A stretch of 64,000 nt of DNA from a virus. Lineage: Duplodnaviria > Caudoviricetes. The DNA lies in IMG/VR virus record IMGVR_UViG_3300014208_000002, positions 136,727 through 200,726 of that record. One strand, given 5' to 3'. A program made the translations under genes and the position numbers. Below the pieces are notes generated by a model. That model saw nothing but the letters and a program-made list of their open reading frames with translations. It was not told where the DNA came from and made no database searches. Shown here piece after piece: positions 1 through 64,000 of this stretch. Numbering within the stretch: position 1 is the stretch's first letter; each line of letters begins with the position of its first letter.

Positions 1-1
1 T

Positions 2-64
2 ATTCTTGATATGGAAATAGAAGATAATCATAATTATTTTGCTAATGGAGTTCTGTCTCATAAT
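2..64 (+). mobile_element. Intein C-terminal splicing block in recA (partial)
   Basis: LDMEIEDNHNYFANGVLSHN followed by Thr matches intein blocks F/G with the terminal His-Asn and a +1 nucleophile. Confidence 0.9.
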
Positions 65-634
65 ACCACTCCAGGTGGAAATGCAGTAAAATTCTTTTCT
101 TCTATTCGTCTTGAGGTTCGCAGAGTAGAAGCAATTACAGCAGAAGGCAATGAAGACGAACAAATTGGCCTAAAGTCCCGAGTAACAGTAAAGAAAAACA
201 AAACCGCTGTTCCTAACCGTAAGGGGGAGATAGAGATTTATTTTTCTCGTGGTATTGATCCTCTTGTTGAATATATAGAATTTGCTATTTTTTATGAAAT
301 TATTAAAAAGACTGGTAATACCTATCACTATAAAGAAGAAAAACTTGGTGTAGGGGTAAAGCAATTAAAGACTCTTTTTCAAAAGAACGAAAAATTTTAT
401 TCCACTATTCGTAGTGAAGTAGATGAATTACTTCTTTTTAAAAATGTAGAAAATGGAATTATTCCTGAAGCTGAAATTGAAAAAGAAGAAGAGGGTATTA
501 CAGAGGACGAACTACAGAAGCTTGCAATAGAAGTCTCTGAAACTTCCGAAGAATCTGATGATAGTGAAGAAAAAGAGGAAGTTGGTACTAATAACTCTTC
601 CCCCAAGAAGCGTGGCCGACCTGCAAAGAAATAA
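2..634 (+). CDS. recA: RecA recombinase, C-terminal part (5'-truncated by the window), preceded in frame by the end of an intein
   Basis: TTPGGNAVKFFSSIRLEVRR and RVTVKKNKTAVP are RecA C-terminal motifs; the frame is open from base 2; long acidic tail. Confidence 0.92.
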   Translation: MLDMEIEDNHNYFANGVLSHNTTPGGNAVKFFSSIRLEVRRVEAITAEGNEDEQIGLKSRVTVKKNKTAVPNRKGEIEIYFSRGIDPLVEYIEFAIFYEIIKKTGNTYHYKEEKLGVGVKQLKTLFQKNEKFYSTIRSEVDELLLFKNVENGIIPEAEIEKEEEGITEDELQKLAIEVSETSEESDDSEEKEEVGTNNSSPKKRGRPAKK

Positions 635-636
635 AA

Positions 637-1392
637 ATGGAAATTAACAAAGTTTATAATGAAAATTGTCTCGATACAATGGCTAGAATGCCAGACAATT
701 TTATTGATCTTACTGTTACTTCTCCCCCCTATGATAATCTAAGAAAGTATAATGGGTATAGTTTCGATTTTGAGTCTATAGCAAAAGAGCTTTATAGAGT
801 AACAAAGCAAGGTGGTGTGGTGGTATGGGTAGTGGGGGATGCTACTATAAAGGGGAGCGAAACTGGGACAAGTTTTCGGCAAGCATTGTTTTTTAAGGAA
901 ATAGGGTTTAATTTACATGATACTATGATATATCAAAAAAAATCATGCTACGCACATGACCCCCGAAATAAAAGATATAAGAGTATGTTTGAATATATGT
1001 TTATATTTAGCAAGGGCACACCTAATAATTACAACGAAATAAAAGATACTCCAAATATCCATGCTGGGAAGATAATCAAAGGCACGAAGGGGAGGGATGC
1101 TCAAGGGAAAAAAAGAAAATTAAAAGAACAAGTAATAGGAGATTTTCAAGCAAGAGCAAATATATGGATGATACCCTCATCAGGTAGAAGCGAACACCCC
1201 GCTATATTCCCCGAAATTTTAGCAAACGATCATATTATTTCATGGAGTAATGAGGGTGATCTAATTTATGACCCATTTATGGGTTCTGGTACTACAGCTA
1301 AAATGGCATTACTAAATAAGAGAAACTGGATTGGTTCAGAAATTAGTGAAGAGTACTGTAAGATAATAAATAAAAGAATAGGGGGTATTTAA
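637..1392 (+). CDS. DNA methyltransferase, N4-C/N6-A beta class
   Basis: DLTVTSPPY catalytic motif precedes HPAIFP and the DPFMGSGTTA SAM-binding motif. Confidence 0.92.
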   Translation: MEINKVYNENCLDTMARMPDNFIDLTVTSPPYDNLRKYNGYSFDFESIAKELYRVTKQGGVVVWVVGDATIKGSETGTSFRQALFFKEIGFNLHDTMIYQKKSCYAHDPRNKRYKSMFEYMFIFSKGTPNNYNEIKDTPNIHAGKIIKGTKGRDAQGKKRKLKEQVIGDFQARANIWMIPSSGRSEHPAIFPEILANDHIISWSNEGDLIYDPFMGSGTTAKMALLNKRNWIGSEISEEYCKIINKRIGGI

Positions 1393-1394
1393 TT

Positions 1395-2132
1395 ATGAAA
1401 GAAATTTTAGATGAAGGTATAAATGACAAGTACCTTTTTAAAAGTGTTTTTATGGCGGGTGGGGGCGGTTCTGGTAAGGGGTGGGTAGTCTCCAATTACT
1501 TTGGAATAGATAAAAAAATTGGAATGTCCCCCCAAGGAATAAAGGTTGTAAACTCAGATAATGCTTTTGAGTATCTGTTAAAGCGTTCAAATCTCCCTTT
1601 GACAATAAACATGGAGGATAAGAATACCTTTGATCAGCAAATGGTTCAGAGGGAATTGGCAAAAGAGATAACAAATAAGCGCCTTTCAAATTTTATTGAC
1701 GGTATGCTCCCTCTTATTATGGACGGCACAGGGAAAGATTTTGACAAGATAAAAAAGCAAAAGTTGGCTCTTGAAGGTTTGGGATATGATACAGCAATGA
1801 TTTTTGTTAATACAACCTTAGATGTTGCTCAAAAAAGAAATATGTCCCGTGAAAGGAAAATAGACCCAAGCATTATTGAAGCTTCTTGGTATGAAGTACA
1901 AAATAATATTGGTAAGTTTCAATCTTTATTTGGTATAGATAATTTTATTATCATTGACAATTCTACTTCTTATACTGATGAACAGTTGAATAAAATAATT
2001 ATTTCAATGTTCAAAGCTGGAGAAAAACTTTTTTCCAAGCCACTAAAGAATAGAAAGGGAAATTATATTATCTCTTATCTAAAAAAGAATGGCGGAAAAA
2101 CTCTTCGTGATATTCCCGATATTGATTTTTAA
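1395..2132 (+). CDS. P-loop kinase, zeta-toxin/AAA_33-like
   Basis: Walker A MAGGGGSGKG, VVNSD, MDGTG, and the FVNTTLDVAQKRN lid motif. Confidence 0.7.
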   Translation: MKEILDEGINDKYLFKSVFMAGGGGSGKGWVVSNYFGIDKKIGMSPQGIKVVNSDNAFEYLLKRSNLPLTINMEDKNTFDQQMVQRELAKEITNKRLSNFIDGMLPLIMDGTGKDFDKIKKQKLALEGLGYDTAMIFVNTTLDVAQKRNMSRERKIDPSIIEASWYEVQNNIGKFQSLFGIDNFIIIDNSTSYTDEQLNKIIISMFKAGEKLFSKPLKNRKGNYIISYLKKNGGKTLRDIPDIDF

Positions 2133-2174
2133 TCTATTATAAAAAATAATTTACACTAAAAAAGAGGAGAAACT

Positions 2175-4907
2175 ATGCGAGAGTTTAAGCTATCTGAATC
2201 ATTTATTGAGGATTATAAGACAAAAACAGTAAATTGGGGGCCATTAGGGGAGTTTACCTATTTGAGGTGCGTAACAGAGGAAACCCCTGTGCTATGTGCA
2301 GATTTTATTTGGCGTGAAGCAGGGAGTCTCAAAGAGGGTGATGAACTTATTGCTTTTGAAGAGGAAAGAACAAAAGGAAAAACCAGAAACTTATGTAAGG
2401 CTATTGTTACCAGTAATAAAATAGAAAAAGCAAAAGTAATGGGAATAGAATTAAAAAATGGAAAAATACTTTATGCTACCCCTGAGCATCGCTGGCTTGT
2501 AAAAAAATCCCCTTCTTCTCATGCTATTGAATGGGTTTATACAAAAGATTTGGTTTCCCCTAATGATAGAACTCCAAAAGTAATGCCGATATGGAGCGAA
2601 ACTTGGAAGGCTGATACCTCTTATGAGGCCGGATATTTAGCCGCCGCTTTTGATGGTGAAGGATGTTTAGATAAAACAACTGGAATTTGCTTTGTTCAAT
2701 CAGAAAATGAAATGTTAATTAAAGTAGAGGAATATCTTAAAAAATTAAACATTGTATACTCAAAAAGTGAAAAGCCCTCTTATGTTTCCAAAACTTCCTT
2801 CAAAACAGGAAAAAAAATGTGGAAGTTATCAATCTATGGTAAAAGAAACTTAATGGAATTTATAGGAAAAATTCGTCCCCAAAGATTTATTAAGCTAATG
2901 CTTGATAATATCTTAAAAGATAAAGTTACTTTATTTCATACAGAATTTTCAGAAATTATAAAAGTATGGGATGCTGGTGAAAAAAATATAGCTGTTTTAA
3001 GCACTTCTTCAAAAACTCATATAACAGATGGTGTCCCAAGTCACAATACATATTCGAGGCGCATAGAAGAAGAAAATAGAAATGAAGCATGGTGGGAAAC
3101 AGTAAAGAGAGTTGTAGAAGGAACTTTTAGTATTCAGAAAAGACATTGTGATAGCTTGAAGCTTTTTTGGAATAACTCAAAAGCACAAAAATCCGCACAA
3201 ACTATGTATGACAAGATTTTTAATTTTAAATTCCTTCCTCCTGGTCGTGGGCTGTGGATGATGGGTACAAAATTCGTAGAAGAGAAGGGAAGCGCCGCCT
3301 TAAATAATTGTGGATTTGTGTCTACAGAGGATATTGAAACTCGTGGCTCTTTTGCTTTTCAATGGACAATGGATGCTTTAATGCTAGGGGTGGGTATCGG
3401 TTTCGACACAAAGGGCGCTGGAAAGCTAACAATTAAGCAACCTAAAGAAGATGGAGTTTTTATTATTCCTGATTCCCGAGAAGGATGGGTAGAGTCTTTA
3501 TCATTGGTTTTAGATGGATTTTTTCATGGAAAACCTTTGCCTACTTTTGATTATTCACAAATTCGTAAGTATGGTGAACCAATAAAAGGTTTTGGTGGAG
3601 TAGCTTCTGGTCCAGGTCCATTACAAGATTTACACAATAGTTTGATTAAACTTCTTTCTTCTCGTATTGGAGAAAAATTAAAGTCTACAGATATTGTAGA
3701 TATTATGGACATGATTGGGGTCTGTGTAGTGTCGGGCAATGTAAGGCGTTCGGCTTGTCTTGCTCTTGGAGACTATGATGATACAGACTATGTTACAATG
3801 AAAGATTATAATCTTCATCCAGAGGAATTAAAAAGTCATCGTTGGGCATCCAACAATTCTGTTTTTGCTGAAGTTGGAAAAACAGACTATAAGAAATTTG
3901 TTAATTCTATTGCTTTGAATGGAGAACCGGGAATTGTTTGGTTAGAAAATATTCGCAAGTTTTCACGAACGATTGATTCTATTGATAATAAAGATTATCT
4001 CTCTGTTGGTGTAAATCCCTGCGCTGAACAATCACTTCATAATGCGGAGCTTTGCTGTTTGGTAGAAACTTTCCCCTCTCTTCATGACTCGTTTGAAGAG
4101 TATAAGGAAACAATTAAATATGCCTATCTTTATGCAAAGACAGTTACCCTTATTCCTACGCATTGGCCGGAGACAAATGCGGTATTATTAAAAAATAGGC
4201 GAATTGGGCTATCTCAAACTGGAATTATTGAGGCGTTTGTAAAGCATGGAAGAAGAGATATGCTTGATTGGTGTAATAAATTATATGACTATGTTCAGTC
4301 TCTTGATAAAACTTATTCTGATTGGTTCTGTATTCCCCGTTCAATTAAAACTACAACGGTTAAACCCTCGGGCACAACTGCTTTACTTCCTGGCGTAACA
4401 CCGGGGATTCATTATCCGCACTCAGAGTTCTATATCCGAAGAGTAAGAGTAAATGCAAATAATCCTCTTGTAGATATTATGATAAATGCAGGATATGAAG
4501 TAGAAGATGATGTTTACGGAAAAGTAGAACGAACGAAAGTAGTTAGCTTTCCTGTTAATGAGAAGTTTTTTGATAAGTCAAAAAAAGATGCAAGTATTTG
4601 GGAGCAAGTAAAAAATGTTGTAGATTATCAAAGATTCTGGAGTGATAACTCTGTATCTGTTACCATTACTTTTAAGCAGGAAGAAGTAAGAGATATCGCA
4701 AAAGTTTTGGAAGCATATGAAGATTCTTTAAAAACAATTTCTTTTTTACCATTAAATGATTCTGGTTATGCACAAATGCCTTATGAAGAAATCACAAAGG
4801 AGAAGTACGAGGAAATGGTAAGTAAAATTACAAAGCCCGACTTTTCTTCTTTTACTCAAGCTCCTATAGGCTCAAAGTTTTGTGATAGCTCTTCTTGCGA
4901 AATATAA
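2175..4907 (+). CDS. nrdJ: Class II (adenosylcobalamin-dependent) ribonucleotide reductase with intein
   Basis: Exteins join as YLR/TYSR; FLPPGRGLW, LNNC, GNVRRSA, VNPCAEQ, TTVKPSGT and C-terminal CDSSSC. Confidence 0.93.
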   Translation: MREFKLSESFIEDYKTKTVNWGPLGEFTYLRCVTEETPVLCADFIWREAGSLKEGDELIAFEEERTKGKTRNLCKAIVTSNKIEKAKVMGIELKNGKILYATPEHRWLVKKSPSSHAIEWVYTKDLVSPNDRTPKVMPIWSETWKADTSYEAGYLAAAFDGEGCLDKTTGICFVQSENEMLIKVEEYLKKLNIVYSKSEKPSYVSKTSFKTGKKMWKLSIYGKRNLMEFIGKIRPQRFIKLMLDNILKDKVTLFHTEFSEIIKVWDAGEKNIAVLSTSSKTHITDGVPSHNTYSRRIEEENRNEAWWETVKRVVEGTFSIQKRHCDSLKLFWNNSKAQKSAQTMYDKIFNFKFLPPGRGLWMMGTKFVEEKGSAALNNCGFVSTEDIETRGSFAFQWTMDALMLGVGIGFDTKGAGKLTIKQPKEDGVFIIPDSREGWVESLSLVLDGFFHGKPLPTFDYSQIRKYGEPIKGFGGVASGPGPLQDLHNSLIKLLSSRIGEKLKSTDIVDIMDMIGVCVVSGNVRRSACLALGDYDDTDYVTMKDYNLHPEELKSHRWASNNSVFAEVGKTDYKKFVNSIALNGEPGIVWLENIRKFSRTIDSIDNKDYLSVGVNPCAEQSLHNAELCCLVETFPSLHDSFEEYKETIKYAYLYAKTVTLIPTHWPETNAVLLKNRRIGLSQTGIIEAFVKHGRRDMLDWCNKLYDYVQSLDKTYSDWFCIPRSIKTTTVKPSGTTALLPGVTPGIHYPHSEFYIRRVRVNANNPLVDIMINAGYEVEDDVYGKVERTKVVSFPVNEKFFDKSKKDASIWEQVKNVVDYQRFWSDNSVSVTITFKQEEVRDIAKVLEAYEDSLKTISFLPLNDSGYAQMPYEEITKEKYEEMVSKITKPDFSSFTQAPIGSKFCDSSSCEI
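2268..3047 (+). mobile_element. Intein (260 aa) with LAGLIDADG endonuclease motif in nrdJ
   Basis: Starts CVTEETPVL, contains YLAAAFDGEGCL, ends THITDGVPSHN before Thr. Confidence 0.9.
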
Positions 4908-4921
4908 CCAATAAGGTATAA

Positions 4922-4960
4922 ATAAAAAAATACCCGACAAGATTATCTCTTATCGGGTAT
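4922..4960 (-). terminator. Rho-independent terminator of the minus-strand gene (possibly bidirectional)
   Basis: ATACCCGA...TCGGGTAT stem preceded by an A-run, which is a U-tract on the minus strand. Confidence 0.7.
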
Positions 4961-4983
4961 ACTGCTTTGAAGAAGAGAAATTT

Positions 4984-5268
4984 CTAATCCTTCTCCTTCT
5001 TGGCCTTTGGGGGGACTTCCTTCACTGGGGCATCCAGAAAAGTTCCATCGACTTCATTCTTGAAGGCGGCGAACTTTTCCTTCATGATCTGGTGGGCGTA
5101 GACGATGACTTCTTTCTTGCTGTCACCATTGGCGATCCTTCGCCTCTCTCCTGTGGTTCCATCCGTGTGAACGACCTCCAGAGAAAGGATGTACTTCCCG
5201 AGCTTCCGCCCCCGCTTCACCACCTCGAAATCCGGGTTTTCTTCCATGTAGATCGTCTTCTGCACCAT
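4984..5268 (-). CDS. Hypothetical protein; the only convincing minus-strand gene in the window
   Basis: AAGGAGG Shine-Dalgarno, own sigma70-like promoter, downstream terminator, GC-richer codons. Confidence 0.8.
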   Translation of the reverse strand: MVQKTIYMEENPDFEVVKRGRKLGKYILSLEVVHTDGTTGERRRIANGDSKKEVIVYAHQIMKEKFAAFKNEVDGTFLDAPVKEVPPKAKKEKD

Positions 5269-5315
5269 ATTATCCTCCTTGGATGTTTGGTAGCTCTTGA
5301 TTCGTTCTAAACAAA

Positions 5316-5344
5316 AATATATACTAAAAACCTAAAATAGTCAA
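5316..5344 (-). promoter_or_regulatory. Sigma70-like promoter
   Basis: TTGACT-17 bp-TATATT on the minus strand. Confidence 0.5.
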
Positions 5345-5450
5345 TAGTTTTTATAAACTTTTTGCCCAAGCTATCTTCTTTTATGATATATAAATACTAA
5401 CTCTATATAGTATAAAGACTTATTTACTACAATAATTTATCTAAATTATC

Positions 5451-5479
5451 TTGACAAAATGTTTTCTTTCCATTAGTAT
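5451..5479 (+). promoter_or_regulatory. Sigma70-like early promoter
   Basis: TTGACA-17 bp-TAGTAT, followed by GAGGAG and ATG at 5502. Confidence 0.6.
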
Positions 5480-5501
5480 AGAAAGTGAGAGGAGAAAAGA
5501 C

Positions 5502-5852
5502 ATGAAATGTAAACCGAGTGAGGAAATCACCCTTTACTTTGATGGTGAGACAGAGGATGAGGGGATAGAGCGCACCTATACCGTAGAATATGATTACACA
5601 TCTGAAACTCCCGATGTACCTTATCTCCGTAATGGTGATCCTGGGTATCCTGGTGATCCCGCCGAAGTAGAAATAGAAGAAGTATATCTTGGTGGAGTAA
5701 AATTGACTCCTGAGCAATTAAAAGAGGAGTTTTGCTACGATGGAGTAAAAATGACACTTATTGATTGGCTTTATGACTATGTTGAAAATAATTTTGAAGA
5801 CTTCATTCCAGAAGATGATTGTGATGAGGATTACGATAGGGAGGAGTACTGA
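5502..5852 (+). CDS. Acidic hypothetical early protein
   Basis: RBS GAGGAG at 5489-5494; start revised from the track's 5451. Confidence 0.7.
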   Translation: MKCKPSEEITLYFDGETEDEGIERTYTVEYDYTSETPDVPYLRNGDPGYPGDPAEVEIEEVYLGGVKLTPEQLKEEFCYDGVKMTLIDWLYDYVENNFEDFIPEDDCDEDYDREEY

Positions 5853-5853
5853 A

Positions 5854-6123
5854 ATGAAAATGGAACAGAAATATATTGCAGTTGATTTTCATCCAAAAGA
5901 AGTAGAAGCTATTATTGTTGAACATTGGGGAAGAAATCCTCAATTTTCTGACCCTGACAAACTTCGCACTTTGACAAGGGTAGTTAATATTCTTCAAAAG
6001 TTATATTTTATGGAGGAAATTGATAAAGACAATTTCACCCTTGTGAGAGAGGCAATGTGTTTTTTTCATCATCATGATGCAGTTGCGAATCTAAATCGTC
6101 TTCTTTTTGGGGGAGATAAATAA
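5854..6123 (+). CDS. Hypothetical protein
   Basis: GGAGGAG RBS, coupled to the upstream stop codon. Confidence 0.65.
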   Translation: MKMEQKYIAVDFHPKEVEAIIVEHWGRNPQFSDPDKLRTLTRVVNILQKLYFMEEIDKDNFTLVREAMCFFHHHDAVANLNRLLFGGDK

Positions 6124-6124
6124 T

Positions 6125-6514
6125 ATGATCGTAAGCAATTATGAACATGGATATCATGACGAATTCGGAAGGACTCATGTTCAAGTAAAAACTGATAGGG
6201 GTTATATGACCTTCAGCTATGATACTCTCATTCAGTATTATAAAGTAATGAAAAATAAATCGGAGTCTGTTGAACATCCAGAACATCCTTATGTAGGATT
6301 ATCCTATATAGGGACTAATGATAAAAAAATGACTGTTGAAAAAGTAATTCAGCATTTTGGTTTTGGGGACTATTGGGTAGTACTCGCCCATGATGAAAAT
6401 AGAAGTAGTATTTGTTGGGTTCTTACAGAGTATGGAAATTCTTTTTATGAAAAAAGATTTCCTTTAGCTTCTGCGGCAGATTGGGAAAAGCAGTTGAAGG
6501 AGCAAGTGAAATGA
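6125..6514 (+). CDS. Hypothetical protein
   Basis: GGGAG RBS, tight gene packing. Confidence 0.65.
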   Translation: MIVSNYEHGYHDEFGRTHVQVKTDRGYMTFSYDTLIQYYKVMKNKSESVEHPEHPYVGLSYIGTNDKKMTVEKVIQHFGFGDYWVVLAHDENRSSICWVLTEYGNSFYEKRFPLASAADWEKQLKEQVK

Positions 6515-6939
6515 GTGATTTTATTTATGCCTATGTTCATACCGCTGAATCAATAGCTGAAAGTGCCGTTCAAGGAATTATTCGTTATAAAGAAGCTACC
6601 CTTGAATTTGAATTTCGTCTTGACCATACTTGCTATAATAAAGAAGGTGAAGATATTGGAAGAACTATTTATTGGAAAGTAAAATATATTTGTCGAGAAG
6701 GCGGGAGTTATGTTAAAGTTCTCTGGACCCCTTTCTCGTATAAAGACTATACTGAAGACTGGCAAGAAATAGCTGACCATGATTCTTGTTGGCGAGGATG
6801 TTGGAATGATATTTTGACCTATGCAAGGGAAGAGCTTATTGAAAAATATAATGCTATTGGAAATGAATCATGGTTTTTCAACTGTGAATATGTTAAAATG
6901 ATAAAGGAAGAGGAACAAATAATGGAGGAAAAGATATGA
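6511..6939 (+). CDS. Hypothetical protein
   Basis: AAGGAG RBS, ATGA overlap with the upstream stop. Confidence 0.65.
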   Translation: MSDFIYAYVHTAESIAESAVQGIIRYKEATLEFEFRLDHTCYNKEGEDIGRTIYWKVKYICREGGSYVKVLWTPFSYKDYTEDWQEIADHDSCWRGCWNDILTYAREELIEKYNAIGNESWFFNCEYVKMIKEEEQIMEEKI

Positions 6940-7169
6940 AGGCTTTTTTAAGGAAGTACTCTAGGGGTATTAGTGTCTATTCTGCTCTTTTTATATCTAT
7001 ACTTTTAGGGTGGCCTCTGCTTGGGACTGAAATTTTCTTTAAGGTCGTGCCTACTATTGTAGGACCATTGCCAGTATGCGTAGGTTTACTCATTGGTTTC
7101 CTACCTTTAATGATGCTTCTTCATCTCCTCATGTGGTGGGGAAGTAAAATAATGGATAGGAGTAATTGA
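6936..7169 (+). CDS. Small two-TM membrane protein
   Basis: Two hydrophobic segments; GGAGG RBS. Confidence 0.6.
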   Translation: MKAFLRKYSRGISVYSALFISILLGWPLLGTEIFFKVVPTIVGPLPVCVGLLIGFLPLMMLLHLLMWWGSKIMDRSN

Positions 7170-7288
7170 AATGACTTCATATGAAAAAGCCATTGAACAC
7201 AATAATCATATAATAAAAAAGATTAAATCATTAAAGAGAGTCATTTAGCTTGGATTGAGGAATATAATGGATTGATAGGAGAATCAAA

Positions 7289-7525
7289 ATGATAAGAGTA
7301 ATAGTAGAAATAAATAAATGTAGTGACTGCCGCCACCAAGATAGCTCCGGGGGATTTACTCCTGGTGGTGCAAAACCTGTATGTGATAATCCTCATACTA
7401 TAGAGTTTTTTGTAAAAAAATATGGTGATAAGGACGGATTTGATTGGAAGTATAGAGTACTTCACGGTTGGAATTGCGAACCACCTGAATGGTGTCCTTT
7501 GCGAATAGCTGGAGCAAAATATTAA
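7289..7525 (+). CDS. Small Cys-containing hypothetical protein
   Basis: CSDC...C...WCPL pattern; AGGAG RBS. Confidence 0.6.
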   Translation: MIRVIVEINKCSDCRHQDSSGGFTPGGAKPVCDNPHTIEFFVKKYGDKDGFDWKYRVLHGWNCEPPEWCPLRIAGAKY

Positions 7526-7531
7526 GGAAGG

Positions 7532-7945
7532 ATGAATATGACTAAACTTGAAAATGAATCCAGGCTGGCGATTATAGTTTCATTAGAAATAATGAAGAGC
7601 TATGAAGGTACACTTGATGCTGTTTCCTCCCTTACCCCTATGATAGAGATAAGGAATAATCTTTATCGTACAATGAACTTACTGGAACGAACCCTCCAAA
7701 AGCTTGATGAAGAAAAAAGAAAGTATGACATGGAATTGGCAGAAGCCAAAGAAAAAGAAGAAAAACTTAAAGCTATGAAAGAAAAGATTGATTTTATCAA
7801 TTCCGACCCCGATGCTATAAAGTTTTATAATCAGGGAATTCCCCCTACTTATTCAACAGGTATAAATGACTGTCTTACCTGTGGATATGGAAAACTGGAT
7901 GAATGGGGTTTTTGGGAGTTTCCTTTAATTCTTATCAAGGAATAA
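7532..7945 (+). CDS. Hypothetical coiled-coil protein
   Basis: Open frame with RBS and heptad-rich middle. Confidence 0.6.
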   Translation: MNMTKLENESRLAIIVSLEIMKSYEGTLDAVSSLTPMIEIRNNLYRTMNLLERTLQKLDEEKRKYDMELAEAKEKEEKLKAMKEKIDFINSDPDAIKFYNQGIPPTYSTGINDCLTCGYGKLDEWGFWEFPLILIKE

Positions 7946-7951
7946 ATTATT

Positions 7952-7959
7952 TACTAATA
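7952..7959 (+). promoter_or_regulatory. Phage late promoter motif TACTAATA (first of at least 15 gene-proximal copies)
   Basis: Also at 8673, 18839, 21618, 23640, 28407, 30126, 30802, 32748, 42587, 54491, 56170, 57806, 58445 and 61164, each just upstream of a structural, homing-endonuclease or tagged gene. Confidence 0.75.
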
Positions 7960-7963
7960 TAAA

Positions 7964-8656
7964 ATGGAAGTATATGGTGTTATTTATAAAACCACAAACA
8001 TAATAAATGATAAAACTTATGTTGGTCAGACTACTAAAAAAGGAATTAAACTTGAAAGATATCTAGGAAGCGGAACTTATTTAAATTATGCTATAGAAAA
8101 ATATGGAAAAGAAAATTTTGAGAAAGAGATTCTTTGTGAATGTTTTTCAAGAGAACAGCTTAATAGAATAGAGCGACTTTTTATAAAATTATTACTCCCT
8201 GATTATAATATAGCTGATGGGGGGTATGGAGGGAATCTTGGAGAGGAAATAAATAAAAAAATAAGTGTTGCATTAAAAGGAAGACATATACCTGATATGA
8301 CAAAAAGAAAAATGAGTGAATCCCAGAAAGGGAGAAAACAGACTAACGAAACTAGATATAAAATTGGTGAAGCAAGTAAAAGAAGACAAAATACTGATGA
8401 AGCCAAACAAAAAATGAGTAAAAGATTAAAGGGAAATAAATATAATTTAGGACATAATCACACTGATGAAGCAAAGAAAAAAATGAGTGAAGCGAAAAAA
8501 GTAAAGGTTATTTGTGTTGAAACTCAAGAAAGATTTGATTCTATAAAAGAAGCTTCTGAAAAATATAATATAAATAGATCCCATATAGGATCTTGCTGTA
8601 AAGGAAAAAGAAAATCTGCTGGAAAGCTACATTGGCAATACAGAAAAAGGAAGTAA
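7964..8656 (+). mobile_element. Free-standing GIY-YIG homing endonuclease with NUMOD3 repeats and NUMOD1/HTH tail
   Basis: GVIYKTTNIINDKTYVGQT...YLGSG...E; KRKMSESQKG repeats; KVICVETQERF...CCKG. Confidence 0.88.
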
Positions 8657-8684
8657 TATAGAATAATTTCTCTACTAATATAAC

Positions 8685-8885
8685 ATGTATATTTTAAAAG
8701 AAGATTCAAACGGTATAGAAACCGTCAAAATTGGTGATGCAATTCTCGCAGGAAAATTTAAAAATAAAAGGTGTGTTGTTTCTGGTTTTGAATACGACGA
8801 TAAGGGACAACCTCGTGTAATAACTGATAAGGGAAAGTTTAACCTTTACTCATTCCGATTAGAGAGGTTAATGCCGGAAAAATAA
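8685..8885 (+). CDS. Small beta-rich (SH3/KOW-like) hypothetical late protein
   Basis: VKIGDAILAGKFKNKRCVV pattern; own late motif; MYILKE N-terminus. Confidence 0.6.
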   Translation: MYILKEDSNGIETVKIGDAILAGKFKNKRCVVSGFEYDDKGQPRVITDKGKFNLYSFRLERLMPEK

Positions 8886-8886
8886 A

Positions 8887-10929
8887 ATGAATATAAAAAC
8901 TGAAAATGACAAAAGTTTAATTATAGATGCCCTTGAAGGCGATGAATCTATTTTTCTTCGGGATGATTTTAAAGGAATAACTGGAGAAGAAGTTCGTTCA
9001 GCAGTAAGAGCGATTGTAAATAACCCCAGTCTCAATGAATCACAAAAAAACTATTTTCTTAAAAACTCGTGGAGGATATTATACTCTTCCCGTCCTCCAT
9101 CCATAGAGGAATTTCTTACTCCTGAATGGATAGGTCCGACCGCTAATACTATTTTCCCCCACATAAGAAAAATTCTAACAGAGTTTTTTAATCCCTTTTC
9201 TGATAAGCGGCACTTAATTCTTGCAACAGGAATTGGAACCGGAAAGTCTTTCGCTACAGCAATTGCTTCCTTGTACATCCTCACAAATGTAATTTTAATG
9301 AAAAACGCCAAGCAATTTTTTAATCTATCTCAGGCCGCAAGTATCGTAGGTCTGTTCGTTTCATTCTCTATGAAAAAAGCAAAGCAATTACTCGCCGCCC
9401 CTTTTCATCAGATTCTTACTTCCTCTCCAAAATTCGTCCGAGTGAAAATGCAAGAGCGCATTGAACCAAAACAAAAAGAAATTGGATATGATAAAATTGT
9501 TTGGTCATCTGCTTCTAAGATGGAAGGTATTGCAGAATTTTCAAATGATGTTCACTTACTTTTAGCCTCTGACCCTGCCAACCTATTAGGATTAAACTTA
9601 CTTTTTTGTGCTATGTCAGAACTATCATTCTTTATTGATCGTGGTGTAAATCCTGAAGAAATATGGCGAATTTATAATGATGCAAAAGGTCGTATATTCT
9701 CTCGTTTCTCAAATCGTTATTTTGCTACTACTATTATGGATAGCTCCCCTAACGATATTGACCTCCCTATTGATAAGTATGTTTTCACCGGTGAAGCATA
9801 TAAAGACCCTCTAAACTATATAGTTACTGGTCCTCATTGGGATTATCTTCCAAAAAAGTATGAAATATGGAATAAAACGAAAGAGACTTTTCCTATATTT
9901 AGGGGAAACTCAATGAAGTTACCCAAAATTTTATCAGAAGATGAACTTCCTAACTATTCTCCAGAAGATATTATTCAAGTCCCAATAGATGTAAAAAGTT
10001 TATTTGTAAATGATATACAAAAATCTACAAAAGACTATGCTGGCTGGCCCGCTGGTGGAAATAATAAATTGATTGAAGAACCAGCTATTATTGAAGAAAT
10101 GTTTGTGGATAATCTAATCAATATTGAAACTTATATTTTTGCTCCCGCTGATAAATCTCCAGAAAGACTTATTTGGGACCAGATAAAAGACATATTCTTT
10201 GTTTTGATTGACAAGAAATACTATTTTTATCGCTATTCTAATCTTCCTCGCTATCTTCATTTTGACTTATCTGAAACTGGAGACTTGACAGCGGTAAGTG
10301 CTTGTCATCTTGAATGTCTTCGTGGAGAAAATATTGTTGTTGTAGATTTTACAATTGTTATTTCTCCTGGAAAAGGGAGAATAAATTTAGATGCAATTTA
10401 TGAATTCGTTCTTGATCTTACAAGGGAAGGACATTTGAATATAGCAAAAGTAACAGGCGACCGATATCAATCCTCTGCTCTTATTCAGAGACTAAAGAGA
10501 GATGGATATGAATCAGAAAATGTTTCTGTTGATATGGACACCGCTCCTTACTATATGCTTGCCAGCTTTATTAAAACAAAAAGAATTAAAGTAGGGAGAA
10601 ATCTTATTCTTCGTGGAAATCTTCGTTCTTTAATTGAAACAAAAACTGAAAAAGGAAAAAAGAAAATAGATCACATGCTTGGCCCTGTTTCTTATGATTT
10701 ATCTAATATAAACTGGAATACAAGTATCTTGGGAGTCAATGGAAAGGACTGTTCAGATGCAGTTTGTGGCGCATTTTTTACTTGCATGAATGAGTCTCAG
10801 GGTGTACCATCAGCAGTATGGGACGAAGCCACTGAACGCACTGTAGGAAATAAGCGTCTTGGAAAAGAACTTATGTTAAATAAGATAAAAAATGTTTATG
10901 GGTTGAATGTAATGAAAGTTAGTGGTTGA
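8887..10929 (+). CDS. terL: Terminase large subunit
   Basis: Walker A ILATGIGTGKS, Walker B region AMSE, RNase H-like nuclease acidic residues (HFDLSETGD, GDRYQS, KDCSDA). Confidence 0.85.
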   Translation: MNIKTENDKSLIIDALEGDESIFLRDDFKGITGEEVRSAVRAIVNNPSLNESQKNYFLKNSWRILYSSRPPSIEEFLTPEWIGPTANTIFPHIRKILTEFFNPFSDKRHLILATGIGTGKSFATAIASLYILTNVILMKNAKQFFNLSQAASIVGLFVSFSMKKAKQLLAAPFHQILTSSPKFVRVKMQERIEPKQKEIGYDKIVWSSASKMEGIAEFSNDVHLLLASDPANLLGLNLLFCAMSELSFFIDRGVNPEEIWRIYNDAKGRIFSRFSNRYFATTIMDSSPNDIDLPIDKYVFTGEAYKDPLNYIVTGPHWDYLPKKYEIWNKTKETFPIFRGNSMKLPKILSEDELPNYSPEDIIQVPIDVKSLFVNDIQKSTKDYAGWPAGGNNKLIEEPAIIEEMFVDNLINIETYIFAPADKSPERLIWDQIKDIFFVLIDKKYYFYRYSNLPRYLHFDLSETGDLTAVSACHLECLRGENIVVVDFTIVISPGKGRINLDAIYEFVLDLTREGHLNIAKVTGDRYQSSALIQRLKRDGYESENVSVDMDTAPYYMLASFIKTKRIKVGRNLILRGNLRSLIETKTEKGKKKIDHMLGPVSYDLSNINWNTSILGVNGKDCSDAVCGAFFTCMNESQGVPSAVWDEATERTVGNKRLGKELMLNKIKNVYGLNVMKVSG

Positions 10930-10954
10930 ACTTTTAAGAGTTTTCAGGTATAAT
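10926..10954 (+). promoter_or_regulatory. Sigma70-like promoter
   Basis: TTGAAC-17 bp-TATAAT. Confidence 0.6.
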
Positions 10955-10977
10955 TATATACACAAGGAGAAAATAAG

Positions 10978-11148
10978 GTGATCCGAGACGAAGAATATGA
11001 TGGTTTTTATGCGGCAGAAAAGTTTAATCTTTCCAGCAACACATTTAATAATTTGTTGGATGAATTAGATGAAAAAAAAGATTTAGAAGAGGTTAAAGAA
11101 GACCTAAACTCTTCTGATATAGAGATTTACACCTACGAGGTAAAATAA
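10978..11148 (+). CDS. Small acidic hypothetical protein (below the ORF-track cutoff)
   Basis: AAGGAG RBS, GTG start, 56 aa, stop overlaps the next ATG. Confidence 0.5.
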   Translation: MIRDEEYDGFYAAEKFNLSSNTFNNLLDELDEKKDLEEVKEDLNSSDIEIYTYEVK

Positions 11149-11753
11149 TGCCCTATTGGATTAAAAACATTCCATACTGCTTGAAAATGTTTTTTCAAAA
11201 ACTATTTCGAGCTAACCATATATCTGATAATGAAATATGGAGTATGTATTCTTATATTGTTAAAAATACTCTTCCCCGTCTTCAAGCTTTTAAGAAAGCT
11301 AAAAGAGTAAGTTTTCAAGTTACCAGTGAAAATTATGATTATGCTGGAGCCTATGAAGAGGAGCGACAAAAATTAGAAATTCAAAGGTGGGAAACTGTTT
11401 TAGAAAAAATACTTTTTGCTTTTGAGTTTACTTATCAGGAAAACTTTTCTGGTAGAAAAGCTAAAAGAATAGAAAAGAAAATAAAAGAAAAGTATGGTGA
11501 TTGGGATGCTAAAACCCCCGATAATAAAAGTTATCATTTTTGGAAAAGAAAAAATAATGAAATGTCAGAGTTAGTTTCTTCTCCTATTGAGCTTTCTAAA
11601 GAAGATATAGCAAGATATTCTAAAGAATATGGAAAAGATTGGGCGGAAAAAAATTGTTTCTATTATAATGTAGAGCTTCATAGCTCTTTACACACTATGG
11701 CTAATGAAGGTTTTGAGTTGTTTGGTAAATATTTTCAAGGGCTATGGGATTAG
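11148..11753 (+). CDS. Hypothetical phage protein
   Basis: C-terminal EGFELFGKYFQGLWD pattern recurrent in phage hypotheticals. Confidence 0.7.
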   Translation: MPYWIKNIPYCLKMFFQKLFRANHISDNEIWSMYSYIVKNTLPRLQAFKKAKRVSFQVTSENYDYAGAYEEERQKLEIQRWETVLEKILFAFEFTYQENFSGRKAKRIEKKIKEKYGDWDAKTPDNKSYHFWKRKNNEMSELVSSPIELSKEDIARYSKEYGKDWAEKNCFYYNVELHSSLHTMANEGFELFGKYFQGLWD

Positions 11754-11756
11754 TTT

Positions 11757-11990
11757 GTGGAGCAAGAAATTTGTAGTACTCTAAACACCCTTTTTCCTCC
11801 TAATCGGGCACTCATTCGGATAGAAAAAGATAATCGTAAATTATATTTAAACGGATACTATACTAATATAGAATGGTGTGATCCAAGAGTAATGGACCCT
11901 AATACTCCAGAAAATGAAGCCAGAGATATTTTAATTAAGATGATTGTGCGCTTACTTACTCCAAATATGACTACTGAAAAAGGAACTTAA
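11757..11990 (+). CDS. Hypothetical protein
   Basis: Tightly packed ORF. Confidence 0.55.
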   Translation: MEQEICSTLNTLFPPNRALIRIEKDNRKLYLNGYYTNIEWCDPRVMDPNTPENEARDILIKMIVRLLTPNMTTEKGT

Positions 11991-12013
11991 ATGATTTATT
12001 AAAAGGTTGTATT

Positions 12014-12445
12014 ATGGAAGAAATTAAAAACGAAATAGTTAGTAGTCAAAAAATAAAAATAGGCTATCAAGAGTATACCATAGAACACCGACTTAATAAA
12101 ATTATGGAAGGTAAGGATGAGTGTGAAGGCTTATATATTCCTATGGAGGCAAAGATTTTAATTGCTAGTTCTTTAGTTGGTGACGAAAAAGTTCAAACAA
12201 TATTTCATGAAATTCTTCATGCCATGTCAGCAATATATCATATTGATTTATCAGAAAGACAAGTAGACCAAATAGCAACAGCTTTTGTAATTATGATGAG
12301 AGATAATCCTAATTTTTTAGAAAAATTATTCTCTCAAGGAGGATTAGATGGAAGAGAACACAGCACAGGACAATCTAAAGCTAAACGAAAAAGTAGTAAC
12401 TCAGGAAGAGTTCAACGCCCGAAAGGAACTGTTGGAAAAAAATAA
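12014..12445 (+). CDS. ImmA/IrrE-like zincin metallopeptidase
   Basis: TIFHEILHA (HExxH) preceded by CEGLY...ILI. Confidence 0.65.
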   Translation: MEEIKNEIVSSQKIKIGYQEYTIEHRLNKIMEGKDECEGLYIPMEAKILIASSLVGDEKVQTIFHEILHAMSAIYHIDLSERQVDQIATAFVIMMRDNPNFLEKLFSQGGLDGREHSTGQSKAKRKSSNSGRVQRPKGTVGKK

Positions 12446-12503
12446 AGGGGTTACTGTTGTTGAAGTAAAGCCCGGAGAGTTCAAGTCTCGCCTTCAAGAT
12501 TGA
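12348..12503 (+). CDS. Small hypothetical protein (51 aa) overlapping the previous ORF's 3' end
   Basis: AAGGAGG RBS; MEENTAQDNLKLNEK...SRLQD. Confidence 0.5.
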   Translation: MEENTAQDNLKLNEKVVTQEEFNARKELLEKNKGVTVVEVKPGEFKSRLQD

Positions 12504-12528
12504 TACTTTACCCTTTTCTTGTTATACT
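12500..12528 (+). promoter_or_regulatory. Sigma70-like promoter
   Basis: TTGATA-17 bp-TATACT. Confidence 0.65.
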
Positions 12529-12548
12529 ATAAGGGAGAGAGGATATAA

Positions 12549-12890
12549 ATGAAACTCAATTCTAAGGAAGCCTACGAAAAAATACATTTACTTTCTGAGG
12601 TTGCTATTGAAGATGTAAAAGCAGTCTTTGAAGCTATATTAACTTCTTCTGTTTTAAACTATGCTGAAGGAGAAGCCACTTACCTTCCTGGCGTAGGAAA
12701 GCTTTCAATTCACTATGAAGGTGAGGAGTTTGTTAAAGAAGGAAAACAAGCCAAAATTTTTATTGAAATTGATCCAGATGATACTCTTAAAAAGAATATA
12801 GGACAAGTTGTTGACAAAGTTGAAACAGATGTTGAAAAGAAATACAAGTCAAAGATTAGAAGCATTTTAAATGAACTTTTGGTTAAATAA
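12549..12890 (+). CDS. HU/IHF-like DNA-binding protein
   Basis: Helix-helix then GEATYLPGVGKLSI, resembling the HU GxxVxLxGFGxF signature. Confidence 0.45.
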   Translation: MKLNSKEAYEKIHLLSEVAIEDVKAVFEAILTSSVLNYAEGEATYLPGVGKLSIHYEGEEFVKEGKQAKIFIEIDPDDTLKKNIGQVVDKVETDVEKKYKSKIRSILNELLVK

Positions 12891-12899
12891 GGATATATC

Positions 12900-13634
12900 T
12901 TGCTTAAATACATTGGGTGTAGAAAATGTAAAGGAGAAAAATATATTTACTCTCAAGATGACGGAGGGTATATTGCTACACCATGCGAATGTTGGAAAGA
13001 ATTTGTTTCTAAAAAGAATCTTGAAATAAAATTATTACAAGCAAATCTCTCTGATAAAGACCTTTTATATTCTATAGATACTTATGAAGGGATTAAATCA
13101 ATAGATAGTATAAATAATATAAAGCTCTATGTAGAAAAGTTTGAAGAAAAGTTTTGTCATAATAGTCTTTTTTTCTATGGTGGAATGTCTACCCAGAAAA
13201 CTACAGTAGCAAAATGGGTTGGAAAGGAGATTCTTCAAAAGAAATTAAAAGTTTATTATATTCTAATGAATGATTTAATCAAAGCCTATTTGAATATAGG
13301 ATTTGATTCTTCTAGTAATGAAGAGAACGAAGGAACAAAATTAGTTGATAAGATAAACTCCGTGGATTTACTTATTGTTGATGAATCTTTTTCAAAAGAT
13401 CGTAATACTATTTATAAATCTCGTTATCAAGTTCCTTTTATTGATTCCTTTCTGCGTACTCGTCTTGAAACAAAAAAGTTAGCAACTATATTTATATCCA
13501 ATGATCCAATATCTTCCATTGATGTAGAAGTTTATAATGAGTATATCCAAGAGCTTGTCAAAAGAAATTGCACCAGTTTAGAGTTCCAAGATAAAGTAGG
13601 ATCAACTCAAAATCCCGAGGATATTTTTAAATGA
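12900..13634 (+). CDS. DnaC/IstB-like helicase loader ATPase
   Basis: N-terminal CxxC...CxC, LFFYGGMSTQKTT (atypical Walker A), DLLIVDE; sits directly upstream of DnaB. Confidence 0.7.
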   Translation: MLKYIGCRKCKGEKYIYSQDDGGYIATPCECWKEFVSKKNLEIKLLQANLSDKDLLYSIDTYEGIKSIDSINNIKLYVEKFEEKFCHNSLFFYGGMSTQKTTVAKWVGKEILQKKLKVYYILMNDLIKAYLNIGFDSSSNEENEGTKLVDKINSVDLLIVDESFSKDRNTIYKSRYQVPFIDSFLRTRLETKKLATIFISNDPISSIDVEVYNEYIQELVKRNCTSLEFQDKVGSTQNPEDIFK

Positions 13635-15007
13635 GTAACCTTAATATAGCCTATGCTGAACATAGTATCCTATCCCATATTTTACATTATCCAAGTCAAT
13701 TATTACAGGTAGAAGATAAATTCTTTGTATCGGAGCCAGCCAAAATAATTTTTGGTGCAATAAAGACTCTTCTTGAAAATAATGTAGAAATAAATAATCA
13801 TAATATAGTTCTTGAAACTTCTCAAAAAGATGATAGTATTCGTGAAGACCACATTGAAAAAATAAGAAGCGTTGAAGCAGATGAAAATGCTTTTGATTTT
13901 CTATATAAAACATTACGAACAGCTAAGGCACAATATAATATCCAGAATGACTTAGCAGAAGGACTCCTTAAAGAATCTGCCCGAAAAGAAATAAATATTG
14001 AAAGGGTAAAAGAATTTCGGGATGCTTTAACTGAAAACTTGGAAGAGATAGAGGGAAAAGATAAAGTACTTATTGATACGAGGACTTGGTTAGATTTATA
14101 TGCCACTGATTTGAATAGAAGACGAAGCGGCTTATCTTTTTATTCCACTGGAGATGGTGAATTAGATTCTTTACTTACTACAGCGTTTGAACCTGGATAC
14201 TTTAATATACTTGCTGGACATTCTGGTATAGGCAAATCTTCTTTTGCACTTATGTTAAATAATAAGCAGTTGAATAGACAAATACCTTCTCTTCGTATTT
14301 CAAACGAAATGACAGCAATCTCTGATATGGATAGGCTTATTGCCCAACGAAATAGAATTCCTATTAGATTATTATATCCTCATCGTGGGGATGAAGAGGG
14401 TATCCCTGATCATATATTTCAAACGCTTGAACAAGAAAGAAATAAAATTGGAAAGGCAAAATTTTTCCGGTACGCATATCTCCCAAGTGGATCATTAGAT
14501 GATGTTGAAATGCTAATAAAAAAAGCAAAAGCAGAAATGGGTGTTAAATATATTGCTGTAACAATAGACCTTCTAACAAAGCTTGATGATTTTAGTGGGG
14601 ACAATAAGGCTTCACGCTATGAGGATAGTGTTAATAAGTTAGACACACTTGCAAAACGCACAAATAGTTCTATTCTTGGAATCGTACAACTCCGTAGACC
14701 CTCAGATAAGGTAATTGTAAAATGTGAAGAGGACTTGGAAAAGTTCCGACCTGAGATTCAGGAAATTAAAAATGCTGGTGCATTAGAGGAACGAGCAAGA
14801 ATTGTCATGACAATCTTTAGGAAAAGGTTTTGGGCAGAGAAGTATTTTAAATCCGATCCTTTACTCGCCCCTCTTTTAGAAATCATTGATAATGTAGCAG
14901 AAATTGACATTTTAAAGCAGAATCTGGGTTTTGTTGGGGTACAGTCTAAGTATCTTTTTGATGGAGAGTGTGCTTCTTTTGCTAATTATGTAGAAAATAA
15001 TGGTTGA
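13631..15007 (+). CDS. dnaB: DnaB-like replicative helicase
   Basis: AGHSGIGKSS Walker A, SNEM, VTIDLL, QLRR, IKNAGALEE. Confidence 0.85.
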   Translation: MSNLNIAYAEHSILSHILHYPSQLLQVEDKFFVSEPAKIIFGAIKTLLENNVEINNHNIVLETSQKDDSIREDHIEKIRSVEADENAFDFLYKTLRTAKAQYNIQNDLAEGLLKESARKEINIERVKEFRDALTENLEEIEGKDKVLIDTRTWLDLYATDLNRRRSGLSFYSTGDGELDSLLTTAFEPGYFNILAGHSGIGKSSFALMLNNKQLNRQIPSLRISNEMTAISDMDRLIAQRNRIPIRLLYPHRGDEEGIPDHIFQTLEQERNKIGKAKFFRYAYLPSGSLDDVEMLIKKAKAEMGVKYIAVTIDLLTKLDDFSGDNKASRYEDSVNKLDTLAKRTNSSILGIVQLRRPSDKVIVKCEEDLEKFRPEIQEIKNAGALEERARIVMTIFRKRFWAEKYFKSDPLLAPLLEIIDNVAEIDILKQNLGFVGVQSKYLFDGECASFANYVENNG

Positions 15008-15032
15008 CAATCTATCTTTTTTCTTTTATAGT
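15004..15032 (+). promoter_or_regulatory. Sigma70-like promoter
   Basis: TTGACA-17 bp-TATAGT. Confidence 0.7.
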
Positions 15033-15054
15033 ATAAATATAAGGGGGCCTAAAA

Positions 15055-15621
15055 ATGGGCAAAAGACAGAATGAAGAGTACATGCGAAGCTTGACTATCA
15101 GTCTTTCTCCTGCAAAGCTTTCCAGTTTTGCAGAAAGAGTGGTAGCCAAGTTGAATCCTTCCTTTCAACTTTCCAGCGATGTTCACTATGCATTCCAGCA
15201 TCGAAATAATAAAATAAGTGTAAAAGTATCTCGTGCTTTTTTTAGTAAGAAAAAGGATATAAGTAATTATCTTGACTATCTATCGGATTCTCTTGACTCT
15301 CGCTTGTATTCTCTAAAGGGAAAACAAAAAGACCTCTTGACTGGAAATTTCCTTTGCAACATTCAACAGATTAGGGAAAAGTTCACCGATGTTCTTTGGT
15401 ATGGCGTCTTCTTTGAGGAGGGGCTTTATCTTTTTAAATCACCGATTAAGAAATTGAAGATTGCCAGCAAGCATATCAATTTTATGAACTATCAGCATAT
15501 CGGGAGTAAAGACGAAGGACAATTTCATATAACCAGTAAGAATTTTTCTTATCACATTGAAAAAAATCTTACTAAAGTATTGACTTACGATGAACTATAC
15601 TCTCTGGCGGAGGCAATGTAA
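15055..15621 (+). CDS. Hypothetical protein, possibly restriction-endonuclease-like fold
   Basis: KISVKVSR...CNIQQIR pattern; weak. Confidence 0.45.
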   Translation: MGKRQNEEYMRSLTISLSPAKLSSFAERVVAKLNPSFQLSSDVHYAFQHRNNKISVKVSRAFFSKKKDISNYLDYLSDSLDSRLYSLKGKQKDLLTGNFLCNIQQIREKFTDVLWYGVFFEEGLYLFKSPIKKLKIASKHINFMNYQHIGSKDEGQFHITSKNFSYHIEKNLTKVLTYDELYSLAEAM

Positions 15622-15622
15622 A

Positions 15623-15781
15623 TTGAAACAAAAAGCTTTTCTCATAGCTGAAACTTTTGATATATCTAATCTTAATACCTATTTGGACTCCGGGTGGTAT
15701 GTAGCATCTACAACCGCCTTTATTGCTCCTGATAATGCTTCAGGGTCAGGACGGATTTTAGTTATTATACAAAAGGATTAA
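15623..15781 (+). CDS. Small hypothetical protein
   Basis: GGAGG RBS, TTG start. Confidence 0.45.
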   Translation: MKQKAFLIAETFDISNLNTYLDSGWYVASTTAFIAPDNASGSGRILVIIQKD

Positions 15782-15782
15782 A

Positions 15783-15965
15783 ATGAGTTTTAGAGAGAGA
15801 AAAGAGGAAAGAAAAAAATTTTATAAAGAATTTATTGAGGGATGGAAATTAAGAAAATGCTACGCTTGTAATGGGTCAGGATACTATGATAGGGGTGGGC
15901 GAAAGTGTTCAGCCTGTGAAGGTACAGGAAAAGAAAGATATAAATCTGATAAGGAAAAAGAATGA
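15783..15965 (+). CDS. Small DnaJ-type zinc-finger protein
   Basis: CYACNGSG and CSACEGTG (two CxxCxGxG). Confidence 0.65.
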   Translation: MSFRERKEERKKFYKEFIEGWKLRKCYACNGSGYYDRGGRKCSACEGTGKERYKSDKEKE

Positions 15966-16540
15966 AAGGAAAAAACTTCTCTGGAAACAATGCTTCGGGA
16001 AAGCGAAAGAAATCTGATTTCTATGAAACTCATTACAGTTTAACAAGACAAATTCTTGAAAGAGAAGATTTACCGGGAACTATTCTTGAACCGGCTTGTG
16101 GAAATAATGCTATTGTAAGTGTTCTATTAGAAAAGTATACTGGAATTACTCATTACGATTTATCTGGTGGAATGGACTTTCTAAAAGAATCAAATCCGTA
16201 TGATACTATTATTACAAACCCCCCATATTCTCTTGCGTTTGAATTTATTCAAAAAGCAAAGGAAGTAGCGAAACAAAAAATAATTATGCTCCTTCCTCTG
16301 TCCTACCTTCATGGAGTAGAGCGGTATAATAAGATATATCAGGATACTACTTTTCCTCTAAAGTGTGTTTATGTATTTACTCGCTATCCTCTATTTGGGG
16401 AGCCACTAAGACAAGATGGGAAATATTCTACGGGCATGATTGTTTTCGGATGGTTTTGCTGGGAAAAGGGATATGTAGGAGAACCAGCTATTCGTTGGAT
16501 AAATAATCAAGAATTTATTTTAAGCAAGAAGGATAAATAG
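15962..16540 (+). CDS. DNA adenine methyltransferase
   Basis: ILEPACG motif I and IITNPPY motif IV. Confidence 0.88.
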   Translation: MKGKNFSGNNASGKRKKSDFYETHYSLTRQILEREDLPGTILEPACGNNAIVSVLLEKYTGITHYDLSGGMDFLKESNPYDTIITNPPYSLAFEFIQKAKEVAKQKIIMLLPLSYLHGVERYNKIYQDTTFPLKCVYVFTRYPLFGEPLRQDGKYSTGMIVFGWFCWEKGYVGEPAIRWINNQEFILSKKDK

Positions 16541-16541
16541 C

Positions 16542-17448
16542 ATGGAAGAAGCAAGTGAATTGGAATATCTTACTTGGTTTGCGCTAAACGCTGATTTTGG
16601 GCCAGCAGATAGTGATGTTAAAATAAAGCTTCAATATTACTTTGAAAGAGAAACAGGTAAAAAGGTTCCGAAAACTTGGAAAATAGAGTAAAACTATTTT
16701 TAGAACTCAAAAAGGAGTCTAAATGAAATCATTATCAGAATTATCAAAGAGCGAACTTGAGAGTTTGATAACGAATAGTAATCTGAATGGAAAATCAATA
16801 AATATAAATGATCCCATTTTTGATTGCGCTACTTGTGGGGAAAAAGGCGCAAGCTACTATTATATTTGTGATATGTGTCAAGAAGTTGATACAATAAGTA
16901 ATAGACCAAAGTGTCGTGCGGAATTATTTTCGGCATTAGGAGAGACTAATCTACTAAAGACCTGTGAAGCGTACTTAGATGAATGTGAAAACAAAGAAAT
17001 AGATTCTGATACCGAGCATTTTATTTTTGAGGAAGTTATGGGTTTTATCTATGGTAAAGACATTTGGAGCTATGTCAACGGTTTAAAATAAAAAAGGAGA
17101 AATAATATGTATGGAACATTTATTTCAGTAGATGATATGAACAAGATTATTTTTGATAAAAGTCTTATGCATGTTCGTGGAGAAATGAAGGGAGAAATTT
17201 TTCATTGGACTCGGGTATATGCGGCATTAAAGGCTGTCAAGATAAATAAAGTATACCTTGTTATTCGTGATGAAGATGAAGGCATTTGCTATATGTATTT
17301 TAAGGATAATAACATCACTCAGTATTTTACTATTACTAATTTCAAGGTTGATATGTTTGACTTTATGAAGATAAACATTATGACCGATACTTTATTTGAT
17401 GAATTAGCTGTAAAAGCTAAAGTAGATTTATTGGAGAATAATGCATGA
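16542..17448 (+). CDS. Three small hypothetical genes (16542-16691, 16723-17091, 17107-17448)
   Basis: Each has an RBS or translational coupling; 16723 has CxxC pairs. Confidence 0.55.
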
Positions 17449-17595
17449 AAAATGATATAGTAATGGTTATATCTAAATCAGCATTACCATATATTCTTGA
17501 AGAATTGCTTGAAGAGGTGATTGAACATAAACTTCTTATTAGAGTAATGGAAGATTCAGATTTTATTCTTTTTTGTAATGAGGGAGAAAAAATAA

Positions 17596-18570
17596 GTGGA
17601 TAATCTCATTATCATAGGTGATCCTCATACCAGAGAGGAGAGTCCTTATAATATCGCAGTAGAAAAATTTACAGCCTGGATAGATAAACAACCGTGGAAT
17701 AATCCAAACAATGTTGGATTATTTCTTGGAGACATTTTTCATAAGTATATGCCTACTCCTCCTGAAAATGATTTAGCAATTCATTTATTCAAGGATTGTC
17801 TTCACTTTAAAAAAATTATTATTCTTTGCGGAAACCATGATCGGAAACGAGATATAAACGCTCTGGAAGTATTTAATTCTTTTAAAAATGTTCAAGTAAT
17901 CTATAAACCAACTATTGAAATGATAGAAAATATATCTTGTCTATTCCTTCCCCATTATGACCCTCATTATTATTCTGACTTGACTACTATGAAACAAGAT
18001 TATATTAAAGATGGCCTTGTTTCTAAATTTCCCGGAATAGATTCTGTTGAATATGTTTTTGGACATTTTTCTAACAGTAGTCTTTTTGGAGAAGAAATAG
18101 ATACTTCTTGGCTTCCTGCTAAAAAAGTTTTAGGTCATGTTCATGTAGCTTCTTTAGGAAAGGATTTCATTGGAACCCCCTATATTACCCGAAGTGATGA
18201 AAAAGGGCAGAAGGGCAGAGTTCTTTCAATAGACCTTTCTACTCAAAAAGAAGAATATATTCCCGTTCCAGTTTTTATGGACTATAAAACAATTAAGTAC
18301 GGGGAACGCCTTGAAAACTCCGATATAACTTATTTCTTAGATATTGAAGATGCGCCAGACGAAGATAGTGCAAAGGCTTTTTATGAAGGATCATATATTC
18401 ATAAAATTCGTGTAAAGGGAAAAGTAGAAAAAAAGGTATCAAATAAAGAAAACTCCTCGGAAAAAAAAGCTATAACAGAATATGTAGAAGAGTTTTTTAA
18501 GCTCCATTGTACTCATGTAGAAAAACTAAAATTACGAATAAGAGAACTTACTAATAAAAAGGAGGTATAA
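17596..18570 (+). CDS. Mre11/SbcD/T4 gp47-like metallophosphoesterase nuclease
   Basis: GDPH, GDIFH, GNHD, GH and GHVH phosphoesterase motifs. Confidence 0.82.
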   Translation: MDNLIIIGDPHTREESPYNIAVEKFTAWIDKQPWNNPNNVGLFLGDIFHKYMPTPPENDLAIHLFKDCLHFKKIIILCGNHDRKRDINALEVFNSFKNVQVIYKPTIEMIENISCLFLPHYDPHYYSDLTTMKQDYIKDGLVSKFPGIDSVEYVFGHFSNSSLFGEEIDTSWLPAKKVLGHVHVASLGKDFIGTPYITRSDEKGQKGRVLSIDLSTQKEEYIPVPVFMDYKTIKYGERLENSDITYFLDIEDAPDEDSAKAFYEGSYIHKIRVKGKVEKKVSNKENSSEKKAITEYVEEFFKLHCTHVEKLKLRIRELTNKKEV

Positions 18571-18572
18571 AT

Positions 18573-18812
18573 ATGTTCTACGCATATAAATGTGAAAGTG
18601 AAACTTGTGAAAATATATTTGAAATTGAGTTACCTTTAGCCGATGAAAAGCCTACGATAGTAGAGTGTCCTTTATGTAAGGGAGAAGCCCATAGGTATTG
18701 GAAAGGAAATGGGGTAGTTTTACCTGAAAATTTTCGTGCCGCAAATGGTGATCCCGGATGGACCTCCCGATATGGGAAGTTTCCTCCAGGAATAAAAGGA
18801 AAATATTTTTAA
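18573..18812 (+). CDS. FmdB-like zinc-ribbon protein
   Basis: YAYKCESETC...ECPLCK pattern. Confidence 0.7.
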   Translation: MFYAYKCESETCENIFEIELPLADEKPTIVECPLCKGEAHRYWKGNGVVLPENFRAANGDPGWTSRYGKFPPGIKGKYF

Positions 18813-18863
18813 ATATAAGAAGATTAGAAAGGAGGCGCTACTAATATAAAAGAGGTAGAATCA

Positions 18864-19637
18864 ATGGAGAAAGAGATTCATATATTACGATATCAAAAAT
18901 TTATTGAGTCTCGAAAAAATAGAATAATTCCTGAAAATGTATATACAGAAAAACATCATATTATTCCAAAATCTTTGGGAGGAAATAATTTCCCAGATAA
19001 TTTGATAACCCTGACTGCACGAGAACATTTTATAGCACATTTGATTCTCTGGAAGGCTTACGGGGAGCCTATGACTATTGCTTTTTGGATGATGCAACAT
19101 AGATGTATTAAGACTTGTAAACACAGTTGTAAGATAACCTCAAGACAGTATGAAGTGTTAAAAAAAGATTTTTCTGAAAAAATTTCAGAAACTAATAGAA
19201 GTAGATTTTGTACAGAGGAAACTAAGAAAAAAATAAGTGAATCACATAAAGGCGAAAAATGTTATCTTTTTGGTAAGCATCTTTCCGAGGAAACAAGAAA
19301 GAAAATAGGTGAATGGGGAAAAAATAGGCATCCTTCTGAAGTAACATTAAAAAAAATGGGTAAAGCACAAAAAGGAAGGGTTCACTCTGAAGAATCAAAA
19401 AGAAAAATGAGTGAATCTAGGAAAGATAAGTATAGAGGAAAAAATCATCCTGGTGCCAAAAAAGTTATTTGCATTGAAACTCAAGAAATTTTTGGTTGTA
19501 TGCGAGATGCTTGTAATAAGTATAAAATATTTAATGATCAACTATCTGCGGTATGTAAAGGGGAGCGAGAAACAATAGGTGGCTATCATTGGCAATATTA
19601 TGATAATAAATACACAAAAGAGGAATTAAATGCCTAG
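18864..19637 (+). mobile_element. Free-standing HNH homing endonuclease with NUMOD3 and NUMOD1
   Basis: EKHHIIPKSLGG...NLITLTAREHFIAH; HSEESKRKMS repeats; KKVICIETQEIF. Confidence 0.88.
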
Positions 19638-21594
19638 CTTTACTGATAAATTAAAGAAAGTATTTGGAATTTCAACGGCTACTGATAAAAAAAATACTCA
19701 AAAAACGATAATACGACCTGCGGACTATGATAGTGAAGCGGGTAAAACAAGAACCATTACCTTTCCAGATGATATTGAGCGACTTTATAAACTTTGGCTT
19801 ACAGACGCATTAGATTCTGGTAATTCCTTAAAAAATCGTCTTGATAGGGTTAAAGAGCTTTCATATGCTTACTACAATTCTTCTATATTCTCAATTGCCA
19901 CAAGGCTTTACTCAGATGAAACTCTTTCTGCTGATGAACAAGATCAAATTCTAAAGATTTCTGCTAAAAATCCTAAATTAGAAACCTATATTACAGAATT
20001 TTTTGAAAAGATAGGGATAACAAACTCAGTATTAAAGTCTCTTGCCTTTGATCTTTCTCTTTATGGTGACCATTTTTGGGTTTTAGCTACTGATGATAAA
20101 GAAGGTATAACCAAAATAACACCTATAGATATTACTACTATTAAAGATCGTATTGAATTTAATGCTATTCAAGTTGCTAAATTAGAAAATCAGTTCAGAT
20201 ATCAATCTCTTTTAAGTAAGGAACCACGACTTCAAGCCCTTGTACAAGTTCTTACTTCCGACCAAGCATCCCTTGACTATTCAAAATACTTTCAATCTTA
20301 TCTTTTTGGTTACCAAACTGAAGGAGATTTATTTCTTCCCCCGTGGAATATTTTACACTTTAGAATCCTTACCCATAGTTCAGAGTTTGTGCCTTTTGGA
20401 CGACCAATTCTTATTAACTGCCTATCCCCATTTAAGCAACTTCAAACCTCTAAAAACCTTATGGCTATTGCTCGTGCAAATAATTTCCCAATTAAGATGT
20501 TCAAAGTTAAAGTAGCTGATTCCATGACCGCTATGGATCAATGGGATGTTGTTACCCAAGCCCGAGAACAGTATGAAAATCTCATGGGAATTTCTAATAA
20601 AGAACAATTTTCTGTAAATGGTGCAGTATGGGTTCCTGAAGGTCTTATTACTATGGAATCCATAGAAATGAACTATGATATGGATAAAATTGCTGATGTT
20701 GAAATGTTAAAAATGGATTTAGCTGATGGAACCGGAATTCCTGCTGATTATCTATCCTCTTCAGCAAGCTCTTGGGGAAAGTCTAATCAGTCCTTACTAC
20801 AACAATCGAAGCTTTTTGCTCGTGGAGTATTTACAATACAAACTGCTATTATTGATGAACTTATTAGCCTTGTAAAACTACAACTCATTATGACAGAAGA
20901 CTTTGACGAAGATGAAGAGTTTGAACTTTCTCTGAATTTTCCCGCTGAAGAGGGTGATTCTGATAAATTACGACAAACCTCTGATTCTTTAGACACTGCA
21001 AAAACAATTATTGATAATCTTGGACAGGTTCTTGGCGTTGAAGAAGGGAATATGCCTATTGATGTAGTAAAGGATATTTTAACTAAAATTTCTTTCCTCT
21101 CTTCAAATGAAATAAATAAATATCTAAAGTCTATTGAAGATGCTAAGAAGGAACAGGAAGCAAAAGCGGAAGCGGAAGCTAAAGAAAGAGCAGAGCAGAA
21201 TTTTAAACTGGCCCAAATGCGAGGGAATGGAAAAGATGGTTCTGATGAAGAGGATGGCTCTAATGAAGATTTTGGAAGTGCCGAGGATGAATTTGACTAT
21301 GATGCACAATCTGAAGATATGGAAGAGGCTGTCCGAGAAAAAATAAAGGAGAGATTGACAACCCAACTTATCCGGGAAGCCTATTTTAAGGCTAAAAGAA
21401 AATTAAATCTTCAAGAAGGAGTAATGCGAAATAGGCATTATGGGTCTTCTTGGAAAGTAATTGATGTGCAAAGAAAAACTCTTTATGAGATTATGAAAAA
21501 AAATAAGAAGAGTGGTAAGTTAATTGAAACCACCCCTTTAATAGAAGAAAAAGATATAGAATTAGACTATGAACCTAATTTTGATAATAGTTAA
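19630..21594 (+). CDS. Portal protein (T4 gp20-like)
   Basis: ILHFRI...PFGRPIL, GTGIPADYL; lies between terminase and protease/capsid genes. Confidence 0.78.
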   Translation: MPSFTDKLKKVFGISTATDKKNTQKTIIRPADYDSEAGKTRTITFPDDIERLYKLWLTDALDSGNSLKNRLDRVKELSYAYYNSSIFSIATRLYSDETLSADEQDQILKISAKNPKLETYITEFFEKIGITNSVLKSLAFDLSLYGDHFWVLATDDKEGITKITPIDITTIKDRIEFNAIQVAKLENQFRYQSLLSKEPRLQALVQVLTSDQASLDYSKYFQSYLFGYQTEGDLFLPPWNILHFRILTHSSEFVPFGRPILINCLSPFKQLQTSKNLMAIARANNFPIKMFKVKVADSMTAMDQWDVVTQAREQYENLMGISNKEQFSVNGAVWVPEGLITMESIEMNYDMDKIADVEMLKMDLADGTGIPADYLSSSASSWGKSNQSLLQQSKLFARGVFTIQTAIIDELISLVKLQLIMTEDFDEDEEFELSLNFPAEEGDSDKLRQTSDSLDTAKTIIDNLGQVLGVEEGNMPIDVVKDILTKISFLSSNEINKYLKSIEDAKKEQEAKAEAEAKERAEQNFKLAQMRGNGKDGSDEEDGSNEDFGSAEDEFDYDAQSEDMEEAVREKIKERLTTQLIREAYFKAKRKLNLQEGVMRNRHYGSSWKVIDVQRKTLYEIMKKNKKSGKLIETTPLIEEKDIELDYEPNFDNS

Positions 21595-21647
21595 TAGTCA
21601 ATATTTATAATTTTTATTACTAATAAAAGAGATAGAGGTAAATTATA

Positions 21648-23042
21648 ATGGCAAAACCAAATGATAAAGCTAATCTTCAAAAAGAATGGAATAAGATTGT
21701 TGACTCCGAAAGATTTAAGTCCAATGTTGCCTTAAATATGGATATTAGTTTATCAGAAATTGATGATATAGGTAATTTACTCCCGGACCCTTTTGAGCAT
21801 TATAAGGATAATAGAAATGGCTCTGGCTATGTAATGAATGTAAAAGCAAAAGGCTATCCTGATAAGGACGATTTTGTTGAAAAAGCTTTAGAAGAGATTA
21901 AGTCAGAATTTCAGAAAAAAATGAAGTCTTCTTTTGATAAACTTGATAATGCCGATGAGCTTGAAGAACAATTCATTGATGAATTAGAAGCTTGGTTTGA
22001 TGGATATATGGAACATACTTTTTGGGATGATGTGGAGTTTGAAAAAGAAAACATTGAAATGACCGATGGCTGGGAAATGGTTGTTACTGGCCGTTCTGGT
22101 GGGTATTGGGGAGTAAGTGAGGATGCTCTTTCTACTGAGGATATTTTACCATCTGATAGGCTAATAAAAGAAATAAAAGATAAATTTAATGACTGGTATG
22201 ATGAAGAGGCAAGAGAGGACAATAATTTTGATGATGAAGATGATGATACTACTCAAATGGGTGATATTGATTCAATGGAAGACGCTTTAGACTCCGCACT
22301 TTACTCTGCGGGTCGCTCAGGTGAATATAATGATGACAGATTTTGGACATTGACAAAAGTAGCTATTTCCAAGTTTAAGGATTTAAAAGAAAATATTGAA
22401 GGCATTATTTCTGACATGGAGAGTACCGAACGCCATGTAGAGCCTTTTATGGATCAAGAACTATATGCAGAATTTGATGCTTGGAAAAATATTGATTTTT
22501 CTTGGGATGCAAAAGCAGATAGACAAAATGATTTCAAGTTTGAAAAGAAAGACTTTGGAAAGAAAATCCTTATTACTGAAGATACTCCTATCGGATTTGG
22601 TATTACACTAGAACGAGGGGATAAGATTCAGGTTTTGAAAGAAGCTAAACAAATAAAAGAAGCCGCACTTCCTGATAAAGTTGAAGCAATTATTAAAAAG
22701 TATGAAGCTAAAGACTATTGGGAAGACAATATTATTATTGATAACAAAATAAAATTTTGGGTAAGTATTGGCTCTCCCGAAGAAGTAAAAGGTTTTTCTG
22801 GAAAAGCCACAGAAGCCTCTATTCGTGAAGTTATGGTAAAGGGTTTAGGAGAAGAGCGCAGAAATTGGATAGCAAAATCAGTTGAAAGAATAAATAAAAA
22901 GGACGAAAAAGATATTAAATCTTTTGTTCGTGGTACGCAACCCTTTATGAAAGAAGTATTTACAGCGATTACAGGATTAGAAACAAAAGGCATGAGTGAT
23001 GCAAAATTAGACCCAATAATAAAGCAATGGTGTAATTCATAA
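21648..23042 (+). CDS. Acidic multi-segment hypothetical protein (candidate internal head protein)
   Basis: Late motif at 21618; internal LERGD module. Confidence 0.7.
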   Translation: MAKPNDKANLQKEWNKIVDSERFKSNVALNMDISLSEIDDIGNLLPDPFEHYKDNRNGSGYVMNVKAKGYPDKDDFVEKALEEIKSEFQKKMKSSFDKLDNADELEEQFIDELEAWFDGYMEHTFWDDVEFEKENIEMTDGWEMVVTGRSGGYWGVSEDALSTEDILPSDRLIKEIKDKFNDWYDEEAREDNNFDDEDDDTTQMGDIDSMEDALDSALYSAGRSGEYNDDRFWTLTKVAISKFKDLKENIEGIISDMESTERHVEPFMDQELYAEFDAWKNIDFSWDAKADRQNDFKFEKKDFGKKILITEDTPIGFGITLERGDKIQVLKEAKQIKEAALPDKVEAIIKKYEAKDYWEDNIIIDNKIKFWVSIGSPEEVKGFSGKATEASIREVMVKGLGEERRNWIAKSVERINKKDEKDIKSFVRGTQPFMKEVFTAITGLETKGMSDAKLDPIIKQWCNS

Positions 23043-23070
23043 TGAAAAATTAAAGATATGGAGATATAGT

Positions 23071-24819
23071 ATGGCAAGACAGCATTTAGTAGAGAATTTT
23101 TCAAAAGACTGGAAAGAGCCTCTAATTGTAACAAAACTTCCTCTTACTGAAAGCAACTCTTTAGTTGAATCTGATGGAAAACAATATAAGGCTATTGAGG
23201 GCTATGAAGTACCAGTATGGAGACTTGGGGTAAAAAATCTCAATGAGAGGGTTTATTCTGAGGCTTTAGGACGAAAAGTTATTAAGGAATTTGGTGGTTT
23301 AATTACTGCTAATCTTTCCGATCATCCCAAAGAGGATGGAAGTGTATCTGACATTCTCTCTGTTGCAAAAAACCCTCATATTAAAGAGGGCATTTTATAT
23401 GTAGATGCATTTGTTGTAGATGAAGCTTTTGCAAAGAAATTAAACAAAATGCATGAAGCCGGATATGGACTAGGGGTGTCTAGCTCATGTTATGGGGATT
23501 TGAATGAATCTACCGGCGAAGTATTAGAGGAAGGATTTGAAGTAGATCGTTTCTTTGATTGGGTTTTAACTCCTTCTTACTCTGTTTTTGTAACAGGGGC
23601 TAATAGAAAAGAATATAAAGAAGAAATAGAAAATAAACCTACTAATATAATTGAGGAAACTAAATCTGAAAATATAGAATTGGACAAAGTTCAAAAGGAG
23701 AATAGTATAATGAGCGACAAATTGACTTCCCTTGAAGAGAAGAATCTCAAGTTGGGGATTAAATCACTTTTTGAAAAGGCTGAGGCTAAGGTTGACCTGA
23801 AGGAAAAACTCGCTTCCTACAATGAGATTCTTGAATATTGCGAGGGAGTAGAGTTTGCCGCACCTTATGTTGAATCCGCAAATAGTGAAATCGCCAAGAT
23901 TGCCGAGGCTACTCATGTTCTTGCTGAAAAAGGCAAGCTTCTTGAGGGTGTAGAAAAGGAAAAGGCTTCTCTTGAAGAGAAGGCTAAGACGACTGAAAAG
24001 GCCGTCGATGAAGCTACTGGCACTCTTTCAAAGGTATCTGAAAACTTTGAAAAAGCCGTAAAGATGCTTGACGCATTCAAGCTTCGGGAAGGAAAGCTAA
24101 AGGAAATGTACGAAATTGCTATTGCTGAACGCAATGGTATGATTGAGGCTTCTGAATACAAGGAACTTGCTGAAAAGTATGATGAAATCGAAGAGAAGCT
24201 TGAAGACCTTATTGATGAAAATGCCAAGCTTTCTAAGATGACAAAGAAATACAAGAATCGTATCCTTCAACTTGAAGCTGATGCTGAAGAAGCTGATGAA
24301 GAGGACGAGGATGACGAAGAGGAAGAGAAGGCTAAAGAAGAAGCTACCCGAAATCGAAAGCGTAATCGCCGTGAAGGTGGTGGACTTGCCAATCTTGGTG
24401 ATAAGAAGGCTGAACCTTTTGATGCTGAAGATGCTAAAGAAGCTCGTGGCGAAAAGGATGATGATGACTCTGAAGATAAGGACGAGAAGAAAGAGGAAGG
24501 AAGAATCCGCCGACAGTATGATACTTCTTCTATTCGTGAAGATGATGAAGACGGTTATGACTTTACTGAAGGGGAAGAAATCCGAGAATATGTCAATGAA
24601 CTTCTTGAACAGAATCCCGCTAATAAGAGAATCAAAAATCAGCTTCTAAAGTGCAAGACACTCTTTGAGGCTCAGAAAACTTATCTTGACTTAATGGATT
24701 TAGTTGAAGATTCTCCTAGCCCATATAAACCTCGAATGAATGAAGGTAAGACCTATGGAGGTATTCAAGTATCCTCTGAATCTCCTCGAAATAATCTTGT
24801 TCGGAAGGGTTGGAGATAA
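23071..24819 (+). CDS. Prohead protease (T4 gp21-like) fused to a coiled-coil scaffold/core domain
   Basis: NLNERVYS, SDHP, GVSSSCYG, FDWVLTPS, then long acidic/basic coiled coil. Confidence 0.82.
   Translation: MARQHLVENFSKDWKEPLIVTKLPLTESNSLVESDGKQYKAIEGYEVPVWRLGVKNLNERVYSEALGRKVIKEFGGLITANLSDHPKEDGSVSDILSVAKNPHIKEGILYVDAFVVDEAFAKKLNKMHEAGYGLGVSSSCYGDLNESTGEVLEEGFEVDRFFDWVLTPSYSVFVTGANRKEYKEEIENKPTNIIEETKSENIELDKVQKENSIMSDKLTSLEEKNLKLGIKSLFEKAEAKVDLKEKLASYNEILEYCEGVEFAAPYVESANSEIAKIAEATHVLAEKGKLLEGVEKEKASLEEKAKTTEKAVDEATGTLSKVSENFEKAVKMLDAFKLREGKLKEMYEIAIAERNGMIEASEYKELAEKYDEIEEKLEDLIDENAKLSKMTKKYKNRILQLEADAEEADEEDEDDEEEEKAKEEATRNRKRNRREGGGLANLGDKKAEPFDAEDAKEARGEKDDDDSEDKDEKKEEGRIRRQYDTSSIREDDEDGYDFTEGEEIREYVNELLEQNPANKRIKNQLLKCKTLFEAQKTYLDLMDLVEDSPSPYKPRMNEGKTYGGIQVSSESPRNNLVRKGWR
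23710..24819 (+). CDS. Nested in-frame scaffold protein from internal start Met214
   Basis: TACTAATA at 23640 and AAGGAG at 23695-23700 precede an in-frame ATG at 23710. Confidence 0.65.
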   Translation: MSDKLTSLEEKNLKLGIKSLFEKAEAKVDLKEKLASYNEILEYCEGVEFAAPYVESANSEIAKIAEATHVLAEKGKLLEGVEKEKASLEEKAKTTEKAVDEATGTLSKVSENFEKAVKMLDAFKLREGKLKEMYEIAIAERNGMIEASEYKELAEKYDEIEEKLEDLIDENAKLSKMTKKYKNRILQLEADAEEADEEDEDDEEEEKAKEEATRNRKRNRREGGGLANLGDKKAEPFDAEDAKEARGEKDDDDSEDKDEKKEEGRIRRQYDTSSIREDDEDGYDFTEGEEIREYVNELLEQNPANKRIKNQLLKCKTLFEAQKTYLDLMDLVEDSPSPYKPRMNEGKTYGGIQVSSESPRNNLVRKGWR

Positions 24820-24883
24820 TAAAAAGATAAGCTAAATATAGCTTTCCGTTGGATTTAGAAATAACAATAAAAGGAGACTTATA

Positions 24884-27076
24884 ATGGCTGATACTGTAGT
24901 TAACGCAAGGGCAGGGTTTATTACTAATGGTGTATCCATTGGTACAAAGCATACTCTGACCGATGCTGAAATTAACGCTACAATGGGTGGATTAACAATT
25001 GATACCCTTGGCGTTGATGGCGTATATGAAGTTATTAAGGCGAAGATTACCGCTGGTGCGACTGTAGAAGGAAATGTTCGTTTTACCGTTCGTGGGGTAG
25101 CCGAAGATATTGCTCTACTTGCAACTGACACTACCGCCGCTGATGTAGCTACAAAAGTTGCCGCTGGTACTTGGGCTGGTTGGGCCGCTACTGTAGACCC
25201 ACTTGATGCTACTGGTGAAACAGTAATGTGGACTGCCACTACTACTGGGCCTAAAGTTGGTACAAACTCATTTACTGATTCTACCGCAACCGGAGTAACT
25301 TCCGCCGCTGGTGTTTTAGTTACAACTCCTGGAGTAACCGCTGTTGCTGAAATTCTAAAAATGGTCGTAGAAACTCCTTGTACTTTTACTGGAGAAGTTT
25401 TTGCTATCGTTCGTGGAGACTCCCAATATATTGCAGTAGCTTCTGGGGATACTGTTTCTCAAGTTGCAACTAAAATTGCTGGTGGAGCTTGGGCGGGATG
25501 GACACCTGCTATTGATCCTCTTGATGTTTCTGGTGCAACTGTTATGTGGACTGCTACTGTCGCTGAAGTAAAAGCAGGAACGAATGCTTTTGGTGGAGGA
25601 ACAACTGGGGTACTCGCTGGAGCTTTTGCAACAGAAGTAGTAGGAGTAACGGAAGTAACGGAAGTTATTAAAGCTACAATTGCAACAGGGTCTACTGCTG
25701 GTGGAGATTTGACAATTGTTATTCGTGATCTTTCTCATACAGTAGCTATGGCTGGAGATGCTACTGATGATACCCCTGAAGAAGTTGCCGCAAAGATAGC
25801 TTTAGTAGCTTGGGTAGGATGGACGGTTACTGTAGATGTTGATAATGTTACTGTTCTTTGGACTGCGACCGCCGCTGGCGCACAAACTGGAGCTATTACT
25901 TTTGCCGCCGCCGGAACTGGTGTTACACTTACAGGAACAATTGCCACTGATCCTGCTGGTGTTACTGGAGTAGCAGAACAAATTAGTTTAACTTTTACTC
26001 ATGAATGTTCTACTGTTGGGCAAATAACAATAAACATAGATGGTGTTTCTGAAGTAATTGCAGTATCTTCTTCATCTGAGTCAACTCCTGAACTTGTTGC
26101 AACTCAGGTTGCTACTGGTACTTGGGCTGGATGGACTCCTGCCGCAGTTGGGGCCAAAGTTACTTGGACAGCAACGGCTACTGGTGCAAAAGTTGGCGCA
26201 GAATTATTCAACGATGGAACAACTGGTGTAACGGCTCCTGGAGGTATTACAACTTTCCGTCTAGGTGTTTCTGAGGTAGCAGAAATAATTAAACTTACTA
26301 TTGCTACTGGTTGTACTTCTGATGATAGCGTTTATGTAACTATTCGGAATGTAACCGATACAATCGCTCTTACTGCCGCCGCACAAGCAACTCCCGCACA
26401 GGTGGCTACTGCAATCGCCGCAGGAACTTGGGCTGGTTGGACGCCAACCATAGAAACAGCGACTACTATAGTTTGGACAGCCGTTGCCGCTGGTGCGAAG
26501 ACTGGAACAAATACTTGGGGTGATAGTGGTTCTACTGGAGTCTCAGTTACAGGTGGATTAACTCGGTTTACTCTTGGTGTAACTGAAGTAGCTGAGATTA
26601 TTACTTTCCTTGTTGAAGCCGCTTGTCAAGCAAATGGAAATGTTTTAGCTACTATTCGTGGTGATACTCAAACAATTGCTATAACAACTGCCGATGATGA
26701 AGAAGCTGTTGCGACTGCAATCGCCGCAGGAACTTGGGCTGGTTGGACGGCATCTGTTGATGTAGATGGTGTTACTGTTATCTGGACAGCATCCGCCTTA
26801 GAAGCAAAAACAGGAGTAAATCATGTTGATGATGGTGCAACAGGAATTGTTGGAAATGATTTAATCTTTAATTTCAACTATAACGGTTCTGTAAATTATC
26901 CTCTTGTTGCTCGGGTTAATCTTCGCACTTCTACAGGATCACTATACAATGTGACTACTCAAGGACTACGAATTACTTATCCCGCTAACGGGAAAGTGTA
27001 TGTGAATAGAGGAACAGTTGTCGCTGGATGGGTAGCTGGTTCTATCCTAGATATAATCGCTCAGAGGGCTAACTAA
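24884..27076 (+). CDS. Ala/Thr/Gly/Val-rich structural protein with six ~100-aa repeats (candidate head decoration/spike)
   Basis: Six variants of VAxxIAAGTWAGWT; N- and C-termini match the adjacent 104-aa protein. Confidence 0.75.
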   Translation: MADTVVNARAGFITNGVSIGTKHTLTDAEINATMGGLTIDTLGVDGVYEVIKAKITAGATVEGNVRFTVRGVAEDIALLATDTTAADVATKVAAGTWAGWAATVDPLDATGETVMWTATTTGPKVGTNSFTDSTATGVTSAAGVLVTTPGVTAVAEILKMVVETPCTFTGEVFAIVRGDSQYIAVASGDTVSQVATKIAGGAWAGWTPAIDPLDVSGATVMWTATVAEVKAGTNAFGGGTTGVLAGAFATEVVGVTEVTEVIKATIATGSTAGGDLTIVIRDLSHTVAMAGDATDDTPEEVAAKIALVAWVGWTVTVDVDNVTVLWTATAAGAQTGAITFAAAGTGVTLTGTIATDPAGVTGVAEQISLTFTHECSTVGQITINIDGVSEVIAVSSSSESTPELVATQVATGTWAGWTPAAVGAKVTWTATATGAKVGAELFNDGTTGVTAPGGITTFRLGVSEVAEIIKLTIATGCTSDDSVYVTIRNVTDTIALTAAAQATPAQVATAIAAGTWAGWTPTIETATTIVWTAVAAGAKTGTNTWGDSGSTGVSVTGGLTRFTLGVTEVAEIITFLVEAACQANGNVLATIRGDTQTIAITTADDEEAVATAIAAGTWAGWTASVDVDGVTVIWTASALEAKTGVNHVDDGATGIVGNDLIFNFNYNGSVNYPLVARVNLRTSTGSLYNVTTQGLRITYPANGKVYVNRGTVVAGWVAGSILDIIAQRAN
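26408..26749 (+). repeat. Identical 36-bp direct repeat between protein repeats 5 and 6
   Basis: ACTGCAATCGCCGCAGGAACTTGGGCTGGTTGGACG at 26408-26443 and 26714-26749 (306 nt apart). Confidence 0.9.
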
Positions 27077-27126
27077 AAATATATAAAGAATGTTGGATTT
27101 ATACATAACAATAAAAGGAGTAAATC

Positions 27127-27441
27127 ATGGCTGATACAGTTATCAATTCACGAGGTTATATCACAAACGGCGTTTCTATTGGAAAGGTTTATACCATTAC
27201 TTCCGCTGATGTGACTAATGAAGCAATTCTTTTCAATCTAAATTATTATAGCACAGTAAATTATGCTCTTGTAGCAAGTGTTGTATTAAGAGACTCTTCT
27301 GGAAATGTAGTTAATGTGACTGCAAAAAGTCTTGAAATAACTTACCCCCTCAATGGTCAAGTTCGTGTAGCAAAGGGTTCCCTTACTACAGAATGGGCCG
27401 CAGGTGCTTTCTTGGACATTGTAATTCAAAGGTCTAACTAA
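27127..27441 (+). CDS. Small structural protein, short paralog of the 730-aa protein (candidate decoration protein)
   Basis: MADTVINSRGYITNGVSIG...LDIVIQRSN; lies upstream of the capsid gene. Confidence 0.75.
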   Translation: MADTVINSRGYITNGVSIGKVYTITSADVTNEAILFNLNYYSTVNYALVASVVLRDSSGNVVNVTAKSLEITYPLNGQVRVAKGSLTTEWAAGAFLDIVIQRSN

Positions 27442-27456
27442 ATTATTTGACAAAAA

Positions 27457-27486
27457 GGGGGGAAGATTACTTCCCCCTAATTTTCC
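27457..27486 (+). terminator. Rho-independent terminator
   Basis: GGGGGAAG-ATTA-CTTCCCCC hairpin followed by TAATTTT. Confidence 0.6.
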
Positions 27487-27500
27487 TATTAGGAAATATT

Positions 27501-27968
27501 ATGAAGAAATTTATTGTTGAAAAAACTGTAAGAATTCCTGACACAAAAATTATCCTCGAAAAAGGGGATAAGATAGTTATTATCTCTGAAGCAGAAGCAA
27601 CAGTAGGAATTCCCTCGGAGACAATAGTTGTCCCCTATAGTATTCCTATACCTGGATATGATAGTGAAGGTTCTTCTGCAATTATTGATGCTGGGCGAGA
27701 AGTAAAGTATAAAGTTGATATTACTGAAGCGGGCTTTTTGCTCACTCTTTATTATAGTCATTTGAAGAATATGCCATTTAAATTTGTAAAAGTTCCTCTT
27801 TTATTTACTTCTAAACAAGAAGCGGAATCAAAGGGATGGAATTTTAAGGATAGTGAATCAAAAGGAATAACAAACTCAATTCCCTCTGGCACAGAATTAA
27901 ATGGGGATGCAGGAATAGTGGATTCAAAAACAGTTAATGAAAAGTCTTATAGTAAGAGAAGGAAATAA
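27501..27968 (+). CDS. Hypothetical protein with N-terminal LEKGD module
   Basis: AGGA RBS then MKKFIVEKTVRIPDTKIILEKGD; start revised from 27447. Confidence 0.7.
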   Translation: MKKFIVEKTVRIPDTKIILEKGDKIVIISEAEATVGIPSETIVVPYSIPIPGYDSEGSSAIIDAGREVKYKVDITEAGFLLTLYYSHLKNMPFKFVKVPLLFTSKQEAESKGWNFKDSESKGITNSIPSGTELNGDAGIVDSKTVNEKSYSKRRK

Positions 27969-27970
27969 TT

Positions 27971-28378
27971 ATGAAAAAGTTTATAGTAGAGCAAGAAACC
28001 AAAATTCCCGACACCGATATTATTCTTGAAAAAGGCGACCGTGTTGCTGTTCTAAAAGAAATGGGTGATTTTGATGCTGATGATGCTACTGGCGAAATTA
28101 CTGGAAATGATGCTCTTAGACAACTGGTAAAGTTTGGAAAGTGCTATGCCTTTAGAGTATCAGACGGTTGGGAGAATGTTAATTGTATTGTAAAAATTCC
28201 TTGTAAAGTAAAAAAGCTTGGAAGATATATTAAGGCTTTTAATCTTTCAAAAGGTATCAATCTTGATGTTACCTTTATTTCTGATGTTAAACTTTCTAAT
28301 GGCATTGTTACCATAGAAACAAAGAAATATCAGACAATTGAATTTGCTGTTGATGAAGATGTAGCAAATAGTTTTTAA
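27971..28378 (+). CDS. Hypothetical protein with N-terminal LEKGD module
   Basis: MKKFIVEQETKIPDTDIILEKGD. Confidence 0.7.
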   Translation: MKKFIVEQETKIPDTDIILEKGDRVAVLKEMGDFDADDATGEITGNDALRQLVKFGKCYAFRVSDGWENVNCIVKIPCKVKKLGRYIKAFNLSKGINLDVTFISDVKLSNGIVTIETKKYQTIEFAVDEDVANSF

Positions 28379-28566
28379 TAATTATTGGGAGTTTTTAAAA
28401 AAACTCTACTAATATAAATGTAAGGAAATAGATATTTTTTCCTACAACCAGATTCTAATATCAATCTGATAAAGAAATACCTCAAATGGATTTCAAAAAA
28501 GTCTCATGTAAAAGAAAAGAATCCGTTGGATTCTAATGATGATTTATTATTTTAAGGATAACTATA

Positions 28567-30039
28567 ATGAGAAAGGATGCACTTAATGAAGCTGTAATCC
28601 GTGAGGATGCTTCTCAGAGAATGCAGGAAGTCAACCATATTGGTGACCGCCTTGTAGAAAAGTGGAGTCGCAAGAAGAATCTTGGCGAGGGCCTTGACAA
28701 GATGTATACCGAAGATCGCCGAAGGGCACGGAATACAGCTATCGTTCTTGAGAATCAGGAAAAGTATCTCAAGAGGCTGACTGAAGCTCAGATTTCTTCT
28801 GACTTTGCCACTACTCCCATCAATGTTCTTCGGGTAATCCGCCTTGGATACCCCAATTCAGTTCGTGGAGATATTTTCCATGAGTTCGCAATGACCACAG
28901 CCCGAGATAGCGTTTACTACCTCAAGCCTGTTTATGAGTCTTCTGCTCGTGGCGCAACTGCCGCTAATGTTACTTATGAGAATCCTTCTGATAGGTACTT
29001 CTCTGAGTATGAGAGGGAAGTTCCTACACAGACCCCCAACGGTGGAACTACTACTTTTACTGGTGCTACTGGTGGAAATCTCGGAAAGATTCCTCTTCGT
29101 CCCTTTACGGTTCGTATCATCGTTGATGGCGTAACTGTTGGTAATGATAATGGCGCTGGTGGATTTACGACAACTGCTCTGCTTACCCAGGCTTCTTGTA
29201 CGATTAACTATACCTCTGGTGCAATCTCCATCGTGTTCGCTTCCGCTCCTGCTACTGGAACGACAATTTACTTTGAGTATGCCTTTGACTCTGAAGTGTA
29301 CGGCGCTCTTAGCTCTGGACAGGGATATGACAATATCAAGTCCGTGAAGCTGACTCTTACCGACTACAACTTCCGTGCAAGGCCCTGGCCGCTCTATGTT
29401 TCCTGGAGCAAGATGACTGAGTTGCTTCTTGGAACGACTCTGGACATTGACGCTGAGGAAAGCTTACTTCGTGGCGCTGGTGATGAGTTAAAGAAATCAC
29501 TTGACTATCAGGCCGTAAGACTCGGTTATTCCTATGCTAAGGCACAGAATACCGTAACCTTCAACGCTGACTTCGCCGCCGCTGGTGCTGACTCTGCAAA
29601 GGATCATGCACAGTCCCTTACCCGGACCATCGCACAGGCTGAGAAGGTAATTTACAACGCTCTACAGAGGGGCGGAATTACTAACCTCGTTGCTGGTACT
29701 GATGTTGCTTCTTACCTTACTCTCCATGATCGGTTCACAGAGGAAGGTTCAATGCCCAAGATTGGTGTGTATCGCATTGGTACTCTGCTTGGTATCCCCG
29801 TATATCAGGCCCCGACCGATGTTATCCCTGCCAACGAAATGTTTGGTGTATGGCGCAATGAGCAGGAAATGAACGATGTGGCTATTGCCTTCGGCGTTCT
29901 CGTTCCTCTCTACCAGACTCAGACCCTTGAGTTCAAGGAAGCCTACAAGACCTCTGGTCTGTATTACTTCGGGGACCAAAAGGTACTTAACAGTCAATAC
30001 CTCGTCAACATCACAATTCAGGGTTTAACGGCTACCTGA
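28567..30039 (+). CDS. Major capsid protein (T4 gp23-like, HK97 fold)
   Basis: N-terminal delta-like segment ending LTE/AQ; RVIRLGYPN...FAMT...VYYL; KMTELL...DIDAEESLL; strong codon bias; terminator downstream. Confidence 0.88.
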   Translation: MRKDALNEAVIREDASQRMQEVNHIGDRLVEKWSRKKNLGEGLDKMYTEDRRRARNTAIVLENQEKYLKRLTEAQISSDFATTPINVLRVIRLGYPNSVRGDIFHEFAMTTARDSVYYLKPVYESSARGATAANVTYENPSDRYFSEYEREVPTQTPNGGTTTFTGATGGNLGKIPLRPFTVRIIVDGVTVGNDNGAGGFTTTALLTQASCTINYTSGAISIVFASAPATGTTIYFEYAFDSEVYGALSSGQGYDNIKSVKLTLTDYNFRARPWPLYVSWSKMTELLLGTTLDIDAEESLLRGAGDELKKSLDYQAVRLGYSYAKAQNTVTFNADFAAAGADSAKDHAQSLTRTIAQAEKVIYNALQRGGITNLVAGTDVASYLTLHDRFTEEGSMPKIGVYRIGTLLGIPVYQAPTDVIPANEMFGVWRNEQEMNDVAIAFGVLVPLYQTQTLEFKEAYKTSGLYYFGDQKVLNSQYLVNITIQGLTAT

Positions 30040-30065
30040 TAATTCATTACTGTAAAAAGACTTAT

Positions 30066-30096
30066 AAAAGCACTCCAGCAATGGGGTGCTTTTTTA
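30066..30096 (+). terminator. Rho-independent terminator after the capsid gene
   Basis: AAAAGCACTCCA-GCAA-TGGGGTGCTTTT with GNRA loop and T-tract. Confidence 0.88.
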
Positions 30097-30137
30097 TTGC
30101 TTGAAGGTATTTCAAAATTATATTATACTAATATCGT

Positions 30138-30788
30138 ATGAATATACATGAAATCCGTTATCAAAAATTTATTAAGTCTCGAAAAGATAGAACAATTCCA
30201 AAGGATTCTATTATTGAAAAACATCATATTATTCCAAAATCTTTAGGTGGGGATAATTCAAAAGAAAATCTAATTAAACTTACAGCGAAGGAACACTTCA
30301 TTGCTCATCTAATTCTTTGGAAAGCTTATGGAGGAAAAATGGCTCAAGCATTTTTTATGATGAATCAAAGAAATACTACAAGTGGAAAATATGAGGGTAA
30401 ACTAACTTCCAGACAGTACAGTCGTTTAAGAGAGGATCATTCTATATATCGTAAAAAATTTCAGCATAAAGAAGAGTCTAAAAAGAAAACAAGTGCTTCA
30501 ATGATAGGCGTTTCAAAGTCTCAATCTCATAGAGAAAATATAGCAAAAGCTAGAAAAGGTACTCATACTTCCGATGAAGTTAAAAAGATTCTTTCTGAAT
30601 CTCATAAAGGAAAAAAACTCTCTCCTGAATCCATTGCTAAACGAACAGAAACAAGACGAAAAAATGGAATTAAGAAACAATATAATAGAAAGCCTTATTC
30701 TCCCGAGGAAAAAGCTTTAATTGGGCAAAAAATATCTGAATCTAATAAAAAACGATGGGCTAAAATAAAACAAACCTCCAGTCAATAA
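30138..30788 (+). mobile_element. Free-standing HNH homing endonuclease with NUMOD3 repeats
   Basis: EKHHIIPKSLGGDNSKENLIKLTAKEHFIAH; close paralog of 18864. Confidence 0.88.
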
Positions 30789-30851
30789 ATCCTTTTTTAC
30801 TTACTAATATAATAGAAATAAGTCTTTTCTAATAAAAAGAGAGGAAAAGGT

Positions 30852-31586
30852 ATGTCTTTAACTATTGCAGACTCTATATATAATCGTATCATGGCTTCGG
30901 TTGGCTTTCCAATTGTGAATGAAGATGACCTTGGAGTAAATAAAGATTTCGTAAAAGAAACACTTATTCTTCCAGCTATGATGTATTACTATAAGTTTTT
31001 TCCTATTCGTAGCAAAGTAATTTACTCAGTGGATATGAGTTGGGAAGTACCCTTCCCGGATTCTAATACAATCGGGGTACTTTCCTGTCGAATGAATTCA
31101 AATGTTTTAGGTGGTGGTACTCATGTTCAAAATCCTTTAATAAATGAACAAAATATTACTATTGCCACTTCAGGCGGTTCACGGGGAATGTGGGGTACGC
31201 AAAATGATTATGGTATGACCGCCGCACGAACGATGCGTTCAAATGAAAGACAAGGCATTATTGAAAACGCACGGACATTTAGATACCAGACGAATGAAAA
31301 TACAAGAGTAGTAGAAGGATTTACAAATATATTTGGTCGTCTTGAAATAGAGTGGGCAAAGATGAGTGAAAACTTTGCGGATATATCATTTCGGCGTCAA
31401 GAAGAAGTAATCATGCTTGCGAAAGCTTATGTATGTGAATACTTCGGAGGATTACGAAAGCAAGCAACTTCAAGTCTACCAACTGAAATGACTGGTGATG
31501 ATCTAATCGAGCAAGCAGATAAATGGAGAGAGAAAGTAGAAACACTCTGGCAAGAATTTACAAAAGTTGCAATTCAGAGAGGCTAA
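30852..31586 (+). CDS. Probable neck/head-tail adaptor (T4 gp13-like)
   Basis: RIMASVGFPIVNED resembles the gp13 N-terminus; follows the capsid gene; late motif. Confidence 0.5.
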   Translation: MSLTIADSIYNRIMASVGFPIVNEDDLGVNKDFVKETLILPAMMYYYKFFPIRSKVIYSVDMSWEVPFPDSNTIGVLSCRMNSNVLGGGTHVQNPLINEQNITIATSGGSRGMWGTQNDYGMTAARTMRSNERQGIIENARTFRYQTNENTRVVEGFTNIFGRLEIEWAKMSENFADISFRRQEEVIMLAKAYVCEYFGGLRKQATSSLPTEMTGDDLIEQADKWREKVETLWQEFTKVAIQRG

Positions 31587-31589
31587 ATC

Positions 31590-32009
31590 ATGCGAATAAT
31601 TAAAGAAGATGCTATATCAAAACTCACAGATAAAAAAATAGTTGATGAGATTGTTTCCTTTATTAAATCTAACCCCTTTCCTCTTGACCATGAACAATTC
31701 CATAAACATTTTGAAGACTTGGGTTATGAAGAAACTGGAGATATAGAACAGTATGCGTATGCTATGCTTTCTGTAATATTAACGGGTGGCGCATCTAAAG
31801 GAAAGACTATAAAAGCGAGTAAGGAAAATATAGCAATTGGAAAGAAAATTGAAACTGAGCATGTTTCTACTGGAATAGATAACGAAGTAATCAAATATAT
31901 AGAAAGCATTTTTGGTGATAAAATTATGTTTGACCATCTATCTGAGACTGACTCCTATTATACTGATGGCGTTGATTTTAAAAAAGAATTAAAAGACGAG
32001 GATAAGTAA
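31590..32009 (+). CDS. DUF5661-like protein with MRIIKE tag
   Basis: GKKIETEH...IMFDHLSETDSYY. Confidence 0.6.
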   Translation: MRIIKEDAISKLTDKKIVDEIVSFIKSNPFPLDHEQFHKHFEDLGYEETGDIEQYAYAMLSVILTGGASKGKTIKASKENIAIGKKIETEHVSTGIDNEVIKYIESIFGDKIMFDHLSETDSYYTDGVDFKKELKDEDK

Positions 32010-32746
32010 TGCTTTTTATCCATGAAGACACAAACAAACAACGATTTAATATAGTAAAAGAATTTCATAAATACAATAAACTAATATTTAATAATGAACT
32101 TGTTCTTGATTTTCCTCTTAGGTGGGGAAGCTTAAAACGATCAATGGGTTTAGTAAAATTTATTTCAGACGGAAGAACAAAAAGCCCTTTGAATGTAGTA
32201 AGTCTTACTCTATCAAATGTTTATGATTTCACTCCAGAAAATTTTCGGGACACTCTTATTCACGAAATGATTCATGTTTATACAGTACAGCATCATGTTA
32301 TTGAAAAACCCCATGGAAGAGAATTTACATTCTGGATGAATAAAATAAATAGAATGGGAGATTATCATATTACTCAAACTGAAGAAGGAGAACTACAAGT
32401 AAACTCCGATAGAAATGTAAAACCTGTTTATGCTTTTGTACAAGAAAGATTAGATGGAAAAAAATCACATGCAATTATTAAATCTTATGTAAAAGGGGAA
32501 ATCATTCTAAACTTAGACTTAGCTCACTGGTCCAGTAGAAAAAATTGTTCTATTGCTATATATAAGGTTACTAATCCGAGAATGCTTATGTTTAAACAAG
32601 CTCGAAATCTTGATACATTAAAAGGACTTTTTAGTTTTAATTCCGCCTCTGAAGAAGAAAATTTTAATGAAATACTCAAAACCAGCCCAAAAATTGATTA
32701 TATTTTTGTAGACGAAAAAGGTCGTATCCAGAATTTATTAAAATAA
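32009..32746 (+). CDS. SprT-like zinc metalloprotease
   Basis: TLIHEMIHV...HGREF. Confidence 0.75.
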   Translation: MLFIHEDTNKQRFNIVKEFHKYNKLIFNNELVLDFPLRWGSLKRSMGLVKFISDGRTKSPLNVVSLTLSNVYDFTPENFRDTLIHEMIHVYTVQHHVIEKPHGREFTFWMNKINRMGDYHITQTEEGELQVNSDRNVKPVYAFVQERLDGKKSHAIIKSYVKGEIILNLDLAHWSSRKNCSIAIYKVTNPRMLMFKQARNLDTLKGLFSFNSASEEENFNEILKTSPKIDYIFVDEKGRIQNLLK

Positions 32747-32775
32747 TTACTAATAAGATATAAAAAGGATATTAT

Positions 32776-34641
32776 ATGAAACTTATCAAAGAATCTGGTG
32801 GTATAACTAAAGTAATTGCATTACATACGAAAAAAGGAATAGAAGAAATTGAGAACACAAGCTTTCTTAAAGATGTATACCCTAAAATAAAAGGTAAAGA
32901 CATAGATGTTTACTTATATCGTTATGATTCTGGTCCTCTTGGTATTGGGGTGATATTTACATCTAAAGCCTATATAGGAAATGCTAAAAATAACCTAACA
33001 GCAGATGACTATTATAGAGCTTATGATGAAATAATATAAATAATAAAAGTATAAGGAGTCAGTTATGTTTTATATGAAAGAGACAAGAAAGTTTGTTATT
33101 GATAATAAACAATTAGAGGATGCATTTCCTGAACTATATAAGGCTTATAGAAATACTTTTGGCAGTCAGCGTCCGAAGATTGATGTAGATACTACAGAAG
33201 ATTATTTATTTAGTGCAGAGATTCAAGATGGTCGGTCTGATTACTTTAAAGATGAGGTTTATTTTATTTTTAATAATGGACGGGTTATTGAGTTTGATTC
33301 TTCTGATGAATCTTCTGCTAACGAAGCTCTTGCCGCAAAGCTGAAGGGAAAATATCATCTAACACCTAATGACGCTGTACTTGAATGTCATACTGGATAT
33401 GCAAAGTATTGTACCCTCGTCGTTCATCCTTCTTTTATCAACCAGCAAATGCTCCCTAATAATTCCACTAATGACATTACACTCTCCGAACAGTATGCTC
33501 TAATTCTAATAGCATCTTATATTTCCGCCGCACGATTTAAGAATTTTGTACACCCCTATACTTATAGAGATGAAGTTTCTATGGATGGCTGGAAATGTAA
33601 TGAAAAAGAGCTAAAGAAAGATATCAAAGACCATACTCCTAATAACAACTATAAGGAAGCATGGGAAAATGTTTGTAAAGCTTTACAAGCTAAAGGATAT
33701 GTAAAGATTTCTTCAAATGGTTCAGTAGCAATAACGATGAACGGAAAAAATAGGGCAATTGCCTTAAAGGGGAGATAATGAAAAAGCCATGGTATGACCC
33801 TAAAGACCCAAAAACAATTTCTATTGAAAAAAGACTAGATTTGTTTTGTAAAGAATTAGAAAAACTTTCATTAAAATATGATATTACTGTATATAGCAAC
33901 GATGGTTTACGCTATTATGATGAAGGAGCATTAAACTCTGTAGATTATGTAGCAGATTTAGAAGATAGAACCTTAGAATTTCATGTAGGGATTACTCCCC
34001 ACAATGCGTAAGGGTTTATATAGGAGAAAAGTATGCGCTATTTAAAAGAAGAGTTTATGTATAATGATCTATCTCCTCAAGAGCAAAAAGAGCTTTATGA
34101 TGAGTTCAAAAAGTCCTATGAAGATGCAGTAGGAAAGTCTTGGGACGAACATACTTTTCTCTCTCGTTCACGAAATTGGACATTCTATGGCAAAGCTTCT
34201 GGCGGCGTTGCTGTTAGAAAGCAAAACTCCGGCTTGATTAAATTTGTTGCCGCATTTGGTAATCCTATGACAGTTGCTAAAGGACTTATGGAATTACTTT
34301 CTTCAGAAAAAGGAAAATCTATTTGGGGAGCAATGAGTCTCAAGTTATGTGAAATGCTTGAACGATTTTCTCATAAAGAGTTTAAGCGTCCACCTGTACT
34401 TGTAATAAAGATGCTTGCTAAATATGCTCAAAAAGCATTTGGTGATAACAAGATTCAAAAGGTAGACAAGGACGGTGGAATAATTATTGACATGGTTGGT
34501 GGTATTGGGCTGACAAAGAAATTTTTTATTGCAAATAAAGCATATTATAAATGGATTTTAGATACTGGAATGGATCGTTGGGATGCTCCCGCAATAGTGA
34601 AGATTCCTGTTAAAGCCGCATTAGGGTTATTGATAAAATAG
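32776..34641 (+). CDS. Four hypothetical genes (32776-33039, 33065-33778, 33778-34011, 34033-34641); three carry xxx(I/L/M)KE N-termini
   Basis: ORF track, RBSs, late motif at 32748. Confidence 0.65.
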
Positions 34642-34649
34642 AGGTTATA

Positions 34650-36047
34650 ATGATTCGACTTAAATCATTTCAAGAAGAAATTATTTCCTCAAGTCAGGCT
34701 GTATGTTATCATAGAACGCAAACAAAAAACTTAATTTCAATAATTAAGGATGTAGGCTTTGCCCCTGGTAAAGGTGGTGGAGCAATGTATGGCGCAGGAT
34801 TCTATTTTACTTATGACCTTGAATCTCAAATGAATCCTCACATGGAAGGTTTCGGCCCATATATAATTAAAGCAAAAGTACCCCTAAAAGGCTTTTTGAT
34901 TTTTGACAAAGAGGTGGCGGAAAAGGTTTATGGGAATTCTTGGGATATTCCAGACCAATTAAACCTTATCACGAAGCCCTATATAAAATTACTCGGAGGA
35001 GCTTCTACAATAAAAGCTAAGGAAATTTACCAAAAAAATTACGATATAGAATGGTTGGACGACTTTAATCTTCTTAAAAAAGCGATAGCCGCAATAAATA
35101 AATTCAAAGCCCCGGATGGAGAAGTTATATTTAGGACTACAGATGGAAAGCAATCTTATAAAGTTCCAATAAAAGCTATTATAAATGATTCTGATGATAT
35201 AGTATTAACTAATAATGATATAGTTGCTACTGGTATTAAAATTCCAATTGAAATAGTTAAACAAGTTTATTTACAAACCAATAAAATTAACTTTGGATTT
35301 GAAGACTATTCTATAAAAGATGCTCCTTATCCTTCTTCTAAACTTGCTATAGACTTTTATCAAACTTTTGCTCAGTTTCCTTGGTATAAAGATATAAAGG
35401 GTCTTATGTATGAAGGACAAAAAGACGGCAAGTGTGTAGTAGTTTACGATTATAAAAATGTAATTCCCTTATCTGTACAATATCCTCCTACAATTTCTTT
35501 TTGGCCTAAAGATGACTTTAGAGCTTTTGTAAAAAAGATAGAATCAATCTTTACTGAAAAAGAATTAGACTATGTATTCCCATTTAAGTCAGGAGAGTCT
35601 ATATCTAAAATAACTTCATTAGAGGATATTTTATTTGATCGTGGTTTTGCTTATCATGTTCCACACGAAAAAGATTTTGAATTATTCTTCCCCAAAGAAC
35701 GAGTAGAAGAATTAAGAAAAACTATGGATAAATATAATGTAACTGAAGCATCCTTTTTGGATATTATACAAGTATATGCAAGAATAGCTTATCTTCGCTC
35801 TATAAATAAATCCGAGGAAATGAAAGATGATTATACCGTAATAAATATTGATTATTTTGATGATGATAGAGAATTTGCGGTTAATGCTAAAGAATCAATA
35901 AAGTTTATGTATGAAACACAATATAAAATAAACGATTTCATGGGGAAAGACTATATGTTAGTAAAGAAAGAAGAGGGTGAGTGGAAAAAATTAGACCTTG
36001 ATACCCTAAAACATTTTATAAAACATGGTATTAAAAAGGGAGCATAA
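34650..36047 (+). CDS. ADP-ribosyltransferase-fold protein (PARP/HY-clade-like N-terminal domain)
   Basis: CYHRT...GF...MYGAGFYFT...FGPYIIKAKV. Confidence 0.6.
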   Translation: MIRLKSFQEEIISSSQAVCYHRTQTKNLISIIKDVGFAPGKGGGAMYGAGFYFTYDLESQMNPHMEGFGPYIIKAKVPLKGFLIFDKEVAEKVYGNSWDIPDQLNLITKPYIKLLGGASTIKAKEIYQKNYDIEWLDDFNLLKKAIAAINKFKAPDGEVIFRTTDGKQSYKVPIKAIINDSDDIVLTNNDIVATGIKIPIEIVKQVYLQTNKINFGFEDYSIKDAPYPSSKLAIDFYQTFAQFPWYKDIKGLMYEGQKDGKCVVVYDYKNVIPLSVQYPPTISFWPKDDFRAFVKKIESIFTEKELDYVFPFKSGESISKITSLEDILFDRGFAYHVPHEKDFELFFPKERVEELRKTMDKYNVTEASFLDIIQVYARIAYLRSINKSEEMKDDYTVINIDYFDDDREFAVNAKESIKFMYETQYKINDFMGKDYMLVKKEEGEWKKLDLDTLKHFIKHGIKKGA

Positions 36048-36944
36048 ATGATACGAATAAAAGAATCTTTAGCAGGGATAGTTTATCATACTACGGGAAT
36101 AAATCGAATTGAGGAAATTCTCAAAACCAATGCGTTTTATTTAACGACCAGTGTTGGTACAAGCTCTGATGGTTTAGCAAAAGGATACTTTTACTATCTC
36201 TCTGTTTCCCGTGTGAAGTATGGTGGTTATGCTCGAAGCCTTTCTGATAGACAAGCTACTATAGTCTTGGACGGCGATAAGTTTAACCAACGCTACAAAG
36301 GGGTTGATGTTGATTACTGGGGATCAAACTGGAGACTTCAAAACGAACCTAACACCTCCATAGAACAAAGATATAGTGCTGAAATGAGGAATAATGAAAA
36401 TGAGGAGCGGCTTATAACAAATGATTCTGAAATTCCTAACGCTGTTAAATATATCAAAGAAATTCATATCTGTATCGGAGACTTGAATGTAGGGCCAGAT
36501 GCTTTAATAAGTTTGATTGGAAAAGAGGATAAGTTAGTAGACAGTATATCTCGAATAGGAAGAATAAATAGGGCATACGGAATCCCCATATATTTTTATG
36601 ATAATTTTTCTGCATACAAAACTCAGTTTAAGAAAAAAGCATTTATGACTTCTTTACAAAGAAGTAAAAGTTACTATCTTGCAATTCTTGACTTATTGAA
36701 CGCCGGTTCCTTATCTGCGCTCCCAAATGATTATCCTTATGACCGCCTTAAAGATTATTTATCAAGAGGGGAAGGAAAATGGAAAGAATTGATAGTTTCT
36801 GTCGGAAATGATATTCATAATGATAGAACCGACCCTCTATATAGAAAATATATAGCACAGTTTACTAATGAAATGCGGAAGGCAAAATGTAAAGATTTAA
36901 CTGAGTTTATTTTCTATCTTGGGAAGAAATTCGAGGATACATAA
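36048..36944 (+). CDS. Putative ADP-ribosyltransferase-like protein
   Basis: VYHTT...ILK...YLSVSR...IVLDG...ENEER (H/S/ExE arrangement). Confidence 0.45.
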   Translation: MIRIKESLAGIVYHTTGINRIEEILKTNAFYLTTSVGTSSDGLAKGYFYYLSVSRVKYGGYARSLSDRQATIVLDGDKFNQRYKGVDVDYWGSNWRLQNEPNTSIEQRYSAEMRNNENEERLITNDSEIPNAVKYIKEIHICIGDLNVGPDALISLIGKEDKLVDSISRIGRINRAYGIPIYFYDNFSAYKTQFKKKAFMTSLQRSKSYYLAILDLLNAGSLSALPNDYPYDRLKDYLSRGEGKWKELIVSVGNDIHNDRTDPLYRKYIAQFTNEMRKAKCKDLTEFIFYLGKKFEDT

Positions 36945-36946
36945 GA

Positions 36947-37816
36947 ATGAAAATCATTGAAGTAAAAAAGCCAGTACGGATTGAAGGGTATATCCTCGAA
37001 GAGTCTGATCTTATTCAACTTCTTGAAGCAGATGAATTATATCTTGACATAGAGCTTTATGAAGAATACTGCCACTGGACAAAATCTACAGACTATGGAC
37101 GAAAAATATATGAAGGAAGGATGAGCGACCTGTTATTAAAAGTAACCGAGTTTGTAAAAATGCTGGCAAATAAATTGAATTGTAAAATAAGAGAGTTATT
37201 CAAGCTTCTAAAAGATAAGTTTGTATTTTCCTTTTTTCAAAACCTTGGGTGGAATTGGGATTCATTATTAAAATTAGTTTCTGTAGCATCCTCTATTTTT
37301 ACTACTATTATGAATCCTATTGGCGCAATTATCAATCTAATTTTTCCTGATTTAGTCGCAAAGACAACTACAAAATTAAATGACCTAAAACAAATAAAAA
37401 ATATGCGAGAGCGTATGAAGAAGTTTTCAGAGTGGGCTAAGAAAAATAAAAAGATACTTATGATTTCTGGCATTGCCTTTGCTGGATTATATTTGATAAT
37501 TTGGCTTACAATGAATAATACAGGCGATGTAACCTACGATTTTGATATTTCTGATTTACTTGCCGCTCTTACTGGTAAAATAACTTTCTTTGACTGGGTT
37601 ATGTCTGAGGATGGTTTTAGACAACTCATTCTCTTTGGGTTGGCTGTGGCTGGTATTGGTAATTCTGCTATTCTTGCTAACATAGCAACATCAGGAATAC
37701 AGCTAACTGTCTCTCTGATAAGACTACTATTAGATAAGGCAAGAATAAAACTTCAAAAAGGAAAAGACAAAAACCCCGATGAAGTTATTCACGATGAAGT
37801 AGCTGATTTAGTATAA
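36947..37816 (+). CDS. Membrane protein with N-terminal LEESD module
   Basis: Hydrophobic segments ILMISGIAFAGLYLIIWL and LILFGLAVAGIG... Confidence 0.65.
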   Translation: MKIIEVKKPVRIEGYILEESDLIQLLEADELYLDIELYEEYCHWTKSTDYGRKIYEGRMSDLLLKVTEFVKMLANKLNCKIRELFKLLKDKFVFSFFQNLGWNWDSLLKLVSVASSIFTTIMNPIGAIINLIFPDLVAKTTTKLNDLKQIKNMRERMKKFSEWAKKNKKILMISGIAFAGLYLIIWLTMNNTGDVTYDFDISDLLAALTGKITFFDWVMSEDGFRQLILFGLAVAGIGNSAILANIATSGIQLTVSLIRLLLDKARIKLQKGKDKNPDEVIHDEVADLV

Positions 37817-37826
37817 AGGAATATGT

Positions 37827-38546
37827 ATGGCAAATGTTATAGAAGGAACTTATACATTAAAAGAACTTCTTCAGATAACAAGATCAAAATTTCGGACACG
37901 ATTTAAGTACGAAAAAAGAGATGTATTACGAAGAGTTACTATTCAAAAGATTACTGAATTAAATCCTGACCGTCCGCTTGAACCTACTATAAAGTTTTTA
38001 ATTGATACCCGTTCTTACCCTCAGTATCCCCCTTATATAAAAGGTAAACGAGGAATAAAACAACGAAAAGTATTCCATGATTATGATACTATTCTTGAAA
38101 TGGACGAAATGAGTTTGGATAGTAAAAATTGGAAATGCCGAGTAGGAACAGGAAAGAAAATTAAAAAAGCTCCCCCTACAAGAGTAAAATCTATCTCCCG
38201 AGAAACAAGAAAAAAATGGGAAACTGCTAGAGATAGGGAACTTTCTAAAACTAAAGATAAAGATAAAATAGCACAAATAAAAAAAGCGTATAGTGATAAA
38301 GTAAAGGCTCATGTTAAATCTGCTAAATTTATGAATGATGGAGATTGGGTTGCCCAAACTTTAGGAGTAAACCTTGATTTTGCTTATAGAGATGCTTTTG
38401 CCTTCAAGATTCATGGTCATCTTTTTGGGAAGTGGGAGTTTCCTTTAACAAGACCTTCTAAATTAAATATGACAGCAACACCTTTCTTACCCAAGCACTT
38501 AATACGCATATTGGAATTCCTTATGGCAAAAGGAGTTATGAAATAA
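37827..38546 (+). CDS. Basic hypothetical protein
   Basis: Long ORF in the late block; C-terminal DFAY...PKHL. Confidence 0.65.
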   Translation: MANVIEGTYTLKELLQITRSKFRTRFKYEKRDVLRRVTIQKITELNPDRPLEPTIKFLIDTRSYPQYPPYIKGKRGIKQRKVFHDYDTILEMDEMSLDSKNWKCRVGTGKKIKKAPPTRVKSISRETRKKWETARDRELSKTKDKDKIAQIKKAYSDKVKAHVKSAKFMNDGDWVAQTLGVNLDFAYRDAFAFKIHGHLFGKWEFPLTRPSKLNMTATPFLPKHLIRILEFLMAKGVMK

Positions 38547-38555
38547 TTTTTCAAG

Positions 38556-38584
38556 TTGATACTTTGTATTTTACTGTTTATATT
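38556..38584 (+). promoter_or_regulatory. Sigma70-like promoter
   Basis: TTGATA-17 bp-TATATT. Confidence 0.55.
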
Positions 38585-38599
38585 ATATAGGAGAACAGA

Positions 38600-39322
38600 A
38601 TGGAAGAAGATAATAAAAGCGGGGATGACTGTAAGATAATACAGATGGATACTACTTCCCCTGAATGGGCATCTATGATGGAGAGAATTCAGCAAGCCAA
38701 GCTACGAAAGGCTAATGGAAAAATTGAAGAAGAAACACCCGTATATTTACGGGCATCTACTTATAATAAATGGGGTGAATAATTGGGGCGAGGTAAAAAT
38801 AAACCAAAAGAACTTGTCTGTATTTTACATGATGAAATTTCAGATGTAGCAGATAAAATTCTGGCTATGGATTGGAGTGAAGTCTATATGGATAACACTA
38901 AAGAAATAATTGATTATTTAAATGAACAAGCTACTAAAATAAAGCAATATGCAAAAGAAGCAAAGGAAAGAGGAATTGCAATGGAAAATAGATTGCGACA
39001 ATATCATGATGGGATATCCTCCCTTGGGTTTACAAGGAAAAGAAAATGAAACTCTTAATAAGAGATAATAGCTATGAAGGAAAGTATATTCTCCTTTTTA
39101 ATAAAAAAAGGAAAAATTATGACTGATTTCACAAAAGGTTTAATAGAACAGAATGTTATGAAAAATATAACTACTGGTTTTGGCCCAAATTTTTTGAAAG
39201 ATGTTATGCCAGAGCATTTGGTATCAGAAACAATTAGGGCATACTCCGCACAAATTAAACTGTTGGAAGAAAAAGGAGAATACGAATATGCGAAACTTAG
39301 CCTCGGTTCAAACCCTAACTGA
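38600..39322 (+). CDS. Three small hypothetical genes (38600-38782, 38783-39049, 39074-39322)
   Basis: ORF track, RBSs. Confidence 0.55.
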
Positions 39323-39352
39323 AATTATTTTTGAAAAAATATAAAGGACTAA

Positions 39353-40105
39353 ATGACAACACAAGATTTTTTTAATTCATCCAATAGTAAAAAAGATAAA
39401 AAAATAAAGTTCTTTCCTTCTTATGTAGGATCAAAAGCATTCTGGTTACCAAAATTGGAATCTTTTAGAGGAAGTAAAATAGCAGAGTTATTTTGTGGCT
39501 CTTCTGTTATCTCTGCTAACTTAGCAAGCAAGGCAGTATTAAATGATTTTGATTTTCAAATATATAATATTTTAAGTAATTTTAAAGATATACCAGAATT
39601 AGAAACTTTTACTTCGGATGATTATTTTGCCCACAGGGGTGATAAAGACTGGTGGAAATATGCTTTTTATTTTCAGAAAATGTCCTTTTCCGGGGTATTT
39701 AGATATTCAAAGAATGGATATAATGTTCCAATTAAACCCAATATTTCAGAAATTCATATTCTTCCTGATTTACTTTTAGCTAAAAAAAGAATGGAAGGGC
39801 TAAATCCTACTATACTAAATAAATCTTATATAGATGTTCCATTTGATTTATATAAAGACTATATTGTTGTTTTAGACCCCCCGTATCAAGACAGTCAAGC
39901 TTCTTATAACACTGCGTTTAATTATGAAGAATACTGGGATTTTATAGAAGATATAAAAAATAAAGTACCTGCTCTTATTATTTTTGATAGGGAAACTAAC
40001 TTAAAAAAGCATTTTTCTATAGAGGAGTTTCAATATAGGAAAATGACTGTTAATGGTAAATATCAAGGAGATATGGAAGCAATGGTGATTCATTATGGTA
40101 CATAA
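39353..40105 (+). CDS. Dam-like (D12 class) DNA adenine methyltransferase
   Basis: FPSYVGSK, ELFCGS, LND, FSGVFRYS..G.YNVP, LDPPY. Confidence 0.85.
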   Translation: MTTQDFFNSSNSKKDKKIKFFPSYVGSKAFWLPKLESFRGSKIAELFCGSSVISANLASKAVLNDFDFQIYNILSNFKDIPELETFTSDDYFAHRGDKDWWKYAFYFQKMSFSGVFRYSKNGYNVPIKPNISEIHILPDLLLAKKRMEGLNPTILNKSYIDVPFDLYKDYIVVLDPPYQDSQASYNTAFNYEEYWDFIEDIKNKVPALIIFDRETNLKKHFSIEEFQYRKMTVNGKYQGDMEAMVIHYGT

Positions 40106-40685
40106 TTTTGATGAATCTCTTAAAGTAGGAGAGTTGGGAGAAAAAAAGTTTTTAGCGGACTGTGGTTCACTTTTTGAAAAAAGGAGTGGCCGTATAGAAG
40201 ATTTTAGGGTTAAAAATACTGGTACTTTGGTTGAATTAAAAACAGATTTATATTGCCCTCAAAAAGCCTATAAGGAGATAGGATATACTCCTCCAATAGT
40301 TCTTCCAGAAGGTTGTAAAGATTGGACTAATAACTTTGTTATTGAAAGGTATTCAAATAAAAATGTTAAAAACAATGGAGGCCCTTGGCAAAGTTGGGAA
40401 AAGAAAATTCCTATTTTTATTTACCAATTTTTACATACCTCTTTTAGAATTATTTTTGATACAGAAATGCTTTTGAAAAGAATGAGTAAATTTATTGAAG
40501 AAAGAAACCCTTTTTTGAAGGACATAATAAATACAAATCATGTTACCCAGGTGTATTTGGTTCCCATTAAGTATTTGATAGATTTGAATAGCATAATTTT
40601 TATACAAGGAGACAAAGATGAGAAATTTGGCAACAGTTCAAGTTCTGTCCACCCTTTCCCCAATAGAAGGAAAAGACCGAATTGA
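40095..40685 (+). CDS. PD-(D/E)xK nuclease-like protein
   Basis: GELGE...EDF...VELKTD...NFVIE. Confidence 0.6.
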   Translation: MVHNFDESLKVGELGEKKFLADCGSLFEKRSGRIEDFRVKNTGTLVELKTDLYCPQKAYKEIGYTPPIVLPEGCKDWTNNFVIERYSNKNVKNNGGPWQSWEKKIPIFIYQFLHTSFRIIFDTEMLLKRMSKFIEERNPFLKDIINTNHVTQVYLVPIKYLIDLNSIIFIQGDKDEKFGNSSSSVHPFPNRRKRPN

Positions 40686-41760
40686 ACTTGCTCGGGTCTT
40701 GGGGTGGAATGTTATAGTTGAAAAAGGCTATAAGGTCGGAGACAAGATAATTTATATTGAAATCGACTCCCTCCTCCCTGCAAATAATCCTGATTTTGAA
40801 TTTCTTCGCAAGCGTTGTTATGTAGAAAAATACAATGCCATGCGAATTAAAACTATGAAGATGAACGGAATCTACTCGCAGGGATTAGTTCTTCCAATAA
40901 GCATTCTCCCCAAAAAGGATTATAAGGTTGGAGATGATGTAACAGAGATTCTTGGAATAACAAAGTTTGATCCTGAACTTGAGGAAGAGAATAAGCTTGC
41001 CGCCCATAAGCGCCGTCCGTGGATTATTCGTTTCCTCGCACGAAATAAATGGATTAAGGATCATATTCTTTTTCCTCCTCATAAGAGCGATGTCTGGCCT
41101 GTTTTTATTTCCAAGACGGATGAGACAAGGATTCAAGCATTGGGGCAGAATTTCTTGAATAGTCTATCTATATATAATCCACTTTATATTTCTGAAAAAG
41201 TAGATGGACAGTCTGCAACTTTTGGAATATATAAAAAGAAATTTTATGTATGTTCCCGCAACATGCACTTAGTACTTAAAGACAATTCTAATCATTGGAT
41301 TATCGCAACTAAATATTCTCTTGAAAAGAAATTAAAGTCTTTAAAGAAGAATATTTATATCCAAGGAGAAATCTGCGGGCCGAATATTCAGAAGAATAAA
41401 TATAACCTAACAGAAAAGAAACTCTTTATCTTCAATGCCTATGACATTGATAAAAAGAAATTTTATTCTCTTGGAGAATTAAATGATCTAAGTAATTTCT
41501 TGAAAGTTCCCCTTGTTCCCTTTATAGACATGGTAGAAATACATGAGGAGCTTGCAGTATTCCCTATAAAGGGTACAACTATGCCCGCAACTGTGGATGC
41601 TTTTGTTAATTATGCTAATGGGCAGTCTCTACTATTCCCTACAGAGCGAGAAGGAATTGTTGTCCGTCCGTATGATTCTCTTAAAGGCAATGGACATACT
41701 GGCCCTGTATTAGGGTTTAAGGCGATTAGTCCAGAATTTACAATTAAATGGGATTTGTAA
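40618..41760 (+). CDS. RNA ligase, DRB0094/Rnl2-like family
   Basis: N-terminal LATV...IEGKDRIE; motifs EKVDG, QGEICG, FIFN, EREGIVVR, FKAIS. Confidence 0.88.
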   Translation: MRNLATVQVLSTLSPIEGKDRIELARVLGWNVIVEKGYKVGDKIIYIEIDSLLPANNPDFEFLRKRCYVEKYNAMRIKTMKMNGIYSQGLVLPISILPKKDYKVGDDVTEILGITKFDPELEEENKLAAHKRRPWIIRFLARNKWIKDHILFPPHKSDVWPVFISKTDETRIQALGQNFLNSLSIYNPLYISEKVDGQSATFGIYKKKFYVCSRNMHLVLKDNSNHWIIATKYSLEKKLKSLKKNIYIQGEICGPNIQKNKYNLTEKKLFIFNAYDIDKKKFYSLGELNDLSNFLKVPLVPFIDMVEIHEELAVFPIKGTTMPATVDAFVNYANGQSLLFPTEREGIVVRPYDSLKGNGHTGPVLGFKAISPEFTIKWDL

Positions 41761-41924
41761 AATAAAGGGAGAGAACAAATTGAAGAAAACCAGTGAGCGA
41801 AAGACTATGTTTGATTGGTGTCCTCAGTGTGAATTTTTTAAGGAATGTTATGATGAGCAAGGAAATGGTCCTTATTTTTTAACCCCTGAATGTGCTGATA
41901 ATGTTGAAGGAGATACTGGTAATA

Positions 41925-42206
41925 ATGGAAACTGAAGAGGATAAAGACCTTGTAGAAGATGATTTAAGTCATGCGGAAATCTTCTATGAGGATATCATTA
42001 GGGTAAAGTATTCTGATTACTCCTATCTTATCTTTTATCCAAAAGAAAATTTTTGGGCTATTGAGGAAGATGAAGAATACTATACTCTTATAGATGATCC
42101 AAATAATCTTCCAAAAGATGTGGATTCTGAAAAATTTCAAAAAGGATATAAGTTAATAACAGAATTTATAAATAGGAGGGATAATAATGGAACTGGAATG
42201 CCCTGA
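41925..42206 (+). CDS. Acidic hypothetical protein
   Basis: Start revised to the ATG after AAGGAG. Confidence 0.55.
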   Translation: METEEDKDLVEDDLSHAEIFYEDIIRVKYSDYSYLIFYPKENFWAIEEDEEYYTLIDDPNNLPKDVDSEKFQKGYKLITEFINRRDNNGTGMP

Positions 42207-42338
42207 ATGTTTAACTCTCTTTGAAGTAGAAACTTGGTGTGAAATAACCTGTCCCTCTTGTGGTAGAAGGGGGTGGTGGGACGAATGCGAAACAGGAGAT
42301 AATGATTGGGAAGTTACTGTTAATTGGAATTAGATACT

Positions 42339-42599
42339 ATGAGTAAAGCGGCGCATTATAAATTTTTTGAGAATATTGATTGTGAATATTATCCTTGTCA
42401 TAAAAATGTTAAATGTATAAATTGTCTTTTTTGCTTCTGCCCCCTTTATGACATGGAAGACTGCGGGGGAAACTTTATTATATTAGACAATAAAATAAAA
42501 GATTGCTCTAACTGCATGATTCCGCATAACCCCCCTGGATATGACATAATTATTAGAAAGCTCATGGATAAAAATAATAAAAGTCCTACTAATATATAA
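42339..42599 (+). CDS. Cysteine-rich small domain protein (zf-like, PF04071-type)
   Basis: CEYYPCH...NCLFCFCPLY...CGG...KDCSNC.IPH. Confidence 0.8.
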   Translation: MSKAAHYKFFENIDCEYYPCHKNVKCINCLFCFCPLYDMEDCGGNFIILDNKIKDCSNCMIPHNPPGYDIIIRKLMDKNNKSPTNI

Positions 42600-42613
42600 A
42601 AGAGGACTAATTT

Positions 42614-43286
42614 ATGAGAATATTATTTGAATACCGAAAATTGCTCCGAATCCGAGTAGACTGCCAAGGGGAATCTCAATTTTATTTTCGTGTAGTAAAT
42701 GATCCAGGATATAAGGACTATACCCTTCGTGGAACCCCTGCTGGTTTACATAAGTTTCTTAAACGAATAAAGGCTAAAGACACTGGGACTTCCCCAAGCT
42801 CCCTTCGTGGGATAACCTATCATGAAATGTTGGATGGAATTATTAACGGAAATAATAAAGAAATTTGGGTTTGGTCTTATATGTGGAAGCCTATGGCTAT
42901 TTCCCGCAAGATTGTAAACCTTCCTGAGTAAACAAATGCGAATAATAAAAGAATCAGACATAGAAGAAAAAAGAGAAGAAGCTCTCCTGAAACTCTTGAA
43001 TAAATATATAGAAGATACCGAAGATGATATTGAAAAAACGGAAGGGAAACCCATTGCTTTTACACAACGATATTCTTTTAAAGTTGAAACAAGAGATATA
43101 GATCAGCTAAAAAACAATTTAGTTCTTACAATAAAAGAAGGGGTTTCAAGCGGTAGATATCCAAAAAATACAATTAGTAAATTAAAAAATCTTTTTAAGA
43201 ACCTTGGATTAGGATTAGGTGGAAAAAAGGAAGCATTAGAAGACCTTAAAAAAATACTAATTTTTATTGAAGAGATAAAAAAGTAG
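42614..43286 (+). CDS. Two late hypothetical genes (42614-42931 MRILFEY; 42936-43286 MRIIKES)
   Basis: Late motif at 42587, tagged N-termini. Confidence 0.65.
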
Positions 43287-43288
43287 TC

Positions 43289-44469
43289 ATGCTTGTTTAT
43301 ATGTATCGGGTCATTCCTTCCTACGGCTTTGAAAGCTATATACTAAATGGTATAATGGTGGGATTAAATTGGACATATTTTCCTTCTGACCAAGGAGATC
43401 ATTCTTTTTTAGAAAAGCAAGTGCGGTCTGTCGGAATTTATTATGATTGGAATATATGCCCGCAGATTTTCGCTTGTCCTGTTTGCTATTCTGGAACGCT
43501 TGGATTCTATGGGAATGGAAATCAATCCCAAGAAGATAATGATAGAGGACATACGGGTGAAGAGTTCTTTGCTTGTGGTCAATGTGGGAGAGGATAATAT
43601 GAATGATTGGATTTATTTTGAAAAGAGAATAATTGGAACAAAACATAAATATATAAATTTACAAATAGGCTGGGATAAAGAATCTACAACTATTTTTGGT
43701 TTTAATTTTAGACTAAGTAGAAAAGAAGATCACGCTGGATTAAATACTTGGTTTAATTTATTTAGATTTTATATATTTTTTTATATTACGGATAATCGCC
43801 ATTGGTGCTACTATTGTAATAAGTTTAAGGATGAAATTTGCTATACAGAAAAGCATGAGGAGAAAGAATAATGCCCGATGATTATTCTGATCTTTTAATG
43901 CCTGTAATTATTCGTCATGATGATCCAGAGTTTTCTATTTTTCTTGGTGATCCATCGGATGCAGGAAAACATATACTAACATCAATAGTGGATGACCCGA
44001 ATGAGTTCATTCCAAGTACAGAGCCAAGAGGATTAACTTTTTAGAGGAGAAATATATTATGAAGCCGAGTTCGCTTGTAGCAGAGTTCCTAAAATCAAAA
44101 ACAGATGCCCGAACTTTTTTAGAAAACATTGATTTAGACAGTCTTGAAGAGGAGGGAGAAACCGCAGGAGGAAACATATCCTCTGATTTTGGTATTCCTA
44201 CCGTAATCCACAAGCCCAGCAAAAAGCCGAGATTTGGGGACGACTCTGATGAAGAATTAGACTTAGATACTGAAATTGAAAAAAGAGTAGATAATCGGGC
44301 GTCAAAGATATCCCCTGTAGATGAGTCAGATAAGTCCTTTTCTCTAAACGAATTATTTTCAACTACCCCTATGGACGAAAGCTTTGATACCATGCTTCGT
44401 GAATGTGGACCAGATAAGTTGTCCGGGAATGACAGTGATTTACCGGACACGCTGAGGGGAATTTTTTAA
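43289..44469 (+). CDS. Hypothetical genes (43289-43597, 43599-43871, 43871-44044, acidic 44059-44469)
   Basis: ORF track plus coupled starts. Confidence 0.55.
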
Positions 44470-44478
44470 AAAAATAAG

Positions 44479-44507
44479 TTGACAATTTCCTCTATACCTC
44501 CTATAAT
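44479..44507 (+). promoter_or_regulatory. Consensus sigma70 early promoter
   Basis: TTGACA-17 bp-TATAAT (perfect consensus). Confidence 0.85.
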
Positions 44508-44542
44508 TCTATGTGAATAGGATAAATAATTAAGGGGAGCAT

Positions 44543-45100
44543 ATGGAGTCAACTGAAGTTTCCGTTACCAAAGAATTTCTTACTTTTATTGAGGAACAAA
44601 TAGAAAAGTTCCAGACTTATACTCGCCTCCATGAAGAACTTCTTCTAACTCCTGAAATGATAAATACTGCTATGGCTTCTTATGAATCTGTTAATATTAT
44701 GCTTATTGGTCTTTATAGAAAAAATAAAACCGAAGAGTATAATGTTCAAAAACAGTATAAGAAGTGGTTTGATAAAAAGTTCTCTGAAATCCGAAAAGAA
44801 ATGATTGCCGAGGCTGATAATAAATCCGTTAAAATTGCCATAAAGGAATATGAATCTGAACTTCGTGTTCGCTTTGAAGATGAATACTGGGCATGGCAAG
44901 ATAAGATGACTGTTGCCGAGAATAAAACAGGCTTCGCACTTGATCTACTTCAGTCATGGAAATCCTATGATAAAATTCTCGTTCAATTATCCTCTAACAT
45001 GCGGGGAGAAATGTATGCTTTGTCTTTAGATAATAGAATAAACTTTACTCAAGATAAAGTACGGGTACTTCCCCGCAGAGGGCAAAAACTGGAAGGGTAG
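44543..45100 (+). CDS. Helical protein, possibly UvsY-like recombination mediator
   Basis: Coiled-coil pattern and size; weak resemblance only. Confidence 0.35.
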   Translation: MESTEVSVTKEFLTFIEEQIEKFQTYTRLHEELLLTPEMINTAMASYESVNIMLIGLYRKNKTEEYNVQKQYKKWFDKKFSEIRKEMIAEADNKSVKIAIKEYESELRVRFEDEYWAWQDKMTVAENKTGFALDLLQSWKSYDKILVQLSSNMRGEMYALSLDNRINFTQDKVRVLPRRGQKLEG

Positions 45101-45126
45101 TCTTCCTAAAATAAAAGGAGCCGAAA

Positions 45127-45531
45127 ATGGCAGAATGGATTTCAGTTCAAGATAGAATGCCTTCTGAAAGAGACTTTCCTATTGTGGTGTGCAATTGGGA
45201 TAGAAACTGGTACTATGTAGATGCCGGTTTTATTAACAAATTTTCTGGTGAGTATACTCATTGGATGCCACTAATTCCCCCTATAATAAATCAAGAAAAA
45301 TATTATCCTCATACTGAACTTCCTTGGGAGGCTATGCCTAGTGTCATGGGGAATGAAGATGAATATAATATAACTCATGAAGATTATACAATAGCTATAG
45401 TTTGTGATGGCGTTCACGGACGACGAAATGCAAAAGAGAATGCAGAAAGAATTGTGGCTTGTGTAAGTGCCTTTGGAAATATGTCAATTGAAGAGATAAA
45501 TGAAATTGTAAAAGCAGGGGGTGTAAAATGA
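45127..45531 (+). CDS. DUF551-like protein
   Basis: EWISVQDRMP...YTHWMPL. Confidence 0.7.
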   Translation: MAEWISVQDRMPSERDFPIVVCNWDRNWYYVDAGFINKFSGEYTHWMPLIPPIINQEKYYPHTELPWEAMPSVMGNEDEYNITHEDYTIAIVCDGVHGRRNAKENAERIVACVSAFGNMSIEEINEIVKAGGVK

Positions 45532-48500
45532 ACAGAAAAAGAGTTAAAGAGCTTCTACCAGTTTTTCAAGCGTATGCTGATGGTAAAGAGATAGAATTTT
45601 TGGATAGGGGAAGATGGATTGGTTTTAAGGAGAATAATCCCCCTATATGGATGGATGGAGTTATTTACCGTATCAAGCCCGAGCCTAAGAAGAGGCTGAT
45701 GACTCGGGGAGAAGTGCTATACAAGGTTACCAATACTCCGGGGATGGTGGTTAGGCAGGACAAGGGACTCGTTGTTCCTGCCCAATGCTACATGTTTGAA
45801 AGTAAGATAGAAAGATATGAATGGGCTATCATCGACAAGACCGGGGAGTCTGTGGATGGGCAATGGCATAAGTTTGGGGTGGAAGAAAATGAGTGATATA
45901 TCAACCAAATCAGTAGAAGAGCTTGCTTATGAAAAGCTTTTAGAATTAGATGCCGAGAACATTAAATTCTGGAAAGCTCTGACACATATTGCTCATGAAA
46001 ATACTTGTGTTAATATTGAGAACGGGCCAATTTTACAAGAAGATACTATAAAACTTCTTCGTAATATTGCCAGAGAAGCATTAGGATGGGAAAAAATTCT
46101 ATGAATGATATAATCGAGAATATCATAGATTGGTTTTCAGAATATTCTCGATTTGTCATTGGAGGTATAGTTTTAACTATTCTTATAATTCTTCTCATTG
46201 GTTTATTTCCTGCTAAGTTTGTTTGTGGATATGTTATGGATAAATATTCAGAAGAACATTTAGAGTGGAATACTGAAGAAGAAGAAGAAGATCAATATAG
46301 AAGTGAGACTAATCCTGAACTTTATACCTATACTGATGATGATGGAAATATTCAAACTTCTGTAAGATTTGTAACCCGAAGTGTATACGATCATACAGAT
46401 ATTGTCACCTATCATCATATTGATGATGCTGATTTTATCATTATTGTTCGATCTATGGATAATGAATCTGGATATAATTGGTATGAAAGAAAGTTTAATA
46501 AGAGTAGAGAAAAGAAAAGTTTTAAATTTTATATTCCTGTGGATATTTATATGAAGCTGAGATTAGAAAGTAGTTTTATTGCCGATAGAGTTGAACATTG
46601 GTTTTATGATAATATAACAAGAACGGAAATTGCTAGGAGAAATAGATGAGTATTGAGGAGACTCAAAATAATAAATTTTATGAACAGGCTCGACAAGATT
46701 GGTTTAATAGAAAAAACAATAGTGACCATTATACAGGGAAAGAAATGGACAAATGGATTCGTAAGAGGATTCGTATCCTTGAAAAGGAGAAACATTAAAT
46801 GAAAAAGAAAGCAATGAAAGAGTTAATTCAGATATACGAAATAGCTCTTTATGAAATAGCAAAAAGAGTGGCAAATCCTATAACTCAATATGGTTGTAAA
46901 GCAAATGATTTTATGAGGCATATTGATAGTATGTGGCAAATTGCTTCTGATGCTTTGAAGAAAGGTAGGGAAGAATAGAAATGAGTATAAGCAAAAAATC
47001 TATAGAGACTATAACTGATACTTTTTCTAAGATGGATATAAAGACCATTAAAAGACTAATTTCTCAAGCAGAAAAAATAAAGGATCAAATTGCCGGTAAG
47101 AGAGATGATTTGCGAGAAATAGTTTCTGACCTATCCGACATTCTTGATTCATGTGATTCAGGAGTTGAAAATATAGAAGAGGGATTTAGGTCTATTGAAA
47201 GCGGGCTTGAAGATATTTCTATGTATCTATAGGGAGGAAGTATGTCTTTATTTTTTATTATTGTGGGAACACTTTTACTCATTTGTGTGATAATTCTATT
47301 GTGTAATATTCAAACAATTAGAACGTGCCTTTCTAGTGTACAAAGACTTGTTGTTCTTATGTGTGGTATACTTTTTATAGTAGGAAGTTCTTTTTCTTTA
47401 GTTTTGGGTATTTCTTTAATATAGGGAGGAAGTATGGGATACTTATTTATTGGTCTAGGTATAGGTATTGTAGTAATGCTACTATCACTACTATTTGCCT
47501 ATCAAGAAAATTCTGACTGTTTTGATATGGATATAATTCCTATTTTTTTTTGGTTTTATGTGGAAAATTATTCTTATTCTTATTGTCGTCGGTATGGCTA
47601 TATTCTTTTTGGCTTTTGGCTTACATGCAATATTAGAAAACTACAAAGGATAAACTAAATGGAAATAGAAGTTAATATTGATAGCTTTTCACCTTCCGAA
47701 TTTGGCTTTGTGGTTTCTACCCCACAAGAACTATGGGATATATTAGTTCGGCGTGACGGGTACTCTAAAATAAAATTTGATTATGATAGTGATTATTCAG
47801 AATATGGTCCTGGCTCTATTAAAGTATTCGGCATTAGAGAAGAAAATGACAAAGAAAAAGAATATAGACTTGCAAAAGAAAAGAAAGAAAAAGAAAGAAA
47901 GCGAGAATTAAGAAAAATATCTCTTGAACAACAGGAAGCTAAAGAAAGAGCAGAATATGAAAAGCTAAAGAAAAAATATGGTAAGGAGGAAATAGTATGA
48001 GTGTAGATTATGATGGAGTTGGTGGAATAGGTATATCACTAACTGAAGAAAGAATTCAAAAGCTTATTGAGCATAATATTTTTACTCAAGAGGAATATAA
48101 TGATGGTTCCTATGAAGCTATAGAAAAATTAAATCTAATCTATTCTTGTGCCGGGGATTCTTATTGTGAGCAAACTTATTTCTATCTTTTTGTGGAAGGG
48201 GGAACTCTTAAAGAAGTTATGGATAACTACTTATCATTTACAGACCAATGGGAGAAGCTTTCCGGTGAGAATCTTTCATTTAATGATCTTATTGTTATTA
48301 GTGATATTTATGTCCACTAAACTTTTTAATATAAGGGAGAGATAAATGAAAGAAATACTCTTAAATATATCTTTATTATGTATGCTTTTCTCTTTAACTT
48401 TATCCGGGGCTATAATGGTAATTAAATATGCCCAAAATAGTAAAACCGAAAGTTCAGAAAGAATTATAGATAATTGGAAATATGCTTTTTCTACTTATTC

Positions 48501-51024
48501 TGTTAAGCCGATTAAGAAGAAAGGAAAGAGAGTACACTATAATTATCCAAGGAGGTAGATATGCCTTACTGTACAAGTTGCGGAAGAGAAATACCTGAAG
48601 GTCAAGGCTCAAGTTGTTCTATGTGCTATGGAGATATGGCGCATGGAACTGATGGTTTTTATGAAGCAGAAATGCGTAGGGAAGAAGAACGGGAGCAAGA
48701 GCCGTATGAAGGAGAAGAAAATGTATAAACCCCCTAGTGAAGAGGCCGTTTCTATTGTAAAAATGATAGAATTCTCTAATCCTCCAGAATCCGATAAGGA
48801 AGTTTTTTTAACTTCAATGGCAATTGCTATAGATACTATTAAAAATAAAGCTATAGAAGAAGAAAGAAACTCATGGAGAAATAGACTAGAAGAACTCTTT
48901 TTAGAATATAGGGGAATATATAATAAAGATGATGCTTGTAAGTCTTGTCATGGCTCAGGGATAGTATCTTATGGTAGCACTTCTACTTGGCGAGGAGGCA
49001 TTGGTGGCTGTGCAATGACTAATGATATATGTGATAAATGCTGGGGAAGCGGATCAATTACCCGTAAAGGTATAAATTTAAGAGTTTTATTTAATGCACA
49101 AAGTCATTATAGAGAGTCCCTAAAACTTTGTATAGCGGCATTGTACGAAGCAGTAGAAATAGCCCCTTTAGACAGGCTTCCTACAAAAGCTGGAAACGCT
49201 ATTCAACAAGCACAATATGTTTTAGAGCATTGTTTTAAGGAAGAGGAGGAAAAATAATATGGAAATTAACTGGATAAATATTAAAGACAGACTCCCAAAA
49301 GAAGGACAGAGGGTTATTCTATTTTATGAGGGCGAAGTATGCTATGATTATGTCTTAGTTAAAAACTATGGTAAGATAAAAAGTAACGATTTTTTTGAAC
49401 CTTATCACTCTGGATATTCTTGTGTCAGAACGGCAACACACTGGATGCCCATTATAGAGCCTCCAATAATTGAGGAGAAGTCATGAAAATTGAACTTGAG
49501 GTTTCTGATGATGAGGAATAAATCATGAGTATTACAATTTATTTTCCGAAAGACTGGACAGAAGACTTTGATAAAGAAAATGGCAATTATCAATGTAAAT
49601 GCCTTGACTGTGGTGAATTATTTATTGGACACAAACGGAGAATACAGTGTAAGGTTTGTGCGGAAAGGCTGGGTAGAGTAAATACTAAACTTTTTACTCT
49701 TGATCCTGATTCTTATAAACAAGGAATTCTGGATGAGCGAAAAAGAATTATTGAAGAGATAGACAAAAGAATTATTATAGATATTCATAGCCACAATGAA
49801 CCAAAAGATGCTATGATATACATAGATGATGATTTTCGGAAGGCAATTAAAGGAGAAGAAGATTTATGAGATTTTATATTATATACCCCCGAGGAGATCG
49901 CTCTAAAATATCGGTTTCCGAAGTTGAAGAATATGAAAAAGACGACTATGCTTTAGCTTCCAGGCATACTTTTATTGATGAGAAGGATGCTATAGAGTAT
50001 GCTAAAATACTTGCGAAAGACAATAACAAAATATATGTAGGTGATGATGAGCCAGATTATTTGGATTAAAGGAGAAAGAGCATGGAAATAGACATGAATA
50101 AAACTATCCTTGTTTGGCGCTTTGAAGACGCCCCAAAAGAGTATCAAGAATTATCCGATCATGGTGGAGATGAAGATTGGGTGGCTTTTGTTCCTGAATA
50201 TATGAAAGATTATTGGATAGGTTGGCTGGAAAGTGGAAGTTATTTTGGATGCGCTAGTGTAAGTGAGCATGAAGTAGCTGGTGATATTATTCGTATCGGC
50301 GCACACGCATAGGAGGAAATAATATGAGTGAAAATCAAGAAAAACCAAATTCAGATAGAACGATACAGAATCTTGGTTTATGCCCTAAGTGCGGAGGAAA
50401 TACAAATACCTTTCGGCATCCTGGCGCAAAGGTTTGGTGTGAGTCTTGTGGATTTGTAGTCAGAGAAGAGAAAAAATTTGGAGTCTGCTAATTATAAAGG
50501 AGATAGTAAAGTGAAGGAATATGATTGCTCTCATTTAGATAATAGAGATGATCCTCCCTCCATTGAACTTACTAAAGAGGGTGTTAAAGTTACATTTAGT
50601 AATGGATCATATAAAGTAAGTCAATCAGTAGAAAGTATTTTGCTTTTTAAGATATATGAGCGTTTAGCTCCAAAGGGGGTTATAGGATGTCCTTACTAAT
50701 AATTTTTGGAATTATTTATGGAATATTTTTTATTGGAACTACAATGGGCGATTATTTTATTTCTATAGAAGAAGGAATAAAACCTCTTCTTAAAAGCATA
50801 AGAATAGGACTTATCTGGCCTATTGTTTGGATAATCCGCATCTATATTAAGATAGGATCAATATGAAACTATTAGACGCCAATAGATACCGGGAAGCATT
50901 ATTATCCCTTAGTTATGATGATGACTGCTGGTGTGAGTGTGCAATTGATAATCCCATGCTCCAGGGACGGCATACAGAGGTGTGTAAAAAAATAAAGGAA
51001 TTATTTGAAGAGGAGAATAAATAG
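45528..51024 (+). other. Array of ~22 short, translationally coupled early genes (several membrane proteins and CxxC ribbons; DUF551-like at 49259-49486)
   Basis: Contiguous ORFs with GGAGG RBSs and ATGA overlaps; INWINIKDRLP...THWMP at 49259. Confidence 0.6.
47229..47436 (+). repeat. Identical 16-bp gene-junction repeat
   Basis: ATAGGGAGGAAGTATG at 47229-47244 and 47421-47436. Confidence 0.9.
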
Positions 51025-51105
51025 ACAAAAGCGCACATTCTGTCAAATTGACAAAAATCTCTAATATGTCCACTTTTCATATCAATAATTTAGATAAACT
51101 TTCTA

Positions 51106-51134
51106 TTGACAAGCCCCTCTTTCTAGTCTATACT
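51106..51134 (+). promoter_or_regulatory. Near-consensus sigma70 early promoter
   Basis: TTGACA-17 bp-TATACT, followed by GAGGGAGG RBS. Confidence 0.85.
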
Positions 51135-51162
51135 TTAGGTAGGAATTGAGAGGGAGGAACAA

Positions 51163-51441
51163 ATGGCTAACGAGTTGACCATCAATCTGAGGAGCAAGGG
51201 AGTTGAACTTCTCCCGGATTCTGACCGCTACAAGTGCCGCTTCACGGTTAGGTCCGAATCTTCTAATAGGCTCTATATGGTATCTTTCGACATGGCTCCT
51301 GGAGCGGGATACTGGAAATGCTCCTGCCCTGGATGCCTCCGCACGGGTCAGTGTAAACACCTGACGGCTATGGGGCTGAAGGGGAGACAATACGGGAAAG
51401 ATTTGAAGACCCTCAAGATTTTGGCTGGAGCTTCAAAATGA
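51163..51441 (+). CDS. SWIM zinc-finger protein
   Basis: WKCSCP...CKHL. Confidence 0.75.
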   Translation: MANELTINLRSKGVELLPDSDRYKCRFTVRSESSNRLYMVSFDMAPGAGYWKCSCPGCLRTGQCKHLTAMGLKGRQYGKDLKTLKILAGASK

Positions 51442-51749
51442 CTTCTACCAAAAAAGCTCCGAAGAAAAATCCCTGGAAAGACGCTCTCTATGGAACCTAT
51501 GAGGGGGAGAGAGGGAGTTTCAAATCCTGGCAACAGTCTTTTGGTTCCGCTTGGGACGGGCGGACGGCAGAGGAAATTATTGATACCGATACTCCTTGGG
51601 GGATTCTTGGTATTCCGACCGGAAGCGCAATGGAGATAATCAAATCCGCTTTCAGGAAGCTCTCTAAGATTCATCATCCTGATATGGGTGGAAATCCTGA
51701 GACTTTCAAAAAGATACTTGCGGCATACTACATGGTGAAGGGGAAATAA
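51438..51749 (+). CDS. J-domain (DnaJ-like) protein
   Basis: PWGILGI...IKSAFRKLSKIHHPDMGG...AY. Confidence 0.85.
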   Translation: MTSTKKAPKKNPWKDALYGTYEGERGSFKSWQQSFGSAWDGRTAEEIIDTDTPWGILGIPTGSAMEIIKSAFRKLSKIHHPDMGGNPETFKKILAAYYMVKGK

Positions 51750-51750
51750 T

Positions 51751-52047
51751 ATGTCCTATGAAACCTACGATTTTATGACTACTACTCCTTCAGAAGAAGA
51801 TTGTGTTCAGGTTATGACTGGGGAAAATTATCTTCCCGCCATGACCGCAGAGGCAATGCGGATGATTAAGATTTGTAAGAATAAATGGCCTACTCTGACA
51901 TGGAGTATCGCCGTTCATGACCATGACTTCGGAAAGTATCTTACTGTTCAATGTGAGTTCGACCCTGATAATGAAATTCATACAACTCTCCTTCAGCTTA
52001 TTGAAGAGAATTGGCCGGAAACTTGGGAAGAGGCGGAAACAGTATGA
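51751..52047 (+). CDS. Acidic hypothetical protein
   Basis: Coupled ORF with RBS. Confidence 0.65.
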   Translation: MSYETYDFMTTTPSEEDCVQVMTGENYLPAMTAEAMRMIKICKNKWPTLTWSIAVHDHDFGKYLTVQCEFDPDNEIHTTLLQLIEENWPETWEEAETV

Positions 52048-52592
52048 AATCTGCTCAAGCAAAATTCCAAATAGGTCTTTCTAAAGAAAGGCTTCAATAT
52101 ATATTTACTGATAAAAATACCCTAAAAGTAAATAATAGCTTTGTATTTTTTAATGGGCAGATAACACCCATTGCCATATCTTCTGACCAGATTATTTTCA
52201 AATGTACTTTTCCTGAATATTCTGAAGAAATCCTTGTGTCTATTCTTTTTAATGATAAAAGTTTTGATTTTCGAGTTCATGGGTTCCCCGATGATTTTGA
52301 TATGAGAAGCATAGTAGCAAGAATTCGGGAATTCTCGGACAAGATATTTGGTAGAAGGCTTTCTCTTATAACGAATGGGCCTTTAGGACAACCCCCCAGT
52401 AACAAAAAAGTTTTTTTACCTTCTATTCATCGTCTACGGGGTAGGCCGAGAAATGCACTCCCAACAATTGTATTGCCTAAAAGACCAAGAGGAAGACCAA
52501 AAAACCCAATTCTAGAGAATCCCTTGCCTAAGCGATCAAGAGGTAGGCCGAGGAAGAACTTAGTTAATATTAAAGAGGAGAAAACAGTATGA
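52044..52592 (+). CDS. AT-hook protein (three RGRP motifs)
   Basis: RLRGRPRN, KRPRGRPKN, KRSRGRPRK; start revised to 52044. Confidence 0.7.
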   Translation: MKSAQAKFQIGLSKERLQYIFTDKNTLKVNNSFVFFNGQITPIAISSDQIIFKCTFPEYSEEILVSILFNDKSFDFRVHGFPDDFDMRSIVARIREFSDKIFGRRLSLITNGPLGQPPSNKKVFLPSIHRLRGRPRNALPTIVLPKRPRGRPKNPILENPLPKRSRGRPRKNLVNIKEEKTV

Positions 52593-53698
52593 CCGACGAC
52601 CGCAGGAAGCTGGTTGAGGCGTTTGAGGCCGCAAGGATAAGGCATCAAGAGTTTCGTCGGCTTGGATGCTATGGCCAGCAAGTAACGGAATGGATACTTG
52701 AATGTGAGCAGTCACTAGGCGAACGAAAGGGAGCACTTGAAGCTCTCCGTGCCTACGACGCCGAGCATCAAGAGAGGAGCGAATAATTGAATTATAAGCA
52801 TACGCCCGGCCCCTGGTTTAGGGGATACGGAAACTTTATTTACAGGGATGAACGGAAGATTTCCCTTCTTGCTACATTTTGTCCCCCCAATGGAGATAGA
52901 GGGGAGCTTGAGGAGGCTTTCGCCAATGCTACTCTTTGTTCTGCCGCTCCTGATCTTTTAGAGGTGTGCAAAATGGTACACGAAGCGAATAGTTTTTCTA
53001 GTATAGATTGGAGAATGCTCGAAAGAGCTATTCAGAAAGCGGAAGGAAATTAAAATGGAAATGAAACTTTTTGGCAGGGCGCTTGTAGTTCGTGGAGAAT
53101 GTCCTTATTGTGACCACGAAGAGAATTATTCAGGAGACTATTGTTCTACTTATACTTGTTCAAGATGTAAGTCCGAGTTTAATGTTGAAGAATTTTTAGG
53201 GAGGGATTAAAATGAAAACTTACCGTAATGATTTTGACAAGTCATACAAGAGGATGGGAATACTTATTTACTGCATCTGGGGAATTGCCATTCTTGGCGT
53301 TATTCTTACAATCGTAGGGATTATTTATCTTGGCGGAAAAGTGCTGTCAACCTCCCCGCAGGAAGTAGGACAATTCTTCGGAAATATTGTCAACGGGTTT
53401 GAAGAAGTACAGAAATAAAGGGAGGAATATTATGGTAACTTTTGACAATCCAATCTTTGAAGAGCTATTCAACGGGCTTTTCACCGGAGAGAAAGAAAGG
53501 GAATTGAAGATTATTTTTTATGAGAACGGTGGTTGTCTTCCTATGATGTATTCTAATGACGATAAGTATATTCCTAAATATGAGGAGACTATTCAAAAAA
53601 TGGAAAGAGATATTGCCAAAGCAAAAAAAGCTATGGCACTATTCACCATTATGCGAGAAGCAAAGGTGGACTATACTCCAGAGGAGGAGGAAAAGTAA
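52589..53698 (+). CDS. Small early genes (52589-52786, 52787-53053, 53055-53210, 53212-53418, 53432-53698)
   Basis: 52787 has the common phage HTPGPW...AAPDLL pattern; 53212 has one TM segment. Confidence 0.6.
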
Positions 53699-53699
53699 A

Positions 53700-53882
53700 A
53701 TGGAGAACGAATATTCCCTTAAACCCTGTCCCTTCTGCGGAGGAAGTGCTAAATTAGCATCAGGCCCCTGGACGATGAAGTATGTTGTGTGTGAAGTATG
53801 TGACGCTGAAGGGCCTTATCTTAAAGGTAAGGATGAAGCAATAGAAGCATGGAATAGTAGAGTTCCTATAGAGGAGAACTAA
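53700..53882 (+). CDS. Lar-family restriction-alleviation zinc ribbon
   Basis: LKPCPFCGG...VVCEVC.AEGP...EAIEAWN.R; start revised to 53700. Confidence 0.75.
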   Translation: MENEYSLKPCPFCGGSAKLASGPWTMKYVVCEVCDAEGPYLKGKDEAIEAWNSRVPIEEN

Positions 53883-54516
53883 AATGACTTTGGATGATTG
53901 TAGTCTTTCTGATGAAGACTATGAAAAGAAGTGTAAGAAAGATACTCGGACTATGTGGGAAGTCTGTCGTCAAGATGGCGCTCTTATGGCGGTAGATTTC
54001 TGGTGTATTCGATATATTAACCTCCCGGTAAGTATTCGCTATACCCTTCTCTACCATCCTCTTAGGTGGTGGGGACAGAGTAAGCTAGGGCGGTACTTGA
54101 CTACTAGGGTTTACAGGAGGAGAACAAATGGCGTATAAAAGCCGGTGGACCGAATTAAAGAAGGAATTTAATGCAGGATATAAAGAAGCCGTTAGACTCG
54201 GCTTAGACCAGAGAGAAAATTGGACTCCTCTCTATATTTATATCCATGTAAGTAGGCTTTTACTTGGGATGTTTATGGGCATACTTCTCTGTTTGCCTAT
54301 AATAGTTTTATTTATTTTGAATTAAAGTATGACTAATCAAGAAATATTTTTAATGCAAAAAGCAAATAACTTTGGTCTACAGGGATATAAGGTTATTGCC
54401 TGGATTCCTCCACAATCTGCTGGGGATAATCCAGATGGAACTTTTATTCTTCAAAAGGAAGAAAATAAATAGAATAAACTACTATTCCTCTACTAATACT
54501 ATAGAAGAGGAATGAA

Positions 54517-55212
54517 ATGGGTGTTTATGATAAATTATCTATGGCTTTTGGGAAACAAAAAAGAAAGCTTTTTGATTATCAAATTTCTTTGTCTGGCACA
54601 GAGGCTAAAGTAGTTTTACTCAAATTAAATAATAATAAATATAAAGATGAAGAAGTAGAGATAGTCAAACATTTTATCACTGATATGATTATTGATATTC
54701 CTGGCGAAATTCCTATAGACAGACTTCGTACAAATGTCCTTGTTCCACGGGCTACAACACAATCTATTTTTTTCTACGATGTACTTCCTATACAGGTTTT
54801 CACAAAGTTTGAAGATAACCTTGAACGAGGCGACATTCTTATTCAAAGAATAACAATGGACAATCTTGAATATTATATGGTACTTGAAATTGCTGATACT
54901 TTAGGTGATGTTCTTGGACGAAACATAATTTATAAAAAGCATAATGCCGCTCCTTGTACTCAAAACCTTCCGGCTGAAGTAGAAACAATTTTAAATACCT
55001 ATAAAGGACTTGATAATAAATCAGATTCAACTTTATTAAATTCAATAAATATAGTAACAACTCAGTATGATCCAACAATCACTGGTGAAGCAAATGTTAG
55101 TCTTAGCTCTCAAACCTCAAATATTACTACTAATACAATAACGGCAAAAAGTATTCTTTCCGTTGGATTGAATAGCCAAGATATTGAAATAGAATCTTAC
55201 CAAATAACATAG
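54517..55212 (+). CDS. Late protein, possibly head-completion/neck (gp14-like)
   Basis: Late motif at 54491; beta-rich; position only. Confidence 0.4.
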   Translation: MGVYDKLSMAFGKQKRKLFDYQISLSGTEAKVVLLKLNNNKYKDEEVEIVKHFITDMIIDIPGEIPIDRLRTNVLVPRATTQSIFFYDVLPIQVFTKFEDNLERGDILIQRITMDNLEYYMVLEIADTLGDVLGRNIIYKKHNAAPCTQNLPAEVETILNTYKGLDNKSDSTLLNSINIVTTQYDPTITGEANVSLSSQTSNITTNTITAKSILSVGLNSQDIEIESYQIT

Positions 55213-55223
55213 GAGAACATATT

Positions 55224-55643
55224 ATGGCGGACCTCATTTTCAACAGATTTGTTACTAACCTTGCTACAAAGCAAATTTCTTTAACTGGAGATATTATAAA
55301 AGTTGCGCTTTTTCCAGTGGCTTATGTTCCTAATCATTTAACTCAAAATGTTTGGGCAGACATTTCAGCGGCAGAGTGTACTGGTACAGGTTATACAACT
55401 GGTGGAGCAATTTTAGCTTCAAAAACCGTAACAGAGGATGAGTCTGGCGGTGGAGCAGTTTTTGATTGTGCTGATGTTACTTGGGTGAATTCTACAATAA
55501 CCGCTCGATATGCAGTTCTCTATGATGATACTCTTGCAACAAAAGACCTTATTGCTGTTTATGATTTTGTAACCGATAAGGTTAGCTCTGGTGGCGATTT
55601 CGTACTGACAATAAATGCTTCAGGGCTTTTCAAAATCGCCTAA
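55224..55643 (+). CDS. Virion structural beta-protein (tail/baseplate-associated family)
   Basis: IKVAL...ECTGTGYTTGG...FDCADVTW...TITARYAVLY...LIAVYDF. Confidence 0.65.
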   Translation: MADLIFNRFVTNLATKQISLTGDIIKVALFPVAYVPNHLTQNVWADISAAECTGTGYTTGGAILASKTVTEDESGGGAVFDCADVTWVNSTITARYAVLYDDTLATKDLIAVYDFVTDKVSSGGDFVLTINASGLFKIA

Positions 55644-55653
55644 GTAAAATAAA

Positions 55654-56161
55654 ATGGATATTGAAGTTCTATTAGAAAGTATAAATATAAATATCTATCC
55701 TCAAAATCCAGAGGGGCAAGTCTTTCTAAATAGTAACACAATTTCAGTATCTCAATTTAAGCCGTCTTTTCCAAAAAATGTAAATATCCCGAGAGGTATA
55801 TTCCGAGAAAACTCTTATATCGACTTAATAATTGAATCTGTTTCCGAAATAGCAAGAGGGTAGTATATTGAATAGACTAATAAAAGGACAAACAGCCCTA
55901 AGAATTAAATTATGCACAAATGTCAGTTTATCCTCTGTTACCTCTGCTCGAATAAAATATATTAAGTCAAATGGAATTACTGGCTATTGGGCGGCAGAAT
56001 TAGAGTCTGCTACAGATTCAATTTATTATGATATATTATCATCCAATGACTTAGATGTAGCTGGTATTTGGAAAATGTGGTCATACCTTATATTTACCAA
56101 TGGAAATATAGCCACAGGAAAAACAGTAGAATTTTTAGTAGTAGATGAAGGGGAAACCTAA
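55654..56161 (+). CDS. Two small structural genes (55654-55863; 55868-56161 BppU-N-like)
   Basis: IKYIKSNG...W...DLDVAGIWKM pattern in the second. Confidence 0.5.
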
Positions 56162-56225
56162 AAATCCTCTACTAATACAAAGTAGGAAAGAAAAAATCTT
56201 TTCTAATAATTAAAGGAGAAATTGT

Positions 56226-57053
56226 ATGGCAAAGTATGTTGAAGTAAAGATTACAAAGCCCGTCCGTGTCGGGTCAATCATGTTAGAAAAGGGTGATATT
56301 ATTCGGATTATTCCTCGCCAGAATGAGGATACGATTGAAAGCCCTAACCCCTATGACCAGAATCCTGATAAGGAATATCTGACTTCCGGTGATCCTAATG
56401 CAAGTGATTATTCCGCAGAGAATGACCCCGATTTTGATACCGATCAGAGAGCAACACAAAGGGATGAATCTCGCAGGAGCAAGAATTCCAAAAGGGCAAA
56501 GAAAGAAGATTTCGGTGGTGACGAGTTCGGTGACGAGTTCGGTGATGACCTTGTAGATGATGGTTTTGGTGATGATGAGTTTGGTGATGAAGATGATTTC
56601 TATATGGAATCCCGCAAGCGCAGGAATCGCAGGAATCGCAAATCCGAAATGACCGCAGATGCCGCCATTGCTAACAATGATGATGCCAAGAAAGCCGCCG
56701 AGGATTCTCGGATTTCTGGTGATGTAGATGCTGGCTCTGACCCCGACTTTGATACGGATCAGCGGGCGACTCAGAGAGATGAAAAGCGAAGATCACGCAA
56801 AAATCGCTATGTAGAAACTGATGATGAAGATGAGGATGATAAAGATGACGACAAAGAAGACAAGGATGACGAGAAGAAAGACGACAAGGAAGACAAGGGA
56901 AGCGATTCTATGGACGACAAGATGGCTAAACTCCGTGCCGCCAAGAAAGAGGCTATGAAGGCTCTTGCTAAGTATCGCAAGCTCAAGGAAGAGGACGAAG
57001 AAGACTCTGACGAAGAGGATGATGATGACGAGGATGAAAAAGACTCTGACTAA
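56226..57053 (+). CDS. Highly acidic repeat protein with LEKGD module (candidate prohead core protein)
   Basis: Late motif at 56170; DPDFDTDQRATQRDE twice; capsid-like codon bias; terminator downstream. Confidence 0.7.
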   Translation: MAKYVEVKITKPVRVGSIMLEKGDIIRIIPRQNEDTIESPNPYDQNPDKEYLTSGDPNASDYSAENDPDFDTDQRATQRDESRRSKNSKRAKKEDFGGDEFGDEFGDDLVDDGFGDDEFGDEDDFYMESRKRRNRRNRKSEMTADAAIANNDDAKKAAEDSRISGDVDAGSDPDFDTDQRATQRDEKRRSRKNRYVETDDEDEDDKDDDKEDKDDEKKDDKEDKGSDSMDDKMAKLRAAKKEAMKALAKYRKLKEEDEEDSDEEDDDDEDEKDSD

Positions 57054-57074
57054 TCGCTAATCTATAAACGAATA

Positions 57075-57108
57075 ATAGGGGAGGGAGTAAATCCCCTCCC
57101 TATTTTTT
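57075..57108 (+). terminator. Rho-independent terminator
   Basis: G-rich/C-rich stem (...GGGAGGG...CCCTCCC...) followed by a T-tract. Confidence 0.8.
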
Positions 57109-57128
57109 AACTTAAAAGGAAGTATTGT

Positions 57129-57800
57129 ATGAAAATAATCAGAGAAAGTAAAACCATGGATGATGCCACTTTAGATAAACTTGTTGCTCAAGTAGAAGAT
57201 TTAACAGATAGTAATAATCATACTGGCTCCCTCATTGCTATAGCAAAAGGATTTAAGTATACAAAGTTTATCAAAATTCTTGACCTTATTGCGAAGATTT
57301 CTGATGTGGAAAATAATATGCCCGAAGAGTTAAATGATTATCGGAATAGTATCTCTAAACAAATGTATGATTTTATAAAAAAAGATTATGGACAGGATGT
57401 TTACAAAAAGATTTATGCCGCTGGTTAAATCTTACTAATTTCTTAATGGGTTAAAAGAGAGACACAAGGCGGGTTGTAAATGAGATATATAAGAGAGTCA
57501 AGTCCTTATGAATTCAGAACTATATTTGAGTTTGAATATCTTTATTTAGAAGAGATTGAGGCTCTCTTTAAAAAGAAGAAAATAAAAGCAGAATATAATG
57601 TTGATCCTAGAGATAACTTTTATTTTATTTTGCCCAATTTCTTTTCTGATGGCCGTAAGGGAGATGTACGACTTTCTCTTGAACCCAGAGGCTTTATTCG
57701 CTGTCAAGTAAATGCCCAAGAAATATATGGATTTGATAAAAGAAAAGCAGATAATTTTATTAAATGGTTAGATGGAGCATTGGACAAAACGAGGAGATAA
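57129..57800 (+). CDS. Two tagged hypothetical genes (57129-57428 MKIIRES; 57480-57800 MRYIRES)
   Basis: ORF track; N-terminal tags. Confidence 0.65.
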
Positions 57801-57895
57801 ATTTCTACTAATATAAATGTGGAGCGTTTTCCACTAATAAAAAGAAAAGCCTGTCCCGTATGGGAAGGTTAGTATATATTTAGGAGGTGTCCATC

Positions 57896-58375
57896 ATGAA
57901 TGGAACCACAAGCACAGGGGCGTTAGATTTTTTTGATCGGGTATTCAGGACTTTTGACAGAGACTTGACTACAACTTGCGGTGGAGGAAATGTTTTTTTC
58001 ACAGAAGGCGGAAGTCTTTATGAAAATCGTTTTCCCCCAATGAATGTTTCAGTAAATCCAGACACAAAAGACCTTCTCTTTGAATTTGCCCTTTCGGGGT
58101 ATAAAGAGGAAGAGGTGTCAGTTGATTTTGAAGAAGATTATCTTCACCTATCTCTTGATCCAAAAGAGCCGGAAGATAAAAAAACTTATATTAAGCACGG
58201 AATAAAAAGCTCCCAATGCGATGCAAAATATTTTGTACCAAGTTCTAAGTATGAAGTAAATAGCTCCACTGCGGAGTTAAAAGATGGAATCTTGACAATC
58301 TTTGTTCCTGCAAAAGAGGAGATTAAGCCAAAGAAAATCTTTATTGGAAAGTCTCCACCTAAAATATTAGAATAG
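57896..58375 (+). CDS. Small heat-shock protein Hsp20
   Basis: FPPMNV...FEFALSGYKEEEVSV...AELKDGILTIFVP; AGGAGG RBS. Confidence 0.9.
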   Translation: MNGTTSTGALDFFDRVFRTFDRDLTTTCGGGNVFFTEGGSLYENRFPPMNVSVNPDTKDLLFEFALSGYKEEEVSVDFEEDYLHLSLDPKEPEDKKTYIKHGIKSSQCDAKYFVPSSKYEVNSSTAELKDGILTIFVPAKEEIKPKKIFIGKSPPKILE

Positions 58376-58401
58376 TCTAATTTATTCTCTAATAAAATAA
58401 G

Positions 58402-58440
58402 CCCCTACGGAAAAACATAATCCGTGGGGGTTTTAATTTT
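58402..58440 (+). terminator. Rho-independent terminator after hsp20
   Basis: CCCCTACGGA...TCCGTGGGG stem plus T-rich tail. Confidence 0.75.
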
Positions 58441-58458
58441 TTCTTACTAATATGGTAT

Positions 58459-59568
58459 ATGATTTTAACTACTGGAATGAAACTTAGTAAACAACTCGGA
58501 CTTGAAAATCTTATATATGTAAGATGCCAAACAATCATACTTTCATATTATACCCTTCTTGTAATTTATTTTGACACGAAGAGGCCAGAGCAACCCATAA
58601 CTCTTGAACGAGTAAAAAATCATAATGTAGCCCGAATATTACGGTATGGGAAGAAAAGACTAATAACATCCCCGCTTAGGGATTTAAATAAATATAATGG
58701 AAAATTAAAGAATAAGGTAATTATTTCTATAGACCTATGCGGATCATTTTTTCAGGACAAGTCAATAATAACAGGTAATGTGGGGATAGAGGAAAAGTCC
58801 GAAATCTTTTCGCTTAATCAATTGAATGAAAGTGAGCAGGGGGATATTTCCCCTGACCAACATCAAAGTAAGCCCGAAATGAAAGACGAACACTCCTCTA
58901 TCCCTTTCTTTATACAAGCACGGGGCGTCGCTAAAATAAAGCATTTATTAGAATTCCTTACCCTTCCCGCCCTTACAAAAAATGCGGGTATATCTACTTT
59001 TACCAAAAGATTTAAGAAAGAAAGAAACAAGATTATGGGGAGAGAGAATTCTATCGCCCGATTAGTCAAGTGTGTTATCTATAAAAAGAAAGGATTTGTG
59101 GAGTTTTTCTGGCATGTTCCCGCAACTAAAAAATATGGGGACAAGTATAAATACAAGCAAGCGGTTCCAAATGATTTTTCCATGTTCAATAATCCAAAAA
59201 AAGAATATACGGTAGGTCTTCGTATTCTCGATTTTTTCTCTTGGCTGGACACTTATAAAGCAGATTATCCAATTCAGCGAAAAGATTTAAAGGATATTTT
59301 AACCACGGCAAATATACAACTATATTCTTCTGATCCAAGCTGGTATTGGCAAGGTATGGCTTGGAACATGGATCAAGTTGGCGCTTCAATGTATCCTGTA
59401 GAGATAGCTCCTAAACATTGGAATAAACCAGAATATCATAATGATGGTCAAGCTTTCTTATCAAAACACATGCAAGGCGTAATGAATTCGCTAGGATTCT
59501 ATTTAAATCAGATGGCCGCTATGCTTAATAAAGAATTAGAGGAGAGAGGGTATTATGCGAAGAATTAA
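58459..59568 (+). CDS. Hypothetical late protein
   Basis: Late motif at 58445; C-terminal SSDPSWYWQG...LSKHM. Confidence 0.6.
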   Translation: MILTTGMKLSKQLGLENLIYVRCQTIILSYYTLLVIYFDTKRPEQPITLERVKNHNVARILRYGKKRLITSPLRDLNKYNGKLKNKVIISIDLCGSFFQDKSIITGNVGIEEKSEIFSLNQLNESEQGDISPDQHQSKPEMKDEHSSIPFFIQARGVAKIKHLLEFLTLPALTKNAGISTFTKRFKKERNKIMGRENSIARLVKCVIYKKKGFVEFFWHVPATKKYGDKYKYKQAVPNDFSMFNNPKKEYTVGLRILDFFSWLDTYKADYPIQRKDLKDILTTANIQLYSSDPSWYWQGMAWNMDQVGASMYPVEIAPKHWNKPEYHNDGQAFLSKHMQGVMNSLGFYLNQMAAMLNKELEERGYYAKN

Positions 59569-60019
59569 AAATTATAGTGAGTCCTCTGGTCGTTCAATAA
59601 AGGGTGGGCAGATAGGGCAGAATGGCTATTTTTATAAAGGTGGACAATTTCTTCCAAGCACAGATAATCCTCCTGGAACATTTAGATTTGGTAATAAAAT
59701 AATTTCTAATAATATAAAAGAACTTATAGAGCCAGGAATAATGGAACTTCCTCCAACCCCTACTTCAAGAAGTATTTTTGCTATGATACGAGGTGAAACA
59801 GAGTATCATAATAAGGATACTCTATTTGTAAACCCCCGTATAAATTGGGAGTATATGAATTCTTCTCCTGATAAAGAAAATATATTTCCGGGAATAAGGG
59901 GAGTCAAATCTAAAAACGCATATTCTTTAAACCAGCTTGTTGACCTATATAATAAAGGCGCACGATGGCTTGACCTTGACTTTGATCTTGAAGAATACAA
60001 AAAGAACATCGGAGAATAA
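59555..60019 (+). CDS. Hypothetical tagged protein
   Basis: MRRIKNYSES then GQNGYFYKGGQFLPS. Confidence 0.65.
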   Translation: MRRIKNYSESSGRSIKGGQIGQNGYFYKGGQFLPSTDNPPGTFRFGNKIISNNIKELIEPGIMELPPTPTSRSIFAMIRGETEYHNKDTLFVNPRINWEYMNSSPDKENIFPGIRGVKSKNAYSLNQLVDLYNKGARWLDLDFDLEEYKKNIGE

Positions 60020-60021
60020 TC

Positions 60022-61155
60022 ATGCGAATAATTAAACACTTTTATGAAAAGAATCTAACTGTTCCTGAAGCTATGGCTATATTTGGAATAACTGGATCAG
60101 TAGATGAAGAAGAACTAAAAAAGATATACAAAAAACTCTCTTTTGCCAATCACCCGGATCACGGCGGGTCTACTGATAAAATGCAAGACATAAATCAAGC
60201 TTATGATTTATTGAAAAAGAATGTAGGAAATACCTCCTCTACTAAAACCTATACTTACACCGATGCTGACCGAGCGGCAGACAAAAAGAAAGCAGAAGCC
60301 GCTTATGAACGAAAAAAGAAAATGTTCGAGGAAGATTATGACCAAGAGAAAATGAAAGATTACCTCCAACAATTTATGCAAGAGCCGCTTATTGCTGAAC
60401 CATTGGTTTTTCCTAAAGGCTATTATAATGATAATTTTACTGCCTACTCTAAAATTCACACAAGTGATAATAAGACTTACTTTGAGATATATTTTTCTGT
60501 AGAAGAAACCAATAAAGGTGGTCTATCCTATACTGGCATAGATGAAAAAGACATTCTATTTTCTGTAAGTACCTCTACAAGTATCTATCATGCGGCACGA
60601 AGCTTTAAGATAGGACAAAGTAGATATAATTGGCAAGCAGGGCGAAAGTCTCTTCTTGACCCTAAAGAGATATTCCCTCCTGTAAAAATTAAGAAGATAT
60701 TATCCGGGGAGAAAAAGAAACTATTCCGCCGTGCTGATATGGAATTGGGCATGAAAAGAGAACTACCCTATGTTAATTTTGATAAAGATATTTACTTTAT
60801 ATACCCCTTTGGAAAAGATGAAAGGTTCTATTTTAATTTAGGAAGATTGACTATGCCTAATTTTGGGGCCAGAAGTAATGCTCCTAGCGCACGAGTTTCT
60901 TATTATACCTTCGGGACAGCGCATTTTATTGACGCTAATACCCAAAAATATAGTAATGCCCGAACACAAATTGCTCCTGATTATGCCTATTCTTTTTTAG
61001 AAACAGAGGAGGGACTTGAAAAACTGGTAGATATGGTAAAAGAAGTTGTAGATCAAGTTAAAAAGCAAAAGTTTGATATTAAGAATGATGGTTTAAAAAT
61101 AGTTGAACTATTCAAAAACGCCATATTCAAGTATTTCCCGAAAGATAAAAAATAA
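60022..61155 (+). CDS. J-domain protein with large unknown C-terminal domain
   Basis: EAMAIFG...LKKIYKKLSFANHPDHGG...INQAYDLL. Confidence 0.8.
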   Translation: MRIIKHFYEKNLTVPEAMAIFGITGSVDEEELKKIYKKLSFANHPDHGGSTDKMQDINQAYDLLKKNVGNTSSTKTYTYTDADRAADKKKAEAAYERKKKMFEEDYDQEKMKDYLQQFMQEPLIAEPLVFPKGYYNDNFTAYSKIHTSDNKTYFEIYFSVEETNKGGLSYTGIDEKDILFSVSTSTSIYHAARSFKIGQSRYNWQAGRKSLLDPKEIFPPVKIKKILSGEKKKLFRRADMELGMKRELPYVNFDKDIYFIYPFGKDERFYFNLGRLTMPNFGARSNAPSARVSYYTFGTAHFIDANTQKYSNARTQIAPDYAYSFLETEEGLEKLVDMVKEVVDQVKKQKFDIKNDGLKIVELFKNAIFKYFPKDKK

Positions 61156-61191
61156 ATAATCTTTACTAATATAGATAGGAGAAAGTAAATA

Positions 61192-62553
61192 ATGAGATAT
61201 CTTCCTAAATTTAACGAAGCCTTCCAAACAGGAATGGCAAATAAGATTATTATAAAACTCGCCCGAATTCTTTCCCGCAAAGTAAAGCGAGAACTTCATG
61301 TAACTGAAGAGCCTATGGCTTATAAAAACGAGTATGGCAAATTCAATGGCTACCCTGTAGGTATTGAGAATTCAAAAAAGCTTATCCGAATAAATTTTGC
61401 CTTACTCAAATCCGATGAAATAGTGTCTGTAGACTTTTATGCAACTAAACTTGCTTTTGCTAAAGGAAAACCTACTTTTACTATTGATACCCTTGATGAA
61501 AATGGTGCGAGTCTAAATATCGTGCAGATAGTAGATTTGATTACTGAAAACCTCTATTCCTTTACAACCGATGATATTGATGAAGGTGAAATTAAAATAA
61601 CCGAGCGAGTAAATAGTGAGGGTCGCTATAAGATGCTTTTTGATGCTTGGCTAAAGGATCATCCAGAGTCTCTTATGAACCTTCAAACGAAAAGAATTGC
61701 GGATAATTATACAGACTTCCTTGCCGCCGATACAACTTATAATCAAGAAGTAAATCTTGCCAATTTTACTAAAATGGCAAAAGAATATTTATTTGGAAGA
61801 GGGCTAACTAATCCAACTTTCAGAAAGAAAAAGAAGGGAAGTCGTGAGCGGGTAATTGTAGATCAGGCAAAAGCCGACCAATTAGAAGATGTTCTTGAAA
61901 ATATGAGTTGGCAGGACAAATTTAGTGCGCTTATTAAGGCCGTCAAAGGAGTAGCCGCTGGAGTCATTCAAGCCCTTGTCTGCTGGGGTGCGCCCGGAAG
62001 TGGAAAGACCCAAACAATTTTAGATGCCTTAGATAAGGAAAAAGTTGATTATCATAAGTTCTCTGGCGGAGTAAAAAATACAGATGAGCTATTTAATATT
62101 CTCGTTAAATATAGCAATAATACTCTTATCGTTTTTGACGACTTTGACGGAATTCTGAAAAATTCTGATAATATCAATATCCTAAAAGCGGCAACTGAAA
62201 ATAAACCTAAACGAGAAATAACATGGAGAGGAAAAGTATTAAATTTTACATCTGGAGTTATTTTTATATCTAATTTACAGAAGTTTGATTCTGCACTAAT
62301 GTCTCGTGCATTACGAGTTCAAATTGACTTATCTAATGAGCAAATGTTAGACAAGATTGAAAAGACACTGAAGGATTTTATGCCTGATACTCCTATAGTA
62401 ATAAAGAGACAAGCTGTTGACTTTATAAAAGAAATTCAGGGCGGTTTAGCTTCAGTAGATTATAGAGAAATTTCTAAAGTTATTATCGCAATACAAATTG
62501 ATCCTAAAGACTGGAAAAAAACAGCTTTATTATTTATCAAGTCAGGAAATTAA
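61192..62553 (+). CDS. AAA+ ATPase with N-terminal extension
   Basis: WGAPGSGKT, VFDDFD, FISN, ALMSR. Confidence 0.8.
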   Translation: MRYLPKFNEAFQTGMANKIIIKLARILSRKVKRELHVTEEPMAYKNEYGKFNGYPVGIENSKKLIRINFALLKSDEIVSVDFYATKLAFAKGKPTFTIDTLDENGASLNIVQIVDLITENLYSFTTDDIDEGEIKITERVNSEGRYKMLFDAWLKDHPESLMNLQTKRIADNYTDFLAADTTYNQEVNLANFTKMAKEYLFGRGLTNPTFRKKKKGSRERVIVDQAKADQLEDVLENMSWQDKFSALIKAVKGVAAGVIQALVCWGAPGSGKTQTILDALDKEKVDYHKFSGGVKNTDELFNILVKYSNNTLIVFDDFDGILKNSDNINILKAATENKPKREITWRGKVLNFTSGVIFISNLQKFDSALMSRALRVQIDLSNEQMLDKIEKTLKDFMPDTPIVIKRQAVDFIKEIQGGLASVDYREISKVIIAIQIDPKDWKKTALLFIKSGN

Positions 62554-63372
62554 ATGATTGGTATATATTGTATTACTAATAAAATAAACGGAAAAAAATA
62601 TATAGGGCAATCTTGGGATATTGAAAGAAGGTGGAAGAGGCATAGAAGTAATGTAAAAAAGCCTAATGATGTTCATTTATATAGTGCTTTTACTAAGTAC
62701 GGAATAGAAAATTTTTCTTTTGAAGTTATTAGGGAAGTAAAAGAAAATGCTATTACACAAATTCTTTTAGATTGCTATGAAGACAAGTACATAAAACAGT
62801 TTGATACTTTAGACCGAAATAAAGGATATAATAAAAGAACTGGTGGAAGTTATGGAAGATTAAGTGAAGAAACAAAATTGAAAATGAGCGAAGCACAGAA
62901 AGGAAATAAAAACTGGTTAGGGCATAAGCATACAGAAGAAACCAAGCTAAAAATATCAGCAGGAAATAAAGGCAAGAATGTTGGAAAAAGTGCCTCAGAA
63001 GAAACAAGAGAAAAAATGAGCGAATCCCAAAAAGGTAGACATCATTCTGAAGAAACAAAAAGAAAAATAGGAGAGTCACATAGGGGTGAAAAAAATTGTA
63101 ATTACGGGAAATCTCTCCCAAAGAAAACTAAACAAAAAATGAGTGAATCAAGAAAAGGAAAAAAACTATCTGAAGAAACAAAGAGAAAATTAGGTAAAAA
63201 AGTGATTTGCTTAGAAACACAGGAAATTTTTAATAGTTTGAGAGATGCAGAAAAAAAATATAATATAGCACACGAAAGCATTTCCGCTTGTTGCAGGGGT
63301 AAGTTAAAGTCGGCTGGAAAATTAGATGGTAAAAAGCTTCATTGGAATTATTCTATAGAAGAAGGAGCATAA
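62554..63372 (+). mobile_element. Free-standing GIY-YIG homing endonuclease with NUMOD3 and NUMOD1
   Basis: MIGIYCITNKINGKKYIGQS...R; HTEETKLK repeats; KKVICLETQEIF. Confidence 0.9.
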
Positions 63373-63981
63373 ATGTGTTCAAAGAATTTCTCAAAATGCT
63401 TTTTGGTAAAATGTTTGGTTTTATTTCTAAGCATAAGTGGACTATTTCCGCCTTCTTTGCTGGCGCAATCCTCGCCGGATTCGGAATCTTCTACTACGCA
63501 AACTCAATCAGTAGCAGAACTATTGAAAGATTACAGGGAGAAATTACTACAATCGGGCGAAGTCTTAAAGAACTTGAGGACAACTATAATAGAGTTGAAC
63601 TTACAAAAAATGAGCTTATTAACACAAATCGACGACTTGTCGAAAGCCTCGGAGAAAGACAAGGAACAATTGAAGCTCTTGAGCGATCAAATAGCAAGCA
63701 ACGAGATATTATTGCAAGCCTTACAGAATCAGATAGACGAAGACAAGATTCAATTAACAAAATTGCAAATGCAGTTGGAACAATTGGACAAGGACTTGAA
63801 AGCGCAGGGGACGATATATCAAAACTTGAACTTCTCTTACAGCAACTTACAGACGGATTTTCAGTTATTGAATCAGTCCTTCAAGATTATGAAAGTTCAG
63901 CAGAAAATCGGTAGTACAGTAATTATTGTTTTGGCAGTAATAGTAGTTGGTGAAACTATTTGGATTATTTATAGGAGGTGA
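63373..63981 (+). CDS. Signal peptide + coiled coil + C-terminal TM protein (spanin-like component)
   Basis: GAAGGAG RBS; hydrophobic N-terminus ending LLA/QS; heptads; C-terminal STVIIVLAVIVVGETIWIIYRR. Confidence 0.7.
   Translation: MCSKNFSKCFLVKCLVLFLSISGLFPPSLLAQSSPDSESSTTQTQSVAELLKDYREKLLQSGEVLKNLRTTIIELNLQKMSLLTQIDDLSKASEKDKEQLKLLSDQIASNEILLQALQNQIDEDKIQLTKLQMQLEQLDKDLKAQGTIYQNLNFSYSNLQTDFQLLNQSFKIMKVQQKIGSTVIIVLAVIVVGETIWIIYRR
63411..63914 (+). CDS. N-terminal TM + coiled-coil protein embedded in another frame (i-spanin-like)
   Basis: WTISAFFAGAILAGFGIFYY followed by a long heptad region; start could be 63396 or 63411. Confidence 0.55.
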   Translation: MFGFISKHKWTISAFFAGAILAGFGIFYYANSISSRTIERLQGEITTIGRSLKELEDNYNRVELTKNELINTNRRLVESLGERQGTIEALERSNSKQRDIIASLTESDRRRQDSINKIANAVGTIGQGLESAGDDISKLELLLQQLTDGFSVIESVLQDYESSAENR

Positions 63982-64000
63982 AATAGATGCAATTGATTAG

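Follow-up and report, generated by a model that had tools for sequence, protein, structure and literature searches.

A small predicted beta module on otherwise unrelated late proteins of an uncultured T4-like phage clade: a candidate capsid-loading label

Several late proteins of a large tailed phage share a stretch of about 28 residues and otherwise look unrelated, which raises the question of what this stretch does for its bearers. It was noticed in a 64,000-nt window (the whole stretch of DNA that was analysed) of a 200,726-bp viral genome. The initial annotation, made from the letters alone, counted five bearers and proposed a small folded domain of no described family that recruits diverse cargo to the prohead core and usually ends at an (I/L)xE protease site.

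All five copies of the module were found, each on the plus strand. The internal copy (22560..22643) covers residues 305–332 of a 464-aa product (ORF 21648-23042). The other four are N-terminal and belong to a 155-aa product (27501..27590; ORF 27501-27968), a 135-aa product (27971..28060; ORF 27971-28378), a 289-aa membrane protein in which the module has 27 residues and a shorter first hairpin (36947..37027; ORF 36947-37816), and a 275-aa acidic-repeat product (56226..56318; ORF 56226-57053). ORF 27501-27968 has AGGA 8 nt before its ATG, and the database gene call P0005 begins at the same ATG. A late-promoter-like motif, TACTAATA, is located 22 nt upstream of ORF 21648-23042 and also upstream of ORF 56226-57053. 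A profile HMM search of the rest of the genome added two copies outside the window, one N-terminal (G000:C1:1247-1618) and one internal (G000:C1:674-1219; E 1.3e-9, absent from the training set). A six-frame search of the complete genome gave exactly seven matches, five of them N-terminal; the five proposed bearers are thus all real, and the true count is seven.

The similarity between the copies is significant. In leave-one-out searches every copy was recovered with E from 6e-13 to 7e-3, and the best non-member among 907 ORFs had E of at least 0.15. With the module masked, the seven bearers have no significant mutual similarity (best E 0.012 in a 7-sequence database), in agreement with the proposal that they are otherwise unrelated. 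Between the neighbouring copies at 27501 and 27971, 11 of the 19 identical residues use different codons; recent gene conversion is thereby ruled out, and what has been preserved is the protein sequence. An (I/L)xE closes six of the seven copies; the one at 56226 lacks it. With the putative cut marked by a slash, the ends read IISE/A (27501), VLKE/M (27971) and LLE/A (36947), and the 464-aa product has tandem sites, VLKE/A and QIKE/A, after its module.

Among 1.84 billion database representatives, 301 protein clusters match the module profile at E <= 1e-3, with scores of up to 82 bits from a profile of only 31 positions. In 138 aligned copies the L, E and D never vary, and the G is more than 90% conserved. 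The conservation covers the first hairpin as well as the second half of the module and collapses past it into D/E/K/S-rich sequence. Most database domains (111 of 165) start within 15 residues of the called start. None of the 138 copies has a threshold match in Pfam, PHROGs or NCBIfam, nor was one found by profile search of PDB sequences; the best Pfam scores, for TrkA_C, SH3_2, PRS7_OB and FlbD, are 12.8–16.7 bits against cut-offs of 21.8–27, and E 0.004 is reached by four of the 138 copies for TrkA_C and by three for FlbD. No real match was obtained by tblastn of the module or of a whole bearer against 50,697 GenBank phage records, no cultured relative emerged, the ESM Atlas yielded no match above 0.82, and a literature search for the motif strings returned no relevant paper. 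A whole-protein homologue search with the 135-aa bearer returned only itself. This sequence evidence makes the module a genuine family, statistically significant and so far undescribed, as the initial annotation had suspected.

The module is predicted with high confidence to be a self-contained beta mini-domain of 27–30 residues, in line with the small folded domain suggested at the outset. In the AlphaFold2 model of the 135-aa product, residues 1–30 have pLDDT 87–97 (module 92/97/87); they are followed by a linker with pLDDT 55 (residues 31–40) and a separate beta-rich cargo. The first half of the module is a hairpin, I-E-I-K-E-D-V-R-I-P-G-T, and the second half, D-I-I-L-E-K-G-D-K-I-E-V-L, is a GD-box, a supersecondary motif reportedly described by Alva et al. 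in 2009. The models have strands on both sides of the GD turn, and the strand pattern yields one hydrophobic face. The GD-box consensus is aliphatic-x-aliphatic-x-x-G-polar-x-aliphatic-x-aliphatic (PMC9907106); I-I-L-E-K-G-D-K-I-E-V fits it exactly, and the column counts (I/V, I, L, E, K/A, G, D, K/R, I, x, V/I) follow the same pattern. This fit accounts for the weak SH3, OB and TrkA-C matches. However, GD-boxes are normally building blocks within domains of at least 50 residues, whereas here one makes up half of a stand-alone 28-residue unit on a flexible linker, and the module always has Glu at the second position before the Gly, which GD-boxes in general do not. In a model of the two-module protein P0003 (pTM 0.56) the edge strands extend further than those of the single module. 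When both models were compared with the folds in PDB (Foldseek, VIA-align wide) and BFVD, no match was significant; for the two-module model the best values were VIA-align Z 3.6, Foldseek PDB E 0.6 (tandem SH3) and BFVD E 1.2, the unit being very small for these methods.

Every module context examined belongs to a single clade of uncultured phages whose capsid protein is of the T4 type, and three complete genomes carry 7, 7 and 8 copies. Loci of relatives were collected with a degenerate DNA pattern for G-T-D-I-I-L-E-x-G-D, which gave six real loci; L007 and L012, which read GTDIIFEDGD, were rejected as chance matches to the pattern. A scan of IMG/VR with a single major capsid protein (MCP) sequence gave no match. 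About half of the copies in the complete relatives are internal or C-terminal, behind domains of 70–160 residues, and two or three tandem modules with acidic linkers between them occur in P0002, P0003, P0007 and L008.

Module genes were found among head-assembly genes in every context recovered, with arrays by portal, protease-scaffold, capsid, terminase and tail genes. In the window, the portal gene (19630..21594, plus strand; weak Pfam Phage_portal match) starts a head-assembly cluster that holds three module genes; its homologues, 36–40% identical, adjoin the protease in L005, L009 and L017. The gene of the 464-aa product lies between portal and protease, the position of the core proteins gp67 and gp68 in T4. 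Two local bearers adjoin tail genes rather than head genes. In L010 the order is protease-scaffold, four module genes, MCP and three more module genes, and in L005 portal, protease, module gene and MCP. An internal-module protein adjoins the protease in L006 and L017. Module arrays follow the MCP and a neck gene in L004 and L015 and precede the sheath-cluster gene g1629 in L008, L016 and L019; two module genes precede the large terminase in L020. The 464-aa product has an orthologue with the same internal module (P0114), the 155-aa product has one with the module present (P0010), and the positional counterpart of the 56226 bearer in L008 is an acidic protein with three modules. The paralogous pair 24884-27076 and 27127-27441 looks like a decoration protein.

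The prohead protease gene (23071..24819, plus strand) encodes a gp21-like N-terminal part of about 190 aa fused to a coiled-coil acidic scaffold. The protease domains of the clade align with T4 gp21 in hhalign (probability 93%, E 3e-7, 142 columns), including the catalytic His (DHP/NHP) and Ser (GLSSSGYG/GVSSRGLG) motifs. The MCP (ORF 28567-30039; Pfam Gp23, 1e-8) has L71-T72-E73 (28777..28785, plus strand) in alignment with the T4 gp23 maturation site, and this L-T-E is invariant among five clade MCPs and T4 gp23; we take it to be the propeptide cleavage site of gp23, FLTE/AEIGGDHGY. The gp23 propeptide has 65 residues (PMC5694885). The protease-scaffold contains 29 [LI]xE against 12.8 expected (z 5.6), the highest value among genome ORFs of at least 80 aa, an excess to which coiled-coil composition might contribute. 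Because of the gp21 homology, the invariant LTE and the scaffold excess, we infer a T4-type protease with (L/I)xE specificity in the module phage.

Such sites are common at the end of the module. An [LI]xE ending 9–13 residues past the invariant Leu is present in 109 of 161 database modules (68%) against a cargo background of 7.9%, a figure inflated by the L-x-E columns of the collecting profile. The claim that the module usually ends at (I/L)xE therefore holds both locally and in the databases. In 47% of the module-end sites P1' is S, A or G, and a flexible linker follows. In six C-terminal modules the sequence finishes with ..VL and lacks the xE, which means that folding does not require the Glu.

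The cargo includes beta-rich proteins, a multi-pass membrane protein and highly acidic repeat proteins, and of about 45 module ORFs in relatives, one alone has cargo similar to that of this genome, while the neighbouring structural genes are 30–56% identical. Module copy number is stable while the cargo turns over. Orthologues of the 36947 cargo (42–65% identical) have the full module, the GD-box half alone or just M-N-I-L-E-K; the module is thus dispensable for the cargo itself.

The explanation that we favour, and to which we give slightly less than an even chance, is that the module serves as a portable label, removable by the protease, through which cargo enters the capsid as it forms. The existence of the family, where it occurs and beside which genes, the homology of the protease and the motif counts are observed; core binding, cleavage, packaging and the fate of the cargo we infer, as follows. 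The module would attach to some conserved part of the prohead interior (the scaffold core, the protease or the inner capsid wall) and thereby bring about seven different proteins per genome into the prohead. Cleavage by the gp21-like protease would fall at the (L/I)xE right after the module, in the flexible hydrophilic linker, and set the cargo free inside the head; multi-module acidic proteins would be chopped to small peptides, as are T4 gp67 and gp68. A more specific version is somewhat more tentative: a folded, position-independent 28-residue label of a large uncultured T4-like clade, which may dock by adding strands to, or completing, a beta sheet in the scaffold-protease core and may be released by cleavage at the adjoining (L/I)xE. 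An AbrB-type swapped-hairpin dimer, and phage Hsp20 as the binding partner, were also considered. The capsid tag of the initial annotation is thus partly supported, by the gp21-like protease, the capsid L-T-E, the scaffold excess, the module-end sites and the module loss in orthologues, but not by the position of the relatives' copies, about half of which are internal or C-terminal.

A separate short N-terminal tag of the M-R-I-I-K-E-S type in the same genome also counts against it. This tag occurs together with the module in single proteins (P0015, P0051, P0111), many internal-module proteins begin with it ('pre' domains), and it is closer to the T4 capsid-targeting sequence (CTS) in length than the module is. 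For these reasons targeting may be the work of something other than the module; if the short tag corresponds to the CTS, the module must contribute in another way. An exchange of short tag and module was sought among orthologues of the 34033 protein, which bears the short tag, and none was seen, the module never being carried.

Several known systems resemble the proposed loading label in part. In T4, IPI, IPII, IPIII and Alt reportedly carry the CTS (Mullaney and Black, 1996). Its sequence, which we take to be M-K-T-Y-Q-E-F-I-A-E, has no likeness to the module on comparison; the module is longer than the 10–20 residues expected of a CTS and has another consensus. The CTS is a 10-residue propeptide that ends in L/I-x-E and loads diverse internal and foreign proteins into the core (PMC9026906, PMC3012670). 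Both systems have a conserved leader on diverse, fast-evolving cargo, an L/I-x-E end (somewhat favoured here by profile selection), a gp21-type prohead serine protease and a gp23-type capsid. However, the CTS is strictly N-terminal and without a reported fold, whereas the module, with its 27–30 residues, is a predicted beta unit, is often internal or repeated, and coexists with a separate CTS-like tag. In the giant phages phiKZ, 201phi2-1 and SPN3US, a diverged homologue of gp21 cleaves after Glu and so takes long N-terminal propeptides off ejection and inner-body proteins; these leaders are thought to direct proteins into the prohead, paralogues can have identical leader residues, and several sites are redundant (PMC5694885, PMC7411985). 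These propeptides, like the module, are longer than the CTS, but they have about 80–130 residues, are specific to paralogue families and are cut at A/S/G-x-E, unlike one short module on unrelated cargo. T4 gp67 and gp68, which share the portal-protease interval with the 464-aa protein, have no such module and no detected sequence similarity to it. Encapsulin cargo-loading peptides are likewise short portable labels for unrelated cargo of an HK97-fold shell; they are C-terminal, of about 10 residues, unstructured until bound, not removed by a protease and unrelated to the module in sequence.

The alternative that survives best, though we consider it unlikely, is a general association or oligomerisation mini-domain of late proteins, with no role in capsid loading and with the terminal LxE as part of the last strand. 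Such a domain could link bearers with each other, or with a hub, for example the acidic proteins that have several modules. The variable position and tandem arrangement of modules fit this well, as do the hydrophobic face, which would need a partner, the longer edge strands of the P0003 model, and bearers that adjoin tail or terminase genes. However, the LxE Glu is kept in two thirds of the non-terminal copies and in none of the six C-terminal ones, and the module is lost or halved in orthologues that retain the cargo, which fits a removable label better than a structural joint.

Less probable again is a docking and processing cassette for the prohead protease, which would split polyproteins or activate pro-forms while another element, such as the short tag, targets the head. 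The module would then offer I-K-E in strand 1, the invariant I-L-E and the terminal L-x-E as sites. Its invariant I/V-L-E is itself an (L/I)xE, with a Glu that the generic GD-box does not require; the short tag at the start of many internal-module proteins, the tandem sites of the 464-aa protein and the M-N-I-L-E-K remnant in one 36947 cargo orthologue also agree with this. But a motif of three residues suffices for T4 gp21 (PMC9026906), and a cleavage site would thus not require a conserved fold of 28 residues; moreover, N-terminal copies with few preceding residues would free nothing useful on the N side.

Anchoring of variable display domains on the capsid exterior, in the manner of a decoration protein, seems very improbable. 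Module genes do adjoin capsid and decoration genes, and the cargo is small, variable and often beta-rich; however, a multi-pass membrane protein and highly acidic repeat proteins are among it, the paralogous pair 24884-27076 and 27127-27441 already resembles a decoration protein, and the cleavage-site pattern would be purposeless. Chance likeness of generic beta hairpins with a GD turn (SH3, OB, TrkA-C or KOW type) deserves hardly any credence, since the exact GD-box fit and the sub-threshold Pfam matches are outweighed by the leave-one-out gap, the 301 clusters, the conserved first hairpin and the restriction of the contexts examined to one clade.

Even if the loading idea is wrong, the module is an undescribed mobile mini-domain family. 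If it is a loading label, the CTS principle would extend from a 10-residue peptide of one phage group to a domain that is structured and widely conserved, in a clade that metagenomes alone have revealed, and the packaged, probably injected, proteins of each phage could be read straight from sequence. Given their fast turnover and their number, about seven per genome, these proteins could plausibly serve in host takeover or counter-defence. Phage heads could also be loaded with foreign proteins by means of a second tag, one of defined structure. The long-standing gap as to which prohead-core component a targeting sequence binds would become directly testable, a folded domain being usable in pull-downs, co-folding predictions and structures. 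Among the candidate cargo of this genome, the part of the 27971 product beyond the module resembles PH/HutX-like beta folds only weakly (E 0.017).

The LExGD module, a predicted β mini-domain of about 28 residues carried by late proteins, was found at all five positions where the initial annotation had placed it (22560, 27501, 27971, 36947 and 56226). A profile HMM built from these five stretches recovered two further copies beyond the window, an N-terminal one in G000:C1:1247-1618 and an internal one in G000:C1:674-1219 (whole-genome coordinates; E 1.3e-9 for the latter, which is absent from the training set). The five proposed bearers stand, and the total rises to seven; a six-frame search of the genome gave exactly seven module matches. 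The similarity is significant, with leave-one-out E values of 6e-13 to 7e-3 per copy among 907 ORFs, compared to at least 0.15 for the top non-member. As proposed, the bearers are otherwise unrelated: once the module is masked, no significant similarity is left among the seven proteins. Identical module residues often have different codons in different copies, so the likeness reflects old, protein-level conservation; gene conversion as its source is ruled out by these codon differences. An in-frame Met (aa 85), with AAGGAAAA ahead of it, opens the internal module of G000:C1:674-1219, and P0013 (103 aa), a metagenomic orthologue of this product, starts at the same Met. The gene possibly encodes a nested product or uses an internal start.

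A search of 1.84 billion representative proteins with a 31-position profile yielded 301 proteins at E <= 1e-3 (top score 82 bits). Most of them have 80-160 residues and carry the module at the N-terminus or close to it, ahead of unrelated sequence; in 15 of the 150 best-scoring proteins it is present two or three times, with acidic, Lys-rich linkers between the copies. The consensus is I-E-I-K-E-D-V-R-I-P-G-T-D-I-I-L-E-(K/A)-G-D-K-I-(E/Q/R)-V-L-K-E. L, E and D never vary across 138 aligned copies, in which G is more than 90% conserved; conservation is lost directly past the module, where D, E, K and S predominate. The module had no match in PHROGs or NCBIfam, none above noise in the ESM Atlas and none by tblastn in 50,697 GenBank phage records; the top match among PDB sequences had E 0.46, and Pfam TrkA_C reached E 0.004, below threshold, for only four of the 138 copies. 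The initial view that this is not a described family is borne out by the lack of a match at threshold in any of these six collections. Judged from its sequence, it is a widespread, hitherto undescribed mini-domain in a single uncultured clade of T4-like phages.

The 135-aa bearer (27971-28378) was modelled from the alignment of 138 module sequences. Residues 1-30 are predicted to form four short strands (pLDDT 92, 97 and 87), pLDDT falls to 55 in residues 31-40 directly past L-K-E, and a separate β-rich domain of the cargo, the rest of the bearer protein, lies beyond. P0003, a natural two-module protein, was modelled with pLDDT 75 and pTM 0.56. Comparison with solved and viral predicted structures gave no significant match (best VIA-align Z 3.6; Foldseek E 0.6, to tandem SH3; BFVD E 1.2); such methods cannot settle the fold of so small a unit. 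The second half of the module, I-I-L-E-K-G-D-K-I-E-V, fits exactly the published GD-box consensus (PMC9907106), which explains its weak generic matches to SH3, OB and TrkA-C. The invariant Glu is a feature of the module and lies outside the general GD-box motif (PMC9907106).

The phage genome is complete (200,726 bp with direct terminal repeats, CheckV completeness 100%, 35% G+C), the window being its final 64 kb. It encodes a major capsid protein of T4 gp23 type (Pfam Gp23, 1e-8), and all GenBank phages are distant, with a top capsid-protein identity of 29%. A late-promoter-like element, TACTAATA, occurs 37 times on the plus strand and 7 times on the minus strand of the whole genome. In 30 of the 37 plus-strand cases it lies at most 60 nt upstream of an ORF start, including those of the sheath, other structural genes and three module genes; examples precede window positions 21648, 30852, 54517, 56226 and 61192. 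It is likely a late-promoter element, comparable in role to TATAAATA of T4. Two paralogous HNH-type endonuclease-like genes (18864-19637 and 30138-30788) share ...I-R-Y-Q-K-F-I-x-S-R-K-(N/D)-R-x-I-P...; one lies directly before the portal gene and the other directly after the capsid gene, and the pair probably encodes homing endonucleases on either side of the head cluster.

All recovered contexts belong to one clade, with capsid proteins 46-56% identical to that of the window. Contigs of uncultured relatives place module genes among head genes: L010 has the protease-scaffold gene, four module genes, the capsid protein, three more module genes and an Hsp20-like gene, and L005 has a module gene, portal, protease-scaffold, another module gene, the capsid protein and later two further module genes. 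In L006/L017 an internal-module protein adjoins the protease, like the 464-aa protein of the window (21648-23042). In L004 and L015 module genes come after those for capsid and neck, and in L020 two precede the large terminase. Arrays of two to five lie immediately upstream of a g1629 homologue and the tail sheath in L008, L016 and L019, which is also where both additional copies of this genome lie. Six are consecutive in L021, where an IS605 OrfB/TnpB (Cas12f-like) gene (L021:4931-6133) lies just upstream. Two complete relatives, both about 147 kb long, have seven and eight module copies, compared to seven here. Unlike the neighbouring structural genes, which are readily matched, the cargo is not conserved: only one of about 45 module ORFs in these loci is similar to this genome outside the module. 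The module itself varies among orthologues of the membrane-protein bearer (36947-37816), which are 42-65% identical across the cargo: three have the full module, two only its GD-box half (M-K-E-I-L-L-E-K-D-D-F...), and one, starting M-N-I-L-E-K, has none. This pattern would be expected of a removable label, not of an integral protein part.

The 582-aa product of 23071-24819 combines an N-terminal domain of about 190 residues, homologous to T4 gp21 (hhalign probability 93%, E 3e-7 for the clade domain, with the His and Ser motifs aligned), with an acidic coiled-coil scaffold. When capsid proteins of five clade members are aligned with T4 gp23, L-T-E is invariant at the stretch that in T4 is the maturation cleavage site. 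The gp23 propeptide has 65 residues (PMC5694885). When [LI]xE was counted in all ORFs of at least 80 residues against composition-preserving shuffles, the protease-scaffold ranked first in the genome (29 vs 12.8 expected, z 5.6), an excess to which coiled-coil periodicity may contribute. The T4 gp22 scaffold is degraded at such sites (PMC9026906), and the excess is consistent with the protease domain degrading its attached scaffold wholesale.

The module had been proposed to end usually at (I/L)xE; this holds for six of the seven local copies, one having no such site. Among 161 database modules with at least six residues behind them, [LI]xE ends 9-13 residues past the invariant Leu in 109, vs 7.9% in equal windows of cargo, a count raised to some degree by the L-x-E columns of the collecting profile. 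The next residue is S, A or G in 47%. Six modules at the extreme C-terminus, a small sample on which the same columns bear, stop at ..V-L without x-E; therefore the Glu is not needed for the fold. In multi-module acidic proteins, I-L-E or I-I-E comes after every non-terminal copy, with A or S as the next residue, and the protease would chop these proteins into short peptides.

The best-supported mechanism, which we favour tentatively from sequence and modelling, is that the module acts as a capsid-loading label released by the protease. Gene context, protease homology, site statistics, the flexible linker, cargo turnover and module loss in orthologues all support it. That the module is a general association domain is less likely, and that it is a protease-docking cassette somewhat less likely again. 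The nearest known systems are the T4 capsid targeting sequence (CTS; PMC9026906, PMC3012670) and the longer propeptides of giant phages (PMC5694885). The module differs from the T4 CTS in sequence and length and is not a member of it; if the loading function holds, it would extend this kind of system in a new form.

In complete relatives, about half of the module copies are C-terminal or lie behind N-terminal 'pre' regions of 70-160 residues, at odds with a simple N-terminal tag. The 'pre' regions often start with a different short motif, M-R-x-I-x-E. In this genome M-(R/K)-x-(I/L)-(K/R)-E-(S/D/E), with (I/L)xE at residues 4-6, begins at least 11 ORFs (e.g. M-R-I-I-K-E-S, M-R-Y-I-R-E-S), including those starting at 31590, 32776, 33065, 34033, 36048, 42936, 57129 and 57480 and, outside the window, a 1351-aa PARP-type protein at G000:C1:123950 (M-K-R-I-D-E-A). 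Orthologues of the 34033 protein conserve the short motif, and none has the module. Since the short tag is nearer to the T4 CTS in length, and both occur within single proteins of relatives (P0015, P0051, P0111), the module is an element in its own right, perhaps a second address, a position-independent docking domain or a processing cassette.

A second mobile mini-module, absent from this genome, was observed in relatives. This helical unit, whose core reads L-L-K-G-L-A-(T/F)-S-D-D-P-x-A-x-x-F-M-K-x-L-D, can precede or follow the LExGD module to which it is fused (L015:3768-4403, L016:8300-8893, P0027, P0033, P0116, P0136). The late region of the window also has an Hsp20-like small heat-shock gene (57887-58375; phrog_432, E 6.5e-12). 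In L010 its homologue comes immediately after a module-gene array, and in L009 it is located between the genes for capsid and decoration proteins. A link of this protein to the module, for example by binding its I-x-I strands, is pure speculation.

Follow-up and report, generated by a model that had tools for sequence, protein, structure and literature searches.

A fully overlapping phage gene pair that encodes two membrane-anchored helical proteins and may act as a lipoprotein-free substitute for spanins

Introduction

Two kinds of spanins have been described: the two-component systems, in which an i-spanin acts with a lipoprotein o-spanin and whose genes are embedded, overlapped or separated, and the unimolecular spanins (Kongari et al. 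2018, PMC6139136). Both kinds need a lipoprotein signal, to which the unimolecular spanins add a C-terminal transmembrane domain (TMD) (PMC6139136). Moreover, Kongari et al. have argued that two-component spanins generally form intermolecular disulfides (PMC6139136). In phage T4, the spanin genes PseT.3 and PseT.2 do not lie near the holin and endolysin genes (PMC6139136). Nested spanin genes have also been reported from LambdaSo, where SO_2972a/b follow the conventional design in that the second frame encodes a lipoprotein and is translated from an internal start (bioRxiv 10.1101/2024.01.23.576932). No spanin was detected by Kongari et al. (2018) in about 13% of the genomes of phages of Gram-negative hosts. 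They pointed out that spanin genes located far apart would go undetected, and that an i-spanin function is conceivable for type I proteins (PMC6139136).

Here, we describe a gene pair of a different layout, which is located near the end of a stretch of 64,000 nucleotides of viral DNA (the window). The window represents the final 64 kb of a virus record of 200,726 bp with terminal repeats of 123 bp. Its last 123 bases are identical to the first 123 bases of the record and the sequence thus resumes at G000:C1:124. Identical DNA is present in groundwater metagenomes from two studies. The two genes, designated A and B, are predicted to encode a type I and a type II membrane protein, respectively, and overlap over the full length of B. 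In a literature search of incomplete coverage, no description of such a layout was found.

Layout of the gene pair

The initial annotation had reported two long overlapping open reading frames on the + strand, one extending from 63373 to 63981 (202 aa) and the other being open from 63342 to 63914, and both were recovered in the present analysis. The second frame is indeed open over this range, but the TTG codon at 63342 lies inside the upstream homing-endonuclease gene. B likely starts with the GTG at 63375, two bases past the ATG of A. The ESM Atlas contains the 179-aa product of the GTG start letter for letter, showing that a gene caller has picked GTG 63375, and lacks the A product. The features of the pair are as follows:

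63362..63367, + strand: Shine-Dalgarno element AAGGAG, a single element for both start codons (read from the sequence)
63373..63377, + strand: twin start ATGTG, consisting of the ATG of A at 63373 and the GTG of B at 63375 (read from the sequence; arrangement shared in relatives)
63373..63981, + strand: gene A, 202 aa, predicted type I membrane protein (hydropathy, AF2, six orthologues)
63373-63465, + strand: signal peptide of A, residues 1-31, predicted cut between LLA and QSS (prediction)
63913-63972, + strand: C-terminal transmembrane segment of A, residues ~181-200, followed by RR (prediction)
63915..63981, + strand: single-coding tail of A past the stop codon of B, encoding the membrane anchor; its final codons are shared with the ribosome-binding site of the gene that follows
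63375..63914, + strand: gene B, 179 aa, predicted type II membrane protein (hydropathy, AF2, homologues)
63438-63500, + strand: transmembrane segment of B, residues ~22-42 (prediction)

The spacers between the AAGGAG element and the start codons have a length of 5 nt for the ATG of A and of 7 nt for the GTG of B (AAGGAG-cataa-ATGTG). At the 3' end, the codons for the two terminal arginine residues of A (AGG AGG) double as the Shine-Dalgarno sequence of the next gene (AGGAGGTGA). The overlap of 542 nt between A and B is the longest overlap of open reading frames on the same strand in the 200-kb genome, the runner-up having a length of 378 nt.

Relatives of the pair

An exhaustive phmmer search with B uncovered eight homologues, of which six are clear (E = 9e-25 to 2e-8, identity of 32-47%) and two are weaker, and a profile search added one further member, P0015. 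The DNA was analysed for six loci, namely L007, L008, L009, L010, L011 and L014, which together with the window gives seven loci. All six metagenomic relatives, which are 29-47% identical, keep the twin start, both reading frames and the tail of A past the stop codon of B. The ATGTG arrangement is also present in L007, L008 and L010, and in L009, L011 and L014 the sequence is ATGAATG instead, with the ATG of B coming first and that of A following 4 nt later. A single purine-rich element is found 5-7 nt before the twin start in each of the six relatives. In all seven loci, A occupies the +1 frame of B, and the third frame across the pair is interrupted by 11-32 stop codons (21 in the window).

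At every relative's locus that was examined, the gene callers had annotated only B, and public protein databases therefore largely lack the A proteins. Neither A nor B gave a match in word-index protein searches, and single-protein scans of IMG/VR with A, B and two neighbouring genes did not yield a match either. Searches of the GenBank phages by blastn and tblastn with A, B and the proteins of three relatives returned only one hit at chance level. A closer alignment of four sequences found no match in IMG/VR or in prokaryote genomes, and its sole match in the JGI metagenomes was a second, truncated copy of the L009 phage. The look-alikes from the ESM Atlas all remained below 0.9 and serve as leads only. 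Since the read comparison showed that the second groundwater study contains the identical sequence, there is no usable microdiversity, except for two low-depth variants in a landfill contig. These variants (63954 and 63960) are located in the tail of A and are both synonymous in A.

Evidence for dual coding

The absence of stop codons from both frames is hardly a matter of chance, as had been suspected from the sequence of the window. When the B protein was kept fixed and its synonymous codons were redrawn from the codon usage of the genome, the frame of A acquired 12.9 stop codons on average, as against none observed, and a stop-free frame did not occur in any of 20,000 redraws. In the reverse experiment, in which the A protein was fixed, about 20 stop codons were expected in the frame of B. 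Reshuffling the codons within each gene left the other frame free of stop codons in 0.06-2.4% of the trials, depending on the locus and the direction. The latter test is conservative because the codon set of either gene has already been shaped by the overlap.

The comparison of the relatives points in the same direction. In the B alignment, the amino acid identity in the frame of A is 0.345, as compared to 0.215 +/- 0.007 that would be expected if only B were selected. Conversely, in the A alignment the identity in the frame of B is 0.309, as compared to 0.165 +/- 0.007 expected with selection on A only. Each protein thus exceeds the conservation that would arise as a by-product of the other frame by ~18-20 standard deviations (SD). 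By codon position in the frame of B, the nucleotide identities are 0.48/0.59/0.56. The wobble position of B is the second position of A, and it is therefore more conserved (0.56) than the first position of B (0.48). The upstream Zn-ribbon gene, which served as a single-coding control, shows identities of 0.56/0.58/0.42. According to these comparisons, both frames are under selection. Stop codons in the embedded frame of homologues, which the initial annotation had named as a reason to abandon the idea, were found in none of the six relatives.

Beyond the stop codon of B, the tail of A displays a normal coding pattern in its own frame, with nucleotide identities among the relatives of 0.57/0.49/0.38. 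In most relatives, a start codon in this frame is not available close by, so that the tail can be reached only through A. For the window, a separate open reading frame of 30 codons (ATG 63889) encoding the C-terminal anchor was considered and rejected, as the relatives lack an in-frame start codon at this place.

A codon model trained on the long open reading frames of the genome assigned B a score of +48, which is that of a normal gene (the genes average 57.6 +/- 18). A scored -30, like the +1 frame of a gene, except past the stop codon of B, and the score favours A only after ~63850. The codon usage points to B as the older of the two frames, and A is slightly more conserved than B. Taken together, the pair very probably represents a true case of dual coding, in which two functional proteins would be both made and selected. 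The local GC content had been described as raised. However, the value of 0.368 for the pair is ordinary for this genome (mean 0.347, sd 0.041; 24% of the equal-sized windows are as high or higher) and seems high only beside the homing-endonuclease gene, which has a GC content of 0.308.

Predicted architecture of A and B

Hydropathy and AF2 agree with the topology that had been read from frame A, that is, a signal peptide, a long helix and a C-terminal transmembrane segment ending in RR. Following the signal peptide, A contains a linker rich in Ser, Thr and Gln and one continuous helix comprising residues 37-201. With the family alignment, AF2 predicted a signal helix (residues 6-22), a disordered stretch (24-36) and a helix from 37 to 201 that ends in the anchor, with a mean pLDDT of 82 and values > 90 over residues 50-170. 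The orthologues from all six relatives have a canonical signal peptide with an SPase I site cut between A and Q or between A and S, a long heptad-rich region and, at the C-terminus, a hydrophobic segment that ends in basic residues. The members of the A family are 145-233 aa long and share the conserved C-terminal transmembrane segment; in the orthologues the anchor is encoded 67-88 nt beyond the stop codon of B. A lipobox of the form [LVI][ASTVI][GAS]C is absent from A and from all six orthologues, as had been noted for the window. As the third frame contains 21 stop codons, there is no possibility of a hidden lipoprotein ORF within the pair.

The second frame likewise encodes what had been proposed, an N-terminal transmembrane segment followed by a long helix, according to hydropathy and AF2. 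The basic N-terminus of B (residues 1-21) precedes the membrane segment and a long helical ectodomain that reaches residue 178. AF2 with the family alignment modelled B essentially as one helix (21-178), with pLDDT > 90 over residues 60-130. All nine members of the B family combine an N-terminal anchor with a helical remainder, and the anchor of the orthologues carries a motif similar to F..GA..AG.

The distribution of charges fits an orientation in which the N-terminus of B and the C-terminus of A are inside. The predicted exposed rods comprise ~143 residues in A and ~135 residues in B, corresponding to ~21 and ~20 nm, respectively, if extended. The ectodomains of the window's A and B contain no cysteine, and the A proteins of L007-L010 have one each. 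No homology between A and B was detected by hhalign. The complex prediction for the two ectodomains gave no answer on their binding (score 0.26, mark 0.32). Searches of Pfam with the pair returned only generic coiled-coil noise below the cut-offs.

Genome setting

The following features adjoin the pair or are located upstream of it:

62554..63372, + strand: GIY-YIG/NUMOD3 homing endonuclease gene, abutting the pair and ending one base before its start codon
63988..64000, continuing at G000:C1:110-670 (L002), + strand: next gene, 186 aa, 2H-phosphoesterase/RNA-ligase-like (phrog_755 'RNA ligase', E = 3.3e-9)
61164-61171 and 62574-62581: sites of the word TACTAATA, the first preceding the AAA-ATPase-like gene and the second lying 20 nt inside the homing-endonuclease ORF

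In four relatives, a small Zn_ribbon_8 gene is located directly upstream of the pair and takes the place of the endonuclease gene. In a fifth relative, L010, this place is occupied by a gene of 83 aa that looks similar. Given that the relatives carry the Zn-ribbon gene at this position, the homing endonuclease looks like a recent insertion just 5' of the shared ribosome-binding site, and the gene abutting the pair is probably an insertion, as judged from the gene order. The NUMOD3 repeats of the endonuclease are matched by many unrelated metagenome contigs.

The gene starting at 63988 contains two H-x-T motifs and, from its sequence, it is best described as RNA-ligase-like rather than as a lysis gene. 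Thus, neither an endolysin nor a holin gene follows the pair in this genome, where the initial annotation had looked for them. Further upstream, the region from 60022 to 62553 encodes a protein of 377 aa that has a DnaJ (J) domain at its N-terminus, and a protein of 453 aa that weakly matches AAA ATPases. The word TACTAATA is enriched in the genome (26 sites as compared to 9.8 expected) and is nearly always found on the + strand; the orientation of the pair is the same as that of the upstream genes that are preceded by this word. In a relative carrying the L009 pair, a protein of 1032 aa with two radical-SAM-like CxxxCxxC regions is encoded just downstream (L016 643-3741, - strand).

Evidence bearing on a role in lysis

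The B protein matches phrog_739, annotated as 'Rz-like spanin' (E = 5e-6), as well as phrog_214, and it is the only match to phrog_739 in the genome. Within the B family, six of the nine members match phrog_739 and two match phrog_89, all of which bear the name 'Rz-like spanin', and phrog_89 is also matched by two of the six members of the A family. The matches to phrog_739, 214 and 89 are recurrent but weak, the best E value being 8e-8. At a loose threshold (E <= 1), phrog_739 is unspecific, as it was matched in all 14 of the 14 control genomes, and the PHROG matches may partly reflect the make-up of a transmembrane segment plus a coiled coil. The profile of the B family showed no similarity to lambda Rz (hhalign probability 0.2%).

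The best evidence from the gene context is provided by the distant relative L014, in which the order is that of a classic spanin position, with a Peptidase_M15_4 endolysin gene and a holin-like gene (66 aa, two transmembrane segments) directly preceding the pair. In L010, an Amidase_2 gene is located at a distance of 4.3 kb from the pair on the opposite strand. In most relatives, as in the window's genome, no lysis genes are located beside the pair. The neighbouring genes there encode a Zn-ribbon protein, an RNA-ligase-like protein and an AAA ATPase, and the endolysin of the window's genome (Amidase_2, phrog_9611) is encoded ~150 kb away. The distance from the endolysin is only a weak argument against a role in lysis because T4 PseT.3/PseT.2 are also distant (PMC6139136). 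The following regions of the genome have to be considered in this context:

G000:C1:47512-50820 (L006 3512-6820): probable lysis region with the Amidase_2 endolysin gene (phrog_9611) and two paralogous genes of ~110 aa
G000:C1:110451-110978, - strand: lipoprotein gene, 175 aa, lipobox FSSC, just downstream of a 125-aa gene with one transmembrane segment (110451-111361)
G000:C1:68499-69074, - strand: lipoprotein gene, 191 aa, lipobox LAGC, InlB B-repeat/Flg_new_2, just downstream of a 91-aa gene with two transmembrane segments (68499-69346)

The probable lysis region also encodes a holin-like protein of 116 aa with two transmembrane segments and an N-terminally anchored protein of 290 aa, and an SLT transglycosylase with a signal anchor is encoded on its opposite strand. 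The region directly follows the Cys/Gly-rich fibre genes. Judged from their sequences, the two lipoproteins are possible alternative components of the envelope or of a spanin.

The idea that A and B form a spanin-like lysis pair, which had been put forward initially, remains plausible in the light of the PHROG matches and of the gene order in L014. Other parts of the initial idea found no support, as no endolysin or holin gene follows the pair in this genome and the suggested spirochaete host is purely conjectural. Membrane fusion by the pair is likewise hypothetical, and no anchor for the outer membrane is evident in A or B. Because such an anchor and a lipobox are both lacking, the mechanism of Rz/Rz1 cannot apply as it stands.

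Proposed mode of action and alternative explanations

According to the model that we favour, a single stretch of ~540 nt would give rise to two proteins, with A starting at ATG 63373 and B at GTG 63375 from one ribosome-binding site. B would be inserted into the cytoplasmic membrane by its N-terminal segment in an N-in orientation, and would extend its helical rod of ~20 nm into the periplasm like an i-spanin. A would leave the cytoplasm by means of its cleavable signal peptide, and its C-terminal segment would retain it in the same membrane, with the basic tail inside. The ~21 nm rod of A would point outward with the N-terminus at its tip, and the C-terminus of B would likewise be located at the far tip. 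The two rods may associate laterally, with their sequences running antiparallel and the two anchors at the base. Once the peptidoglycan has been removed by the endolysin, the pair could then act in the final step of lysis, either by destabilising the outer membrane or by fusing it to the inner membrane, thereby substituting for a spanin of the Rz/Rz1 type without a lipoprotein. For the whole account, which comprises the dual coding, the pairing of the A and B rods and the action at the last lysis step as a lipoprotein-free spanin substitute, we estimate a probability of about 0.5. A spanin-equivalent role in lysis, taken by itself, has an even chance of being correct. Somewhat more tentative is the specific proposal that a type I and a type II rod, co-translated from the twin start, constitute a lipoprotein-free spanin system that breaches the outer membrane without any lipid anchor.

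Both proteins could also be real without disrupting the outer membrane, and form a periplasmic coiled-coil complex that is anchored in the inner membrane and has another role in the envelope, for instance in the timing of lysis (as partners of holins, like T4 RI), in superinfection exclusion or as a periplasmic scaffold. We regard such a role as rather unlikely. It would account for the fact that both predicted anchors belong to the cytoplasmic membrane and none to the outer membrane, for the location of the pair away from the lysis genes in the window's genome and most relatives, and for the weak matches to spanin families along with the lack of similarity to lambda Rz. However, it leaves aside that in L014 the pair sits where a spanin is classically found, behind an endolysin gene and a holin-like gene, that spanin is the top recurring PHROG label of the B family and that rods of ~20 nm match the width of the periplasm. 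Alternatively, A and B could together form the two-chain inner-membrane half of a spanin, the outer half of which would be a phage lipoprotein encoded elsewhere or an outer-membrane protein of the host. The two phage ORFs with canonical lipoboxes (LAGC and FSSC), each just downstream of a small membrane-protein gene, could supply such a partner, and the remarks of Kongari et al. on widely separated spanin genes and on type I i-spanins (PMC6139136) make the arrangement conceivable. Yet both lipoproteins are of considerable size (175 and 191 aa), one of them contains an InlB B-repeat (Flg_new_2), neither matches a spanin family and the short contigs of the relatives show no lipoprotein gene adjoining the pair, so that this split arrangement appears improbable.

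The remaining explanations dispute that there are two proteins at all. If only one frame were functional, the other would be open but untranslated or useless, and kept by composition or chance. The codon usage, which fits B and resembles an off-frame in A, would agree with this possibility, as would the fact that gene callers report only B, and the translation of A and B is a prediction from the sequence. Nevertheless, we consider it very improbable in view of the two frames that are open in seven diverged loci in which the third frame is full of stop codons, of the excess conservation of each frame over the by-product expectation, and of the conservation of A's tail outside B, of A's signal peptide and of B's anchor. 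An assembly indel or a programmed frameshift could, in turn, generate one frame-switching protein, for example with the N-terminal part of B and the C-terminal anchor of A. The tail of A indeed looks orphaned after the stop codon of B, and the codon score turns to A after ~63850. However, seven independent assemblies contain both frames in full, each of which has a start and an N-terminal targeting signal of its own, the second groundwater study contains the identical sequence and the data are explained without any shift site, all of which makes such an event extremely improbable.

Implications

The pair is among the longest well-supported cases of complete dual coding on the same strand in phages, as an entire gene of 179 codons is contained within another frame. 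The twin start should set the ratio of the A and B products. Gene calling that allows only one frame would miss such devices, and half of the A/B system is invisible in public protein databases. If the pair does act as a spanin, disruption of the outer membrane would be possible without a lipoprotein, which bears on the phages that are regarded as 'spanin-less' (PMC6139136). Provided that the lipoprotein-free reading is true, it could explain a part of the ~13% of phages without a detected spanin (PMC6139136). Moreover, the pair is a clean test bed for the encoding of two coiled-coil proteins in one sequence.

Comparison with known systems

Several properties of the pair are reminiscent of the two-component spanins. 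As in lambda Rz/Rz1 and P2 LysB/LysC, B is predicted to be a type II inner-membrane protein with a periplasmic helix. The second gene occupies the +1 frame as in Rz/Rz1, and A extends past the stop codon of B as in the 'overlapped' class. Moreover, the pair ends the lysis cassette in one relative, and B matches the Rz-like spanin PHROGs. The differences concern the second protein and the layout of the overlap. An o-spanin is a small lipoprotein without a TMD, whereas A is as long as B, all-helical and equipped with an SPase-I-type signal and a C-terminal anchor. The overlap covers all of B and only a part of the first gene in Rz/Rz1, and the starts of A and B are 2-4 nt apart and served by one ribosome-binding site, in contrast to the internal start of Rz1. 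Unlike in any described spanin class, the overlap begins at the start codon of B itself. Furthermore, two-component spanins are expected to have at least one periplasmic cysteine for an intermolecular disulfide, and the ectodomains of the window's pair have none.

The T4 genes PseT.3/PseT.2 resemble the pair in that they are located away from the holin and endolysin genes in a gene region of the RNA-repair type. In T4, pseT.2 and pseT.3 adjoin pseT, which recalls the position of the pair beside an RNA-ligase-like gene. However, the two T4 genes are separate from each other, and PseT.2, a lipoprotein of the outer membrane, has two cysteines that are essential (PMC6139136), whereas the genes described here overlap fully and do without a lipoprotein. 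A resembles T1 gp11 in that it has an export signal at the N-terminus and a transmembrane anchor at the C-terminus. The periplasmic part of T1 gp11 is mainly beta, and gp11 needs a lipobox and an N-terminal lipid anchor; in contrast, A lacks a lipobox, consists of a single long helix and is in all cases encoded together with B. Since no A protein carries a lipobox, the pair is neither a canonical Rz/Rz1 spanin nor a spanin of the T1 type. The layout of A, with a signal peptide, a heptad-repeat rod and a C-terminal anchor, is that of the class I viral fusion proteins.
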